Assembly (NCBI RefSeq): GCF_030684315.1
Contig: NC_081355.1
Coordinates: forward strand, 85,460,924 to 85,524,923
Source of the DNA: Stegostoma tigrinum
Taxonomy: Eukaryota
Direction: 5' to 3'
DNA length: 64,000 nucleotides
In this document: one piece after another, positions 1-64,000 of the stretch
Layout of the letters: each line of letters starts with the position of its first letter
Position numbering within the stretch: position 1 is the stretch's first letter
The notes under the pieces: model-generated
What the model was told of the DNA's origin: nothing
The model's database searches: none
What the model saw: the letters and a program-made list of their open reading frames with translations, nothing else
Program-made: the position numbers and the translations under genes

Positions 1-769
1 ACAGCATGAGCTGAAAAACACAAAAAGAGTAAAAGTAATGATATTGGGGAGGCAAGTAGCAGCTGCTGAAGAAATTGTGCTTGGGTATTCCATTCTCGAG
101 ATGCATGACCTTGGAAGAAATAATACTGAAATTTGTTGGTACCAACAAGTTCAGAGCATAACAAATGTTAAAGCAGGAAACGTGAGAAATTGGATGAGAA
201 TATATATAGCTAAGGGTGAAAGGGATTCCCTGGCAAATATGGGTCCATGCAGATAAATACAAATGAACAATTGTAACTGCAACACTCCTAATCATAGTAC
301 ATATATAAGAGAATCAATGATTTCTAGAGACATAACGTACACTTAAATCGTAAAGGGTTAAAGAAAGTAATTTCCTTTTACTTAAGACGAGTAAGATGAC
401 TGTTAAATATTTGCAGGTCTGAGGAATTCTCTGTTGGCTCATTAGAATCAACACAGTGTGGAAACTCTTCATTTTCAGAAAAAAATTGTAGCAAGGTAGT
501 TTGTTAACAACTTGTGATTGTGCAGGTAAAACAAGTGAACACTGTTTCACTGCCTGAGTTAACATTCTTTGTGAGGTAAATCCAATCATCGTCAATGTGA
601 GATTATTGGTGAGCCAGTCTTTCTTGATGACACGTATCAACAACACCTTCCACAACTTTGCTGATGAGTGACACTAACTGGATATTCGATTTCTTGTGTG
701 TAATTCTAAATTGAGTTACAACAGATGTGCTTGGCAACAGTTCTCTGAAGGCAGCAGGACAGAGTAATA

Positions 770-1930
770 GGATAGTTAAGGAGGCATTTGGGACACTTGC
801 AATTATCTGTCAGGGCATAAGAGCAGGGAGGTTATTTTAGAGCTGTACAAACTTTTGGTCAGGCCACAGCTGGAGCACTGTGTGCAGTTCTGGTAATGAT
901 ACAATAAAAAGAATATAATTGTCCTGAAGGGGTTGTAAAGGAGATTCACCAGATGTTGAGGTTGGTTGGCTTGCCAAACTGGTTTCTTGTATTGCAGACA
1001 TTTTGTTCCCACGCTGGGTAACATCCTCAGTGCAGCCTCCGATGAAGCATTGTAAAAGTATTGTCTTTTTGTAGCCAGTTAGACACGACCAATACTCACT
1101 CATCTCAATCTACACGGACAAGGAGAACCACCATTTCAACTGGGGCAACACCAAAATCCTGGTACAAGCAGGCAGAGGCAGGCACAAGAACCCCTAGAAG
1201 TCTGGCACTCTACAAAGCATGCTATTAATAAACACAACGAACTCGACCCCATATAAATTCCACTACGAAGGAAAACCAGAAGTGAGGCAATCCAGCTCAA
1301 CGGACTCCAGAGTTTGAAAACCAGGTGGGAAGACACACCGATGGTTCATCGGAGGCTGTACTGAGGATGTTACCAGCATGGTAATGAAATGTCTGCAATA
1401 CAGGAAACAAGCTTGGTGAGCCAACCAACCTCAACACCCAAAATCTGAGCTGCAAATTTACTCCAAAACCTTAAACACCAGGATGTTACTTGAGATGGAG
1501 CATTTTAGCCAAGACGACAGGCTAGATAGGTTTGGGGCGATTTCTTTGGAGCAGAGAAGTCCTGGGGCAGGAGGACGTCTAGATTTCCAGAATGAGGTGT
1601 ATAAGATTATGAAGAACATGGGCAGGGTAGCTAAAAAATTGATATTTCCCTTGGTTGAAAGATCAATAATGAGGGGGCAAAATTTTATGGTAAAGGGCAA
1701 GAGGTTTAGAGAGGATTTGAGGAAATATTTTCATCCAGAGGGTGATGGGAATCTGGAATGCACTGCCCAGGAAGGTAGTAGAGGCAGGAAGCCCCGGAGC
1801 CTTTAAAATGTACATGGATGAACACCTGAAATCTCAAGACATTCAAAGTTATGGGCTGGAAAGTGGGATTAGTGCAGATAGGTACCACAGGATCTATGAG
1901 CTGAAGGGCCTCTTCTGACTGTATGACTGT
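770..1930 (+). mobile_element. CR1 LINE 3' fragment interrupted by the family-D PLE
   Basis: It reads LELYKLLVRPQLEHCVQFW before the insert and SLEQR...EVYKIMK after it, ending in a TGACTG tail. Confidence 0.8.
953..1480 (+). mobile_element. Poseidon-type Penelope-like element 3' fragment (family D) with inverted hammerhead-bearing termini, inserted into a CR1
   Basis: It encodes RHDQYSLISIYTDKENHHFNWGNTKIL, a GIY-YIG C-terminus. About 953-1050 is the inverted copy of about 1345-1436. The hammerhead reads TGTA-CTGAGGA(1361)-T-GTTACC-AGCAT-GGTAAT-GAAA-T-GTC-TGCA. The flanking CR1 resumes at a duplicated CACCA(G)GATGTT. Confidence 0.8.
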
Positions 1931-3749
1931 AAGATATAATGGTCAAAGTAATCGCCTTCACTATGCCACCGTAATATCATATAAGACTTAGTGAAAGGTT
2001 AACCTTATTGGGTAGTTCTTTTTTAAAAAGCATGAAATATAGACTTTGTAATTTAACAAGACGGAGTCAATAGAGAAAAACGACTTGTTTTATGGTTTTA
2101 GCACAACAGTGACAAGCATCATGCCTGAATATGTCTCCAAAAAGTTATTAAAGTGTAAGGTGTCAATGGTAGTGTTGGTGATGTTTTCTCCATTTCAATT
2201 AGACAGAGTTAAAGTTACAATGACTGTCAGACTTGCTGACCCAATGGAATTTCAAATAAAGACATTAAGGAGGCAATTTATGACTGGAGCTTTGATGCAA
2301 TATCATTTATTCTCCATTGTGTCAATCAAATCTGCATTCAACTCTTTCTATGGATAAAAAAATACATTGATACTGATATCACATGGCTGAAACTGATTGG
2401 AGAAGAAACTATAAGACGCAGGAGCAAAAGGAGGCCATTCAGCTCTGCTATTTAACCAAATCTTGGCTGATAATCTTCAACTCCACTTTCCTATCTTTTC
2501 TTAATAATTCTTGATTTCCTTATTGATTAAAAATGCATCTGTCTCAGTGGCCTTTTGCACTCCAAGAAAAATAAAATATTATCTCACTTGATTTAAATTG
2601 GCATCCATGTTTTTGGTTCTCTAATTCTTGCTTTCATTTCTCGCCTCTTACAGCCGTGATTCATTATGGAGTACTATTCTAGAACTAGCACAACTGTAAT
2701 AATTCGGTCATGTGATCAGTAATTACTGCTGGCAACTGCTGTAATTACATCCCTACAAGTTTACGTAGAAAATGTTCCGTTATTAATGTTGTCATGGGAA
2801 CTTCGAAAAATGACAGAAATGAGGGTAGATTAGCACCAGTTTCAAAGCTAATTCATTGCCACCAAAGGAAAAAAGTCTCTCAAAAAATTCTCTAACATTT
2901 TCTGGAAATTATACAATTGTTCAGCATCTTTTTACAAACTTACACAGATGCTGCTTTGTTCTAAATATAGAGGTTTAAGTATTGACAAATTTAAGCAGCA
3001 TTAGTACAAGTAGTGTAAAACATCTGATTAATCTAGAACCATCTAATATGGAACAAATTATCCGTTGACATTTTTATGAGCATTAGTGACAAAGTTTAAG
3101 ATCTCAAAGAGGAAACATCTGTAACGGGTACTGCTACAAAAATAAATACTGTAATGGTGAATGTTATAATAGAGCACAATGAAAATGTTGCATCTTGGGC
3201 TTTGGATTTCTAGATGTACATTTGTAAAATATTCTACATTTAAAAACTATACAATGAGTTTTCTAATACTTCTGCTGTTCAAATTTGAACAAATCATGTA
3301 AAACCCTATTTGTAGAGTCATAAACATGACCTGACAATAAAGCGACTCAGTTGACAACCACCCACTTAAAATATCATATCAGCATGTCATATTAACTACA
3401 ACTATCATGTTTCAGTTTGATATCCTCTGAAAGAGAAATGAAAACAACCTCTGTCTCATGGAAAATAAAGGGAAATACTTTTCCAGCGGCACTTTATTGC
3501 TGTGAATTTAGCCAAGTCGATCACATCTAAAAGGGCATGTTAACAAAAATAAAATTGTGAAATTGACCAGGAAATACAGCAAAACGAAATGGTGGATCAC
3601 AGAAGAGGAATGGTCGATAACAGGCAATGCTGATTTATTCATGGGGAATTTATTACTTACATAATGAAAGGTTAAACTCAGGAAATGTCAAAGATGACAA
3701 TGAATAATAGCCTTCTAATGCCTAACAGACATTTATTTCATTCATTATA

Positions 3750-4070
3750 TCATAGAATCACAGGTAGGAGCAGGGTCCATCCATCAGGGTCCACACCAAC
3801 CCTTTGAAGAACATACTGCCCACACCCACCTCTGAATCCATGCATTTACAAATGGTGAATCCACCTAGCCTGCACATCCCTGGACACTATGGGTAATTTA
3901 CCATGGCCAATCCACCTAGCCCGCACATCTTTGGACTGTGGATGGAAATTGGAGCACCCCAGAGGAAACCCACACAGACAGGGAGAACATGCAAACGCCA
4001 CACAGTTGCCCGAGGCTGGAATCGAACCCTGGTCCCTAGCACTGTGAGGCAGCAGAGCTAACCACTGAGT
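3750..4070 (-). mobile_element. HE1-type SINE (older copy)
   Basis: This is a reverse copy with the B box GGTTCGATTCC and a duplicated CCACCTAGCC(T/C)GCACATC unit. Confidence 0.85.
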
Positions 4071-4949
4071 TGTCATTTCATACATGGACAAATAATGAAG
4101 GAGCTAACAAACAAACTAAACTAAAATTATGAACAAAATCAGAAATTGGTGGAAAAGCTCAGCAGCTTTTCGAAAGTGCTGTTTTCTCTCCATAGATGCT
4201 GCTACAACTGTTGATCTTTTGCAGCAATTTCTGATTTTGTTTCCAATTTCCAGCATCCACAGCACTTTGTTCAAAAAGATAGAATTATCTTTGGTAATTA
4301 GTTCAGCTCGAACTGTGCCATAATCCCTGGCACTGTCCAATTCAGTAACTTATCCAAATCAGCTACAATATGAAGTAATGCACTGCACTTGCCAACCAGA
4401 TAAAAATATTTAAATGGAATGATCAGACAAAGATGAAAGATGACCATCACTTTTTAATAAAACATGGATTTCTAAACGCACTGTGATGAGAATGCAATAT
4501 TTGTTGGTGAAACAAGCGCCACTAGCGTTAGCCCCAAATACAACACAAGACAATTTTCTAATAAACAAAAAGGTATCAAAGTGACCAAAGAGTCAAAACA
4601 ATCATGTATCAGTGGAGTGATTTTAAATTGTCATTTTCAGCATTTTATGATTCATTAATTTGACATGCACATGATTTGAGTGAAATGGATTCCATGAAAA
4701 AGGACCTATAATGTTACACTGATATACAAAATAGTGCCAGTTGAAATCCCATATAGATGAATCCAAGGTTTTACACAATGTCTGGAAAGTGAATCTTAAG
4801 TGTATACTAAGGGGAAATATTAAAATAACTAAGACTAAAATAGATAAACATGTCGATGTGGTAGCAGATTTAACATATCAGGTCAGCAGTTAGTGAGGCT
4901 AAAACATCAATTAAAATAGTTGAGAAACAGAAAATAGTGTGAGATTTGA

Positions 4950-5046
4950 GGTAACAAAGTGTGGAGCTGGATGAACACAACAGGCCAAGCAGCACCTCAG
5001 GAGCACAAAAGCTGATGTTTTGGGCCTAGACCCTTCATCAGAGAGA
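4950..5046 (-). mobile_element. PLE-A terminal fragment with a decayed hammerhead
   Basis: The reverse complement reads CTGATGAAGGGTCTAGGCCC-AAAACATC. GAAACG has been lost through CpG decay. Confidence 0.8.
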
Positions 5047-6574
5047 CTGAGATTTGAGGGCAGTTTTCCCAGACTAGTTGGAGACAATGGCACCCAACAG
5101 CAGATTGAGCAGAGCATTCATTATTGCCCATTGTTTATATTAATTATTTGAATATGCATTTGGTATAAGTCATGTCAAACTTTGCTGCTGATAGCATCAT
5201 GAAGGATACAGTTAATCCTTTAGCAGTCCAAAGAAAGCTGCAAAGGAATATTGATAAAATGTTGAATAAAATTCATTATATAGTGATAATATATTCATTA
5301 ACTAAAAAAACCAGAGTGCACTCTGAACATAAGTAAATGGTCCTGTGGAAAAGCTGGAGGTTTTGGGAGCTCACACAAAAAACAACACCCACCCTCATTA
5401 AAAATCACTAAATGGAATTCTAGGTCTTCTTACCATTGACAAAAATACAAAAGCCAGAATGGAAAGATCAGACAGTCCCAATGGAGTGGAGAAAGAGGAT
5501 TGATATGGTGACAGAGAACATAACAAGCAAAGCTAAAAGAAAAAGAAGGAATGACAACGGGTTCACAATTTGAAATTGTTAAAATCGATATTGAGAAAAC
5601 GCACGTGAGTGGGCTAAATGAATTTTTTTTTTCCCAAAAATGTGCTCTCAATGGCTTCCTACAACATAAGTTTTATAACAGCTCAGTTGGACTGCTGTGC
5701 ACAATGTGGGGGTAGGCACAACAGCTTAGACAGGTTAAAATGCTGATGTCTGGAGGCATACAGGAAATACAAAAGCAAAGACTTGCAGACCTTATGCATG
5801 TTGAGGTATAGAAATCTTTGAAATTATAAAAGTTTGTAATAAGTTGAGGTGGAGAAGCGTGGAGGGACAGGGATGTATCATCCCCACTGATGAACATGTT
5901 TTGATGAACTTCTGTTGCAGTTAGTAACTTTACTGGCCATTTGATGTTTTTTGTTGTTACAGAATTACTATCTAACACAGTTAAGGTTTACTTTAAAGAA
6001 AGAAAAACAAGTGACAAATTTCACAACATTAGGATATCCCAAAGTGACTGAAAGTCAATGACACACTTTGTTTAAAAAAAAGTTAGGTGTGGCATTTGTT
6101 GCAATGTAGGGAGATATAGCAGTCAGTTTGAGTACTGCAAGGTTCCACAAATAGCAATCAAATAAATCTGTTTGTTGATGGTTGTATGTTGGCTACAAGA
6201 CTGGGAAGCTCTCCCATTCTTTTTCAAATAGGGTTATCGATTGCTTATGATCTTACGTTCATCTGAAAGAACTGTTCCAGACACAACACCTCCGACTTAA
6301 CAGCAAGTCCTTGATACTGTACAAAATGCCTGTCCAAACTCAATAATTATATTCATGAGGATGCAACAAATACCTGAAAGGGGAAAAAAAAGTACAGGAA
6401 AAACCAGAAGTGTGGATTAATTGGACAGTTTACCAAACAGCCAGCTCTCGCACAGTGGGGCCAACGGTCTTCTCCTGTGCTGTGATTTGCAATTCTTTGA
6501 CACTTCTAGAAACTGAATGAGTTGGATCAATGAATTGCTTCATGAATCGCTTCATGAATCTTCAAAAATAAGGA

Positions 6575-7910
6575 ATTCGATGATGTAGAGAAACGAGAAA
6601 ACTTGGTATTGTTCTTCTTAGAGCAGATAAGGTTCAAGGAAGATGTAAGAGACTTTGGTAGAGTAAATTTGGAGAAACCGACGATTGGTCAGTAATCAGA
6701 GAATGCAGGGTTAAGATAATTAGCACCTTATTCTTAAACTCTGCCCCTTAGTTCAAGTCTACCAGAAATGGTGAAATATCCTTTCAGAATCCATTAAGTT
6801 CCCCAAGAATCTTATTTATTTCAAGATGATCACCTCTCAGTCTATTAAACTCCAATTGTAAAATGCGTAAACTGTTCAACCTTTCTTCATAAGATGAGTC
6901 CTTCATTATAGAAATTCAAGAAGAAGAACAAAGAAAATTACAGTACAGGAACAGGCCCTTTGGCCCTCCTAGCCTGCACCAACATGCTGCCCATCACAAT
7001 TAAAACCCTTTACTCTTCCGGGGACTGTATCCCTCTATTCCCATCCTGTTCATATATTTGTCAAGACACCCTTTAAAAGTCACTACCTGCTTCCACTACC
7101 TCCCCTGACAGCAAATTCCAGGCAACCCCCCGCCCCCGTGTAAAAAAAACTTGCCTCGTACATCACCTTTAAAACTTGTCCCTCGTACCTTAAACCCACG
7201 GCCCCTGGTAACTGACTCTTCCACCCTGGAAAACAGCTTCTGACTGCCCACGCCCTTCATAATCTTGTAGACCTCTATGCGGTCACCCCTCAACCTCCAT
7301 CGTTCCAGTGAGAACAATCCAAGATTCTCCAACCTCTCCTCAAGGCTAATGCCCTCCATACCAGGCAACATCCTGATAAATCTTTTCTGTACCCTCTCCA
7401 AAGCCACCACCAGATCTGGTAGTGCGGCAATCAGAATTGAACACAATATTCCAAATGCAACCTAACTAAGGATCTATAAAGCTGCAACATTACCTGCCAA
7501 TTTTTAAATTCAATGCCCCGGCCGATGAAGGCAATTGAATGAACCTCCTCCAAATGGTTTCTGATGCAATTGTACCCTTATTTTCAAATAAGGAGACAAA
7601 AATAATTTACAGTCCACCATATGGTCTCACCAAAGCCTTTTACAGCTGTAGGAACATTTCTTAATTTTTATATTTCATTTCCTTGCAACAAATACCAACA
7701 TTCCTTTGGTTTTCATAATAATTTTCTGTACCTGCATACACAACTTTTTGTGATTCATCTACTGTACAAGGATAGCTAGATCCCTCTGTACAAGTTCTGT
7801 ATTTTCTATTCAAATACTATATTGCTTTTCAATTTTTCCTGACAAAGTCAAGAAATTAACATTTCCCAAATTATCTTGCCATTCTTTGCCCACTCACTTA
7901 ACCTCCCCTA
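6575..7910 (-). mobile_element. Cluster of CR1 3' fragments, with a younger copy (6920-7535) inside older ones
   Basis: It encodes ALERVQKRFIRMLPGMEG...LRGDRIEVYKIMKG. Confidence 0.85.
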
Positions 7911-9274
7911 ATCTTCAGTACGAATTGTAAACTATCCAAAATTTGCCACTCATATCTGTTTCATACTTCAATATATTATTTCTACTCTCAGTTACTGAAA
8001 TTGCCTCTCTAACCTTCAAACGATCTAAATGAAACCTAAACAAATCCCATCATGGCCTCACCTATCTTTGTAACCATTTCTTCCCGCAAGTCCTCTGGTT
8101 CTATATACACACCCTCTACCCCACAGTTCATGATTTAACATATAATCCCACTTTCTGAAACTCCACCACCCCTTACTTCTCAGAAACTCCTTAAAAAACC
8201 CTCTAATGATAGTAAATTCTAAGGGAAAATGACAATCAAAAGTGCAAAAACAAAGCATGAGAAGATAATGGGAGTGAACAAAAGTAAATCCAAATATTCC
8301 ATTGGCACATAAATAATAAAAAAAATAGGAAACAGAGAAGTGGGACCAATTAGGATGAAAGGCTAAAAAGGCGTGTGTGAGGTATGGCTGAGATACATAT
8401 TAATTTAATATTAATTCAGTACGTACCAAGCAAGACCTAAGTTCTAGGCATGACACTTATGAATGCATTAGAGTGTGTGCAGAAAAAGAAATCATGAGAA
8501 TTGTTCTCGGGTAAGAACTTCAGTTGTGAATAGATCTCAAAGGTGGCAGCAGTCTTGAGAATTAGAGGACATCAATTTAACGTGATTGACAACAAAAGAC
8601 AGACAACAGTGAAAAAAAAACTTTTTATAAGTAGTTGGGAATCTGAAACGCGCCGACAGTGTGGGGTGAAATCTGTTAAATCGATGCTTTCAAAACAGGT
8701 AGGGGAGTGGCACTAGTCCAAGATTCTGCACTAACACGATGAGCCAAATGGCCTGCTTTTGCTAGCACCATTCTCTAACCTGCTGTCCACTGTGGGAAAT
8801 TTTGTTTTGTGATTTAAAGAGATAATAAATGCGATTTGTTGAAATTGAGAATGAATCACTGAAGTGGCGTTTCTGTCTAATTCCTAACCGCCCCCACCCC
8901 GTCCTCTTCGTTAACTAAAAGCCCAGCTCCGAGAAGAGGATTCTGGTCTCGTTTAACCGGAGCTAATTTCTGAGACACCGGTAAAATAAATAAAATAAAA
9001 CTGCGGGGAGCTGGAGATGTGAAACAGAAATAGCTGCGGAGGAACTCAGCCGGTCTGGCAGCGCCTGTAGACTGACACCAAAACTGTGAAGAATAACTCT
9101 GCTTTCTCCCCACACAAGCGGCCAGCCCTGCCGAGTTCCTCCGCTTATTTCTGTCTTTTGTCACCCCGGCGTGCGGAACCAGTGACAGGCCCGGCCTGTC
9201 CCTTCCCTTCACCCCGAGCCGGGCTGCGATGAACCCCAGGTCCTGAGGCAAGAGGCTCGGCCTTTAACAGTTAC

Positions 9275-9451
9275 CTTCCGGAGGGAATCCCTCAGACTGT
9301 AATGCTCCTGAGTGTAGATAATGTCCTGAGGCGGTGACACCGAGCTTGTTTCACGGGCCGCCTTCTCCGAGTAACATCGGGCCCGGGCCCGGGCCCGGGC
9401 CCCGGCCCCGATCCGGCTCCGCAGGAACATCCGACACCCGCGGGAGACCAT
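9275..9451 (-). CDS. Coding exon 1 (59 codons) of a mitochondrial acyl-CoA dehydrogenase family gene, probably the 'probable acyl-CoA dehydrogenase 6' type. No downstream exons were found in the window.
   Basis: The ATG has a strong Kozak context (ttaaccATGG) within a CpG island. Translation: MVSRGCRMFLRSRIGAGARARARARCYSEKAARETSSVSPPQDIIYTQEHYSLRDSLRK. This is an Arg/Ala/Ser-rich, acid-free presequence followed by an ACAD N-terminal helix motif (YTxEHxxLRxSLRK). The exon ends at a phase-0 donor, AAG|GTAACT, at 9275/9274. Confidence 0.75.
9379..9402. repeat. Self-complementary (GGGCCC)4 repeat inside the ACAD exon
   Basis: Read directly from the sequence. It encodes ARARARAR on the minus strand. 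Confidence 0.95.
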
Positions 9452-9742
9452 GGTTAACTGAGAGTGCGCAGGCGCCGCAGCAGATGGGGTAAAGCGGGGG
9501 AAATTGGAGACAGTGACCCGGGGGCTAGGGGACGGGATCCCAAGGGAGGGTGATAGGTGTCAGTATCACGGGGAAGGAGGACTCAGTATCTTGAAGAAAG
9601 TCAGTACCCGGGGGGCAGGCATGGTCAGTATCCTGGGTGAAGGTCAGTGATCACATTCAGAGGGGGTATGGTGTACTGATTAAGTGACTAGGATAAGACG
9701 AATGGTGGGGTAGAGATGGTTAAACAGAAGGAGCAAGCGAGT

Positions 9743-9833
9743 GATGAAGGGTCTAGGCCCGAAACGTCAGCTTTTGTGCTCCTGAGATGCTGCTTGGCCT
9801 GCTGTATTCATCCAGCCTCACATTTTATTATCT
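9743..9833 (+). mobile_element. Stand-alone 91-bp PLE-A terminal fragment carrying a partial hammerhead
   Basis: A perfect 14-bp TSD, AGGAGCAAGCGAGT, is at 9729-9742 and 9834-9847. The insert starts GATGAAGGGTCTAGGCCCGAAACGTC. Confidence 0.85.
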
Positions 9834-12417
9834 AGGAGCAAGCGAGTTGTCGGTTGAGGGTGTTGATGGAATGGTGCAGGGTCTGGGTCAGGGTTGGGGT
9901 GTATGCATTTGGGGGAAGACAGCGTAGAGAGCCCGTGGGCTGGAGGTTTTCGTGGTAAGTGCCAACATTCTGAAGATGAGTCATTCTGGATTCAAGACAT
10001 TAACACTGTTTGTATCCCTATAGAAGCTGCCTCGAGTTTCTGTAGCACATTCAGCTTCTTATCACTGTGGAACATCTTGAAGCTATAGTGTGTTGACTAC
10101 TTGCACCACTCCAAAGGTCATCACCAAATTTGTTAAATCTGGCAGCTGGGAGTACTTACTTATATATTAAGAAAACTCAGTGGTGCGTTTGCAAACCTAG
10201 CAAATTTGCTTAAATTAAAGAATGCCAATGGCTTTGCACAGCCTACACTTCAGTAGAAGGTAGTTCAAACACAATACATTTTTGTGAAAGTACAGCATAT
10301 GCTGAAAAGTCACAAAATGCAAAACCTAAAGATTACTATTAGTAAATGAAGTGAGATTCATTTTTAGGTTAAAGTTTAACCTGTTTGGTACATTTCGTTT
10401 TGTAAACTAAATGCCATTTAACTTGCTAAATTGGATGTGAATGAGTTCAAAGTCTAGTACTCAGAACAGTTCCACTAATGTTGACTGCTCTCTGTAGCAA
10501 TGTATTTGCTTGTTATTGTGAAAAACAAATCAAACACATTGATTGCAAAATACGTTGAACAGCTATAGGAATACCCATTTCTTTATTTTTCCGAAAGGAA
10601 ACTGGAAACAAAGGTGACTTCACAAGCATTAATGGAAAAATATACTTGTATAAATCAAAGTCTATATTATGTAATTTTAGTGAAGTTTATAATCAGCAAT
10701 TCTGTAGCAGAATTTTTCAAGGAATTAACAAAAAAAAACTGGGGATACTGGAAATCAAAAAAAATTACTGGGAAAACTCATCAGGTCTGTCAGCGTCTAT
10801 GGAGAGAGAGCAGAGTTAATGTCTCAGGTCCAGTGATCCTTCAGAAGCAATTTCAGCAATTTATGTTTTGTTCCAGGAATTCTTCTGCAGAAAAAATTTC
10901 ACTTCAGAAATATACTGTTTATTATTTCATATAAATAGCATAGGAGAAGAAATTGACCCAGTGCCTGGCTCACATTTGTTCCTTGACTCTTAAAATATAT
11001 AACATTTTAAAAATGATTTGGAAATGTTTTTGAGATCTTGCTGTTTGCAAATCCTACCTTATTTTAATAGCTTTTAATGGCTTTAAAGCACATTGGGATG
11101 GCCTTAGGTCTTGAAATGTCCTCTATAAATGCATCTTTTTCTACAGTAGTATCCAAATATACTATAAAAATTATTAATTTAGAAATAATTATAGCATTTT
11201 AGGAATTTTGCAGTGTACTCTGTACAAAATTTTCATAAACACAAATACTTTTCTCAGAAACTTTTTCAGATACTCTTAAATTTTAAGATGTAAAGGCATT
11301 TCAATCACAAGACAAAGGGTCTGCAGGAAAGGAACAAAAAAGGGAGTTTGTTTTCAATTGTAGATTAAGTGATACTCTGTATAATAATCAACTGAATTAT
11401 TGAATTGTACCATGACATACTGGCTTTGTTATATTCTGTAAATTATGCAGCATGGGGACATTGTTTTTCAAGTTGCTAACCAAGCTACAAGACCAAATTT
11501 AATATATTTGGGGCTCTCTACAAACTGCAGAAAATCTATATTGTACTATAGAAAACCTTCCATCAACATTTCTAAAAAAAGTACTTAATTTTGACTTGTT
11601 TTATGTTTCTACATCATTCATTCTAAGATCCAACACATTATTCACGACTCAATCATTTGGACTTGCATTCTGTGATTACACTTTCTTGCCAGTGAGAACA
11701 CCGGCTTAGTTTTGTGTCCCCAGCTCTGCTATCACCATTATTGCAACTAAACCTACATCTCTGCTTTTAAAATTGCTGTATGTTCTGCTAATTAAGTAAA
11801 ACAACATAAAATCACAATATCACACAAAATGAGATCAGAATGTACGAACTTGAAATAGAGTCCCATGTGCATGCTTTTGTCAAGTTAGCCCTCCTCCCAG
11901 CGGATGTCACATTATATTCTTGGATTAGTACAAGACATAACATTTGCTATTTGCACTCAAATTACTTTTTACTCATTCTTCCTCCCCAACTAAGATGACC
12001 TTTACATTGTTCACACTGCCCCACTAAGAAGCACATTTTCCTTTACGCATTCCTGCATTTGAAACAGACTCATCGTGTATTTATTCACCCCACTGAGAAG
12101 CACTGTCACTTTGTCCAAACTTCCTCACTCAGAAAGAATATTACTTTAGACCCGAGGGACTCCTTAATGGCTCCTATGATCTCAAGCAGACTCATGATAT
12201 TCAGCTTTGACCATACAAAGTAAAACATTTTGTTCCCCATCTGTCACCAACTGAGAATCAAGCTTGCCCCAGAACGCCTCCCCAATGCAGCACATCTTTG
12301 CCCTCACCTGCCCCAGGTTTACCTTAATCTGAAACGTCCTCTCAGCTAAATACTGATTCAGCTGTGTGTCTGCCATCCCCTCCACCACTCTCACCCAAGC
12401 AACATCTTGAGTTTGTA

Positions 12418-13093
12418 AGATAATAAAATGTGAACCCCGCAAACCATTTCCACTCCCCCTCCCATTCTTTAGATGACATGTCCATCATGGGCCTCCTGCA
12501 GTGCCACAATGATGCCACCCGAAGGTTGCAGGAACAGCAACTCATATTCCGCTTGGGAACCGTGCAGCCCAATGGTATCAATGTGGACTTCACCAGCTTC
12601 AAAATCTCCCCTTCCCCCACCGCATCCCAAAACCAGCCCAGTTCGTCCCCTCCCCCCACTGCACCACACAACCAGCCCAGCTCTTCCCCTCCACCCACTG
12701 CATCCCAAAACCAGTCCAACCTGTCTCTGCCTCCCTAACCTGTTCTTCCTCTCACCCATCCCTTCCTCCCACCCCAAGCCTCACCTCCATCTCCTACCTA
12801 CTAACCTCATCCCACCCCCTTGACCTGTCCATCTTCCCTGGACTGACCTATCCCATCCCTACCTCCCCACCTATACTCTCCTCTCCACCTATCTTCTTTT
12901 CTCTCCATCTTCGGTCCGCCGCCCCCTCACTCCCTATTTATTCCAGAACCCTCACCCCATCCCCCTCTCTGATGAAGGGTCTAGGCCCGAAACGTCAGCT
13001 TTTGTGCTCCTGAGATGCTGCTGGGCCTGCTGTGTTCATCCAGCCTCACATTTTATTATCTTGGATTCTCCAGCATCTGCAGTCCCCATTATC
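12418..13093 (+). mobile_element. 5'-truncated Penelope-like element (family A): GIY-YIG C-terminus, 3' pLTR with hammerhead, and a short inverted 5' cap
   Basis: It encodes ANHFHSPSHSLDDMSIMGLLQCHNDATRRLQEQQLIFRLGTVQPNGINVDF, a PLE endonuclease tail. A 16-bp TSD, ACATCTTGAGTTTGTA, is at 12402-12417 and 13094-13109. The 5' end AGATAATAAAATGTGA is the inverted copy of the 3' TCACATTTTATTATCT. Confidence 0.9.
12965..13000 (+). ncRNA. Minimal type-I hammerhead ribozyme motif with an intact core
   Basis: The motif reads CTGATGA(12969-12975)-A-GGGTC-TA-GGCCC-GAAA-C-GTC. Predicted cleavage is after 12996. Stem III is reduced to the palindrome ACGT. Confidence 0.75.
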
Positions 13094-13619
13094 ACATCTT
13101 GAGTTTGTATCTTTGCACCCGTTCACATTTTTAAATACATTTATAGGTTGCAGTTGTGCTAACAAATTCAGCATTTATTGTCCGTTCTTATTGTTTCATC
13201 AAACAACTGATTGGCTTGCTCCATTCAAAAGGCAGTTAAGAGGCAACTACATTGCAATGGTCTGAAGTCTTATAAAGGCTGGAACAGCTAACGACCACCT
13301 CTTCCCCAAATGATATCAGTAAACAAGTTGGGGTTTTATGACATTCTAGTAGTTTCATCATTGCCATTACTGAAAATAGTTTTTGTTTTAAATTTATATC
13401 TTTTTTCACTCATTGATTTTGAATTCCCTGACCGATGCAATGGGATTTTAATTCGCATTCCTAAATCATCAGACTGGGTCTTTGCATTATTAGCTCAGTG
13501 ACAGAAACTCTCCACTAACCATTTTGGCACTTTCCCATTGTGTTTTCCCTTTCTTGCAGTTAATCTCAGATGCAAATCACCAATGGTACAAAGTGCCATT
13601 CCATATATTTGGTCACATA

Positions 13620-13985
13620 ATCTAAACTGGCATACCAGTGCAGTACTGAGGGAGTTCTGCACTGTTGGAGATAATGTCTTTTGGATGATCAGTTGAATTG
13701 AGATCCCCTTGATCCTTTCAACGTGATGTAAAAGATCCCATGGAACTATTTCATGAAAGTGTGAGTTTTCTTCCCAATATTGACCATTTATTCCCCAACA
13801 TCACCAGCAAATTGTATTAATTCGTTAGTTGTCGCATTTTTTATGGTCCTCATTGTGCATGAAATTGATTGTTGTATTAACAGTATCAAAACAGTGATGA
13901 CACTTCTACAGTATTTTACTATGTGTAAAGCAACTTCGGGACATCTCAAGATGGTGAAAGATCTTATATAGATGCAAAATTTCCT
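13620..13985 (+). mobile_element. Deu-domain SINE (SacSINE1/AmnSINE1-like)
   Basis: CAGTGCAGTACTGAGGGAGTTCTGCACTGTTGGAG...GTAAAAGATCCCATGGAACTATTT matches the recalled Deu core. A second decayed copy lies on the minus strand at about 6020-6330. Confidence 0.7.
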
Positions 13986-15419
13986 GAAGAATGGGATTTT
14001 GACCTTTGACCATTTTACTACTTTTGTGATAATTAACTTTCTCAGCCTGCAACACTTATTTTCCTGAAGCACAGAAGTCAGTTGCAAATTTATTGTTCAC
14101 TGCTGAACACTTTCAGTTTCAGAGCAGCGATATATTATGGTTAGAAGAATGAGGTTAGGTAATATGAACTACATAAAGTCCCACTGTTGAGGGAATGCGT
14201 TCCTAGTTAAACATCCTAAACTGTGGAATCACGAACAATGAACATTGTTTATAATAGGAGTCAACAGAATAAGTTCCAGCTTTATCATACTTTAGGTAGC
14301 TGAAGAACACATTTTCTGTTGTGTGTCCATGCCAGCCATAGTACAACAAATCAGTCCCTCTTCTCATTGGTGTTGGTTTTTATGGTAAAAATAGAAGGAA
14401 CTGCAGATGCTGTAAATCAGGAACAAAAACAGAAGTTGCTGGAAAAACTCAGCAGGTCTGGCAACATCTGTGAAGAAAAAAATCAGTGTTAACGTTTCGG
14501 ATCCTGTAACCCTTCCTAGAACACTCAGTGTTCTTGGTTTTTATGGTGCTGTAGTAACATCCCTTATCGCTGAGCCATGAGGCCTGCGTTCAAGTACGAC
14601 CTGCCCTGGACGCATATAATAACATGTCCAAGCTGGTGGATTAGAAATTATTTAGGAATTAATGTTTACTTTCTGGCATCTTTTTACTCATGAGTGCAAG
14701 ATGAAAAGCTTCAACTTCATGTCTCTATTTAGTACTGTTAAATTCGATACTACCACACAATTATTTTGGTTAATATATATAAAATGCTAGTTAGTCTGCA
14801 GCATGGATTCAATTCTGAACATAACAGAAAGAAGGGATCTCAAAGGTTTGAAGAGGATGTTGGAAGAAAAATACAAGAATTGCATCTGGAAGAGGGAGCT
14901 TGATTATGCAAAAAGACCAATGAAACTGGGATTGTTCATTTTAAAGAAAAGATGAGAAAGAGATTAGTTAGAGACGTTCAAGATCATGAATGGGTTCAAG
15001 GCATAAATAATAACTGTTTGCAGTACCAGAAGTAACAATGTCCAAGAACACAGATTTAAGGTAATTTACAGTCCTTGAACATTTTCTCATCTTGCAAAAT
15101 CCTTCCTGAACCTCCATTTTGAAACTTTCCAATCAGGTATCTGTCCCTGCTTCAGTACCAAAATGCCTCAAAGTCCCAAATTACACCCCATTTGACTGTG
15201 ACCCATGTTAAATATTCCTCCTTAACATTCTTGACCTGACTGCAGCCTTTGACGCATTTGGACATGCTGTACAGCCTTCATCAAATGCTCTCTATTATAA
15301 TTCAGCTTGGTGGGACTCCAGTCATCGGGTCCCATACTCATCAGTCTGATGATAGTTGAAGTATAACATGCAGTGCCTTACCTTCTGTTCTTGGTCTCTA
15401 CATATGTGTCGGGTGGGAG

Positions 15420-15690
15420 GCAGCAGACTGAAATCTAATTTCCAAACATATAATTTACACTCAACCTGTTTCTCTATCACCCCTTTGCTCCCAGACCTGC
15501 ATTGGTTCCTGCTCAAGTGATGATCTATTTCAAATACTCTCATTTTGATATCTATTCCTTCTATGGCCTTATCACTCTCAATCTCTGGAATTAACTTCAG
15601 CCTAACAATCGGATTTTGATTACTGCAGGCTGTTTCTTAATTTTCACCACTGTCCATTTCTGATAATTTATTCAGTTGCCTACACTGAGA
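15420..15690 (+). mobile_element. L2 LINE ORF2 C-terminal fragment
   Basis: The decayed translation resembles the L2 motif ITPxLxDLHWLP...FKILIL. Confidence 0.55.
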
Positions 15691-17190
15691 TCAGACTATA
15701 GGACTGAAAGAAATAGGATCAGGTGTAAGTCATTTGGCCCCTTGAATCTACTGTGCTGGTGAGTAGGATCGTGGCTAATCTGACATCCCTTGTATTACTT
15801 GCCAGCATTTTCTCCATAGTCCTTAGTTCCCTGACTGATCAATATTATAAGCAAAGACTCTGCCCCCATACCTCTGTGTGGCAAAATGTTCCGAAGATTC
15901 TCAATGTTCTGAGGGAAGAAATTCCTCCTCACATCAATGTTGAATTAGCATCCCTTTCTTCTGAGTGTCAGCCCTCTGGTCCTTGACTCCCATGAGAAGA
16001 AACATCTTCTCAGCATTTACATTGTCAAGCCCCTTAAGAATCCTCTTCCTTTGGTTCATAAGACAATCCCTCCATCCCAAAAATCATCATCATTATCTTT
16101 CTTGGAACTGCCTGAAATGACATGATATTACTCCTTAAATAAGGGGATCCAAATTGCGCACAGTACTCCAGATGTGTTCCCACTGGCAGTTGCAATAAGA
16201 CTTCCCTACTTTTATACTCCAACCACCTTGAAATAAGGAACTACATTCCATTAATTTTTGTCATTACTTGTTTCTATATTTCATGCACAAGCACTACACA
16301 ACCTTTTTGTGTGGCAGCTTTCTGCTGTTTTTCTTCATTTAAATAATGTTCTGTTCTTTTGTTCTTTTTTCCATAATAAACTACTTCGCAAATTCCCACA
16401 TTATACTCCATCTGCCAACTTTTTGTCCGCTTGCTTAACCTATCAGTATTTCTCTGTAAACTGTTTCTATCCCTTTCACGACCTGCCTTTTCACATGTTT
16501 TGGTGCTGTCTGTATTGGCTGCAGTACATTCACTTGCTTTCTCCTAGTGTTAATATATATTGTAAACAGGTGCGGTCCCAGCACTGATCCCTATGGAACC
16601 CTACTGGTCACTGTTTCCCAACCTGAAAATAACTTTTTTATCCCCACTTGCTGGTTTCCTGCTCAGTAATCAATTCTCTACCCATACATACTACCTCCAA
16701 CAACATCTTATGACTTAACCTTTTGAAAGGACATAATCAAACTCCTTCTGGAAGTCCAAATGCAAGATATCTACTGGTTCCCCATATCCACACTGGTTGA
16801 GACTTCCTCAAAAATCTCTAATATGTTAGTCAGACATGACTTCCCTTTTATGAAGCTATGCTGAATCTGCTTGATTAGATTATGATTCTCTAAATGCTTT
16901 TCTATTACTTGCTTGATAATTGATTCTAAAACTTTTCCAACAATAAATGTTAGACTCATCAGCCTGTAGTTGCCCACTTTTTGTCTCTCTCCCTTTTTGA
17001 ATGCATTCACTGTCTGGGTAGCTATCTCTTTCAAGAACATGGAATGCAAGCCATCAGGGTTAAGGGACTTAATTTCCTTTAGCGCCATTAGTTTGTCTAA
17101 TATAACTTCCCCAGCAATGGTGATGGTACTTAATCCTTCCCCAGCATTCTTTCATATTAATAGGATGTTTGAAATAGCTTCTACTATAAA
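15690..17190 (-). mobile_element. CR1 LINE RT and 3' end, decayed
   Basis: It encodes GNYRLMSLTFIVGKVLESII, QHSFIKGKSCLTN and HLEYCAQF. Confidence 0.85.
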
Positions 17191-18629
17191 GAGATGGGCA
17201 CAGCTCAACCTCCAGTCCTCCATCCTCCAGAAGGAGAAAGAAATAAAATGTGGGACTGATCCATACTTGTCTTGTTTATCTTAATATGGAATTCCAGTTC
17301 ACATTAACGCCATCGTCTCCATGTTCTACTAATTTAAATACATTTTGCTAACTCACCCCATCCTCGACACAACTCAGATAAAAGCAAAATACTACAACTG
17401 CTGCAAATCTGAAATACAAACAGGAAGTGCTGAAGAAACTCAGCATGTCTAGCAGCACCTGTAGAGAGAGAAACAGAGTTAATGTTTTGAATCCAACTGG
17501 TCTCTTCCGAACAATCCCAATATGGCTCTGAAGCAGAGCCATATTGAGCCCAGAATGTCATATTGACTCTTCAGATGCTGCCAGACCTGCTGAATGTCAC
17601 CAACCTGACTCATCTCTCCACTAATACAACTTACCCCAAATCCTCCCCAAGCAAAGTTCTCTTGAGCAAGATGGCAAATCTTGGAAAAATGCAGATAAAA
17701 TAGCAAAGTCAGATTCCTAATATCAAGAAAAGATTTATAATTCTGTCCTTAGGGCTAAACGGCAAGTTCTGAATCTCACTAATGAGTAGCAGTTACTTCT
17801 TTCCATGCATTTACATTGCATTCTTAGCTGATAACACCTTATTTCTATGCGGTTCCTGATTCTCTTTGCCCTCCGCAAGATACCAGATGGCATCAAATTC
17901 TGGCATGAAACTTAGAACAGTTAGCAGACAGCTGCAGATTGCTGTTTGTTTTGTCCAACTCTGTCCTCACAGTATTGTCCGTGCATGGACAATGTCCTCT
18001 TGCACCATGCAATTTGGCATAAGCAAAGCAACAGCTTCACCAAATAACTGCAGCTGCTTTTCGACCAACTCCTATACACTTGTGCCATCTTTGGTATGCT
18101 TCTGCCAGATCTCTGCATGCAGGGACACACACACACATCTCATGCAGCTATGCAAGATCCATCCTATGGAGCTTAGTTTACTTTATTTGCACATGCTCAC
18201 TTTTTATTTACTTGGAGACAGCCACCTTTCGTGGTAAATATTGCTTTTTAATGCATAAGAGAAGGGCAGGTAACTTGCTATCATTTGAAATATTGAATAG
18301 TGGAAGGGATAGACACGGTGTTTATGCCAATGTAGTATTTCAGTGTCACACCTACAGTAAGTGCCAAGAGTTCCCACAATAAACTTGCTGCATCTGCTTG
18401 GGACTAGTCCTTACCTGGTCAGTCAGGGCCCATGGTCAGTCAAGGATACCATCTGTTTACAGTTCAGGGCTGGGACCATTTATTTTGTAATGAGTCGAAC
18501 GGAGGGATTTAGTCTGCTGGAAGTGGCTGGAAGATCAGTTAGTAATGATTGGCAGAAGAGGAATTAAGCTGTTCCCTGTGAATAAGTAAGAAATTCAGAA
18601 TGCAGCAATGGCTAGCAGTTTAGGACGAT

Positions 18630-19520
18630 ATGGTCATAGAGACTATTTGATCCACTTCATCCATGCCAACCAGATATTCTAAATTAATCTAGTCCCATTT
18701 TCCAGCATTTGGTTCATATCTCTCCAAACCCTTCCTATTCATATACCTATCCAGATGCCTTTTACATGTTGCAATTGTACAGGCCTCCACCAGTTCCTCT
18801 TGAAGCTCATTCCATACACACACCATCCTCTGTGTGAAAAGGTTGTCCCTTAAGACCCTTTTAAATCTTTCCCCTCTCACCTTAAACCTACGCCCTCTGG
18901 TTTTGAACACCCCTACTCTGGAGAAAAAATCTTAGCTATTCACAGTATCCATGCCCCTCATGATTAACCTCAATAAGGTCACCCCTCAACCTCTAACACT
19001 GTGGAGAAAACAGTCCCAGCCTATTCAGCCTCTCCCTACAGATCAACACCTCCAATCCTGACAACATCCTTGTAAATCTTTGCTGAACCCTTTCAGGTTT
19101 TACAATATCTTTTCTATAGCTGTGAGAACAGAATTGAATGTGGTATTCCAAAAGTTGCTGAGCCAGTGTCCTGTATAGCTGCAATATGACCGCTCAACTC
19201 CTAAACTCAATGCACTGACCGATAAAGGGAAACGTACCAAAACCTTCTTCACTATCCTATCTACCTGTGACTGCACTTTCAAGGAAATATGAACCTGCAC
19301 TCCAAGGCCCCTTTGTTCAGCAACATTCCCCAAGACCTTAACATTAAGTGTATAAGTCCTGCCCTGATTTGCCTTTCCAAAATGCAGCACCTCACATTTA
19401 TCTAGATTAAACTCCGTCTGCCACTCCTTGGCCTATCTCCACATCTGATCATTGTACTCTGAGGTAACCTTCACTCTCCACTACACTACCAATGTTGGTG
19501 TCATCTGCACATTAATAACC
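18630..19520 (-). mobile_element. CR1 LINE 3' fragment
   Basis: It encodes LHFGKANQGRTYT and FTQRMVCVWNEL. Confidence 0.85.
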
Positions 19521-20299
19521 ATAGCTCCTATATGGGTGAGAGCAGTTGACATGATGCAAGCAATGAGAGTAGTAGTCCATGAGCCTTGGTGAGATAAGTA
19601 TGCCAAGGCAAAGGTTTGTGAAGGCCAGGTGAGTGTGAGGTAGTTGGGAAAAGATAGTATCACTCACCCTGTGGAGTGCAGAAGATTATTGTCTTATTCC
19701 CCACTGTGCTAAGTGTTGCTTTTCAGCTGGGACATTGCAGTGACCATGTTGCAATTTCTGTCCAGTATGGTGAGGTCTGTTGATGTGGCTTCCTTTGGCA
19801 ATCAGCAGGGAAAAAAGAAACACAACCTTGCTTTCCACCACCATCTACCAGTACCTCAGGTCCATGTCTACAAACTGAAGAGCTAGCTTTCTTTTCTAAG
19901 CCATTTCTTTTAGGATAATGATGCAGGACCACAGTGCAAAATACAGTTCTTGGCTTACACCTGAAGTGCTGTAAAAGTGGTATTTAAATTTTGCTTCAGA
20001 GGCATGAATTTCGCAAATTTCGAAAATTTGGCCCTTAGCCCTCTAAACACTTGCTATTCATGTACTCATTCAGATGTCTCTTAAATGCTGTAACTGTAAC
20101 AACCTCCACAATTTCTTCTGGTAGTTCAATATATGCATGCACCATCCTCTGCATGAAAATGTTGCCAAATGCATGCAGGTGAAATTGTATGGATTTTCAA
20201 AATTGTAAGAAAATTAGCCATAGTAAGAAATAGCAAGGAAGAATTAGAAAGTCAGTCTGCAACTTTGAATGACTAGGTGAGTAAGAATGGCTGTGAATT

Positions 20300-22040
20300 T
20301 TCCAATCCCTGATGCTGTGAAAATAAAGTGTGATATGAAATTGGAGCTGCTTCCTGTCTCAGTGACAAAATTATGAAGGAGCTAAAGTGTAAAATAAAAT
20401 TTCTTAACAAATAAATAGAGCAATTGTTACCGATGCTGGCATTGCACCTTAGACCTCCCTGAGGAGTGGAAAAGCCGTATTGGAGGAATTTGAAGGCAGT
20501 TTTGAATGCTTTAATCTTACTTATGAATAATATGTGCCCAATATAAAATCTCAGGGAGAGGGAGACTATTGGCCATATGTGACCACACTGATCCATCTGG
20601 CTGAACCTTGTGATTTTGGGTAACTGGAACATGAATTCATCAGAGCAGGTTCGTCTTTGGCGTACGAAATCCTGAAGTGAGAACATGTCTGAGAAAACAT
20701 AAGCTTACACTTAAAACATGTATTGCTACGTGCAGAAGCTTTGGGATTGTTAGTCATCAGCTGGAGCATTTTGATGTGAAAAAAAATGGTTTTTCAGAAT
20801 GCTAGGATACATTCTAGGCTGAATGGGAACAACTAATTGGAAAAAAAGAGAAAGAAATGTTTGCCGGAGAGCAAGAAGAAAGATCAAGATCAGAAAGTGC
20901 AATTCAAATATTACAGAGGACAACACAGAAGGGAAAATGAAGCACATTCATGTTGGCTCTAACTGCACAAAATTAAATCAGTTTGCGTGCAAGTGCTTAG
21001 CAAGAAAGTAGCAAACATGTGCTTAAAAACGGATGGATGCTTCCGAGATAACAGCCAATGATTCTGACAAATCTCTTTAAACTGATTGGCTTTGTCAGGT
21101 CTAGAGGCAATAAATGGTTTGTAATTGTTAGAATGATAACTGCAGAAGGACAGTATCAGGTGAAAGTAAACTGTTAGATAAACACATTGTTTTATGCCAG
21201 TTTTGCTGACCACAAAGGAAATATTGAAGCTCTGTGATAAAATAATTTTAATCACAAGAGGACAAAAGAAGCAGGCAGTCCAACGTAATGGGAAGAACAA
21301 AGATGTGCAGTTCCAGACAGTAGACTTTAAGCAAAATCCATTCATCTTAGCCAAAGTACACCAAAGTTTGGACTGCAACCTGACACATGCCAGCAGAGAT
21401 TTATGCATTTTGTAGACCACTAAGCTGTTGAACTCTGAGCAGGCTGGAAAGATGTTTTCACAGGTTTTGCACGGTTTCCTGGTGAACATCATCTCAAAGT
21501 AGATAAGATTGTGAGAACGACTCAACATATGCCAAGTAGAGCTCCAGCTGCCTCAACTCCAGACTGAAAGACGAGATAGACTAGTTAGATAAGACAGGGG
21601 TAATCAAGGCAATGGAAAATCTTATAGACTGGTTTAGCAGCATTGTAGCAATGACCAAAACGTAGAAGTCTAAGAGCATGCATAGATCCAAATGATTTCA
21701 GTAAAGCTTTGAAGAGATCTCACTAGCATATGCCAGCCATGGAAAGGTGTTGCCATGTGCTACCAAAGTTTATTCTTCAAAATGTGTAAAATGGTTACTG
21801 AAAAGTCAGGCTGGGTAAAAGCAGTCATGTTCTAAATACATACTACATGTGTTCCATGTGCATTCCATTTGGCGTGTCCACTGTTCCATAAGAGTATCAA
21901 CACAGACACTATGAGTTTAATGGTGATGTGCCTGGAGCAGAAATCATTATGGATGATCTGACAGTCTATAGATATAGAGATACGATGGAAGCAGTCATCA
22001 CAGACCATGATCAGAATATAGTGCAAAGAATAGAAATCTG
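20300..22040 (+). mobile_element. Decayed Gypsy/Ty3 LTR retrotransposon internal region (gag, protease, RT)
   Basis: Gag-like segments include EGETIG...LAEPCDFG...FGVRNPEVR and a decayed zinc knuckle (NCTKLNQFACKC). The protease region reads RNGKNKDVQFQTVDFKQNP. The RT reads PFGVSTVPxEYQ...PGAEIIMDDLTVY...DHDQN. There are many stops and frameshifts. Confidence 0.8.
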
Positions 22041-22140
22041 CTGTCCTTACTTAGGCTTGCTAACATGTGACTCCAAATCCACAGCAATGTGGCTGACTCT
22101 TAACTGCAAGTTATTCTGTTCAGGTATAATTAAACAAGTA

Positions 22141-22346
22141 CAGGTAGTTCTGCTATAATACATGTTTCATTAATGCGAATTAGCTGTAATGTGATTGATG
22201 AATAGTGGATGGTGTTTGGATAATGCATAAGGAACTTTCTATTGTACAGGTATAGTAATTTTCTATGGTGATTTCCCTATAACGGAATTTTCTATAACAC
22301 AAGGTCATGCAAGATCACCACTGTTGCACTGTAGGAGAACTACCTG
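22141..22346. mobile_element. Tc1/mariner-superfamily (Tigger/pogo-like) MITE, 206 bp
   Basis: A TA TSD is at 22139-22140 and 22347-22348. The TIRs are CAGGTAGTTCTGCTA and TAGGAGAACTACCTG. Confidence 0.8.
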
Positions 22347-22599
22347 TAATGATCCTACCAGGGACACTTAAAACCTCATGAAAGAATAAAGAAGAAATAA
22401 ACTTATGTCCAGACTCTCACGTCACTCATCACTGCACCACTTGTCTGTGTACCAAAGAAAACACATACCTTTCTACAGCAAGTGAGAAATACATTCATTG
22501 ACAGCCCCACCATTCGTATCTAAAGTGTGATTATATTAAATGTCTCGAGCCACAAGACAGAACAATCCCTGAACAAATACTAGTTTCTGATGTGATTTA

Positions 22600-23160
22600 C
22601 CTGTACTACTCAGTTGGAGCAGCCATATAAACACGGTAGCTACAAGAATAGGTCAAAGGCTAGGAATCCTGCTGTTAGTAAAACATCTCCTGTCTCTCCA
22701 AAGCCTATCCACCATCTATAAAGCACAAGTCAGGATGAGTGTAGTTCCAACAACACTCAAGGAGCTCAACACGAACCAGAATAAGGCAGCCCATTTGATT
22801 GGCATCCTATTCGCCACATTCAATATTCACTCCCTTCACCAGCAAAGAACAGTAGCAGCAGTGTGTACCATCTACAAATTGCAACACAATAACTCACAAA
22901 GGCTCTTTACATAGCACCATTCAAACCTATGATGACTGTTAGGACAAGGGCAGCAGAAGCATGTGAACATAACCCCTCCAAACCACATGCCTTCTTGTTG
23001 CTGAGTCAAAATATTGGAACTCCATAACAGCACAATGATATCTGAAGGACTACAACAGTTCAAGTGGGCAGCTCACTAGCACCTTCTTAGTGCAATTAGA
23101 GTGGGCATTAATTGCTGGTCTAGCCAATGATATCCACATCCCATGAACAAATATTAAAAA
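22600..23160 (+). mobile_element. 3' end of a second LINE family (L2/CR1 group)
   Basis: The motif AGTAGCAGCAGTGTGTACCATCTACAA is shared with 38270-38650. An RT fragment of similar type (decayed GVP-GS / MFA motifs) lies on the minus strand at about 49290-49640. Confidence 0.6.
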
Positions 23161-23441
23161 CTACAATATGTCATTATGTAGAAAGTACTTTATAAGTGTT
23201 AATTATTGTTAGTTATTTATAAAAGATATGCCAAATTATAAACATCATCAAAATTCTATTTTTTTAAATATTGAGATCACTAAATCTGTTCCCCCAACAG
23301 TTAATTATCCATATGAATTTTCAACAGAATGAGATACTTTGACACAATGGATTGCTACTCAGCAGAACTGTTAGAAACAATTATAGTAACTTTTATCAAA
23401 GAATTTGCTAAGGATTTATGACATAAATTCTTTCCAAAGGT

Positions 23442-23526
23442 GACAAGGTGTGGAGCTGGATGAACACAGCAGGCCAAGCAGCATCTTAGGATCAGGAAAG
23501 CTGACGTTTTAGGCCTAGACCCTTCA
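23442..23526 (-). mobile_element. Stand-alone PLE-A terminal fragment
   Basis: The TSD TTCCAAAGGT is at 23432-23441 and 23527-23536. The sequence is the same family as 9743-9833. Confidence 0.8.
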
Positions 23527-25316
23527 TTCCAAAGGTAAGTCTGCAGTTACAATCTATTAACAGATATTTAACTGTCTTATCAATAACCACACAGAGAACA
23601 TAGTGTTCTGGTCAATACATTCTGAGCACAGTCTGGTTTTCCAGCAGAACTTCCTTCCGGCGGCAAACCAAAGCTGTATATTGAAATGTTTTCAAATTTT
23701 ACTTTCTGTTTGGTTCCATCTCATTTGTTTTGTTGGTTGCCATTTTACAGAGCTAGCAATATTTTGCACTCAGTTTTCCTCACTACATCTAGCCTTGTTA
23801 ATTTTTGAAAATGTTCTCCATCTGTTGTTTGCTTGTTTTGTCTTATTATCCATATTATATTATCATAGTCTCTCTGCCTTTTTAAACATACAGTAATGTG
23901 TACATTGGCAAGAATACTGAATCAGGCAAATTACTGTTTCCTTGTGGAATTTGAAAGTTCGAGCCCATTGAGGGTCAAATTGTTTAACTTGGATTCATAG
24001 AGTGGATTATACCGTGATGACTAAAGATCATGGTTTCAGTCTTTCCCATGTTGAGTTTAAAGTTGTGATCTATCCTAGGGTTGCTAGGAACTTAGGATAG
24101 CTGTTTCCTTGTTGGGAGATAATATTCTGAGTGCCAGCATCTAGATAAAGAAGAAGGACCCATGGATCAAACCTTGAGGATCCACATGATGACAATATGT
24201 GGTTGTAAAAAGTTGGAGATTTATTGGTTACATTTAAATAAGTGGGAATGAAACAATGTGAAGACAATCACAATGAGATATAACAAGGAGAGTTGCTGGT
24301 TGGTGTGGCTAATCTTACTAATGAATGTTACAAAAGCAGCAAGAAGGAAAAATGTTCCATAACACAGAGAGTGACGTGTAACTTCAGCTACAGACAAGCC
24401 AAAACTGTGTAACCAGTGCTAGTTGGGCTTGGGAATACGGGTAGGTGCAGTAGGAGTAGGCCAGTTAGCCCCTTAAGCATGTTCTTCCTTTCAACTAGTC
24501 ATGACTGATCTTCTGCATCAACATCATTTTTCTGCCTGAATCCCATATTCCTTGGTATTTCTAATATCTGGAAATCTATACATCTCTGTCCTCAATGCTC
24601 TCAAAGACTTGAACATCCATAGCTGCCTGAGATCGAGAATTCCAAAGATACACCATCTTCTGAGTGAAGCAATTCCTTTTTATCTCAGTCATAAACACCC
24701 TACCTTTTGTTCTGCGATATGTCCTCTGGTTCTAGACTCCTCCCTTGATTCCAGTTGGGAGAAACATCTTTTGCATCTACCTTGTTGAAGCCTGTAAAAA
24801 TTTGATATGCTTCAATGAGATCACATAATTCTTCCAAATGCTAAAGAATAGAGATTTAGTCTTGAAAATCTCTCATGAGATTAGATAGATTCAAATAGAC
24901 TTTCCAGAGGGATGCAAATGAATGGGAATTAATTACCTGTTTAAGAATCTTAGGTAGTAAATAGAATTAGAAATGTACTTGTATTCGAGAGGACAGAAAC
25001 ATGAGGTAAAATTTTCAGGAGAGAGATAATGAAGAAGAGAGTGTCACTTTCTGAGGACAAGAGATCATTGACAATGTCAGCTAAGTGTCAAGAAGGAGTA
25101 GCCAGACTTGTAGAGTGTGGAAGATATTGAAGGAAGGGGAAGTGGATTTAAAAGAAGTGGAACATTTGGAGATGCCAGCTGGAAATGGGAAAATTTTCAA
25201 AAATGGTATTGGAGTTGTTGCTTATTGAGATGGAAATGTGGATGAAGATGACAAAAGGAAAAAGAGAAAAAAGTGAATATGCTGCAGGAATAGTCTTCCA
25301 CTTCATGACAAAAAAT

Positions 25317-25512
25317 TTAAACCAAAAGAACTGCGGATGCTGTAAATCAGGAACAAAAACAAAGTTGCTGGAAAAGCTCAGCAGGTCTGGCAGCATCTGT
25401 GGAGGAAAAAACAGAATTAATATTTTGGGTCCGGTGACCCGAAAGGAAGGGTCTGTGGAAGGGTCACCGGACCCGAAATGTTAACTCTGTTTTCTCCTCC
25501 ACAGATGCTGCT
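25317..25512. mobile_element. PLE family B hairpin insertion with a hammerhead-like core
   Basis: It has inverted arms and the core CTGTGGA-A-GGGTC-ACCG-GACCC-GAAA-TGTTA. ATGACAAAAAAT is duplicated on both flanks. Confidence 0.8.
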
Positions 25513-25789
25513 ATGACAAAAAATATATTAGTTTCTCACATTACATCCATTGAGTTATAATAGCAGAAACATTGGGTCTTTGAAGAAAGTTGTCCTTGTC
25601 CAATGGAATGAATCTTAAACAATAATCAAATCTGGCTAAGAAAAGTATGGCACATATTGCTTGATATAAAATAACGTGAAATAAGATTCAGTTAGGGAGA
25701 AAGGTCATGGTTGACATTGCAGTACCTGAGAGATTTGACTGCGTGTCAGGTGAGAGATGCAGTCCTGAAGCAGAGAGAGTGAGGTGAGT

Positions 25790-26175
25790 CTGAGACTCTA
25801 ATAAAAGGTAATAAAGCAATGAGAGGCATACACAGAGTTAATGGTAGTTGTCTTTTCCCTAGGATGGGGGTTTCCAAGATTAGGGAGCACATTTTGAAGG
25901 TGAGAAGAGAGAGATTTAAAAAAGACATGAGGGGCAAGCGTTTTCACACAGACCGTTGTTCGTGTGTGGAATGAACTTCCTGAGGAAGTGGTGGTTGTGG
26001 GTATAATTACAACATTTAAAAGACATTTGGATAAGTGCATAAATAGAAAAGGTTTGGAGGGATATGGGCCAGGAGCAGACAGGGGGGACTACTTTAGTTT
26101 GGGATTATGTTCGGCATGGACTGGCTGGACTGAAGGGTCTGTTTCCATGTGGTATGACTCTTATGACTCTATGGC
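25790..26175 (+). mobile_element. CR1 LINE 3' end
   Basis: It encodes WNELPEEVV...FKRHLDK and has a TATGACTC tail. Confidence 0.85.
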
Positions 26176-26277
26176 TCTATATCTCAGCAATTGAGGCAAA
26201 CAGGAGCTCAGCCAGAAGATGGAGGATTGAGGAAGCAGTTGCCTCCAATGGAATGGAGCTGTAACACAGCGGAAGTG

Positions 26278-26582
26278 GGTAGCACGGTGGCTCGGTGGTT
26301 AGCACTGCTGCCTCACAACACCAGGGACCTGGGTTCGACTCCACCCTCGGGCAACTGTCTGTGTGGAGTTTGCACATTCTCCCTGTGTCTGCATGGGTTT
26401 CTTCCTACAGTCCAAAGATGTGCAGGTTAGGTGGATCAGCCATGCTAAATTGGCCGTGGTGCTCGGGAAGTGTAGATTGGATGGGTAATAGGAGGATGGG
26501 TCTGAGTGTGATGTTCTGAGGGTCGGTGTGGACTTGTTAGGCTGAGGGCCTATTTCCACACTGTAGGGATTCTCTGATTCTA
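26278..26582 (+). mobile_element. HE1-type tRNA-derived SINE
   Basis: It has an A box (TGGCTCGGTGG), a B box (GGTTCGACTCC), the central TGTGTGGAGTTTGCACATTCT domain and a CR1-like tail (CACTGTAGGGATTCT). Confidence 0.9.
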
Positions 26583-27489
26583 AGAAGTAAGACCAGTAAG
26601 TTGTAAGGGAGAACAAAATAAGCTGGCAATGACTGAATCAATCTAGAGATATGACCTAAGACTCAAACAGTAACACAGCATGAATAGTGGTCAGGAGCAG
26701 TAATGCTTAATTTACTTGACATTTCTAAGTTTACCGACTACATATTGCCCTCTCATGAATTCAAGATCTTTTTACAGACTGACAAAATACCCAAGAACAA
26801 ATTTTATTCTGATAGTTGTAAACTAGGTCAAAACAGCACAACTAAAATTCATTAACATTGAAGTTAGTTTCTTGATACTGGTAGACAAATGCTCTTTTGT
26901 CCTTCTTTTACCCACTATTTTAATTGAAATATTGATTAATTTATTTTAATCAATTAACACCTCTGATAAAACAGTTGCAAAAGAACTGTACTTTTAATCT
27001 AAGGATAGCTAATGAGTACGTGCAATGACGCTGTCACAGTGACCTTTGATCACACGGAGCTAGAGTTTGAGTCTGGAGGGCTTCATTCCTTTACCATCCA
27101 TTGTATAGAGTTATCTTCAATAAAGCATGTTGCTATTCATTCACAAGAGTGTAGTTACCAAATTATTACAATGGTATGGAAAGAATCTCACATAATACAT
27201 TATGCATTTGTTTTATTTCCTAGCATAATTTTAGCTGCACGTTTCAAGTAACTATGATAGATTCACTATTAACTCTGGACTTACCTGGAGAACACTTTAC
27301 TGATGGCTGCCTTCTGACTTGTTAGTACACAACCTTTTAAAAAGTGGTTGGAAGTGAAAATTGATAAAGTTAGAAACAATGATCATTAGAAGGAAAGTGT
27401 AACAATCTGTTCTGTCTGCAAGAATAAAAGTGACCTTTCAGTTGTTTGCCATATCAATATACCATCTTGCTTTTATCCTACCTGCTGTA

Positions 27490-27800
27490 GCATTCCAGTG
27501 CTACCTAATGTCAGCCAAAGGAACAGCATCTCACTTTTTACTTTGGTATTTCTGTGCTTCAGGACTCAACATGGTGTTCAGCAATTTCAGAGCATGAACA
27601 ACATCCACCATTTTGCTCTGGACACTTCACCACTCCACCTTCTCACCTATCAACAACAGCATACAAATCATCATTTTCCAACAACCCTCCGTTCTGAAGA
27701 AGTTATTGCAATTGAACCGTTAACTGTTTCTGTTTCTCTTTCTTGACAAGGGTTATCAGACCGGCTGAATTTCTCTCGCATTTTTAGTTCTTAATTCAGA
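27490..27800 (+). mobile_element. Old Penelope-like 3' end (decayed GIY-YIG tail joined to a family-B terminus)
   Basis: AAGGAACAGCATCTCACT...TCAGGACTCAACATGGTGTTCAGCAATTTCAGAGCATGA resembles the EQHLIFRLG...GLNxxFxNF tail. It is followed by CTGAAGAAG...GAACCGTTAACT. Confidence 0.6.
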
Positions 27801-28935
27801 TCTCGAGAATGACCAGTAGCTTACATTTAGTTTTGTAACTGTATTTCTCATTGACCCGATAACAGAAACTTAAGGATTCTGCAACTTGTCATTCTACTAA
27901 GAAAATCTGGCAACTCGAAGTTCAGTTTTAATATTTTGTGGAAAACTATAGTGGAATGTCTGCGAAAGAAAACGGCAAACACTATAGTATTATTGTGCTC
28001 CTTCTTGATCGTGTTTGTAGCTGTGTGTTTGAAGGGCTATTCACAAAACATTTCTAAGTTTGTTCACAGCACATTTTACTATCTCTCAATTCTTAAAAGT
28101 CAGTTGTTTTGATTTGAACTCTTGTTACTGGGCCAGACCGGCCCACTTCCATTAGTATTGATTTTTGTTTTTGTTGGCTTGTTGGTTTGGATGCTAATCC
28201 CTCATTTTTTAATTCGGAACAAATTCGTCGCTTGTAATTTACAAAGTAGTCCTTTTAACTGTTTGTTTTGGGGCACTTCAAGGTCACAATTTGAAATTCT
28301 CATCAGGTGTGTATTTTAAAAGTTATTAATGTGCCTATATTCTAGTATTTGTTCGTCACTGTTCATTTTAATGTGTCTTCTGTGCTTACTAAATGGGATT
28401 CGCAATGATTTTATATGCCACTAACCCAAACACGAAGAATGTTAACAGTCATTGTTGTTGATTCTTTCTAAATAATTGATAGACTAGTGAAGGAATAATG
28501 AATTTTTTTTTCAGTGGAAATACTGGACAGAATGATGAAGCTGTATTATTATCAACAATAGTAAGATGTTGACCTGCAAGGAAATAATTTGTACCATACA
28601 ATGATCCAAGTTCTTAACAATATCAATAAATATACGGCCCTGCATTGATATCATTTGCCCTTAGTGATTAGACATAAAATATTAGATTGAATTTAGTGGA
28701 ACCTTCTGGTTCAGGAATAATCGTAGAGGGCAATGCTGGAACAATAGGGTGGAAACATGGTGCACAACTCATGAAGTAGGTAAACTATCTGCTGGGGGTG
28801 GGAAAGGCCTGATGTGGATATCTTGACCACTTTTACTGAGATACTGTTTCAGAGATAGTAGGAACTGCAGATGCTGGAGAATCTGAGATAACAAGGTGTA
28901 GAGCTGGATGAACACAGCAGGCCAAGCAGCATCAG

Positions 28936-28972
28936 ATTTCTGAAGAAGGGTCGAGGCCCGAAACGTCAGCTT
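28936..28972 (+). ncRNA. Minimal hammerhead ribozyme motif with an intact core, inside a hairpin PLE-A insertion (about 28850-29032)
   Basis: The motif reads CTGAAGA(28940-28946)-A-GGGTC-GA-GGCCC-GAAA-C-GTC(28965-28967). Confidence 0.7.
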
Positions 28973-29334
28973 TCCTGCTCCTTTGGCATTGCTTGGCCTG
29001 CTGTGTACATCCAGCTCTACACTTTGTTATTTCATTTACTGAGATATTGATTGGATTCATGAAAGAACAACTTTATTTATCCTTGAGCCCATCAGGATTT
29101 GATGATGGTTCAGGGATTTAAAGGGACCCATATGGGTTTTTGTGCCTCTCTCTGATGTAGAACTCGATCAAGGCAATCAGTCTGACCACACAGAGAGAGT
29201 CAAGTTGTCAAAGGCAGTTGTAAATCAATGGACTCTTGACACACTGTTATATTATGCCTCAGGATAATGTCACTATAAGATATTATAAGATGAAAATGAG
29301 AAGTAAATGAATAGTAAATCCTTGGGAAATGTTC

Positions 29335-29780
29335 AGAAATCACACAACACTACGCTATAGTCCGACAGGCTTATTTGAAAACGCAAGCTTTCAGAGCCTT
29401 GTTTCTTCTTCAGGTGTCAGTGAGAGATAGTATCAGATACAGAATTTATATGTAAAAGATCAAAGGGTAACACCACTGATAAGGACATATAAAACAAACC
29501 TAAGATGCTGTTAAATCTTTAATCAGTTAGATTTCAATTGATTAATATGTAAATGTAAATCCCTGAATTCCTTTCAAGTCACAGTCCTGAGAGAACTAAA
29601 GAAAAAGGTCTGTTTCCACTCTGTAGGGATTCTATGATGATTAAGAAAAGAAGAAGTGGCTTTTTGGTCAGACAATGCATGTTAGGTGTGAGGCCTTGTT
29701 TAGAATCTGTTTGTATTTTGGTTTGGAGTCAGACTGGTTTTATTTGTAAAGTAGGAATTAATAAAACACCACAAATAACG
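29335..29780 (-). mobile_element. Penelope-like family C 3' end with a decayed hammerhead
   Basis: The reverse complement reads CAC-CTGAAGA(29413-29407)-AGAAACAAGGCTCT-GAAA-GCTT, followed by AAATAAGCCTGTCGGACTATAGCGTAGTGTTGTGTGATTT. Confidence 0.6.
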
Positions 29781-29802
29781 TAAGCATATTATCCAGATGA
29801 GT

Positions 29803-29947
29803 AGGTAGGAACTGCTGATGCTGGAGAATCTGAGATATAACGCTGTGAAGCATTCTTCAGAAGGGTCTTGACCCGAAACGTCAGCTTTCCTGCTCCTCTG
29901 ATGCTGCTTGGCCTGCTGTGTTCATCCAGCTTCACACCATTTTATCT
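29803..29947 (+). mobile_element. PLE-A hairpin insertion
   Basis: An inverted 5' part is followed by AGAAGGGTCTTGACCCGAAACGTC. The flanks carry a duplicated AGATGAGT. Confidence 0.75.
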
Positions 29948-32571
29948 AGATGAGTGTTTCTTCTAACAAATCCAAGCTGGCTGTCTGTGATTATCCTCAT
30001 TTACAAATGTATGTTTATTTTGTCCTTGATGATAGCTTTTACTACGCTCTTTTCTGATGATGTTAGGCTGACAGACCTGCAGTTTCTTAGTTTAACCCTT
30101 TTCCCTTTCTTGAATGAGAGTGTAACTTCCTCAACCCTACAGTTCCTTCGCACTGCTCCTGTATTCAATTAGGACAGAAAATATTTGATGGCTGATATAT
30201 GAATGTAGAATTAGGCAACAAAAAGCTTTCAGTGAGATACAAGTTTAATTGTAAATCTATAGTTTAGCGCAAACCCCAGCTTCTACCTTTCTCTTCCAGA
30301 CCCGTTCTTATACAGAAGTGCCCCACCGCCCCCCGCCCCGCCCCGCCCAGCCCAAGGGAGGAGTCCAGCTCTTTTTTGGAAGATAAACCTGTAGGAAATA
30401 AGCTTTTGGTTTCATTCTAAAAACCCGTAACCCAATACCTGAATACCTAACGACCACTGTCACAATAACAAAAGAAGGGGAATCTAAATCAAAGTGGAGT
30501 GAGTGGAGAAATGATGCGTCACAGCCCCCATTGGCCTCCAAAAGTCCTGATGGGATGAAACCAGTTTTTATTAAGATCAACATCTTCAGACATGTTATAT
30601 CACCCATTTGAGGTAGTGGAGGGCTTGATCCCAAACTTCTTGGCTCAGAGGCAGGGGCAATACCATTGACACTGATCTACCATGTAGCAACAAGAGCACC
30701 TTTGGAACCAAGCTTTTCTTTTTAATATCGACACATGAAATCCTCCCAATAATGCATGATAACTCTCATGATGCCTAACTCTCTCTAAAAGCACCGACTG
30801 CGCTGATAGACAATGCATGCTGCCTCTCCAAGGTCAATCAGGCAAACTGCAGAAGACAGATGGGTAATTGGTGACTATGACTTCCACAATGGCCTGCTGT
30901 GTAGACCTGATCATGATAACTTTAGCTGGGCTTCAGAAACCAGCTTTTTATTTTGCTTAAGCCATTGCCAATCATCCCTGTTGCAGAACCCAGCTCTTCC
31001 CAACCCAAAGATGCTTTTATGTACTTCTGAATGGTTTGCTACTGACACCAAATCACCCATGAAACCTTTTTAAAACTTTTTACTCCACCACCAAATCACC
31101 TGTGTTTCTAATTAAACAAAGCATTTACAAGAACTGCCCATTAGGGACAGTGCAACAATATCAAAAGTGAGGGAAAGGTAGGGAGATAGGGAGGGCACTA
31201 ACTTAAAATGGAGTTGGAGAGTGAAGCAATGACTTCACCCCCTATAGTGCCTGCCTGTCTCAAAGGTACCAAGAGTGTTAGTGGATATCTGAGTGTGAAC
31301 ATAGCCACGGAATACAGGCAGGGAGTTGGGATCCCTCCATGGCCTTTTGGCTGCACCTGTTGATAGCTACTTTAGCTTTTATAAAAATTAATCCAGCAGC
31401 AAATCACCCATGTTGCAGAACCCAGTTCTTAAGTACAAAGTCTGTTTCACTCCGGGGCTGTTCTAGTTAATCTTTCAAAGGACCTACATTACTAACATTG
31501 ACAGAAAAAAAAATGAGACCAATTCATCTGCTTTTGCTGATATTACCATACCATATTTCACATTCAACCATTGTATCTATTCTTCTGAAGTTGGGTAGCC
31601 CCTCCACCTAGTACTTCTAACTCTAAGGGTTTCAGTGTTTTCTTTAAATCTCTTTGCAGCCATAAATTTTCCAGTCCAATATTTATCTTTGGTAACACTT
31701 AATTCCACACTTTGAGACATTTTGTGCAGCTCCTTTCCACTTATAGCATCACATCTTTCAGTTATTTGAGTTATTTTATTTATTTCAATTCCCTTCCTCA
31801 AACTCTCTGTTTTTCTATGTCTAACTATGCATCATTTAACAATCTTCTGAAAACTAATTTCTTCCACTAGGTTTTTCCCCTCACCCTTTCTAAATTTCTT
31901 GCTTACAAATCCATGTTTGAATCACAATCTATCTCTGTTTGAGATGCCTGCGAACTCTGCATTTTTTACATGAAAAATACATACCAAACAAAACTGTAAA
32001 ATACAAAGCTTTGATTGCATTATGAAAACCATGTGGTTTCTCTGGAAACCACACAATAGCAAAAAAACCATTTTCAAAATGTTATTGTATGCTTGTGGTA
32101 ACAAGCATTCAATGTGTTTGTCAACATCTGTATTAATTAACTCTGTTCTAGTAAAATTGAAATTTGTGATACAATTTCATAAGAAGTCCACTAAACTCTG
32201 TGCTAAATTATCTATATGTCTGATTTTGCAATATATTTATACATTCCAATTATTATGTCATTAGTATTGAATTATTGATTAAATTTATGCATTCATACAA
32301 GTTTTCAGGAATATGAATTAGAACAATTTTATTAATTTGCAAGAAGCTTTTTAAAGTTGGAAACAATATAGTTTTATCGATAAATTTCTATACACCAGTT
32401 CAGGCCTTACATTTATCAGGATTAGTACACTATTCATTTTAAAATAAGTTCCATATACAGATCATAATATTAAACAGCGATCCTTATAGGATTGTCCTCC
32501 ATACATTGGCAAATATATTTTAGTTTCCAAATAACAACTTGACAAACCTGGTAGAATTTGCCAAAACTACG

Positions 32572-32577
32572 TTTATT
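32572..32577 (-). terminator. Candidate polyadenylation signal of gngt1
   Basis: AATAAA occurs on the minus strand about 175 nt after the stop codon. A second copy lies at 32328-32333. Confidence 0.4.
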
Positions 32578-32751
32578 TTGCAGCTGGTGCTGAAATGCTT
32601 TTTAATTTCAAAAACAACTTGAAGATGTCACGCAAAATGACTCCATTTTTCCAACTTCCAGGTTTAGCATCTATGGGGTTTTGTTATACTAATGGGCATT
32701 AAACTTTAGAAAATACCATGATGCTCTGAGGGTATCCCAGTTCTGTCCGAT

Positions 32752-32877
32752 TTATGATATGACACAGCCACCCTTCTCCTTGAAGGGATTTTTGTCCTCA
32801 GGAATTCCCTTTACCAAAGGATCTTCTGCAGATTGCGATTCAATGTAATCCTTCAGTTCCTCCGCACATTTAGACAC
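32752..32877 (-). CDS. gngt1: G protein gamma-T1, last coding exon
   Basis: The acceptor is ttgtttcag|GTG. Translation: VSKCAEELKDYIESQSAEDPLVKGIPEDKNPFKEKGGCVIS*, which contains the DPL and NPF motifs and a farnesylation-type CAAX box (CVIS). Spliced to the upstream exon it gives 68 aa. Confidence 0.95.
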   Translation of the reverse strand: MSKCAEELKDYIESQSAEDPLVKGIPEDKNPFKEKGGCVIS

Positions 32878-34612
32878 CTGAAACAATTCAATATAAAAGT
32901 TATAAGTGGCAGGTGTAAAACAGCGAGAGTAGAAATTAAACACAATAACCGTAGTATACATTGCAGAGAGCTGTCTCTTGACTTTGAGAATGGGATTTTT
33001 TTCGAATTCATGAAACAGGATGACGGTTTCACTGGTTAGGTAATATTTATTACTGATCCCTAACTTGCCAGAGGGCAGTTCAGAGTCAGCAACATCGCTG
33101 TGGGTCTGGAGTCACATGTAGGCCAGACCAGGTAAGGATGGCAGTTTCCTTCCCTAAATGACATTAGTGAACCGGGTAGGTTTTTCCAACAATCAACATC
33201 AGATTCATGGTCATCATAACATTCTTACTTTCAGATATTTTATTGAATTCAAATTCCACCATCTGCTGTGGCAGGATTCATACCCAGGTCCAGAGACAGC
33301 TATCTGGGTCTCTGGATTAACAATCTAGCAATAATACCACTCAGCCATCATCTCATTATTAGCATATTCGGTCCCGTTGTTTCATACTTTGAATGCAGTG
33401 TTACAATTTCCAACAGATCCTACATTATCTCTAATTAATGTTAATTCACAAAAAGTTAGTGGATTATAGAGGATGCCTTGTGGTAGCACCCCTGCCTCAA
33501 AAAATCAGAAGCTCAGAGCTCAAGTCCCACTGTAATAATGGCTATGGAAAGTGGATCATAATGTGGTCAAACAGGTTGATTAACTACAAATCTTTCCAGT
33601 AAAAGCAGGAGAATCTCCTGGTCAGCCATGAGTGATATGAAGTGTTGTCTCTCCCCAAGCTATAGTTTCTGGCAACAGTGCAGCAACTATTTTGGGGGAA
33701 AAAGATAGCCACAGAAGGCACATAATTATGTGCTTTATCTGCTCTAATGTTTTACTTGACGTATGAAAGTCCAAGTGTAATTTAGATTACAGGTTTAATT
33801 GAAGATTAAACATATTCTGGATTCTTGTGCAATTTGGTCAAATGTTTAGAGTGGCCTTCATTTTAAAAGGAGGAACAAGTGCATCACCATGTTGTGTCCT
33901 GACTCAGCAGGTCTGGGAAGAGAAATCAGAGCTAACTTTTAGGTCCAATGACCCTTCTTCAGGCTTGCTGAGCTTTTCCATCAATTTCTGTTTTTCTTTC
34001 TGATTTCCACCATCTACAGTTCTTTCATTTTCATTTTGTATTTATCAGACATTTGATTTGAAGCCTTGATAATGCTTAATGACTTAGGACAGCAGTGGGT
34101 CATTTTTGTTTTTACTTCAAGCGTTGTTCCCACTCACTCATCAGGCAGATCCAAAGCTATGAAAAATACCATGGTGGATGTGTCATATCATAGATTTGCT
34201 TCTTCACGTTTAGTTTTTATTTAGCTTTTAGTAACGCCGATTGGCAATTTTGAATGCGAGTTGCATTACATGAAGCGAATTTTAACACCAACTTGGCGAA
34301 CGTTAAAGAATAACTGCAGAGCCACCGAACCATATCACAGCTTTCATGTTGGCGTACAAATAGGAGCCGGCGTAGGCCACTTGTAACCCGTCCGGATGTT
34401 CCGCCATTCAATAAAGATTAGGATTGATCCACATTCTCACCCAACCCGAACAACCTCACACCTTGCTCGTCAAAAACCTCTTTTTCCCCCTTAAGAATAT
34501 TCAAAGATTCTGGGACGACTTTTGTTTTGAGGGATAACATTTAGAAGATTCTCCTCCTCTCTGTCTTAAATTGTTTTCCAAGAGCGAGTAAATGAGAAAC
34601 GGGAAACCTTAC

Positions 34613-34693
34613 CAACATCCTCTCTAACGGTATTTCTTTACGAAGTTGCTCTATCTCCATTTTCAACCGGTCTTTATCCGTTAGCTCATCCAT
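34613..34693 (-). CDS. gngt1: G protein gamma-T1 (rod transducin gamma), first coding exon
   Basis: Translation: MDELTDKDRLKMEIEQLRKEIPLERML (27 codons). The acceptor is tttgtatttaag| with the exon starting at 34713, and the phase-0 donor is TTG|GTAAGG at 34613/34612. The ERML-VSK junction matches GNGT1. Confidence 0.92.
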
Positions 34694-34852
34694 TCTGGAC
34701 TGCTGTCGTTTGTCTTAAATACAAACAAATAAACTTTTGTTCAGAATATTGTTAACATAATTGCTGCTTTGAAATCACTGAACAAAACTCCCGCCACACT
34801 GCAAATGAATGAATAATTTTACAAGTCTAAGGGTTGGACGCGATTAGCTCAC

Positions 34853-34960
34853 CTTGTCCTGGGATAAAGTCAACTCATTCACTGGAGAGTTCGTGGGAGA
34901 GGCTCTCCAGCCACTGCTCACGTTAACTTTCCCAGTCCGCTTCTACAGCAGTGCAACCTT
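34853..34960 (-). other. gngt1: Probable non-coding 5' exon of gngt1 (5' end approximate)
   Basis: A consensus donor, AAG|GTGAG, sits at 34853/34852, leaving a 139-nt intron before the 34713 exon. An in-frame upstream stop means no N-terminal extension. Confidence 0.6.
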
Positions 34961-34984
34961 TTGTAATGCCCTCTAAAACAGGGC

Positions 34985-35046
34985 TCTTAATATCTCAATC
35001 TTCTAATGTGATTAAGTCGAAAGCATGATCAGATTTAATCATTAAA
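34985..35046. promoter_or_regulatory. Putative photoreceptor promoter with CRX/OTX-type TAATC motifs
   Basis: GATTAAG (reverse complement CTTAATC) occurs at 35010-35016 and TAATC at 35036-35040. A further CTAATC lies on the minus strand at about 34842-34847 in intron 1. Confidence 0.5.
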
Positions 35047-35902
35047 TAGAAGGGGAGAAAATCCTTGCCAAACATATTGTTCTAAAATTGTATACGCGGC
35101 TTTTAAAGGAAACAGTTTTTTTAAAAAAAACATATCCTTCCTTCGGTTCGTCAGCCTTCCTGTAAATACACATTTTGTTTATTTTAAAATTGCATTTATT
35201 AATAAAGTGGATCGTACTGACGTCAGTAGCAGTAAGCTGCAAAAGTCTATTATCAGAGTATTTATCTCCTCTTACACATCTGTTAGAGTGTGTCACCTAC
35301 TGCACGCAGTCACTTCTAATGACCACTTTTAATAATTCTCCTTACTTCCTAACAGCGCTGAATTATGTTTACAATTAATGTGTTCACATTAGTTCTGGAT
35401 TTGTTTAACACGTAGACATCTTCATAATTTCTTAAAATGGGTTGATGTAATAGGTCGAAATGTTATCTCTGATTTTTTTCTTCACAGGTGCGGCCAGACC
35501 TGCTGAGCTTTTCCAGCGACTTATGTTTTTGTTCCTGATTTACAGCATCCACAGTTCTTTCGGTTTTTATGATGTGAAAGGTTGATGTTTTTTAAAAAAA
35601 TCTGATTGTTCCAAGATGAAGTTTATCTTCTGATCAAACATTTAAAATGCAGTGTTATTCTGTAACAAGACATTTTCATGTGTGTACAGACTGCGGCAGG
35701 AGATAGGAAGTGCGGATCTATCTGTCCCTGTTTTGTAAAATGGTCCACATTCAGGCACCAATCACCCAAACCAATATTTAGATTAGGATGTTTTCATGTG
35801 TCTCTGACAGCCACAAAAGGCTTGAAATATTCTTACAAATGCAAACAGGGGCTGACTCTTGTTTTAGATCCACCCACTGAAATTCAATATGACAAAAATC
35901 AT

Positions 35903-36110
35903 GGAGATAACAAGGTGTGGAGCTGGATGAACGCAGCAGGCCAAGCAGCATCTTAGGAGCAGGAAAGCTGACGTTTTGGGCCTAGAGCCTTCATCGGAAG
36001 CCCAAAACATCAGCTGTCCTGCTCCTCTGATGCTGCTTGGCCTGCTATGTTCATCCAGCCATACACCATGTTATCTTGGAATCCTCAGCATCTGCAGTTC
36101 CTATTATCTC
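35903..36110. mobile_element. PLE-A hairpin (inverted dimer) insertion
   Basis: Two opposed copies of the terminal repeat are present. The TSD is TGACAAAA(A/G)TCAT. Confidence 0.8.
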
Positions 36111-36379
36111 TGACAAAAGTCATCTGTAATCTTTTGGTAAGCTCACTGGTGTAGCCAGGAGGTGCAGGAATGTCCCACACCTCTCAGTATCTCAATCACA
36201 CCTTCTCTCTTTGTTGCTCCACATACCACCTTTTGCAACCTGGAACTGAGACAGTTTCCTCAAACTGGTACAGTCAGATCCAAAGTTGTGAATGACAGGC
36301 ACTCAGCTGTCTCTGTCCAATTTCCTCTGTATGTGTCCAAACCCCTTCCCCACATTCCCAGAACCACAATAGGATTCAT

Positions 36380-36780
36380 CATGACCTCATTTTCCACCTC
36401 ACTAGTCTGCACATTCAAATTATCATTCTTGGTCATTTCTGCCACTTCTAATATGATGCTGTCACCAGATATATCTTCCCTTCGCAGTCGTCAGCATTTC
36501 GAAGGGACTGTTCCGTCAGCAACACATTGGTTTATTCTTTAAGCGCCACCAACGCCCATTCCCTTCCCTGAAACTTTCCCATACAATCATAATACTTACC
36601 CTCTGTCTCCTTTCTCTTTTTATCTATGAGTTCAACATCCAGGTAAAGCAACAATTTACTTCCAATTTAACATTGCTATATTTGTTGCATACAATGTGGT
36701 CTCCTCAGCACTGGGGAGATCAATCTCAGACTCAATAAATGGCATGCCAAACATCTGCAGTCAGACCATAAGTGCACCTT
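36380..36780 (+). mobile_element. Decayed Penelope-like RT/GIY-YIG linker fragment
   Basis: The decayed translation resembles the PLE motif FHPTSLHIQxIILxHF...AFRRDxSLxxxLVHS. Confidence 0.5.
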
Positions 36781-37603
36781 AATGAAGACCCTTTCCACTG
36801 ACTCCTGCTTATTACTAAAAGTTCATACTTCCAAGTCGATAGGCTGTGTGAGATCCTGACAGAGCAACAGAACAGGACGTAGCATATTCAAAGAGGAGCC
36901 ATCAGCTGGCCTGAACCGTACAGACAGCAACTCAGATTTGGTTCCCATCTTGGTTTAGAAGATAGGCTGTGCAGACCTACACAAAAAAAATGAGATGTTC
37001 CTGTGCTGAAGCAAGAGTGAGTAATCAGAATGGCCCAAGACTCCGCACATCAGAGGAGGAACTTAAATTCTATCTCTCCTGCAAAGGAGATACAAGTGAA
37101 CTTGGAAGAGCCAGAGAATAGAAAATGTCTGTCCACCAAGCACCTCTGACTGCAGTGAGTGTTCCGTCAGTGAGCTTTGTATAAAAGAACGGTGTATGAT
37201 CAGTGAATGGAGATTAGTATAAGTTAAGATACAAATAGCAGCAATTAGGATGAACACATGTCTATGGAGGGGAATATGTAGGATGGAACCAGGAGATATT
37301 GGAACAGATAAGTCTGAAAGTAACAAGAACATGGATAAGAGTGTCAGCAGCAGATCAGCAAAGGTGAAAGCAGAATATCTTTGTTACAAAGGGGATATGG
37401 TGTCAGAAGCTGATCTGAGTGTAACCAAAGTTTGTTCAGCTAAAGCCAGTAGACAGAGTAAGGAAGAGAAAATCCTTGGCAAGGTAACAGAGTTTGTAAC
37501 TGAGGAAGAGATTATCTCAGTTTTCTTAATATTTAATTAGACCATGGGGCCTGATGGGTTTAATCATGGTTGCGATCTGTACTCTAAACTCTAAATTCTG
37601 CCA

Positions 37604-37774
37604 GAGATAGTAGGAACTGCAGATGCTGGAGAATCTGAGGTAACAAGGTGTAGAGCTGGATGAACACAGCAGGCCAAGCAGCATCAGAGGAGCAGGAAAG
37701 CTGACGTTTTGGGACTAGACGTTTCTGAAGAAGGGTCTAGGCTCAAAACGTCATCCAGCTCTACAGCTTGTTAT
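37604..37774. mobile_element. PLE-A hairpin insertion
   Basis: Opposed copies include a decayed core, CTGAAGAAGGGTCTAGGCTCAAAACGTC. The TSD is CTAAATT(C/T)TGCCA. Confidence 0.8.
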
Positions 37775-38761
37775 CTAAATTTTGCCATAAAGGTTCTCTA
37801 GTCATGCATTCACAAGCAAGAATTAAAACCATCTTCGCTTCTAACCAATTTGAGGAAATTTATTACAATCCTTGAAATATGTTTCAAAAAAATCAAATTT
37901 ACTCCTCTTCATCATTATTCATGAAATATATGCACATTAATCTTTTGAGATAAGATTGTAATTTTTTTCTTCTGAATTGAAGTGTGAATTCTCCCCACAG
38001 TACACATAGAAGTGGAGAGTTAAGGCATCTTGTATTTCTGAATTTTTTATAATGATGCTTCCTTTTTGAATTATGTTGACTGGTGGAAGTAGATATATTT
38101 TAACTTCCTAGTTATTGCTATTTGTTTTTACATTACTACCTAGCTTCCTGTCATACTCTAAATTCTTCTTTTTGATTAATTTTGTCATTCTTTGCTGTAC
38201 TTTACAGTCTAACCAATCATTGGGCCTACCAGTCAACTTTTCTCAAGAAGCATGACCACATCCACAAGCATCCACCTCCCTTCAACACTGACACTCAGTA
38301 GCAGCAGTGTGTACTATCTATAACAAGCATTGCAGAAATTCACCAAAGATCCTCAGACAGCACCTTGTACGCACATGATCATTACCATCTAAAAGGACAT
38401 AGGCAGCAGGTATATAAGAACACTACCACCTTACAAATTCCCCTCCAAGCCTCTCACCATCCAGACTTGGGTTATTGTTTCTTCAGTATTGCTGGGTCAA
38501 AATTCTGGAGCACGCTGATTAACAGCATTGAGGGTCTGCCGGCGCTAAACAGATTGCAATGGCTCAAGAAAACAGTTCACCATCTTCTCAAGGGTAACTA
38601 GGCAATAAATGCTGACCCAACTCATGATGGCCACATTCTGTGAATGAATAGGAAACGATGAAGATGTAAGATGTGCCTATTCCACAAGACAAAAAAAACC
38701 TTCAGAGATGCCTTGGATTCTTCAATTCTTGGCACCATATATCTTGAACTTTTTTTTGTTT

Positions 38762-39075
38762 ATTAGATTCCCTACAGTGTGGAAACAGGCCCTTTGGCCC
38801 AACAAGCCCACACCGTTCCCTTGAAGCACCCCACCCAGATCCATCCGCCTATAACCCACACACCCCTGAACACTATGGCCAATTTAGCATGGCCAATCCA
38901 CCTAGCCTGCACATCTTTGGACTGTGGGAAGAAACCGGAGCACCCGGAGGAAACCCACGCAGACACAGGGAGGATGTGCAAACTCCACATTAACAGTTGC
39001 CCGAGGCTGGAATCGAACCCGGGTCCCTGATGCTGTGAGGCTGCAGTACTAACCACTGAGCCACCGTGCCGCCCG
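38762..39075 (-). mobile_element. HE1-type SINE
   Basis: This is a full-length reverse copy with A and B boxes and a CR1-like tail. Confidence 0.9.
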
Positions 39076-39574
39076 TAATGTGCCGTTTCTGACAAGGCAT
39101 GAACATTGAAAGTGATCCTAAAGGAAGACATACCCACATGTATGGCCATCAATACATGCTTGAGGTTTGTAAACTAGCATTGTCATCAGAAAACTGTACC
39201 GTGCAATACTGTGACCAAAGAAGAAGACAGTCTTGGAGTGTGCACTTGCAGAAATGTCTAAGTGTTGCATGACGCAATCACAATGACAGAATCACAGAAC
39301 TGTTATGGTGCAGGAGGAGGCTATTTCATCCATCATGCATGTGTCAGCTCTATTCCACAACCGCAATCTCCTGCTTTTTCCCTATCTTGCCAACTCTATC
39401 ACAAAACATCAATCTCCTGCTTTTTCCCTATCTTGCTCCACTCCATTTCTGTTCAATTAATCATTCAATGCCTTCTTTAATGCCTCAATCGAACCTGCCT
39501 CCTTCACACTTCCAGGCAATGCAATCCATACCCTAGCTACTCTGTGTTTAAAAAAAAAGCCAAATCTCACATCA

Positions 39575-39820
39575 AATAAAAACCAGAGGAAATGCAGATG
39601 CTGTAAATCAAGAACAAAAACTGAAGTTTCTGGAAAAGCTCAGCAGGCCTGATAGCATCTGTGGAGGAAAAAACAGAGTTAACATTTTGGATCTGGTGAC
39701 CCTGCCTCTGAAGTTCCAGAACTGAGGAAGGGTCACCGCACCCAAAACATTAACTCTGTTTTTTCCTTCACAGATGTTGCCAGACCTGCTGGGTTTCTCC
39801 AGCAACTTTGTTTTTTGTCC
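39575..39820. mobile_element. PLE family B hairpin insertion
   Basis: Opposed copies are present, with CTGAGGAAGGGTCACCGCACCCAAAACATTA at about 39722. Related family-B copies lie at about 4130-4270, 8990-9160, 9965-10060, 10735-10870, 14388-14525, 17380-17600, 33900-34030, 35450-35570, 40565-40700 and 45335-45570. Confidence 0.8.
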
Positions 39821-40800
39821 TTTTTCTTACATCAAAATCTGTGTCCTTTTGCTGTTTTTCTTTTAGGAGTGGGAACAGTTTCTCTCCATCTCATCTGTCC
39901 AGTTCACTCATGATTTTCAAAACCTGACACTAGTTGCTAAACTAATTGCATTTGCATCCAAAAATCTATCAGAAGTATCATCTAATTATTCCGACGTATA
40001 GCTTGAAACGCTTGCTCTAGTATTCAATATCACAAGGTCTTTTATGTAGTTATTTGGTAAATAATTCACTGGGGAAATCAATTATAAACCATTCAAAATT
40101 ATTTGGCACAAATCATTGACAAGTGCATCATAGAGGCCGCAATGATTTCTGGTAAAATGGAATGTGACTTCAACATCTGTTACAAAGCTGGTGCCAAATT
40201 GTCACCTTAGTTATGCTGAGCAAAACAACGAATCAGGCTTTCCACTGTATCTACCAGTCAACAGCAAGGACATCAAGGTGGAAGATATACTCAAAACTGA
40301 TCTATTGCATCTTGGTCAGAATAAATGCCATTAGTTTGAAATGGAGACAGCTAGTGACTCATAATTCAAAGCCTTGTGGAAAGCTTTCCTTTAAATGGTG
40401 GCTTCACATGATAAAAGGGGTGTCAGACACTGTCTATTCTTTTGGTCTTACAGAGATGAGCTCAGTATCTTGAGAGGCGTTATCTTCAAAGCTAAACAAG
40501 TACTTATACACAAAGCTCTCCACAGGACATAGAGCAGATGAGACTTGGCACACAGCACGGTCAAATATAAAACAAAGACTGCGGATGCTGGAGATCCAAA
40601 ACAAAGGCAGAAATTGCTGGTGAAACTCAACAGATCTGACAGTATCCTCAAGAAGAAAGCAGACTTAATGTTTACATTCTGGTGAGTTTCCATCAGAACT
40701 GATAGCAGTGAGGAAAATTAGTATTTATCCTTGAATGTGATTTTGGGAAAGTGGTGCGAGAAAGGGCAGATGTGAGCAGATAGATGGAGGTGGAGCCCAA

Positions 40801-40823
40801 AGAGAGAGAGAGAGAGAGAGAGA
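40801..40823. repeat. (AG)n microsatellite
   Basis: Read directly from the sequence. Confidence 0.95.
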
Positions 40824-42214
40824 CTCTTTCCAGCATTGAACAGATGTCCTGAAGGTTAGTGTTATATTGGCAAACTAGCCTTTTGGATTCACATTCTGGA
40901 TTGCACAAAACAGTGTCCATGCTGTTCATCATATCATCCCATACCAATACTACATGTCTGGTATCTGAAGTCAAACACTTGGTGAATCGTTTAGCGCATT
41001 AGTGTCAGAAGTCCAATATCACAGAAAGACGGAATCATCCAGAAGTTCAGGTAGTGTGTGCAGGCGTGCAGTGAACAGGTGAATAGGATGGGAAAAATTC
41101 TGAGTGGTTTAAGAGGAAACATCCAGAAACAGATAACTTCTGGGAGATGATGGTATGGAAAATATGTTAGCTATTGTTGTGCATTATTTAGAAGTCAGAA
41201 GAAGAAATCTACAGACCAGTTACAGCTATGCCAACTGAACAAGAATGTTTAAAATGGAGCCTTCACTGGGTTTGAGTATCTGTAAGGTTGTTGTTGAGAA
41301 TAAAAGGGTTTAATCATTATTTTTGATATTTGTAATAGGACAATAAGTTTCAAATAGTTATTGTAAAGTGAAAAACTTGTGTTCCTTTGTGTGTAATAAG
41401 CTTTAATATTCTTTTGTTAAAAGTACGTTAGCAACTTTCTCTTCAGTAAAAGTGACTGACGTCCTGGACAAACAAATCACAAAACTTAAACTTTGGTGTA
41501 TGAAGGCAAATGACACTCTGGGATCTGATTTATCCAGCAAACCTTTATCTGGGATCACAGTAACACTTCCGGTCTTTTCAACTCACTATCCTAATCACGG
41601 TATCACTCACCACTCCCTCTCCCAACTGTGTCAATGCTTTCCATTCATGATTCCTCCTCCTGACCTCTGCAGTGTGAATTATAACAAACGGGAGGCTGAG
41701 AGTTGGTTGAGAGAGGAATAGCCAGCAGAAAGGAATGACAGGTTTGGGAGAAGGCCGGTGAGTCAAAGTCAAACAAAGGAGTCAGAAAGTGGATGGAGAG
41801 TAGGAGGAATCAAAGATATTGGGAGAGGAGCAGTGAGTGGAATGGAGTGAGGGTGTCAGGAGAGGGGAGACAATTGGGTATCAGGAAGCACTCAGGAGAG
41901 GGATGACAATTTGAAAGGCAGTAAGGGTTTTCAGAGAGGACAGGCATGCAAATCAGTGACGACAGTATTAAAAAATGTTCTGTCATAGTAACAATACGGT
42001 CTTGCACCTGCAACTGCGTTATAACAAAATGGAACTCATTAGCATCAATGTTTTCCAGGAATGTTTGCCAATTTACAGTCTTCGCTAAATTGGATTGTCA
42101 AAAATCACTTTAATGGGGCATATCTGTACTTGAAGTGAGAAAAATAGGATTATGGGCAATACTTGGAGGATGTATTAATTAAAGCATTTGATGCATACAT
42201 CATCCCTTAACCAT

Positions 42215-42311
42215 TTTCTGAAGAAGAGTCCAGACCTGATACGTCAATTTTCCTGCCCTTCTGATGTTGTCTGGCCTGCTGTATTTCTCCAGCTTCACAC
42301 TTTGTTATCTA
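42215..42311 (+). mobile_element. Old PLE-A terminal fragment
   Basis: A decayed copy reads CTGAAGAAGAGTCCAGACCTGATACGTC and ends ACACTTTGTTATCT. Confidence 0.65.
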
Positions 42312-44740
42312 GGATTTTAAGAGGACTTGACAGAGAAAAATGCAGAAACATTCTTTCCCCTTGTGGATGTGCCTAGGAGCACAGGGCATAATCTTAGAAT
42401 AAGGGGTCGCTCATTTAAAATGGAGATGAGGAGGAATTTCTTCTGTCAGAGAGTAGTGAATCTGTGGAATTCTTTACCACTCACGACTGTTAAGACTCGA
42501 TCATTAAGTATTTAAATAGATCTTTAATCATTAAGTTATGAGGTTAAGGAAAAATGCAGGAAAGAACCCTTGAGAGTTATCAGATTATCCACAAACTCAA
42601 TCAATGGTGGAGCAGACTCCACCAATATCTTAAGTCACCAGGTCAGACCCCATGAGTTTGGACGTAGTATAGTGGCGTGGATAGAGAATCGGCTGATGGA
42701 CAGGGGATAAGGTGCTCTTTTTCAAGTTGGCAGTCTGCGACCGGTGGGTTGCAGGGACCGCAGCTATTTATAATATATATTTTTGAATTGTGGGAAGAAG
42801 CCAATATACTGTATTTGCAGACAACACAAAATAAGTGGAAAGGTAAGCTGTTAAACAGTTTACAGTGAGGTATTGATAGGTAAAGTAAATGGGCAAAAAC
42901 TTGGCAAATAGAATTTAATGTGGGAAAATATGAAGTTGTTCATTTTTGAAGGCAGAACGGTAGAGAGAGATGGAGCAAAAACCGCAGAAAGCTGCAAGAC
43001 AAAGTGTCTTGGATATACTTGTACATGAAAGACAGAAAGCTAATGCACAGCTGCAGCAGGTAATCAGGAAGGCTAATGGAATGTCAGCAATTATTTCAAA
43101 GGGATTGCAGGATGAGAGTAGGCAAGTCTCACTGCAAATGTACAAGGTGCTGGTGAGACCACATTTGAAGTAATTTTGCTCCCCTGATTTAAGGGCAGAT
43201 ATTATGTCTTTGGAAGCAGCTCAAAAAAGATTCACTGTAATGATCCCTGGTCCGGAAGGATTGTCTTATGAGCAAGGACTAAACAGCTTGAGACTCTACT
43301 CACTGGAGTTTAGAAGAATGAGAAGTGGCCTCATTGAAACACATTGAATTCTTAAGAGGCTTGACAGAGTAAATGTTGAGACAATGTTTCCCCTCATGGG
43401 AGAGTCTAGGACTAGAGGACATAGTCTCAGAAAAACGGGTTGCCAATTTAAGACTCAGATAAGGATGAATTTCTTCCCTCAGAGGGTTGTAAATCTTTGG
43501 AACTCCTCGCCACACAGGAGTGCTGAATCCTGTATTTAAGGCTGAGATTAATTCTTGATTAGTGTAGAATTAATGGTTATGAGGAAAGTGCAGGAAAGTG
43601 GATATGAGGAATGTCAGGTCAACCATAATCCTATTGGTGGAGCAGGCTCGAGGGGCTGAATGGTCTACTCCTGTTCCTATGTCTTCTTCTTTTTACCATC
43701 CTGCCTGGAAAGTGCTTGAATATTTGACTCTATAAGTGCTGAAGGAATGAATATGGGTTTAGAAGGCAATGAATTGACACAGGGACAAAGCTGGGCAGTG
43801 CTGCAGAAGTGGAAATATACAGAAACATGGAAAATAGGAACAGGAGCAGGCCATTCAGCCCTGTGAGCCTGCTGCACAATTCAAAATGATCATGGCTGTT
43901 CATCAGACTCAATACCGCCTTCTTGCTTTGTCCCCCATACCCTTTGATGCTTTTAGCCTTAAGAGCTATAACTAAATTGTCCTTGAAAACTTCCAATATT
44001 TCAGCCTCAGTCACTTTCTGTGACAGAAAATTCTATATTCCCTGGGTGGAGAAATTTTTCCTCATCTCAGTCCTTAAAGCCTTCCTGTATCTTAAACTGT
44101 GACCTCTGGTTCTGGTTTTCCTGATCATCAGCAATATCCTTCCTGTGATTACCCAGTCTAGTCCTGTGAGAATTCTGTAGGTTTCCATGAAATCCCCACT
44201 CATTCTTCCAAACTCCAGCGAATACAGTTCTAACTGATTCACTCTGTGTTCATATATCAATCCTGCTTTCCCATGAATTGGTTTGATAAAACTTTGTTGC
44301 ACTCATTCCACAGCCAAAACATCCTTCCTCAGTTAAGGAGGCCAAACTGCTCACGCTAGGTGTGGTCCCCCTACAGGCCTGTACAACTGCAACAAGACAT
44401 CCCTGCTTTGTACTTTAATCCTCTCACAACGAAGGCAAACATATCATTTGCCGTCTTCACTGCCTGCGGCACCTATATGCTTACTTCCAACAGTTGCTGT
44501 ACACGGACACCCATGGCTCATTGCAACCTCTCTCCTTTCCAAATATATCATCACGAAAATAATAATCTCCCTTCCAGTTTTTGCTACTAAACTGGGTAAT
44601 CTCACATTTATCTGCATTCATGTTCACCTGCCATGTATTTGCCCACTCACTCAACTTGTCCAAATCACATTGAAGCATTTCTGCATTCACCCTCAAAGCT
44701 CACCCTCGCACTGAACTTTGTGTTGTCTGCAGATGATTTT
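42310..44740. mobile_element. Cluster of CR1 fragments: plus strand about 42310-43685, minus strand about 43820-44740
   Basis: Motifs include MRRNFFCQRVVNLWNSLP, YKVLVRPHL and LQCDLDKLSEWANTWQ. Confidence 0.85.
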
Positions 44741-45037
44741 AGATGGTATAAGTGATAGTATGAATATTTAATGGCAAAGCTCATCTTGGGTTGAATGTGA
44801 CATAAAAGGTTGTGAACACAAAGTTTTAGTCTCAGTCTTTTCTTCAAGTGAAAGAACTTAAGAACAGGCAATAAAGATCATGGAGGATACATTCATTGAT
44901 CTGTCATTGAAGTTGGACATTACTGTTTGACCTTTCTTAGAGAATCAATTGTTTCATTCTTCAAAACTACCACATCCTGAACTTTCTAACACTGTTCATT
45001 TCCATCATCTCTGGCAACCACTTCCATACTTTCAGTG

Positions 45038-45147
45038 ATAATGGGACTGCAGATGCTTGAGAACGATCTAGGCCCGAAACGTCAGCTTTTGTGCTCCTAA
45101 GACACTGCTTGGCCTGCTGTGTTCATCCAGCTCCACATTTTGTTATC
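45038..45147 (+). mobile_element. PLE-A insertion with a short inverted 5' part
   Basis: The TSD TCC(A/G)TACTTTCAGTG is at 45023-45037 and 45148-45162. Confidence 0.8.
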
Positions 45148-45911
45148 TCCGTACTTTCAGTGCCTATTTCGTGAAATGATTGAATGTAAACTTTTATACT
45201 TTATTGAATCAGTCACTTCTACTGATTGCAGACAAAATGGGCAGTGTTACAAAGATGCTTCATGTTTTCCAGCCAGGATCTTTCGATTTGGCCTGAAAAC
45301 TCTTCTTCCACCCCAAATGAGTTAAAACATAAAAACTGAAAGCTCAGCAGGTCTGGCAGCATCTGCGGAGGAGAAAACAGAGTTAATGTTTTGGGTCTGG
45401 TGACCCTTGGAATCTGCAGTTCTTTTGGTTTTTATAAAAACCAAAAGAACTGCAGATGCTGCAAAACAGGAACAAAAACAGAAGTTGCTGGAAAAGCTCA
45501 GCAGATCTGGCAGCACTATGAAGAAAAAAATCAGATTTATCATTTCGGGTCCAGTGACCTTTCCTCAGTGAACTTTCCCTTTTATGTTAGAAATCTTTAT
45601 TTTAGAAGTCTAACTCTAATCCTAACCTAATACACACACAGAAATGGCATTTGTACAGCTTATTCAACAACCTAAGTAATTACCTTCGCCCAAACGTCAG
45701 CATGTGTTCTGTCATGCAAAGTTATACAGCAGAATCATTCAAAAAATTCATAAATTCTCAATTGAATAATACAACAGTGCATAACATAGGTTATATTAAA
45801 GAAAAAAAATAACAAATTTGGTAAAGTATTCTAAGGGACCGGGACTGTGAGACATGTTATATGCACCATTGATTGCACTTCTGGACTGAGAAAATGATGG
45901 CCAAGTTAAAG

Positions 45912-45983
45912 TTCCACGTGGAATCACACTGGAGCATCTCGCAGCCAGACTGAGCGCAGTGGCTGGAACACAAGCTATATAAA
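45912..45983 (+). promoter_or_regulatory. Promoter of the Kunitz-domain gene, with a palindromic E-box and a TATA box
   Basis: The palindrome TTCCACGTGGAA (CACGTG core) is at 45912-45923. TATATAAA is at 45976-45983, about 150 nt upstream of a signal-peptide ATG. Confidence 0.55.
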
Positions 45984-46131
45984 CGTACCAGTTTAAAATT
46001 TCCAGTCAGGGAGAGAAGAGCCCATTTGATTCTGCTGATCCAGTGCAGATGAAAGTCAGTGAGGGTTCTGCAGTGCAATCAACGTAACTCACTCGCTCTG
46101 TCCAAATCATGGAGGTGCAGTTTTTTTCACC

Positions 46132-46207
46132 ATGACCTGCAGCATCTTGCTGCTATTGGCTTCACCATTCAACATGGCACAGCGAACAAATGTTTCTCCA
46201 AATCCAA
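46132..46207 (+). CDS. Signal-peptide exon 1 of a secreted Kunitz-type protease inhibitor
   Basis: The start context is caccATG. Translation: MTCSILLLLASPFNMAQRTNVSPNP plus 1 nt, ending at the phase-1 donor A|GTATGA. The phase matches the Kunitz exon at 60376. Confidence 0.6.
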
Positions 46208-46554
46208 GTATGAAGAATCGAATTTAGCTTCATTAGCTATAGAAAGCAATGATTACGAGCAGCTGTTGGGTTACAGAAATATAATTAAGATATGCCTTTT
46301 TAAAAGGAAAAGCCAAGCCTTCAAGGACCTAATTTTGGAATTGGATTTTAGTTGGATAAACGGGTTTGTCACAATCTCCTGCATTAACAGCAAGGAGCTA
46401 CAGCTAGAGGACTAGAATTTAGTTTTTGCACTGCTGACAAATCAGCAGAAAAGAAAAATATACTAAAACGTGGCATGGCCTTTTAAAATTGTTCTGAGAT
46501 TGGGCATCTCAGCTTTGGCAAACATTTTTTGCTTTCATGAAGCCGATTATTAAC

Positions 46555-48035
46555 ATAGACTTATAGAGTAATACAGCATGGAAAGGGCCCTTCATCCCGA
46601 CTAGTCTATGCCAACCATGGCACCCACTCAGCTAGTTCCAATTGCCCACATTTCACCCACATCCCTCTAAACGATTCCCATCCATGTACTTATCCAAATA
46701 TTTTTTTAAATGTCACTATTGTACCTGCCTCAACAATTTTCTCTGGCAGCCCATTCCATATACACACCAGTCCCTGCATGAAGAAGTTGCTCCTCAGGTC
46801 CTTTGTAAATCTTTCCCATCTCACCTTAAACCTATACTCTCTAGTTTTGAATTCTCCATCACTGGGAAAAAGACTATATGCATTCATCTTATCCATGCCC
46901 CTGATGATTTTATACACTTCAATAAGGTCACGCCTCATCCTTGTATATTCCAAGGAATAAAGCCCTATTCTGGCTAATCTCTGCCCTATCCTCTTGGTTA
47001 GCTGTTTGAAAAACTCTAAAAGATTAGTCAAACATGATTTCCCGCTTACAAATCCATGCTGACTATCCCTGATCAGACCTTGACTATCCAAATGCTGGTT
47101 GATCCTGTCCCTCAGTATCTCCCCCAATAACTTGTCTACCAGTGGTGTCATGCTCACTGGCCTGTAGGTCCCTGCCTTGTCTTAGCTACCTTTCTTAGGC
47201 AATGGAACAACAACAATTAGCCACCCTCCAGTCTTCAGAAACTTCACCACTGGCAAAAGATGAAACGAATATCTCTGCAAGGGCCTATGCAATTTCTACC
47301 CTAGCATCCCACAACATCCAGGGATAGAATTGATCAGGCCCAGAGGATATATCCACCTTAATGCACGATAGGCCTGGAAACACCTCCTGTCTGGTAATAT
47401 GTATGCAGTCTAAAACATTCCCACTTGTTTCCCTTATTTTCTTAGCATCCGTGATTCTCTTCTCAGTAAACACTCAGGAGAAATATTCATTAAAAATCTT
47501 CCCAATCTCCTTTGGCTCCACACATAGCCATGCTGATCTTTGAGAGGACCTGTTCTCTCCCTAGCCAACCTTTTACTCTTAATACAGCTTTCGAACTTCT
47601 CAGAATTATCTTTAACCTTATCTGCCAGATCCATCTCATACCCTCTTTTTGGCTGTTCTGATTTTCCTTATAAGTGTGCTCTTTCACTTTTTATTGTCAT
47701 CTGGGGATTCATTTGAACCTGATAGCTTAAACCCGATGTATGCTGCCTTCTTTTTCCTGACCAGAGCCTCAATATCCTTTGTCAGCCAGGGATCCCTAAA
47801 CCTGTCAGCTTTTCTCTTCACCCTAACAGGAACATACTATGCCTGGACTCTTGATATCACACTTTTAAAAGCGTCCCATTTGCCAGTCTTTCCTTTTCCT
47901 TTTCACCCAATCGACTTCTGCTAGATCCTGCCTAATGTTCCCAAAATTGGCCCAGCTCCAATTTAGCACATTAACATGTCGATCTGTCCTATCTTTTTCC
48001 ATAACTATGTTAAAGCTAAGAGAGTTATGGTCACT
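46555..48035 (-). mobile_element. CR1 LINE with an internal deletion
   Basis: The RT motif SQHGFVSGKSCLTNLLEFF is joined directly to the C-terminal LYSLEYTRMRRDLIEVYK. Confidence 0.85.
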
Positions 48036-48707
48036 ATGCTTTTTTTAAATTTTAGATTCATTTGTGGGATATGGGCATCATCGGATAGGCTTGAACTTAT
48101 TATTCTTCCCAAATAACCATGGAGAAGTGGTGGTGAACTGCTTTCTTGAACTACTGCAGTCCATTTAGTTTGAGTACCTGTGCAGTACAATGTCTGTAGG
48201 GAATTATTTGATAACTATGACTATGATTTTTAGAACAACTTGTGGAAAAACTCTCCCAATCTTCACACAAGACACAAACATTAATACGGAGGATATTATG
48301 TGTTGGACTGCAATGTCTGTCTTCTTTCTGATGGCAATTAATGATGCCAGGTGTTCTGTTTGGTCTTATTGTAACTGAAAATTTTCTGCAGCAGTTCAAT
48401 ACAACTGAGCATCTTCATAGGTTATTTCGTAGGGCTGTTAAGAGTCTACCATATTACTGTGTTTCTGAAGACATCTATGGTTAACACCAGGTAAGGACAG
48501 TAGATTTCCTTCCTGATATGGTGTTTGTGAAGCAGATGGGACTTTATAAGAATTCTGATAGCTTCATAACTACCTGTATTTACACTTCTTTTATCCAAGA
48601 TTTAATTAGTTAATAGAAATTAAATTCTTCCATCTTGCTGTATGTGAAATTTGAATTCTTGATCATGAACTTTAAACTATGACTCAAGATTACTTGTACA
48701 ATAAGGT

Positions 48708-49022
48708 TTAGATTAGATTCCCTACAGTGTGGAAATAGGCCTTCGGCCCAACAAGTCCACACCGCCCCTTGAAGCATCCTACCCAGACCCATCCCCCTAT
48801 AACCCACGCACCCTTGAACGCTATGGGCAATTTAGCATAGCAAATCCACCTAGCCTGCACATCTTTGGACTGTGGGAGGAAACCGGAGCACCCGGAGGAA
48901 ACCCACACAGACACGGGGTGAATGTGCAAACTCCACACAGACAGTCGCCCGAGGCTGGAATCAAACCCGGGTCCCCGGCGCTGTGAGGCTGCAGTGCTAA
49001 CCACTGAGCCACCGTGCCACCC
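48708..49022 (-). mobile_element. HE1-type SINE
   Basis: This is a full-length reverse copy, highly similar to 38762-39075. Confidence 0.9.
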
Positions 49023-49924
49023 AAAGGTATTCACTATACTCCCTTTTCTGTGAGTGCTTATTTATAATCTGCAAACTGTGGTGACATTATATCTACTTCA
49101 TCATTCTCAATATTAAAATACTTAGAAGGAAAGCTTTGTCAATGTTACAGAGTCACATTACGTTTCTGTAATTTGCAGCCAATGGTTTGTTCAGATTTAG
49201 AGGAGAATTCCTGTTAATTATTTGTAGCTTAAATGACTCACTACCTCTCCCTTCTCCAAGTCATAAGTTTCTGACTTGTCCAGGTCCTGCTGTGTAGGGC
49301 CCTAGACTGCTTCAGTATCTGAAGAGTGTTGAATGGCGCCGAACATTGTGCAAACACCAGCAAACATCCCCATTTCTGACCTTATGGAGGAGGGAAAGTC
49401 ATTGAGAAAGCTGCTTAAGGTGGTTGGGCTGAAGGCACTACACCAAGGAACTCCCTACAGTGATATCTTGTGGCTGAGATAATTGACCCCCAACAATCAC
49501 AATCGTTTTTCTTTGTATTAGGTCAACTCCAACCAGGTGGATTTCCCATTAATTTGCATTGACTCTAATTTTTTGAGGGACTTTTGATGCCACTGTCAGT
49601 CAAATGCCAAGATTGATATCGACGGTAGCCAGCTTTGTGTTTTAAGCTTTATTATTCAAGAAGCTGAGCTGTAGAACAAAAATGACAAGGCTTTAGGTCA
49701 TGATCACCATGGTGGGTGCTGGGGCCGAGCTAGCAAGTTGGGTTTAGCTAACCTTGATTCTCTTTTAGTTGGGCATGTTCTGAGCTACAGTAGCAGAATT
49801 CACATGGAAGTCAGGGTCAGAAATGAGTTGCCGTTCAGCCTGGGATTTCTTTCCTCTTTTAGACTGCTTTGTGCATAAGGAGGGCTGAGAAGGGAATAGT
49901 GGGTGTGTAAGAAGCTCCATACAT

Positions 49925-50370
49925 ATACACTCACTCACCTACCTGCCCAGTCTCGTGCACCCTCAACAACAGGCCAATCATGCTCAGCAACTCATTCCCT
50001 AACACTCCCACACTCACTCACTGTCCACCCTCATTCACTCACTGTGCAATTCATCTACCTTACCCTTTTCTCAAACTTATCCAGACTCTCACACTTACGC
50101 ATTCATTCATTTACCAACCTGCTCACCTTCATTCACTCAGTAGTCTGGTGACTGTCACTCACTCACCAACCTGCTCTTGTATTCGACAATTTGATTTCAT
50201 TCACTTACTGACCCATTCTCACTCACTATCTCACTAACCTATCCACATTCACAGTGTTATTCATTCACTCACTGACCAATCTGCCCTCATTCACCTACAC
50301 ACCCACAGAGATTGGTCACCAATTCTCCCACCCACACTCACTCACTCACTCAGCAATGAATCACTCTTCA
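49925..50370. repeat. Degenerate (CACT/CATT)n low-complexity tract
   Basis: Repeated CTCA and TTCA units are read directly. Confidence 0.8.
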
Positions 50371-50654
50371 TGACTATCCTGTCTCTGGCCCCTAGCTTCT
50401 CATTCCACCCTTCCCCACTGCTGGTCTGACTCTCATTTTCTTCCCCAAAAAAACCCTGAAGGCAGTCTGACCCCTATGTTTTAGCCAACCAGCAAGCAGC
50501 ATCAAGCCAGTCCTTTGAATCCTTTTAGTCTGGTGCCACAGATTCTGTCCTGCTACTCCAGGCCTTGGGCTGGGTTAACTAAGCCATATTTTGTTCCTTG
50601 CTGCTCCTCCAATCACAGATTATGTTTCTCCTGTATTTAGGGAATTATGAGGGG

Positions 50655-50990
50655 AATTGGTGGAATGATAATGTTACTGGACTAATATTCCAAAACACCA
50701 CCACATGTTCTGGGTACAGGTTTGAATCCTAACATGACATAGCTGCTGAAATTTGAATTCGATAACAACCAGAATAAAAAGCTTGCCTAAAAGTGTCCAT
50801 GTAATTATTGTCAGTTGTCAGAAGGAAAAACCCATAGAAACCCACAGGAATTTGTCATCCTCACCTGGTCTGGCCTACATGTGACTCCAGACCCACAGCA
50901 TTATGGCTGCCTATTACATGCCTTCTGGTTAATTAGAGATGGACAGCAAATACCAGCCAAACTGGTGACTCTCAAGCCCACGGACAAATA
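50655..50990 (+). mobile_element. Second tRNA-derived SINE family
   Basis: It has a decayed B box (GGTTTGAATCC) and the conserved core CCTGGTCTGGCCTACATGTGACTCCAGACCCACAGC. Reverse copies lie at about 33040-33350, 13200-13510 and 48420-48700. Confidence 0.65.
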
Positions 50991-51874
50991 AAATATATAC
51001 TTTTGCTAGGTTTGCTAATGCACCTATCAGCAGCAAACACGAAAGGAAAATGGCGTCTGATTGGAGGTGCAGATCCTTGCAAATAATCCATTTAGATTTG
51101 ATTGTGTTTTGACCAATGGCCTAGCAGTTCTCTTATAGCCTATAGATTTTTTGTCGTGCAAACCTGAGTTCAAATGTTTTTTAGTAATGCAGCTTTATTT
51201 TCTTCATTAAGAATGAGAGAACTGGAAAGATGTTTTGTTCCTTAAAGCGTGATGTGTTGAGAAATTGTTGCATTCACTATCAGTGTTTTGCAATTATAAC
51301 AGACCATAGCATATTACGTGTCATTGTTGTTCTCCAATATCTTTTAAGACTTCTCAAACTTTTAAAACCTTTTTGTTAAAAGACTTTCTAATACAAACTC
51401 CCTTCAAACTTAAGTGGCAAAACCTATTTTTGAATCATGCTTCTGTCATTCTGTCTCAGCAGGTTTTCTAATTTGTTGTAACTAGCAATATTTCTTCAGC
51501 GGGTTTCTGAACACAATGAACACACTTGTATGGTGAGATTCACATGGGAGCCAGGACTTCCTTCAATTGAAGATTTCCAAGGCTCCTAAAGCCTCATTTA
51601 GATTTTTTAAAACTCTGGTCTCGGGTCTTATCCTTCTCTTAGCGACTAAAAGGTAGAACAATCCTGGTCTTCTCAAAGTTCTGTGACCTGCAATCATCAT
51701 CCACAGTCTATCCCAGGAGTGATTAATTGAATGTTTTAACCAAACTTAACAATGGAATAGGTGTAATTGAGTCTGCTTATTGATTATTGCTCAATAAAAT
51801 GTCTTACTCAATTGATGGTTTGGCTTTAATGGTAAACAGAATGCATGCACTATAATTTGTAGATGCAGGTTTTA

Positions 51875-52610
51875 TAGAACAAAGAACAAAGAAAATTACA
51901 GCACAGGAACAGGCCCTTTGGCCCTCCAAGCTTGAGCCAATCCAGATTCTCTATCAAAACCTGTCGCCTATTTTCCAAGAGATAATGGGAACTGCAGATG
52001 CTGGAGAATCCAAGATAATAAAGTGTGAAGCTGGATGAACACAGCAGGCTAAGCAGCATCTCAGGAGCATAAAAGCTGACGTTTCGGGCCCAGACCCTTC
52101 ATCCTATTTTCCAAGGATTTGTATCCCTCCGCTCCCTGTCCATTCATGTATCTGTCTAGATACATCCTAAATGACACTATCATGCCTGCCTGTACCACCT
52201 CCACTGGCAACGCGTTCCAGGCACCCGCCACCCTCTCCATAAGGAGCTTTCCATGCATATCTCCCTTAAACATTTCCCCTCTCGCCTTGAAATTGTGATC
52301 CCCAGTAATTGATTCCCCCACTCAGGGAAAAAGCTTCTTGCTATTCACCTTGTCTATAGCTCTCATGATTTTGTAGACCTCAATCAGGTCTCCCCTCAAC
52401 CTGCATCTTTTTAATGTAAATAATCCTAATCTACTCAACCTCTCTGCATAGCTAGCGCCCTCCATGCCAGGCAACGTCCTGGTGAGCCTCCTCTGCATCA
52501 TCTCCAAAGCATCTACATCTTTTTGGTAATGTGGCGGCCAGAACTGTACACAGTTTTCCAAACGTGGTCGAATGAAAGTCCTATACAACTGTAACATGAA
52601 TTCACCCAAT
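51875..52610 (-). mobile_element. CR1 LINE 3' fragment
   Basis: It encodes LQLYRTFIRPRLENCVQFWPP...[12 protein letters not shown] and has a GAACAAA tail. Confidence 0.9.
51980..52102 (-). mobile_element. PLE-A terminal fragment inserted in a CR1 3' end
   Basis: The TSD CCTATTTTCCAAG is at 51967-51979 and 52103-52115. Confidence 0.85.
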
Positions 52611-53519
52611 TCACATAGTTAAAATGAAAATGATCATTCATTAAATAAAAAGTATGAACTCTAGTCAATTTCATTTTTGTCATCCCCAGCACATGGACTG
52701 CATATGTTGCTTTTAAAATATGCAGGTCTCCTAAAGGTTGTCGGCTGTTCATATGATATCTGCTCCTTCGAGGGCAATGTTCTTTCTTGGGAGACTGTTG
52801 TTCAGATGATGAGTGCTGTTACCATGGTAGTTTTTGCTGACTCATTTCCATTGCTTGGGAATGGTGGATCGATGGAACTGATGGTTGTTCTGTACTTTGT
52901 ACTAGTGGTGAGATTACATCTTCCTGATCAGCTGCCTGTAGTGAAGTCACAGCTTTCCTTGTGCATACAGACCTGTGGATGCAACAGTACATCCAGTTGT
53001 TAATGTTCACTGCATCTGATCAGTTATTGAACATGGATCCCAGGTTTTTTCTAAGTTGAGACCAATAAATGTTTGCACAATAACTTGCTCTCCATTGCAC
53101 AGTTTTACCAAAGTGAAATTCAGCTTTCTGCCATTTCATTTGGATTTTGTTACTTGCGCCTTGCTACTACTTCTGGGCTCAATAACTTTTTCCTGCTGGA
53201 AGAGTAGTTTGGCTCCAGTGTGACATTACTCTTTGGACTGAATGGTTTCAGGAGTTGTATTTTGTTACTCAAGGCCTTGTACAAGCTTTGCTCAATTTAG
53301 TTACGATTCTTTGGTGATTTTCACTGCTGTATCAGCCTTTCCATTTGACTGGGGATGCTGTTGACTTGATCTATGATATTGGATTCCTCAACTCTTCAGA
53401 AAACAGCTGCATTCTTTACCTATGAATTGAGGCCATTGCCGCACACTCAATTTCTGGAATGTCCTGATGACTAAAGTGTAGTGTCAGGCATCCTACAAGC
53501 TCAGTGGTGGTCAGGTGGT

Positions 53520-55600
53520 AGTTATAGAGTCATAGAATCAGACAGCATTGAACTAAGCCTTTTGGTCCTCCATGTCTATGCTGACCAACAAACACTAAAC
53601 TTCACTAAGCCCATTTACCTACACTTGATCCATAGGCCGTTGAGTGCTGGCATTTTAAGTCCTCATCCAGATGCTGCTTAAGTGTGGCGAGAAGGTCTGC
53701 CTCTATCACCCTCAAAGGTAGTATGTCCCATATTTCTACCACCCTCTCAGTAAAAAAAAATTCTGAAATCTCCTCACCTTAAACTTATGCCCACTGGTCT
53801 TAGACAAGCCTGCCATAAGGAAACGATTCTCACCATCTATCCTGTCAATACTTCTCATCATTTTATATATCTCAATCAGATCCCCCCTCAGGCCTTTCTG
53901 CTCCAAGGAAAACAAACTCAACCTGTCCAGTCTCTCCTCATAACTGAGATTTTTCATCCTAGGCAACATCCTGGTGAAACTCCTTGCACCCTCACCAGTG
54001 CAATCACATCTTTCTGGTATTGTAGTGACCAAAACTGCACATAGAATTCCATCTGTAGCCTAACCAACGTTTTATAAAGTTGCAACAAGACTTCCCTGTC
54101 CCTATACTCTATGCCCCAGCTAATGAAGGCAACCATCCCATATTCCTTCTTTACCACCCTGGTTACCTGTGCTGGCACCTTCAAGGATCTATGGTCTTGT
54201 ACACCAATGTCTCTTTGTTCCTTAGTCCTCTCTAGACACCTACATTCATTATTTTGATCCTTCCCTTATTGGACCTCCTTAAATGTATCAGCTCGTACCT
54301 AACAGGATTAAATTTCATCAGCCATTGTTCTGCCCAATTTAACAGCTGATCGATATTCGACTGCAGTCAGACACCATCCTCCTTGCAATCAACAACACCA
54401 TCAATTTTTGAGAGATAGTAGGAACTGTAGATGCTGGAGAATCTGAGATAACAAGGTGTAGAGCTGGATGAACACAGCAGACCAAGCAGTATCAGAGGAG
54501 CAGGAAGGCTGATGTTTTAGGCCTAGACCCTTCTTCAGAAGAAGGGTCTAGGCCCGAAACATTAGCCTTCCTGCTCCTCTGATGTTGCTTGGCCTGCTGT
54601 GCTCATCCGGCTCCACACCTTGTTATCTCTTACCATCAATTATTGAGTCACCTTCTGCATTCACATCCAAATCATTAATGTATGCAACAAACAGCAATGA
54701 TGCCAGCACTGATCCCAGTGGTACACAGCTGTTCATAAGCTTCCAACCACAAAACAACCCTCCACCATTATCTTTCATCTCCTATTTGAAAGCCAATTTT
54801 GGATCCAATTTGGTAACTTGCTCTAGATCTCATAGCCTGTTACCTTTTGGACCAGCCTTCCATGTTGAACCTTGTCAAAGGCTTTACTGAAGTCCATTTA
54901 AACTATATGAACTGTGCTACCCTCATCAGTGTATTTATTCACCCTCTCAAAAAATTCATTTAGGGGTCAGACAGGAGCTCCTCCAACAAATCTGTGCTGA
55001 CTATTCCTGGTTAACTACCACCTTTTCAAGTGTTGATTAATATTGTATCTCAGCATTTTTTTCCAGTAATTTCTCTATCACTGCCCTATTCCTGCTGCCT
55101 TTCTTGAACAAAGGAACCATATTAGCCATCCTCAAGGCATCTGGCACTTCTGCTATGGCCAGCAAAGTATTAAATATCTGCTACGGCCCCAGAAATCTCC
55201 TCCTTTGTCTGCCACAGCCGCCTGGGATACATCTCATTAGGTCCTGGGGATTTATGCATTCTTATGCCTGCTGAAACGTCTAACACCTTCTCCTTGTTAA
55301 TCTTAACATTTTCAAGAACATCACTATCCCATGGAAATCTCCAAACGCAATGTCTTTCTCCTTTGGGAGTACAGATGAGAAATGTTCATTTAAGACCTCA
55401 CCAACATCTGCTCACTCCATGCAAAGATTCACCCTTTGGTCTCTAACAGGCTCCATTCTTTCCTTTATAATCCTCTTAATCTTAATATATTTATAAAATG
55501 CCTTGGGCTTTTTCTTAGTCCTATCTTCCAAAGATAATTAATGATCCCTCTTTGCCCTTCTAATTTCTTTCATAAGCAACCCCCTACACTCGCGATACTT
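53520..55600 (-). mobile_element. CR1 LINE 3' portion nested in the Gypsy element
   Basis: CR1 ORF2 motifs (LQLYKTLVR, SLEQKGLRGDLIEIYK) are present. This copy is itself interrupted by the PLE-A palindrome. Confidence 0.85.
54413..54631. mobile_element. PLE-A near-perfect palindromic dimer inserted in a CR1
   Basis: The arms meet at CCCTTCTTCAGAAGAAGGG (about 54528-54546). The TSD ACCATCAATT(T/A)TTGAG is at 54397-54412 and 54632-54647. Confidence 0.85.
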
Positions 55601-55969
55601 TTGAAGGTGATAGTGACAAGAAAATCAGTCCTCATGAGAATGATGAGGTCTGTTCCAAGCTTCGGTACTGCTCTGTCTTGGATGTCATGTGTTATATGCA
55701 GTTCTTTAGTGCAGGCTGATGTGGTCTTATTCTCATAACTCATATTTAGCCAGTTGAGAACTCCTCTTGCTTTCCTCAGACTTATTTCCTTTACAGCATA
55801 GATGTGCCTCAGTATCTCTTTCCGCACCTCCTAAGGGATAATGATTCTATTTCCATTCTCCGAGGTGCTAGCTTGGACTATCACTTTGTCTCGGAATGTC
55901 TGTTGCTGTCTTCTAGAGATATGTATTCTTTTATGTTCCTGAAGATTCGCATCTTCCTAGCAGATGCTG

Positions 55970-56545
55970 CAAGGTTTTGCTGTAGCTCTACAAAACCCTG
56001 GTGAGACCACATTTGGAATATTGTGTCCAGTTCTGGTCGCCCTATTATAGGAAAGATGTGGAGGCTTTGGAGAGGGTGCAAAGGAGGTTTACCAGGATGC
56101 TGCCTGGACTGGAGGGCTTGTCTTACAAGGAGAGGTTGACTGAGCTCGGACTTTTCTCTCTGGAGAGAAGGAGGAAGAGAGGTGACCTGATCGAGGTGTA
56201 CAAGGCATGGATAGAGTCAAAAGCCAGAGACTTTTCCCCAGGGCAGGATTGACTGCCATGAGGGGTCATAGTTTTAAGGTGTTAGGAGGAAGGTATAGAG
56301 GAGATGTCAGAGGGAGGTTCTTCACCCAGTGAGTTGTGAGTGCATGGAATAGTTTACCAGTGGAAGTCATGGAAGCAGTCATTAGTGACATTTAAGCGAC
56401 TGCTAGACATGCACATGGACAGCAGTGAATTGAGGGGAATGTAGGTTAGGTTATTTTATTTTTGGATTAGGATTATTCCACGGCACAACATCATTGGCCG
56501 AAGGACCTGTACTGTGCTATACTTGCCTATGTTCTATGTTCTATC
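55970..56545 (+). mobile_element. Young CR1 LINE 3' fragment with a short 5' inversion, nested in the Gypsy element
   Basis: It encodes [35 protein letters not shown] and ends in a (TATGTTC)n tail. Confidence 0.9.
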
Positions 56546-57109
56546 TTGTAGTACAGCTTGCTTGGTTTGAGTAAGATGCTTTTTCTTTTAGATTCTATGT
56601 CCCTACTGGGTTATTGACTTTCTAGCCATGTCAAATTGTTGCTTCACATTGAATCTTGAAGACTTCCCATTGTGTCCTAGCAGTTTCAATTTTACGCACA
56701 GGGAGTATGTCTCCTTGCAGCATGGTGACAACTGTCCATTTGTTTTCATTCCATATTTTTGGCATCTGGATGGTTTCTCCACTAAATAAATAATGTTATT
56801 TATGGATGTTTTGAAGAGGTCAGAAGTGATTTGAGGAAGGTCTTCTGAAGCAGCTTGTTGATAGTTACTAGTACAAACTTCAGACTTGTTTCAACTGAGA
56901 TCTATGGATTTAACTTACATCTAATATCTGGAGCATCGGATGCTCGTTCATCCTTTCACTTCGGACTCCCAGCTTCACTTTACCTTTTGTGATGGTGAGC
57001 ATTTCACCATGTAGTCGCACCCTTACTTTTGAGGCCTTCATTTTTGGGTCACCATTTTAAGCCAATTACAGAAGTCCATAAGTGGTAATGGTATTGAATT
57101 TCAACTTTC

Positions 57110-59430
57110 CAAATGTAGACTGGGACTGCCATGGTGTTAAGGGCTTGGAAGGAGAGGACTTTGTTAAGTGTGTACAAGAAAATTTTATTATTCAGAATGT
57201 GGGTATACCTACTAGATTAGGGAAAGGATATACTGGATATAAAACTTAAAGTTCTAGATTGGAGGAAGGCCAATTTTGAATGTATTAGGTGAGAACATTC
57301 AAAAATTGATTGGAGGCAAATATTTGCAGATAAAGGGATGGCTGGAAAGTGAGAAGCCTGCAAAAATGCGATAACACAAGTCCAGAGACAGTATGTTTGT
57401 GTTAGGGTGAAGGGTAAGGCTGGTAGGTGTAGTGAATGCTGGATGACTAGAGAAATTCATGTTCCGGTCAAGAAAAGTAAGGAAGCATACGTCAGGTATA
57501 CATAGCAGGGATCAAGTGAACATCTACAGGAGGACAAGGGTAGTGGGAGTACGCTGAAGGGGAAAATCAGGAAGGCAAAAAGGGTTCATGACATTGGCTT
57601 TGGCAAATAAAGCTAAAGAGAATCCAAAGGGATTCTACAAATACATTAAAGATGAAAGGGTAACGAGGCAGAAAATAGAGCCCCTTAAAGAGCAGCAAGG
57701 CCACCTACTAATCTGACCGCAGAAGACGTTTGAGCTACTAAATGAATATTTTGTGTCAGTGTTTACAATGGAGAAGGATGTGGAAGATAAAGAACTTGGG
57801 GAAATAAATAGCAAAATATGAAAAATATCCATATTACAGAGGCTGTATTGCTGGCGCCTTAAAATGCATGAAGATGGATAAATCCCAGCGACCTGATCAG
57901 GTGAACTCTAGAACTCTGTGGGAAGCTCAGGAAGTGATTGCTGGGCCCCTTGCTGAGATATTTGTATCATCGATAGCCACAGGTGAGGTGCCAGAAGACT
58001 GGACATTGGCTAAAGTGGTGCCATTATTCAAGAAAGGTGGTATGGAAAAGCCAGGGAACTATAGATAAGTAAGCTTGACATCAGTGGTGGGAAAGCTATT
58101 GGAGGCATTTCTGAGGGACAGAATTTACATGTATTTGGTGGGCAAGGACTGATGAGGGATAGTTAACATGGTTTTGTGTGTAGGAAATCATATTTTGAGT
58201 GAGTTTTTTTGAAGAAGTAACAACGAGGATTGATGAAGTCGAAGCGGTGGACATGGTCTATATGGACTTCAGTAAGGCATTCAACAAGGTTCCTCATAGT
58301 AGACTGGTTAACAAGGTTATATCACAAAGAATACAGGGACAACTTGCCATTTGGATACAAAATTGGCTCGAAGGTAGGAGACAGAGCGTCATGGTGGAGG
58401 TTTGGCTTTTTGGACTGGAGGCCAATGACCAGCAGTGTGCTACAAGGATCGGTGCTTTTTGTCCTTTATGTGAGTGATTTGGATGTGAACGTAGGAGGTA
58501 GCGTTAGTAAGTTTGCAGATGACACCAGATTTGCTAACGTAGTGGACAGCCAAGAAGGTTATCTCAGAGTACAATGGGACTTTGATCACATGGGCCGATG
58601 GGCTGAGAAGTGGCAGATGGATTTTAATCTAGATAAACATTAGGTGCTATGTTTTAACAGGGGAAGTCAGGGGAGGACATGTACACTTGATGGTGAGGTC
58701 CTGGGGAGTGTTGCTGAACCAAGAGAACTTGGAGTGCAGGTTCACAGCTCCTTGAAAGTGGAGTTGTCGGTAGACCAGATAGTGAAGAAGGTATTTGCTA
58801 TGCTTGCCTTTATTGGTCAGTGCCTTGAGTATAGGAGTTGGGAGGTCATGTTGCAGGACATTGTTTAGGCCATCTTTGGAATCCTGTGTTCAGTCTGGTC
58901 TCCCTGCTATAAGAAGGATGTTGTGAAATTTGAAATGGTTCAGAAAGATATTACAAAGATGTGGCCAGGCTTGGAAGGTTTGAGCTGTAGGGAGAGGCTG
59001 AATAGGCTGGGGCTATTTTCTTTGGAGCATCAGAGGTTAAGGGATGACCTTACAGATGTTTATTAAATTGTGAGAGCCATGGATATAGTGAATAGTCAGG
59101 GTCTTTTTCTCAGGACAGTGGTGTCCAAAACTAGAGAGCATAGGTTGAGGGTGAGAGGAGAAAGATTTAAAAGGGACCTAAGGGGCAACACTTTCACACA
59201 GAGGGTGGTGCATGTGTGGAATGGGCTGCCAGAGGAGGTGGTGGGGGCTGGTACGATTACAATATTTAAAAGGCATCTGAATGGGTGTATGCATAGGAAG
59301 CGTTTAAAGGGATATGGGCCAAATGCTGGCAAATGGGACTTGATTAATTTAGCATACCTGGTCAGCATGAACGAGTTGGTCTGCTTCCGTGTTGTACATT
59401 TCTACGTCTCCATGCCTCTAAGTCTGTGAT
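57110..59430 (+). mobile_element. CR1/HER1 LINE ORF2 (RT domain to 3' end), decayed; the longest copy in the window
   Basis: Motifs include VPEDW..AKVVPLFKKG..EKPGNYR, VDMVYMDFSKAFNKVPH, QGSVL, SKFADDT, WAEKWQMDFN and FTQRVVHVWNGLP, followed by a 3' tail. Confidence 0.95.
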
Positions 59431-60125
59431 GCTCATAGATTAGACAAAGAAGCAGTCCTTGTATCCTACACCTTGATTTCAATGTATAAATAATTAGCAG
59501 ATGTCCTATCCATTCCACAGCCTCATTTTGAGTATGTAATAGTAGATCAATATTTTCCATCTACGGTTTATTTTCACAATGCTTTCATGTTTTGTCTGAG
59601 AACATAGACATCTCCTGGACTGTTTTTAACCATGTCAATTCCCTGCTGGTACCTCATCTGAGTAACAATTTTCGTTAGAGTGTTGATGAGTAATTTAACA
59701 GTGGAGGAGAGCAATATCACAAGAAATTTATCCTACTCGTGACTCAAAGTCTGCACACATGCACTGTGAGTCTGAAGTCACTGGTGGTGATCAGAAGCAG
59801 GAACCTGGCTGATTTTCTCCTTCCCAGCTCAGGCAGCTGAGGCAGTAATAGGATACTTGATGTTGTATTAGCAAAGGTCAGCTACAGCCTTTTTATTCTG
59901 GAGATAGTATTCCTACTTCGAATGGTGTCTGATTCAGGGTGGAGGTGGGATTGGATGTCAGGGGTCCTGCTATTGCAAGAGGTCAGGAAAGGGGTAGGTC
60001 AGGGGTGTGTGGCAATTTGAGGTGTTAACACATAGTTATCCAGGATTTAGACTCAGTTTCAGATCAACTTTTAATTCATCAAATTAGAGCTTTCCAGATG
60101 AAAGGGTGTTATCCACTGAAATCCA

Positions 60126-60220
60126 TTTCTGAAGAAGGGACCCAACCTGAAATGTCAAGCTTTCCTGTTCCTCGGATGTTGCTTGGCCTGCTGTGTTCAT
60201 CCAACTTCACACTGTGTTAC
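60126..60220 (+). mobile_element. Old PLE-A terminal fragment just upstream of the Kunitz exon
   Basis: It reads CTGAAGAAGGGACCCAACCTGAAATGTC followed by GCTTGGCCTGCTGTGTTCATCC. Confidence 0.7.
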
Positions 60221-60375
60221 CCATTAAAATCTTCAATTTCCCAGGAAACATCCATAGAATCTGTTGTGTTCGGATTTCCATCATTTCATGTTTCTAGGTA
60301 CCAATACATTTGTTTACTAGTTCACATACTAAGATATTTTATAGAAGTTACATGCAACAATTTCTATTTTTCCAG

Positions 60376-60555
60376 TCAACCAAGAAGTCAGCCTGCTGAT
60401 ACCAGTCAAAGGGCCCTGTAAGGCCTCAATCCATCAGCATTTTTACAACATAATTTTTAAGACTTGTGACCATTTCAAATACAGTGGTTGTGATGGTAAT
60501 GGAAATAACTTTCACACTGTGGATGATTGCACGCTGTATTGTCAAGGTGCCAACA
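60376..60555 (+). CDS. BPTI/Kunitz domain exon (TFPI2-like position, divergent sequence, Cys-I replaced by Ser)
   Basis: The acceptor is tttctatttttccag|, the exon is 180 nt in phase 1-1, and the donor is A|GTAAGT. Translation: NQEVSLLIPVKGPCKASIHQHFYNIIFKTCDHFKYSGCDGNGNNFHTVDDCTLYCQGAN. It shows the GPCKA reactive loop, the FxYxGCxGNxNNF signature and the CxxxC end. Confidence 0.9.
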
Positions 60556-61060
60556 GTAAGTTTACATGGAAGTAGTTTTTCCTGTTATGCAATGGGCAGC
60601 TCTATAACAAGTTAGGAAAAAGAAATGTGACAGGAAGGGTGCGAGTTCCTGCTTATTGGAACAGTTTTAAATAGTGCTTGAATAATTGAAACTCTAAATT
60701 GCACAATTGAGGCCTGCAAACTACCCTTCGGAGAACAAAATGTGATTTTATACTTACTCTCATCTGAGTGGACTTTTACTAAGGCAAGATTTAAAATATT
60801 CCCTGCTTTTGAAAATAAACTATCTTTGAAATACGTTTGAGATTATCCTGCAGAAAATTTTACATCTTTACTGCACACACATTTTCAAGAATGACTTCAA
60901 ATTTTGATTATTGTAATTCATTCATCGAAACCCTTATTCCACTCCACCCACATTGATGCTGTCAAAATAGTATTTTTGCTTAAAGTGCTTTCATGAGACA
61001 ATTTATGAGAAAAGACTATTTTCTTTGTCCACAGCATTTTGATTTTTTTCTTCTTTGCAG

Positions 61061-61188
61061 ACATTTCCCTGTTAAAAACACCATACGTGGGACAGAATGA
61101 GGAGGTGTGCTTCCCTCTGCATCCACCAGCCCCACCACCTAAGCTAAACGCCTTCCCTGGGAACAGTCACCAATTCCCCACCCCCTGA
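61061..61188 (+). CDS. Possible terminal exon of the Kunitz gene (Pro-rich tail with one Cys)
   Basis: The acceptor is strong (gatttttttcttctttgcag|). In phase 1 it reads NISLLKTPYVGQNEEVCFPLHPPAPPPKLNAFPGNSHQFPTP*. I have no homology support for it. Confidence 0.3.
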
Positions 61189-62199
61189 AAACCTCTACCA
61201 ATCAAATGCCACATGATCCCTCACTGATCAGAGATTGCTATGTTTCAAATCCAGCACCTGCTCTTGATTCCATTCATAGTTACCTTCTCCCTACTTGGGC
61301 TGACATTTGCTCTGGAATGCTGCCTACCTGGTGTCGTGTCTGCCAATCACATTGACTTCAGGATGGGTTCTTGTCAAAAAAAACACATTGATGTCTGAAT
61401 TTTCCAGGCAAAACACTACCCTTCATCCTGATTTTGAAAACCTGCACTTTGCGGAATCAGGGGTTATACGACAGAGCAGTGTTCTTTAACTTATCATGAA
61501 GCCTGGCTCGAATAATTATATCAGATCTCACTTCCACCTGAAACTAGTGTCAATGATGTCAGGCTGACTGGCAGATGTCAAGCAAGGGTTACATCTTATC
61601 ATGGAAGTTAAATACAATGGAGAATATGGCTAAAGCCACCCTCCTGTTATATGGTTTACACTGTGGCCGTGTGCTATCGACCCATCTGAGGTCGATTGCC
61701 TGCCACTAATCAATATTAATATTCCACCACGTTACAAAAGTAAGTGGCCAAGCATTCAATTCTGGCACTGAAGCCTGATAGCTCCTACCAGGAACATTTA
61801 TATCCTGATAGCCGAAATGTATCCCATAGGTGTATCATCACCTAGAAAGAGAAAATTCATTATCCAGATGAGATTTTATGACAGTTGACAAAGATTTCAT
61901 GGTCATCATTATATTAACTTTCAGTTCCAGCAAGATTACTATTATATCACAACAATAGTTGGACAAGTATCATTCAGGATTCCAGGATCCTGATTTCATT
62001 TTTGGACTTGTACGATGCAGATTGAGCCCATTCTGAATGTCCAAAACCTAAGCCCACCTTCAAGCCTCATTTGAATTGTATTTTTGTCTCTGGGAGATGT
62101 GCAAAGATAGTGGTTAGGTTTTCTTCTCAAGTTTTCAACTGGTTGTAAAAACAAACAAGCACTGATTAATTTAGTTTATGAAAGACAGATAATAGAAAT

Positions 62200-63150
62200 A
62201 TGAAGTCATACAGCATGAAATAAAACTTCCAGTCCAACTTGTCCATTGCCAACCAGGCATTCCAATTCTAATCTCATTTGCCAGTATTTGGCCTATTTCT
62301 CTGTAAACCCTTCCTATTCATATTCCTATTCAGATACCTTTTAATTCTTGTAATTATACCTGCCTCTACAACTTCCTCTGGCAGGTGTTCCATACACATG
62401 TTGCCCCTTGGGTCATTTTTAAATCTTTCCCCTCTCAACTTAAACCTATGTCTTCTAGTTTTGGACTCCTAAACCTTAGGAAAGAGACCTTGCATGTTCA
62501 CCCAACCCATGTGTCTCGACTTTATAAACCTCTGTAAGGTCACCCATCAGTCTCTGATGTCTCAGGGAAAAATAACCCCAGGCCCAGCTTATTCAGCCTC
62601 TACCTTTGATTCAAGCACTCCAGTCCCAGCAACATACTTGTAAATCTTTGTGCACCCCCTCAAATTTAACAACACCTTACCTATCGAAGGGTGACCAGAA
62701 TTGAATGCAGTATTGTAAAAGTGGCCTCACCAATATGCTGTACAGCCACAACATGACATCCCAAATCCTAGAGTTAATGTTCCGAGCAATGAAGGCAAGC
62801 GTGTCAAATGCCTTCTTCACCAGCCTGTCTGCCTGCGGCTCCATTTTCAAGGAACTATGCACTTGCGCCCCTCAGTCTCTTTGTTCAGCAACATGCCCCA
62901 GGACCCTACCATTAACTGTATAAGTCCTGCCCTGGTGTGCCTTACCAAGATGGAATGTCTCACATTTATCTAAATTAAACTCCATCTGCCACTCCTCAGC
63001 CCATTGGTCCATCTGATCAAGGTCCTGTTGCACTCTGAGAAAACCTTCACTGTCCATTACACCATCTATTTTGGTGTTATCTGTAAACATACTAAGCGTA
63101 CCCATTCACATCAAAATCATTCATACAAATAACAAAAAACAGTGAATCAC
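62200..63150 (-). mobile_element. CR1 LINE 3' fragment
   Basis: It encodes QWAEEWQMEFNLDKC and LVRPLLQYCIQFWSP. Confidence 0.9.
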
Positions 63151-64000
63151 TTTAATAACCTTTTAAATTGTCAATGAAACTATGAAATCATCCCCTTGCT
63201 GAGGAAAATGAGCTTTGAAACTCAGCCATACATTCAAATTAATCCCATCCATCAGAGAAAATCCTGGGATTTGTTATCAATGAAGTCCATTGAAATGAAA
63301 AACGGATACTTTTTCAAAGTTGGCTCTGATGTATTTTCCAGTTCAAGCAGATGAAGTGAAGCAAGTGGTTATATTTCTCTAAACATTCAATATCAGGACA
63401 TTGTTTTCAAAGATAATGTGCTTGAACATTTAAATAACAGTTTCATTCATTGCAACAGAGTGTCCTAGTGTGTTTTGTTTTGCTGTTTTGCATGCATCAT
63501 GGCAATGAAAAATTCAGTGCATCTCAATACTTAAAAAAGCTGGTCAATACAATGGTCAATTAATCTATTCAGGGTAGAATGCAACACTGAGTTCAGTTAT
63601 CAAAAGATATCTATGTTGAACTGTAGCATCAGAAAATAACATGTAAGGTTGTCAAAATATTTTTGCACTGTTATGATCTTAGCTGATGGTAATACTGTAG
63701 AAGTTAGATTCCAGATTGATTTTCTCCATTATTGCCTCTGTCAGAAATATAAAACTACAAGATTAACTCACTGACTTATCAATTGAACCTAAGAAAAAAC
63801 TTATGGTCCTTTCCAGGCCTTTTCCTTGAACTATTAAAACAAAAGACTTCTTCCAAGACTTTGCAAACTCCAACAGCCTTCTTGGTTGAGTCTTCTGACC
63901 ATTTGTTTTTCTGTAGTTGTTAAGGTTCTACCTTGAAAACATTTAATAAGTTAATTCATTGGGTTCCTTGCTGGTCACTTAACACAGCTCAGTCTTCCTT

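Follow-up and report, generated by a model that had tools for sequence, protein, structure and literature searches.

Minimal hammerhead motifs in the terminal repeats of Penelope-like elements from a shark genome

An intriguing question raised by this stretch of the Stegostoma tigrinum genome is why one and the same hammerhead skeleton recurs so often within 64 kb (the window, meaning the whole 64,000 nucleotides analysed), and whether its copies are working ribozymes or remnants of something else. The motifs are very probably the minimal hammerhead of the terminal repeats of Penelope-like elements (PLEs), present in about 33 copies that are likely inert, decaying end-pieces of many separate insertions. 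The association of this ribozyme with these elements has been in print since 2014, and what is added here is the shark examples only; a literature search whose scope lay outside subscription journals, Repbase and Dfam found no report of sharks with these ribozymes, or of a 5′ end fixed at their core.

Occurrence and identity of the motif

A strict descriptor of the minimal type I hammerhead detected three sites in the 64-kb window (1361, 12969 and 28940), and none at all in 40 block-wise dinucleotide shuffles (mean 0, maximum 0). A second set of 40 shuffles, for which a 2-bp stem I was required, gave a mean of 0.025 (maximum 1). When one core mismatch was tolerated, 10 matches were obtained, against a mean of 0.67 and a maximum of 2 in 15 shuffles. 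Two of these ten, at 13984 and 15675, fall outside every repeat family found in the window.

At least part of the motif is carried by 33 termini (16 of family A, 14 B-type, one of family C and two of family D), a figure that leaves out four further, unrecognisable B-type candidates. The preliminary description of this DNA had spoken of about 25 termini, so the count is if anything higher, and it had placed the skeleton (CUGANGA, an extra nucleotide, stem II, GAAA, a palindromic 15.1-16.1 and H) at 12969 and 28940 for A, at 1361 for D and, in decayed form, at 29413-29386 of the minus strand for C, where we found it as well. Only three of the 33 termini pass the strict descriptor, and the majority are decayed, often at CpGs. 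The core boxes, CUGANGA and GAAA with UH in type I order, are intact at the three strict sites and also at 29413.

Families A, B and D share an extra base between A9 and position 10.1, together with a G10.1-C11.1 pair. The palindromic 15.1-16.1 segment, which lacks a loop III, reads ACGU in A, as it does in the best-preserved B copies; family C has AGCU instead, and both D copies have AUGU, with a wobble. Helix I is always short: 2 bp in A, 4 bp in D, 3 of 4 in C and about 3 bp in B, the latter judged by eye on old copies. These features conform to the consensus published for PLE minimal hammerheads (NNN CUGANGAH G...C GAAAN-palindrome-NU H), the examples of which include a 2-bp helix I and a GCU palindrome (Cervera and de la Pena 2014, PMC4209133). 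The repeats occupy the position of a pseudo-LTR (pLTR) downstream of a PLE RT-GIY-YIG ORF, clearly in A and D and weakly in B, and the remaining hallmarks of PLE insertions (a pLTR with an optional tail, an inverted partner and a target duplication) are all present. The match to the consensus, the endonuclease tails and this architecture thus support, at the level of sequence, the Penelope-derived identity put forward from the outset.

Elements and copies in the window

The longest family A insertion (12427..13093, plus strand) comprises a 15-nt inverted end piece, an endonuclease tail, a pyrimidine-rich 3′ UTR, the hammerhead and the pLTR with a 32-nt tail, flanked by a 16-17-bp target duplication. 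Its 5′-truncated tail (12439..12624, plus) would encode the C-terminal part of a Neptune-type GIY-YIG endonuclease, 97% identical to P0001 and 93% to P0002 (tblastn E 5e-78). Both relatives combine an RT, a CX4CXXC linker and a GIY-YIG domain; among Pfam matches of P0002, GIY-YIG lies above the cut-off and RVT_1 below it (E 9e-5). The order of RT followed by a C-terminal GIY-YIG is seen in P0002, the window itself carrying tails only. Family A would accordingly be of Neptune type and family D of Poseidon type, as judged from the Zn-finger linker alone, which is present in P0002 and absent from P0018.

The intact hammerhead of this insertion (12967..12998, plus; C3 12969, G12 12989, predicted cut after C 12996) has a stem I of 2 bp (CT/AG) and belongs to the only A copy with a long native upstream sequence. 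The other intact A core, C3 28940, is the plus copy of an inverted pair (28854..29032; 15-bp duplication with 1 mismatch), and its stem I arm is supplied by the junction of the pair. As for the stem II described for this family, GGGTC/GGCCC, four pairs stand, but the fifth would close a loop of 2 nt, so that 4 bp with a tetraloop is probably the realistic fold. Solo pLTRs of family A occur at 4949..5046 (minus; G12 and G16.2 mutated), 9742..9833 (plus; starting at U4, with an exact 13-bp duplication on either side), 23438..23527 (minus; starting within the core) and 51981..52103 (minus; with a tail, also starting within the core). Insertions with an incomplete core are accompanied by a short inverted piece at 29805..29947 and by a short inverted tail piece at 45035..45148, and inverted pairs with both motifs broken lie at 35905..36108 and 37606..37775, the plus copy of the latter with an internal deletion. 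A head-to-head inverted pair at 54414..54628 is joined at the core and has a tail on a single arm, while older copies with decayed motifs are found at 42216..42310 and 60126..60221 (both plus). G12, which is part of a CpG, is mutated in 6 of the 14 ungapped A copies.

The family D insertion (953..1475) starts with a short pLTR in inverted orientation (953-1055, minus), in which G12 is changed to A, followed on the plus strand by an endonuclease tail, a hammerhead and a tail. The frameshifted GIY-YIG C-terminus, putatively of Poseidon type, spans 1081..1322 (plus; tblastn of P0017, 76-77% identity, E 4e-28), and the hammerhead, with an intact core, spans 1357..1397 (plus; C3 1361, G12 1386, predicted cut after C 1393). 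Its stem II is GTTACC/GGTAAT and its stem I TGTA/TGCA, of 4 bp with one wobble; further G-U wobbles occur at 10.1-11.1 and 15.2-16.2. The inverted partner (1030, minus) shows G-C at 10.1-11.1 and TGCA/TGCA as stem I. The relative P0018 has an RT thumb, and the D relatives give no Pfam match yet align to P0002. A word-indexed search with the D tail gave no match and a full phmmer search gave three; the phmmer matches P0015 and P0016 were dropped as repetitive and unrelated.

None of the 14 B-type copies has an intact motif, although every position is intact in some copy. The two sites previously offered as B ribozymes, 25453 and 39722, are indeed copies of the repeat, but both cores are mutated. 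The former reads CUGUGGA (A6 to U) and is the plus copy of an inverted pair (25315..25515) with a 15-bp duplication; the latter has an A in place of both G12 and G16.2, its fifth pair no longer forms, and it belongs to an inverted pair with both motifs broken (39577..39831). Other B copies include one with a 1-nt deletion in the first box (14386..14530, minus), two with broken motifs that meet at a palindromic junction (45332..45570, minus), an inverted insertion with a decayed motif (33902..34027; C3 33962, minus) and one that starts at the 3′ arm of stem II (35454..35569, plus). Decayed motifs are likewise seen in an old B-type insertion (10733..10876) and an old copy (40576..40695, minus). 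Two entries are related to B: a variant with stem II GAGTC/GATTC, a 6-nt loop and a broken GAAA box (9970..10057, plus) and a decayed inverted insertion (17390..17602). Family C consists of a single decayed copy (29325..29590, minus, 5′ limit approximate; C3 29413), in which stem II is broken.

Linkage to GIY-YIG tails, which had been claimed for three families, is strong for A and D. A B-like old copy (27400..27817, plus; C3 27694) likely has a frameshifted tail upstream, ending at about 27612, with a weak match (nhmmer E 0.01, the second of 456 bins), and no other tail was found upstream of the family C copy or of the other A and B copies. In a search for the A/B pattern, the genome contigs and viral contigs covered gave no locus and the metagenome contigs gave one, L001, which has a different PLE tail, the same stem II arms as A and B, and a mismatched 1.1-2.1 pair.

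The families are not all separate. The homology between families A and B extends past the motif, since the B profile matches most A copies and the A profile matches B copies over the downstream sequence; they are therefore not independent, and their flanks do not differ in the way that had been assumed. Nor do the stems co-vary above the level of shuffles within families: in A, none of 9 pairs changed on both sides and 399 of 500 shuffles reached the observed score, and in B, whose oldest copies are poorly registered in the alignment, 2 of 7 pairs did so and 147 of 500 shuffles reached it. Differences on both sides that preserve pairing were seen, by eye, only between about three lineages (A/B, D and C), so that the structure rests on these differences and on the match to the known consensus. 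The notion of four families with co-varying stems is thus overstated, A and B being related and C being one broken copy. That the genome is exceptionally rich in ribozyme-derived sequence is plausible, on the basis of one window.

Predicted folds and ends of the short copies

Folding predictions for family A RNA, including the hammerhead at 12967..12998, favour misfolded states: an inactive hairpin (-11.4 kcal/mol) takes up 84% of the ensemble, or a long duplex forms, modelled at -38.0 kcal/mol versus -5.5 kcal/mol for the double hammerhead. Given these preferred inactive forms and a stem I of 2 bp, family A may never have cleaved efficiently. A silent cleavage assay on 12940-13060 would consequently not refute the identity of the motif, given the misfolding predicted for this RNA and the behaviour of published PLE hammerheads, which show poor cleavage or depend on protein for it.

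In 12 of the 15 short A copies examined, the first base falls between -4 and +5 relative to C3, and no copy starts at the cut site; the remaining three start at +10, +16 and +17, as located by script, and the set leaves out four A pieces whose start is downstream of the motif. B copies likewise tend, by eye, to start at or just before C3. In two DNA-like runs (X9 and X12), position 12968 is the top 5′ loose end among the ends listed, with 839 and 849 contigs, heterogeneous flanks and an agreement of 0.37, and the 3′ loose ends listed include 13061 and 13093, 32 nt apart. Contigs on the family A stretch numbered 281,813 and 262,487 in two sequencing runs, which is not a copy number. Of the 13 A insertions, 11 are flanked by target duplications of 13-17 bp (1 mismatch allowed), whereas only 1 of 300 random intervals had a duplication of at least 12 bp.

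The observed ends argue against cleavage as the step that makes the template of the short copies, and the short A copies are likely solo pseudo-LTR cDNAs made without it. In the mechanism that we propose, the RT of the element would start internally, some 92 or 124 nt away from a defined 5′ end of the RNA, and run off that end, one base before the catalytic core, to give short copies for which ribozyme cleavage is probably not needed. Once inserted, the copies would mutate neutrally, and in active parent elements selection would have maintained the motif as a ribozyme, either of dimer type or assisted by protein. A more specific proposal, which we hold tentatively and with somewhat less than even confidence, is that the 92- and 124-nt repeats are solo pseudo-LTR cDNAs with a 5′ end fixed at the first core base, a very-high-copy in vivo footprint of internal RT starts on the 5′-most repeat. 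The upstream hammerhead, lacking a stem I arm and locked in the inactive hairpin, would then mark the RNA start in this lineage, either switched off or open to cleavage by the downstream copy in trans and in no other way.

The same sharp 5′ boundary could arise if the hairpin itself (CUGAUG with CGUCAG) halted a 5′ exonuclease or released the finished cDNA, with no role for a transcription start. The first base of the predicted hairpin is indeed C3 itself, only one base away from the dominant 5′ end; yet B copies share the tendency to start there, and a single B copy folded without that hairpin, in a fold shaped by its junction, while an RT would be expected, on reasoning, to stall at the 3′ side of the hairpin. 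We regard this explanation as unlikely, though with an appreciable chance of being right. Less probable still is that the short copies form a non-autonomous SINE- or retrozyme-like family, with transcripts of their own that the hammerhead would excise and PLE proteins would mobilise. Solo units are far more numerous than long ones (a coding tail is found in 1 of 16 A copies), and animal retrozymes have been reported to derive from PLE pLTRs, in one cartilaginous fish among others (bioRxiv 10.64898/2026.07.22.740005). Against such a family, the repeat search of the window found no head-to-tail tandem units, only dispersed or inverted copies; the limits of the short copies lie before the core on one side and at two PLE-type sites on the other, not at the cut site, and these copies follow the end sequence of the coding element (94-97% identity in two copies).

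That one or more of the intact copies (12969, 1361) still function as ribozymes and cleave transcripts of the host at this locus is very improbable, even with three intact cores and at least one host exon in the window. Three intact motifs in 33 are what is expected of young neutral copies, and non-CpG changes (2 of 109 in the core versus 31 of 714 downstream, a count biased toward the core) show no clear constraint. Moreover, the motif requires a partner or a protein, and the intact copies are all on the plus strand, whereas the single identified exon is on the minus. A mere chance match within abundant repeats is the least credible reading of all. The motif is short, each family counts only once, and none of the 17 Rfam matches in the window, at E up to 10, is to a hammerhead family; but two PLE clades that are distant from each other, with unrelated stems, both carry the motif at one position, downstream of the endonuclease, and it recurs in L001, which comes from another source, and agrees with the published consensus.

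Comparison with known elements

As described in the parts of PMC4209133 consulted, metazoan PLE minimal hammerheads share with those of the window the type I topology, the extra base between A9 and 10.1, the G10.1-C11.1 pair, a palindromic 15.2-16.2 without loop III and a short helix I, as well as the presence of many families in one genome, where most copies are solo and truncated or paired on opposite strands. Stem II has 4-5 bp in A and B, in contrast to 7-8 bp in the schistosome families of that work. Extrapolated from one window, the density may exceed that of the 4,000 (coelacanth) and 9,000 (Xenopus) motifs reported there, and two of its supplement files contain no shark terms.

The closest parallel for the proposed mechanism is the Poseidon element PAc of the anole Anolis carolinensis, for which in vitro assays reported internal RT initiation, a hammerhead that cleaves only with protein, and hammerhead mutants that still insert (Frangieh et al. 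2024, PMC11167929). As in the window, its hammerhead lies near the ORF start, two RT start sites give an optional tail of 30-40 nt, and no ends fall at the cut site. PAc was assayed, whereas the window copies are known from their sequence, and a 5′ end fixed at the ribozyme core is not described for PAc in the accessible portions of that paper. Dimer cleavage has been described for PLE hammerheads (Lunse et al., as summarised in the review PMC6765202). In the Drosophila element, the start lies 46 nt ahead of the intron and hence not at the core (PMC2377424 and PMC6155905). Animal non-LTR retrozymes share the type I hammerhead and the PLE pLTR origin, but the preprint, as far as its available text goes, defines them as tandem repeats in which two or more hammerhead units follow one another (bioRxiv 10.64898/2026.07.22.740005); the window copies are solo or inverted.

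Shark genomes could help to show the in vivo role of the PLE hammerhead, because very many dated insertions record the start and end of the template RNA; the short-copy ends in this window speak to template formation, and against cleavage as its source. A C-terminal GIY-YIG, inverted 5′-truncated copies, a tail at a single end and target duplications are also found, in the sections consulted, in the Neptune and Penelope/Poseidon clades (Craig et al. 2021, PMC8557442) and in the Penelope insertions of Adineta (PMC3846280). The Zn-finger linker, present in the A relative and absent from the D relative, follows the difference between Neptune and Penelope/Poseidon drawn in PMC8557442, and Nematis also carries a CX2-5CXXC linker. 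Target duplications are longer here, at 13-17 bp versus 8-10 bp in Adineta (PMC3846280).

Hammerhead motifs and their decay

The window has a G+C content of 40% and is rich in repeats. A strict hammerhead descriptor, applied to both strands (CUGANGA, an optional extra base, a stem II of at least 4 bp, GAAA, paired 15.2-16.2, U and not-G), matched three sites, at 1361, 12969 and 28940 (positions of C3). No match was obtained in 40 block-wise dinucleotide shuffles, and a second control requiring a 2-bp stem I gave a single match over 40 shuffles in total, which bears out the hammerhead skeleton previously described. With one core mismatch permitted, 10 sites were found against a shuffle mean of 0.67 (n=15), 8 of them inside the repeat families, while a simpler motif pattern returned 3 sites, including 29413, where 0.26 were expected. 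Profile searches, together with anchoring on the GAAA box, retrieved 16 copies of family A in 13 insertions, 14 B-type copies (from 18 candidates, four unrecognisable ones being dropped), one copy of family C and two of family D. Altogether, 3 of the 33 motif-bearing termini are intact, and the delimited Penelope-like (PLE) pieces (n=29) add up to 5,915 bp, or 9% of the window. The decay of the motif falls on CpGs; G12 is altered in 6 of 14 ungapped family A copies, and the core is mutated in both B sites, 25453 and 39722, that the preliminary description had named as hammerheads.

With 3 intact motifs in 64 kb, the density is about 47 per Mb. Shark genomes of this kind measure a few Gb, so that a total of the order of 100,000, extrapolated from this one window, would be reached if such density were typical, far over published counts. 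These are 4,000 motifs in the coelacanth and 9,000 in Xenopus, as given by Cervera and de la Pena in 2014 (PMC4209133), who describe the same motif with an extra base, G10.1-C11.1 and a palindrome, in many families per genome and in solo or opposite-strand copies. The families of the window fit that consensus position by position. The association between hammerheads and PLEs is already known, and the window supplies further examples of the same motif; PLE-derived retrozymes have also been described in one cartilaginous fish (2026 preprint, bioRxiv 10.64898/2026.07.22.740005). A literature search whose scope did not extend to the 2017 dimer paper or the repeat databases turned up nothing on these hammerheads in sharks specifically, nor on copies with their 5′ end fixed at the hammerhead core.

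Carrier elements and stem pairing

The family A hammerhead lies 3′ of a GIY-YIG gene end (12439-12624, + strand). The protein tail at 12427-12612 shows 97% and 93% identity to zebra shark and whale shark proteins, which makes a carpet shark the probable source. A relative of this tail, P0002, combines RT, a CX4CXXC linker and GIY-YIG, the domain order described for Neptune/Nematis (PMC8557442). The family D hammerhead follows a frameshifted tail with 76% identity to P0017 (E 4e-28), and its relative P0018 runs from the RT thumb through the endonuclease without a CX4CXXC-type linker, as in the Penelope/Poseidon arrangement. Some 80 nt upstream of one of the old B-type copies (27694) lies a weak match to such a tail (E 0.01, rank 2 of 456 bins), and no endonuclease tail was found in the window for family C. 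The insertions show PLE architecture: duplications of at least 12 bp are present at 11 of the 13 family A insertions and at 3 of the 13 tested B-type intervals, versus 1 of 300 random intervals, and head-to-head inverted pairs, with the tail on one arm, are frequent (compare PMC3846280). A decayed Neptune-type fragment, from RT thumb to endonuclease start (36299-36766, + strand; E 4e-15 to P0002), has no hammerhead that we could find downstream. A metagenome contig (L001:118-145, − strand) carries the A/B stem II arms with a different PLE-like tail and an unrelated flank.

Families A and B have stem II arms in common and are homologous downstream, and are therefore counted as one lineage. The co-varying stems proposed for the four families reduce to differences between lineages, where pairing is kept while stem II changes (GGGU/GCCC vs GUUACC/GGUAA(C/U), with a GAGUC/GAUUC variant at 9970) and the palindrome is either ACGU or AGCU. 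This is the pattern given in the 2014 paper, although three lineages are too few for statistics. Within families, covariation does not rise above shuffles: none of 9 pairs changed on both sides in A (score equalled by 399 of 500 shuffles), and 2 of 7 did in B (147 of 500). The named helices are 87% and 78% paired in A and B, above slid controls, but were derived from the same sequences. Stem II of family A (12977-12988) is nearly self-complementary and could also join two RNAs, a contact that spans 12 bp in the dimer prediction.

The 5′ ends of short family A copies

The aspect that deserves follow-up is the 5′ end of the short family A copies, which is fixed at the ribozyme core. Among 15 short copies with the motif, 12 start between -4 and +5 of C3, three start later (+10, +16 and +17), and none starts at the cut site (+28); four further A pieces begin farther downstream. 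Public contigs aligned over 12400-13120, with not every end counted, agree on a start near C3. In two DNA-like runs, X9 and X12, which possibly include the source sample, the top 5′ loose end among 24 rows listed is 12968, one base before C3, with 839 and 849 contigs of heterogeneous flanks (agreement 0.37). No 5′ end at 12997 appears among those 24 rows, 2,570 further rows existing. The 3′ loose ends, 13061 and 13093, count 675 and 653 contigs in X9, and 651 and 656 in X12. From these counts we infer a 5′ boundary of roughly the same sharpness as the 3′ boundaries, which random truncation would not be expected to give.

In an anole PLE studied in vitro (PMC11167929), RT begins inside the RNA at two close sites, and these set the tail. 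The hammerhead of that element requires the protein for cleavage, its mutants remain able to insert, and none of the reads terminated at the cut site. By analogy, the two 3′ ends of family A are most likely the two RT start sites, and RT from the 5′-most repeat up to the RNA 5′ end would yield solo units about 92 or 124 nt long. Copying to the RNA 5′ end from internal starts would account for a fixed start without cleavage. That RNA end may be a transcription start, or else a trimming or release point at a hairpin. In the predicted fold of the 12969 core, CUGAUG pairs with CGUCAG (-11.4 kcal/mol, 84% of the ensemble), a hairpin that is not unusual against shuffles (z -1.65), and two family A copies are predicted to prefer a long duplex (-38.0) over a double hammerhead (-5.5), in a model without tertiary contacts or Mg2+. 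Since hairpin and duplex would compete with the ribozyme, naked family A transcripts are expected to cleave poorly, if at all. The better candidate for cleavage is family D, whose stem I has 4 bp and whose stem II has 6 bp.

Other features of the window

In one A copy (37725-37776, + strand), a single case, an internal deletion starts exactly where cleavage is predicted, though a short microhomology would account for it just as well. A young A copy sits about 200 nt from a G+C-rich island (about 9200-9560) that contains a repeated GGGCCC-type tract and may be a promoter. The copy at 60129 is immediately preceded by a second, degenerate stretch resembling a hammerhead (60094-60125, + strand), which may be due to chance. 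The younger A subfamily has an ATG within the catalytic core, opening a short frame (12972-13013), where the older one has AAG; a second ATG after it may be the start of an element ORF.

A gene for a G-protein gamma subunit has its final coding exon in the window (32752-32877, − strand; Pfam G-gamma, E 9e-13); a splice acceptor precedes this exon, and no exon was found upstream of it. Many repeat fragments (18652-19458, 46559-47211, 52165-52820, 58015-59429, 62267-63026, and also 26276-26405, 38818-39074 and 48766-49022) resemble what we take to be CR1-type LINE ends and a SINE.

Follow-up and report, generated by a model that had tools for sequence, protein, structure and literature searches.

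Short Insertions in the Window and Their Source

Why short insertions without coding sequence, each between its own direct duplications, should end at almost the same base of a hammerhead motif was the question raised by a 64,000-nucleotide stretch of Stegostoma tigrinum DNA (NC_081355.1, positions 85,460,924 to 85,524,923; hereafter the window). Eight inserts of this kind (family A) had been singled out in a preliminary description, which took each of them for an independent insertion. This held for all eight: the inserts (85-219 bp) are flanked by their own direct duplications (TSDs), which are 10-16 bp long and differ at no more than one base, and TSD-like matches at random window positions arose by chance in 1, 5, 4, and 11 of 3000 trials under four length/mismatch settings. 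Positions in the element were counted from window position 12969, which is C3 of the long copy's CUGAUGA and was set to 0, with the predicted GUC cut between +27 and +28.

Single-arm solo pseudo-LTRs (pLTRs) were found at 9743..9833 (plus strand, +2..+92, 14-bp TSD), 23442..23526 (minus strand, start +4, 10-bp TSD), and 51980..52102 (minus strand, start +3, with a tail, 13-bp TSD). A further one, absent from the earlier list, occupied 4952..5047 (minus strand, 12-bp TSD), with two extra bases (GT) ahead of its start at -4. Six of the short TSD-flanked loci had two arms. The head-to-head locus 54413..54631 (16-bp TSD) had starts at -2 and +2, a 3-nt overlap, and a tail on one arm only; 35903..36110 (13-bp TSD) had starts at about -2 and +16, the arms differing in the subfamily letters at +43/+44; and 37604..37773 (14-bp TSD) had a plus arm from -3 after an extra G, with an internal deletion (about +29..+66). 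The locus 29803..29942 (13-bp TSD) consisted of a short tail arm, a small inverted piece (-2..+7), and an arm from about +5, and the arms of 45038..45147 (15-bp TSD) did not overlap (+97..+125, inverted, and about +5/+11..+92). The sixth, 28844..29034 (12-bp TSD; starts about +43 and -3), was also new. Two old single-arm copies on the plus strand were similar to the others from the core onward: 42211..42316, whose 5' end is not fixed because no TSD was found, and 60124..60219, with only a decayed TSD candidate. Together with a longer copy, 13 family-A loci lay in 64 kb, and solo and head-to-head pLTRs occurred about once per 5 kb.

The longer copy revealed the source of these pieces. It is a 5'-truncated, plus-strand copy of 676 bp (12418..13093; 16-bp TSD at 12402-12417 and 13094-13109), made up of a 17-nt inverted arm (about +77..+93), an endonuclease (EN) remnant, a C/T-rich 3' UTR, the hammerhead, the pLTR, and the tail. 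The remnant, the C-terminal part of a GIY-YIG endonuclease (12439-12624), had no Pfam match but was 96% identical to P0001 and 92% to P0002, close relatives that encode RT and GIY-YIG in one ORF. In Pfam, P0002 matched RVT_1 below and GIY-YIG above the curated cutoff, and P0001 matched GIY-YIG below it. The RT-EN linker CX4CxxC was found in P0002; a CX2-5CxxC linker is the mark of Neptune but is common to Nematis too. Based on the EN tail, the hammerhead motif in the pLTR, and the one-sided tail with an inverted 5'-truncated arm, the sequences identify the short inserts as pLTR fragments of a shark Penelope-like element with endonuclease (an EN+ PLE), probably of Neptune type. A full-length pLTR-ORF-pLTR element with an upstream pLTR was not seen among the window loci, a search of contigs from metagenomes and viruses for the exact pLTR pattern gave 0 stretches, and a P0001-based locus search confirmed 0 of 121 candidates.

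A Common 5' Boundary at the Hammerhead

A sequence and descriptor scan placed a minimal type-I hammerhead motif at 12967..12998 of the plus strand, with CUGAUGA at 12969, a 4-bp stem II, GAAAC-GUC, a 2-bp stem I, and a predicted cut at 12996/12997. The pLTR descriptor match comprised CUGANGA, stem II, GAAA, GUC, and a palindromic ACGT; Rfam gave no hammerhead match at E<=1 on family-A copies, and none of the 7 matches that it did give reached its gathering score.

Three inserts had been reported to stop at one point in this core, and they do coincide, at +2 (9743), +3 (52102), and +4 (23526), each end having one further base in common with its TSD. The ends lie 24-26 nt before the predicted cut, in agreement with the earlier figure of about 25 nt and with the statements that the boundary was not made at the self-cleavage site and that the template was uncleaved there, the latter already published for an Anolis element (PMC11167929). 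Arm starts at -4..+5 also occurred in 28844..29034, 29803, 35903, 37604, and 4952-5047. In all, 9 of the 11 TSD-flanked family-A loci had a 5' end inside -6..+5, the exceptions being the 676-bp copy and 45038, whose end at +5..+11 was scored as lying outside. With the geometric null chosen to be as favourable as possible, P was 2e-10, or 1e-8 after multiplication by 50, the interval having been picked post hoc. This confirmed that the clustering is real, and stronger and wider than first described.

A sharp peak at the core had been named as the pattern to look for in truncation positions, and it was present beyond the window, in assembled contigs. For run X1, of the same species, 172,197 contigs were aligned to the family-A reference; six loose-end positions were listed per run, beside 921 further ones, and the largest listed for X1 was 12968 (-1), with 616 contigs and a flank agreement of 0.37. 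Such agreement resembles that of the known 3' ends (0.38-0.44); clips into shared sequence gave 0.65-1.0. The same position recurred in X5, from another organism (131 contigs), and in X14 (17 contigs), and its absence from the six positions listed for X18 is uninformative about the peak. Summed contig depth in X1 was flat upstream of the core (median 8.1M in the first six bins versus 8.6M in the last six) and rose 3.7-fold at the core, contig depth not being copy number. Because older copies differ from the reference just upstream, any end between -2 and about -6 is clipped at -1, which sharpens the peak, and the same mismatch inflates the depth step. A boundary peak at the ribozyme edge, with unrelated flanks, is present in two species.

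Fixed 3' Ends and Inverted Arms

Window arms and X1 loose ends defined a PLE tail at 13061..13095 (plus strand), between two fixed 3' ends at about +92 and +125; among the X1 positions listed, 412 and 279 contigs ended at 13061 and 13062, and 470 and 160 at 13093 and 13095. In family-A two-arm loci the tail (about 33 bp) was on one arm only, and all seven two-arm loci had one arm per 3' site (0.5^7 = 0.008 under independent choice). EN+ PLEs are described in the available text of two reports as carrying a pLTR, an inverted 5'-truncated copy, and, on one side, a tail of 30-40 bp (PMC8557442, PMC3846280), and the fixed 3' ends with inverted arms are indeed textbook PLE features.

The palindrome at 54413 had been read as a fold-back at the core. 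The description fits its shape, an arm from -2 joined to an arm from +2, but probably not the process, as the arms were probably primed separately. Fold-back as a general source of palindromes was rejected, with 45038 having arms without overlap and 35903 arms that differ at diagnostic sites. For 54413 specifically, a simple fold-back may apply, judging from a rarer +31 variant common to both arms.

Origin of the 5' Boundary

We consider it somewhat more probable than all other origins taken together that the common boundary marks where a capped RNA begins, at about -5..-2, and where the RT therefore ran off its template. Retroviral minus-strand strong-stop DNA is a short cDNA of this kind, running off the RNA 5' end. 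The element RNA would begin at about -5..-2 and would therefore carry a pLTR at both ends. The element protein would nick the target and prime internally at +92 and/or +125 of the 5' pLTR copy, as in Anolis PAc, and the cDNA would be finished after 90-130 nt, like strong-stop DNA. When the cDNA is joined to the target, it would lose a few bases up to a microhomology, so that its ends range over -6..+5; priming at both nicks, one per start site, would give head-to-head palindromes, and priming at the downstream pLTR would give the long copies.

The hard edge seen in X1 depth and loose ends, and the regular use of one 3' site per arm in the two-arm loci, speak for this scheme. Two further sets of data bear on such a start. 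Firstly, a candidate initiator at 12964..12970 (plus strand) fits YCTYTYY, which we take to be the TCT-type initiator consensus, with a predicted RNA start at 12965 (-4). This match is weak alone, since 4 such matches occur in the 240-nt UTR. The long copy, the pair 42217/60128, and 40560 of family B represent three lineages, and in each an initiator-like motif would put the first transcribed base at -4 or -5; none stood at the matching place in families C and E, whose three arms end elsewhere. The consensus is loose, with 12.7 occurrences of YYANWYY per kb, and in family B the AGTT of the initiator doubles as stem I and the upstream letters come from one copy without TSD. Secondly, a single G stood between the two sides in all four listed X1 joints into -4, -2, or +2, preceding 12965, 12967, or 12971, and in three of the four it was untemplated in either orientation; these joints are among 12 listed of 110, may share ancestry, and are given without strand type. 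In the window, the extra bases at 37604 (G) and 4952 (GT) were the corresponding cases, and the three single-arm copies of the preliminary description (starts +2..+4) had no extra G. An untemplated 5' G in L1 and SVA has been read as cap copying (PMC4859970, PMC9341517).

Known PLEs offer precedents. PAc primes internally on pLTR-ORF junction RNA, extends both strands, and requires RNA downstream of the start sites (PMC11167929, available text), and in Drosophila Penelope the promoter and start site are inside the pLTR. In D. virilis Penelope, 46 nt and a 75-nt intron separate the start site from the ribozyme downstream of it, and the PAc assay templates start 126-145 nt before the ORF (PMC11167929, available text). 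Neither element thus provides a precedent for a start at the core; PAc, besides, is a member of a different clade. A splice acceptor at the boundary was rejected, there being no AG at -5..0.

An unlikely but better surviving alternative is that several short non-autonomous masters, at least one per subfamily, are copied in trans from the pLTR internal promoter, so that the templates are SINE-like solo pLTRs. The boundary is an RNA 5' end there too, with solo pLTRs rather than full-length elements as templates. The high density (13 loci per 64 kb; 172,197 X1 contigs), the precedent for a PLE promoter inside the pLTR, and the known non-autonomous PLE derivatives, MRC1 and retrozymes, are in its favor. 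However, only 2 of 75 sites set 9743 apart from the coding-derived copy, and the short copies formed three diagnostic subgroups (subfamily tree supports 86-93, none starred) with no diagnostic letters common to all. Because they span three subfamilies, a single master for the SINE/MITE-like family proposed earlier is not supported. Moreover, solo copies lack the RNA that PAc requires beyond its start sites on the downstream side (PMC11167929, available text), and loose ends past +124 had a few letters in common in three runs, which suggests templates continuing into the element. With respect to other short-repeat classes, neither a tRNA gene nor an Rfam match indicated a SINE Pol III head on the copies, the entire unit aligning to the PLE 3' end, and a MITE, which would have symmetric terminal inverted repeats, was rejected: a second arm is missing from 4 of the 11 TSD-flanked loci, arms do not all end at one site, and the TSDs (10-16 bp) are not of fixed length.

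Slightly less likely again is a stall or template switch of the RT at the hammerhead core, with the core kept together by a protein that binds it or by dimerization of the ribozyme with a second RNA. The stall at a folded core that was first suggested was not supported: folds of short-copy RNA were no better than shuffles (z from -1.05 to +0.63 in 6 of 6 copies), and the predicted pairing probability of stem II in the long-copy monomer was below 0.01. By the time an RT reaches -1..+4, the copying of GUC, GAAA, and stem II is complete, so the stop comes only beyond the structure. It has been proposed that minimal PLE hammerheads act as dimers, and the PAc ribozyme is protein-assisted (PMC11167929, available text), and folding programs model neither dimers nor protein; in family A and family B alike the boundary coincides with CUGANGA or stem I, and the arms of 35903, from two variants, indicate that two RNAs may share one complex. 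Nevertheless, PAc product length in vitro tracked the template 5' end and core mutants left band size unchanged (PMC11167929, available text), while 0 of 3 arms end at the similar cores of families C and E, two other hammerhead-bearing families of the window (ends at about -20, -290, and -141). The extra G is also left unexplained. A long hairpin of +2..+7 with +64..+69 in young copies was rejected as the cause of the boundary, being no better than shuffles and uncompensated in older copies.

Least probable is processing or a fold-independent block (5'-to-3' trimming of RNA to a protein footprint, an endonuclease cut of new DNA, or a stop at the C/U-rich tract). In its favor, the boundary marks the switch to an unstructured tract (51% C, 4% G) and older copies have ATT, the motif most often cut by PAc (PMC11167929, available text), just upstream, but a young subfamily without ATT has the same boundary, no depth gradient crosses the tract, and an extra G is not expected from trimmed, uncapped RNA.

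Relation to Known Elements

Family A shares with Neptune-type EN+ PLEs the RT with C-terminal GIY-YIG (carried by close relatives, with a CX4CxxC linker in P0002), the pLTR hammerhead, inverted arms, the one-arm tail, and variable TSDs. In the available text of PMC8557442 and PMC3846280, however, EN+ PLEs are "variably 5'-truncated", and their solo pLTRs are few, lack TSDs, and are attributed to recombination or deletion; family A is mostly pLTR only, with 5' ends within about 10 nt, and mostly TSD-flanked. PAc (Poseidon, Anolis carolinensis) likewise has internal RT start sites, one on either side of the tail and about 90-150 nt past the minimal hammerhead, an uncleaved RNA template, and priming of both strands, but it belongs to another clade and the main text reports no fixed 5' end (PMC11167929, available text). 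The literature covered, subscription papers and Repbase entries aside, contained no account of PLE 5' ends fixed at the hammerhead or of a strong-stop-like PLE product. L1 twin priming resembles the scheme proposed for family A in its inverted arms from two nicks and two primers and in the extra G at full-length 5' ends (PMC4859970). The likeness to L1 and retroviruses is one of mechanism only, since family A has neither poly(A) nor a tRNA primer and both its primers are at fixed internal sites. Non-LTR retrozymes are also short, non-coding, and pLTR-derived, with a type-I hammerhead, but they form head-to-tail arrays, whereas family A is solo or head-to-head with a TSD for each copy and ends at RT start sites and the core rather than at the cleavage site (bioRxiv 10.64898/2026.07.22.740005). 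A retrozyme was thus rejected, with head-to-tail arrays in 0 of 13 window loci and direct-tandem joints rare in X1 (2 contigs per joint).

Extending the capped start, we tentatively hypothesize, with rather more doubt than belief, that shark Penelope RNAs start at the first hammerhead base and carry the pLTR twice; that their main transposition product is a strong-stop-like cDNA, giving solo and head-to-head pLTRs by direct insertion; that the upstream pLTR is rebuilt when the cDNA jumps onto another RNA of a dimeric complex; and that the ribozyme is a 5' decapping switch. The rebuilding of the pseudo-LTR and the purpose of the hammerhead are stated open questions (PMC2377424, PMC8557442). If this were true, the jump would supply upstream-pLTR regeneration, a step without an obvious mechanism in Schostak 2008. 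The near base-exact boundary (hundreds of independent junctions, two species, two related families) is a genomic record of a defined intermediate, and very abundant SINE- or MITE-looking shark repeats should be annotated as PLE products. As for the ribozyme itself, two listed X1 joints starting exactly at +28 give a hint of self-cleavage after GUC in 12967..12998.

Anatomy of Family A

We found 13 family-A loci in the window by BLAST (query 11000-13200 against the window), and 12 of them consisted of the pLTR only. The remaining one, the longest copy (12418-13093), carries a 16-bp TSD and about 530 nt more upstream, comprising a C/T-rich UTR and then a coding remnant sharing 96% and 92% identity with proteins labelled Stegostoma tigrinum and Rhincodon typus, respectively, by their source. 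RT and GIY-YIG domains were found in related proteins, although three of the four matches on P0001, P0002, and P0007 were weak or near the cutoff. P0001 also spans the UTR of family A together with its hammerhead (84% across 121 residues). P0002 contains a CX4CxxC linker, which points to Neptune or Nematis as the likely type of family A; Nematis, besides Neptune, is compatible with such a linker (PMC8557442). Minimal hammerheads that are dispersed singly, and others paired on opposite strands (PMC4209133), as well as inverted 5'-truncated copies with a tail at one end (PMC8557442 and PMC3846280), have been described, the latter for Penelope-like elements (PLEs). Family-A elements have the anatomy of ordinary PLE products. 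The new part is their fixed 5' boundary, and no fixed PLE 5' boundary was found in a literature search.

The Fixed 5' Boundary

Position 0 is window 12969, which is C3 of CUGAUGA within the longest copy. The preliminary description had reported direct duplications at eight short copies and a breakpoint shared by three; all eight carry TSDs, 10-16 bp long and never with more than one mismatch (vs. 1-11 of 3,000 random trials), and the three boundaries lie at +2, +3, and +4. The deepest 5' point fell within -6 to +5 in 9 of 11 TSD-flanked loci, the exceptions being 45038 and the long copy (P = 2e-10 under the best-fitting geometric null; 1e-8 with correction for the post hoc choice of window). 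This count excludes 42217 and 60128, two old copies that lack a clear TSD and whose alignment begins only at the core.

Assembled contigs of four sequencing runs were aligned to 12725-13110 at 86% likeness; 921 rows lie beyond those listed. For X1, which is Stegostoma tigrinum and possibly the window's own source, at least 172,197 contigs aligned, at least 7,993 of them partially. The biggest loose-end row among the X1 rows listed was at -1 (at least 616 contigs, flank agreement 0.37), onto which ends from -2 to about -6 collapse because older copies differ from the reference just upstream (CATTT); the sole further 5' row listed had 68 contigs. The 3' rows listed were at +92/+93 (412 and 279) and +124/+126 (470 and 160), with flank agreement of 0.38-0.44. 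Since agreement reached 0.65-1.0 in rows clipping into shared sequence, the clips at -1 enter unrelated flanks. The peak at the core is not confined to the window: among the rows listed, -1 also appeared in X5, from another organism (131), and in X14 (17); X18 was without it among its six loose-end rows listed. Summed X1 depth was flat upstream and rose 3.7-fold at the core, a step that is inflated by older subfamilies and measures depth of contigs rather than copy number. The fixed 5' boundary is a genuine feature, present beyond the window as well.

Origin of the Boundary

The boundary would arise where reverse transcription runs off the 5' start of the full-length element RNA, a reading that we regard, from sequence, as somewhat probable. 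In the Poseidon-type PLE of Anolis carolinensis (PAc), according to PMC11167929, the main substrate is uncleaved RNA, core mutants leave band size unchanged, and product length tracks the template 5' end. Rare X1 head-to-tail dimers (13093 to 12966 and 13069 to 12968; two contigs each) have a second unit that begins at the boundary, as would be expected if the template were switched at the 5' end of the RNA. A single G lay between the sides in all four X1 joints into -4, -2, or +2 among those listed (12 of 110 rows), and in three of the four it was untemplated in either orientation; at the boundary, 37604 has an extra G and 4952 an extra GT. An extra 5' G has been read as cap copying for L1 and SVA (PMC4859970 and PMC9341517). 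The three copies first noticed lack the extra G; their starts lie 6-8 nt further in, each at a microhomology of one base. With what we take to be the initiator-like consensus, +1 was placed at -4 or -5 in a young A copy, two old A copies, and one B copy, but such motifs are common; none was seen at the corresponding place in families C or E, and they would lend run-off weak support. Drosophila and Anolis elements, in contrast, reach further upstream of their own ribozymes than the proposed start of family A.

Run-off from the RNA of several short masters is unlikely. The single short master considered in the preliminary description does not agree with the three sets of diagnostic letters among the short copies. 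The coding-derived copy differs from 9743 at 2 of 75 sites, vs. 10-21 from most others; the copy tree omits the short 28850L, and no branch reaches the starred threshold. Slightly less likely again is the originally proposed stall of reverse transcriptase at the ribozyme core. The predicted folds of six short copies are no more stable than those of shuffled sequences (z -1.05 to +0.63), the stem II pairing probability is below 0.01 in the long copy's monomer, and a polymerase entering from the 3' end has already passed both the cleavage triplet and stem II on arriving at the boundary; the stall keeps some probability because these predictions concern a protein-free monomer fold, not a protein-bound or dimeric ribozyme. 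That other processing makes the boundary seems the least likely.

3' Ends and Joints

Both fixed 3' ends, at about +92 and +125, come after the same TTATC motif (13057-13062 and 13089-13093), and several 3' junctions have 1-4 bases in common with the target. The two fixed ends are the PLE tail; in PAc, they are two internal RT start sites, and both strands are extended (PMC11167929). All seven two-arm loci combine an arm ending at the first site with one ending at the second. The arms of 45038 do not overlap, so neither was copied from the other, and in 35903 the subfamily letters at +43/+44 differ between the arms, each version matching other copies. Two priming events, one per nick, would fit the two-arm loci better than fold-back, which these two loci discount as a general source; for 54413, a single template is possible. 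X1 tail-to-tail joints, which unite both 3' ends from opposite strands (13060/13093), occurred in 13 contigs.

The hammerhead is predicted to cut between +27 and +28. In X1, two joint rows, leaving from 13063 and 13065, arrive precisely at the first base past this cut, +28 (window 12997), and possibly represent rare copies of self-cleaved RNA. In three runs, loose ends beyond the tail (13093-13095) begin with TCTGATAC or something very similar, which suggests that in some copies the element extends further downstream.

Other Families and Features

Family B is a relative of A at about 68% identity. Among its 13 stretches aligned in the window, four start at -4 to 0, fixed by TSD or arm junction, one starts at +6, five extend to the core but lack a fixed end, and the other three end at +17 or beyond. 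Family C (954-1475), to which we presumptively give a Poseidon-like label, is a hammerhead-bearing two-arm insertion with a broken endonuclease-tail remnant; family E (29325-29554) also bears a hammerhead, and both are unrelated to A. Because none of their three arms ends at the core (ends about -20, -290, and -141), the boundary is specific to the A/B lineage in this small sample.

Adjoining a family-B arm, a small palindrome with a further hammerhead-like variant (17518-17593) also turns at its CTGAAG core. A compound insertion with flanks seemingly inverted to each other (45339-45574) encloses a family-B tail-to-tail palindrome (45412-45457). Remains of the coding sequence of a more distantly related Penelope-like element (36299-36763; 36-37% identity to P0001/P0002) lie 180 bp from the 35903 palindrome. 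Other repeat families (3866, 38818, 48766, and 26276; 18700-19450, 46700-47200, and 58000-59400) presumably resemble a shark SINE and LINE 3' ends. An exon from the gene for a G-protein gamma subunit occupies 32752-33111 on the minus strand (Pfam G-gamma, E 1.6e-12).
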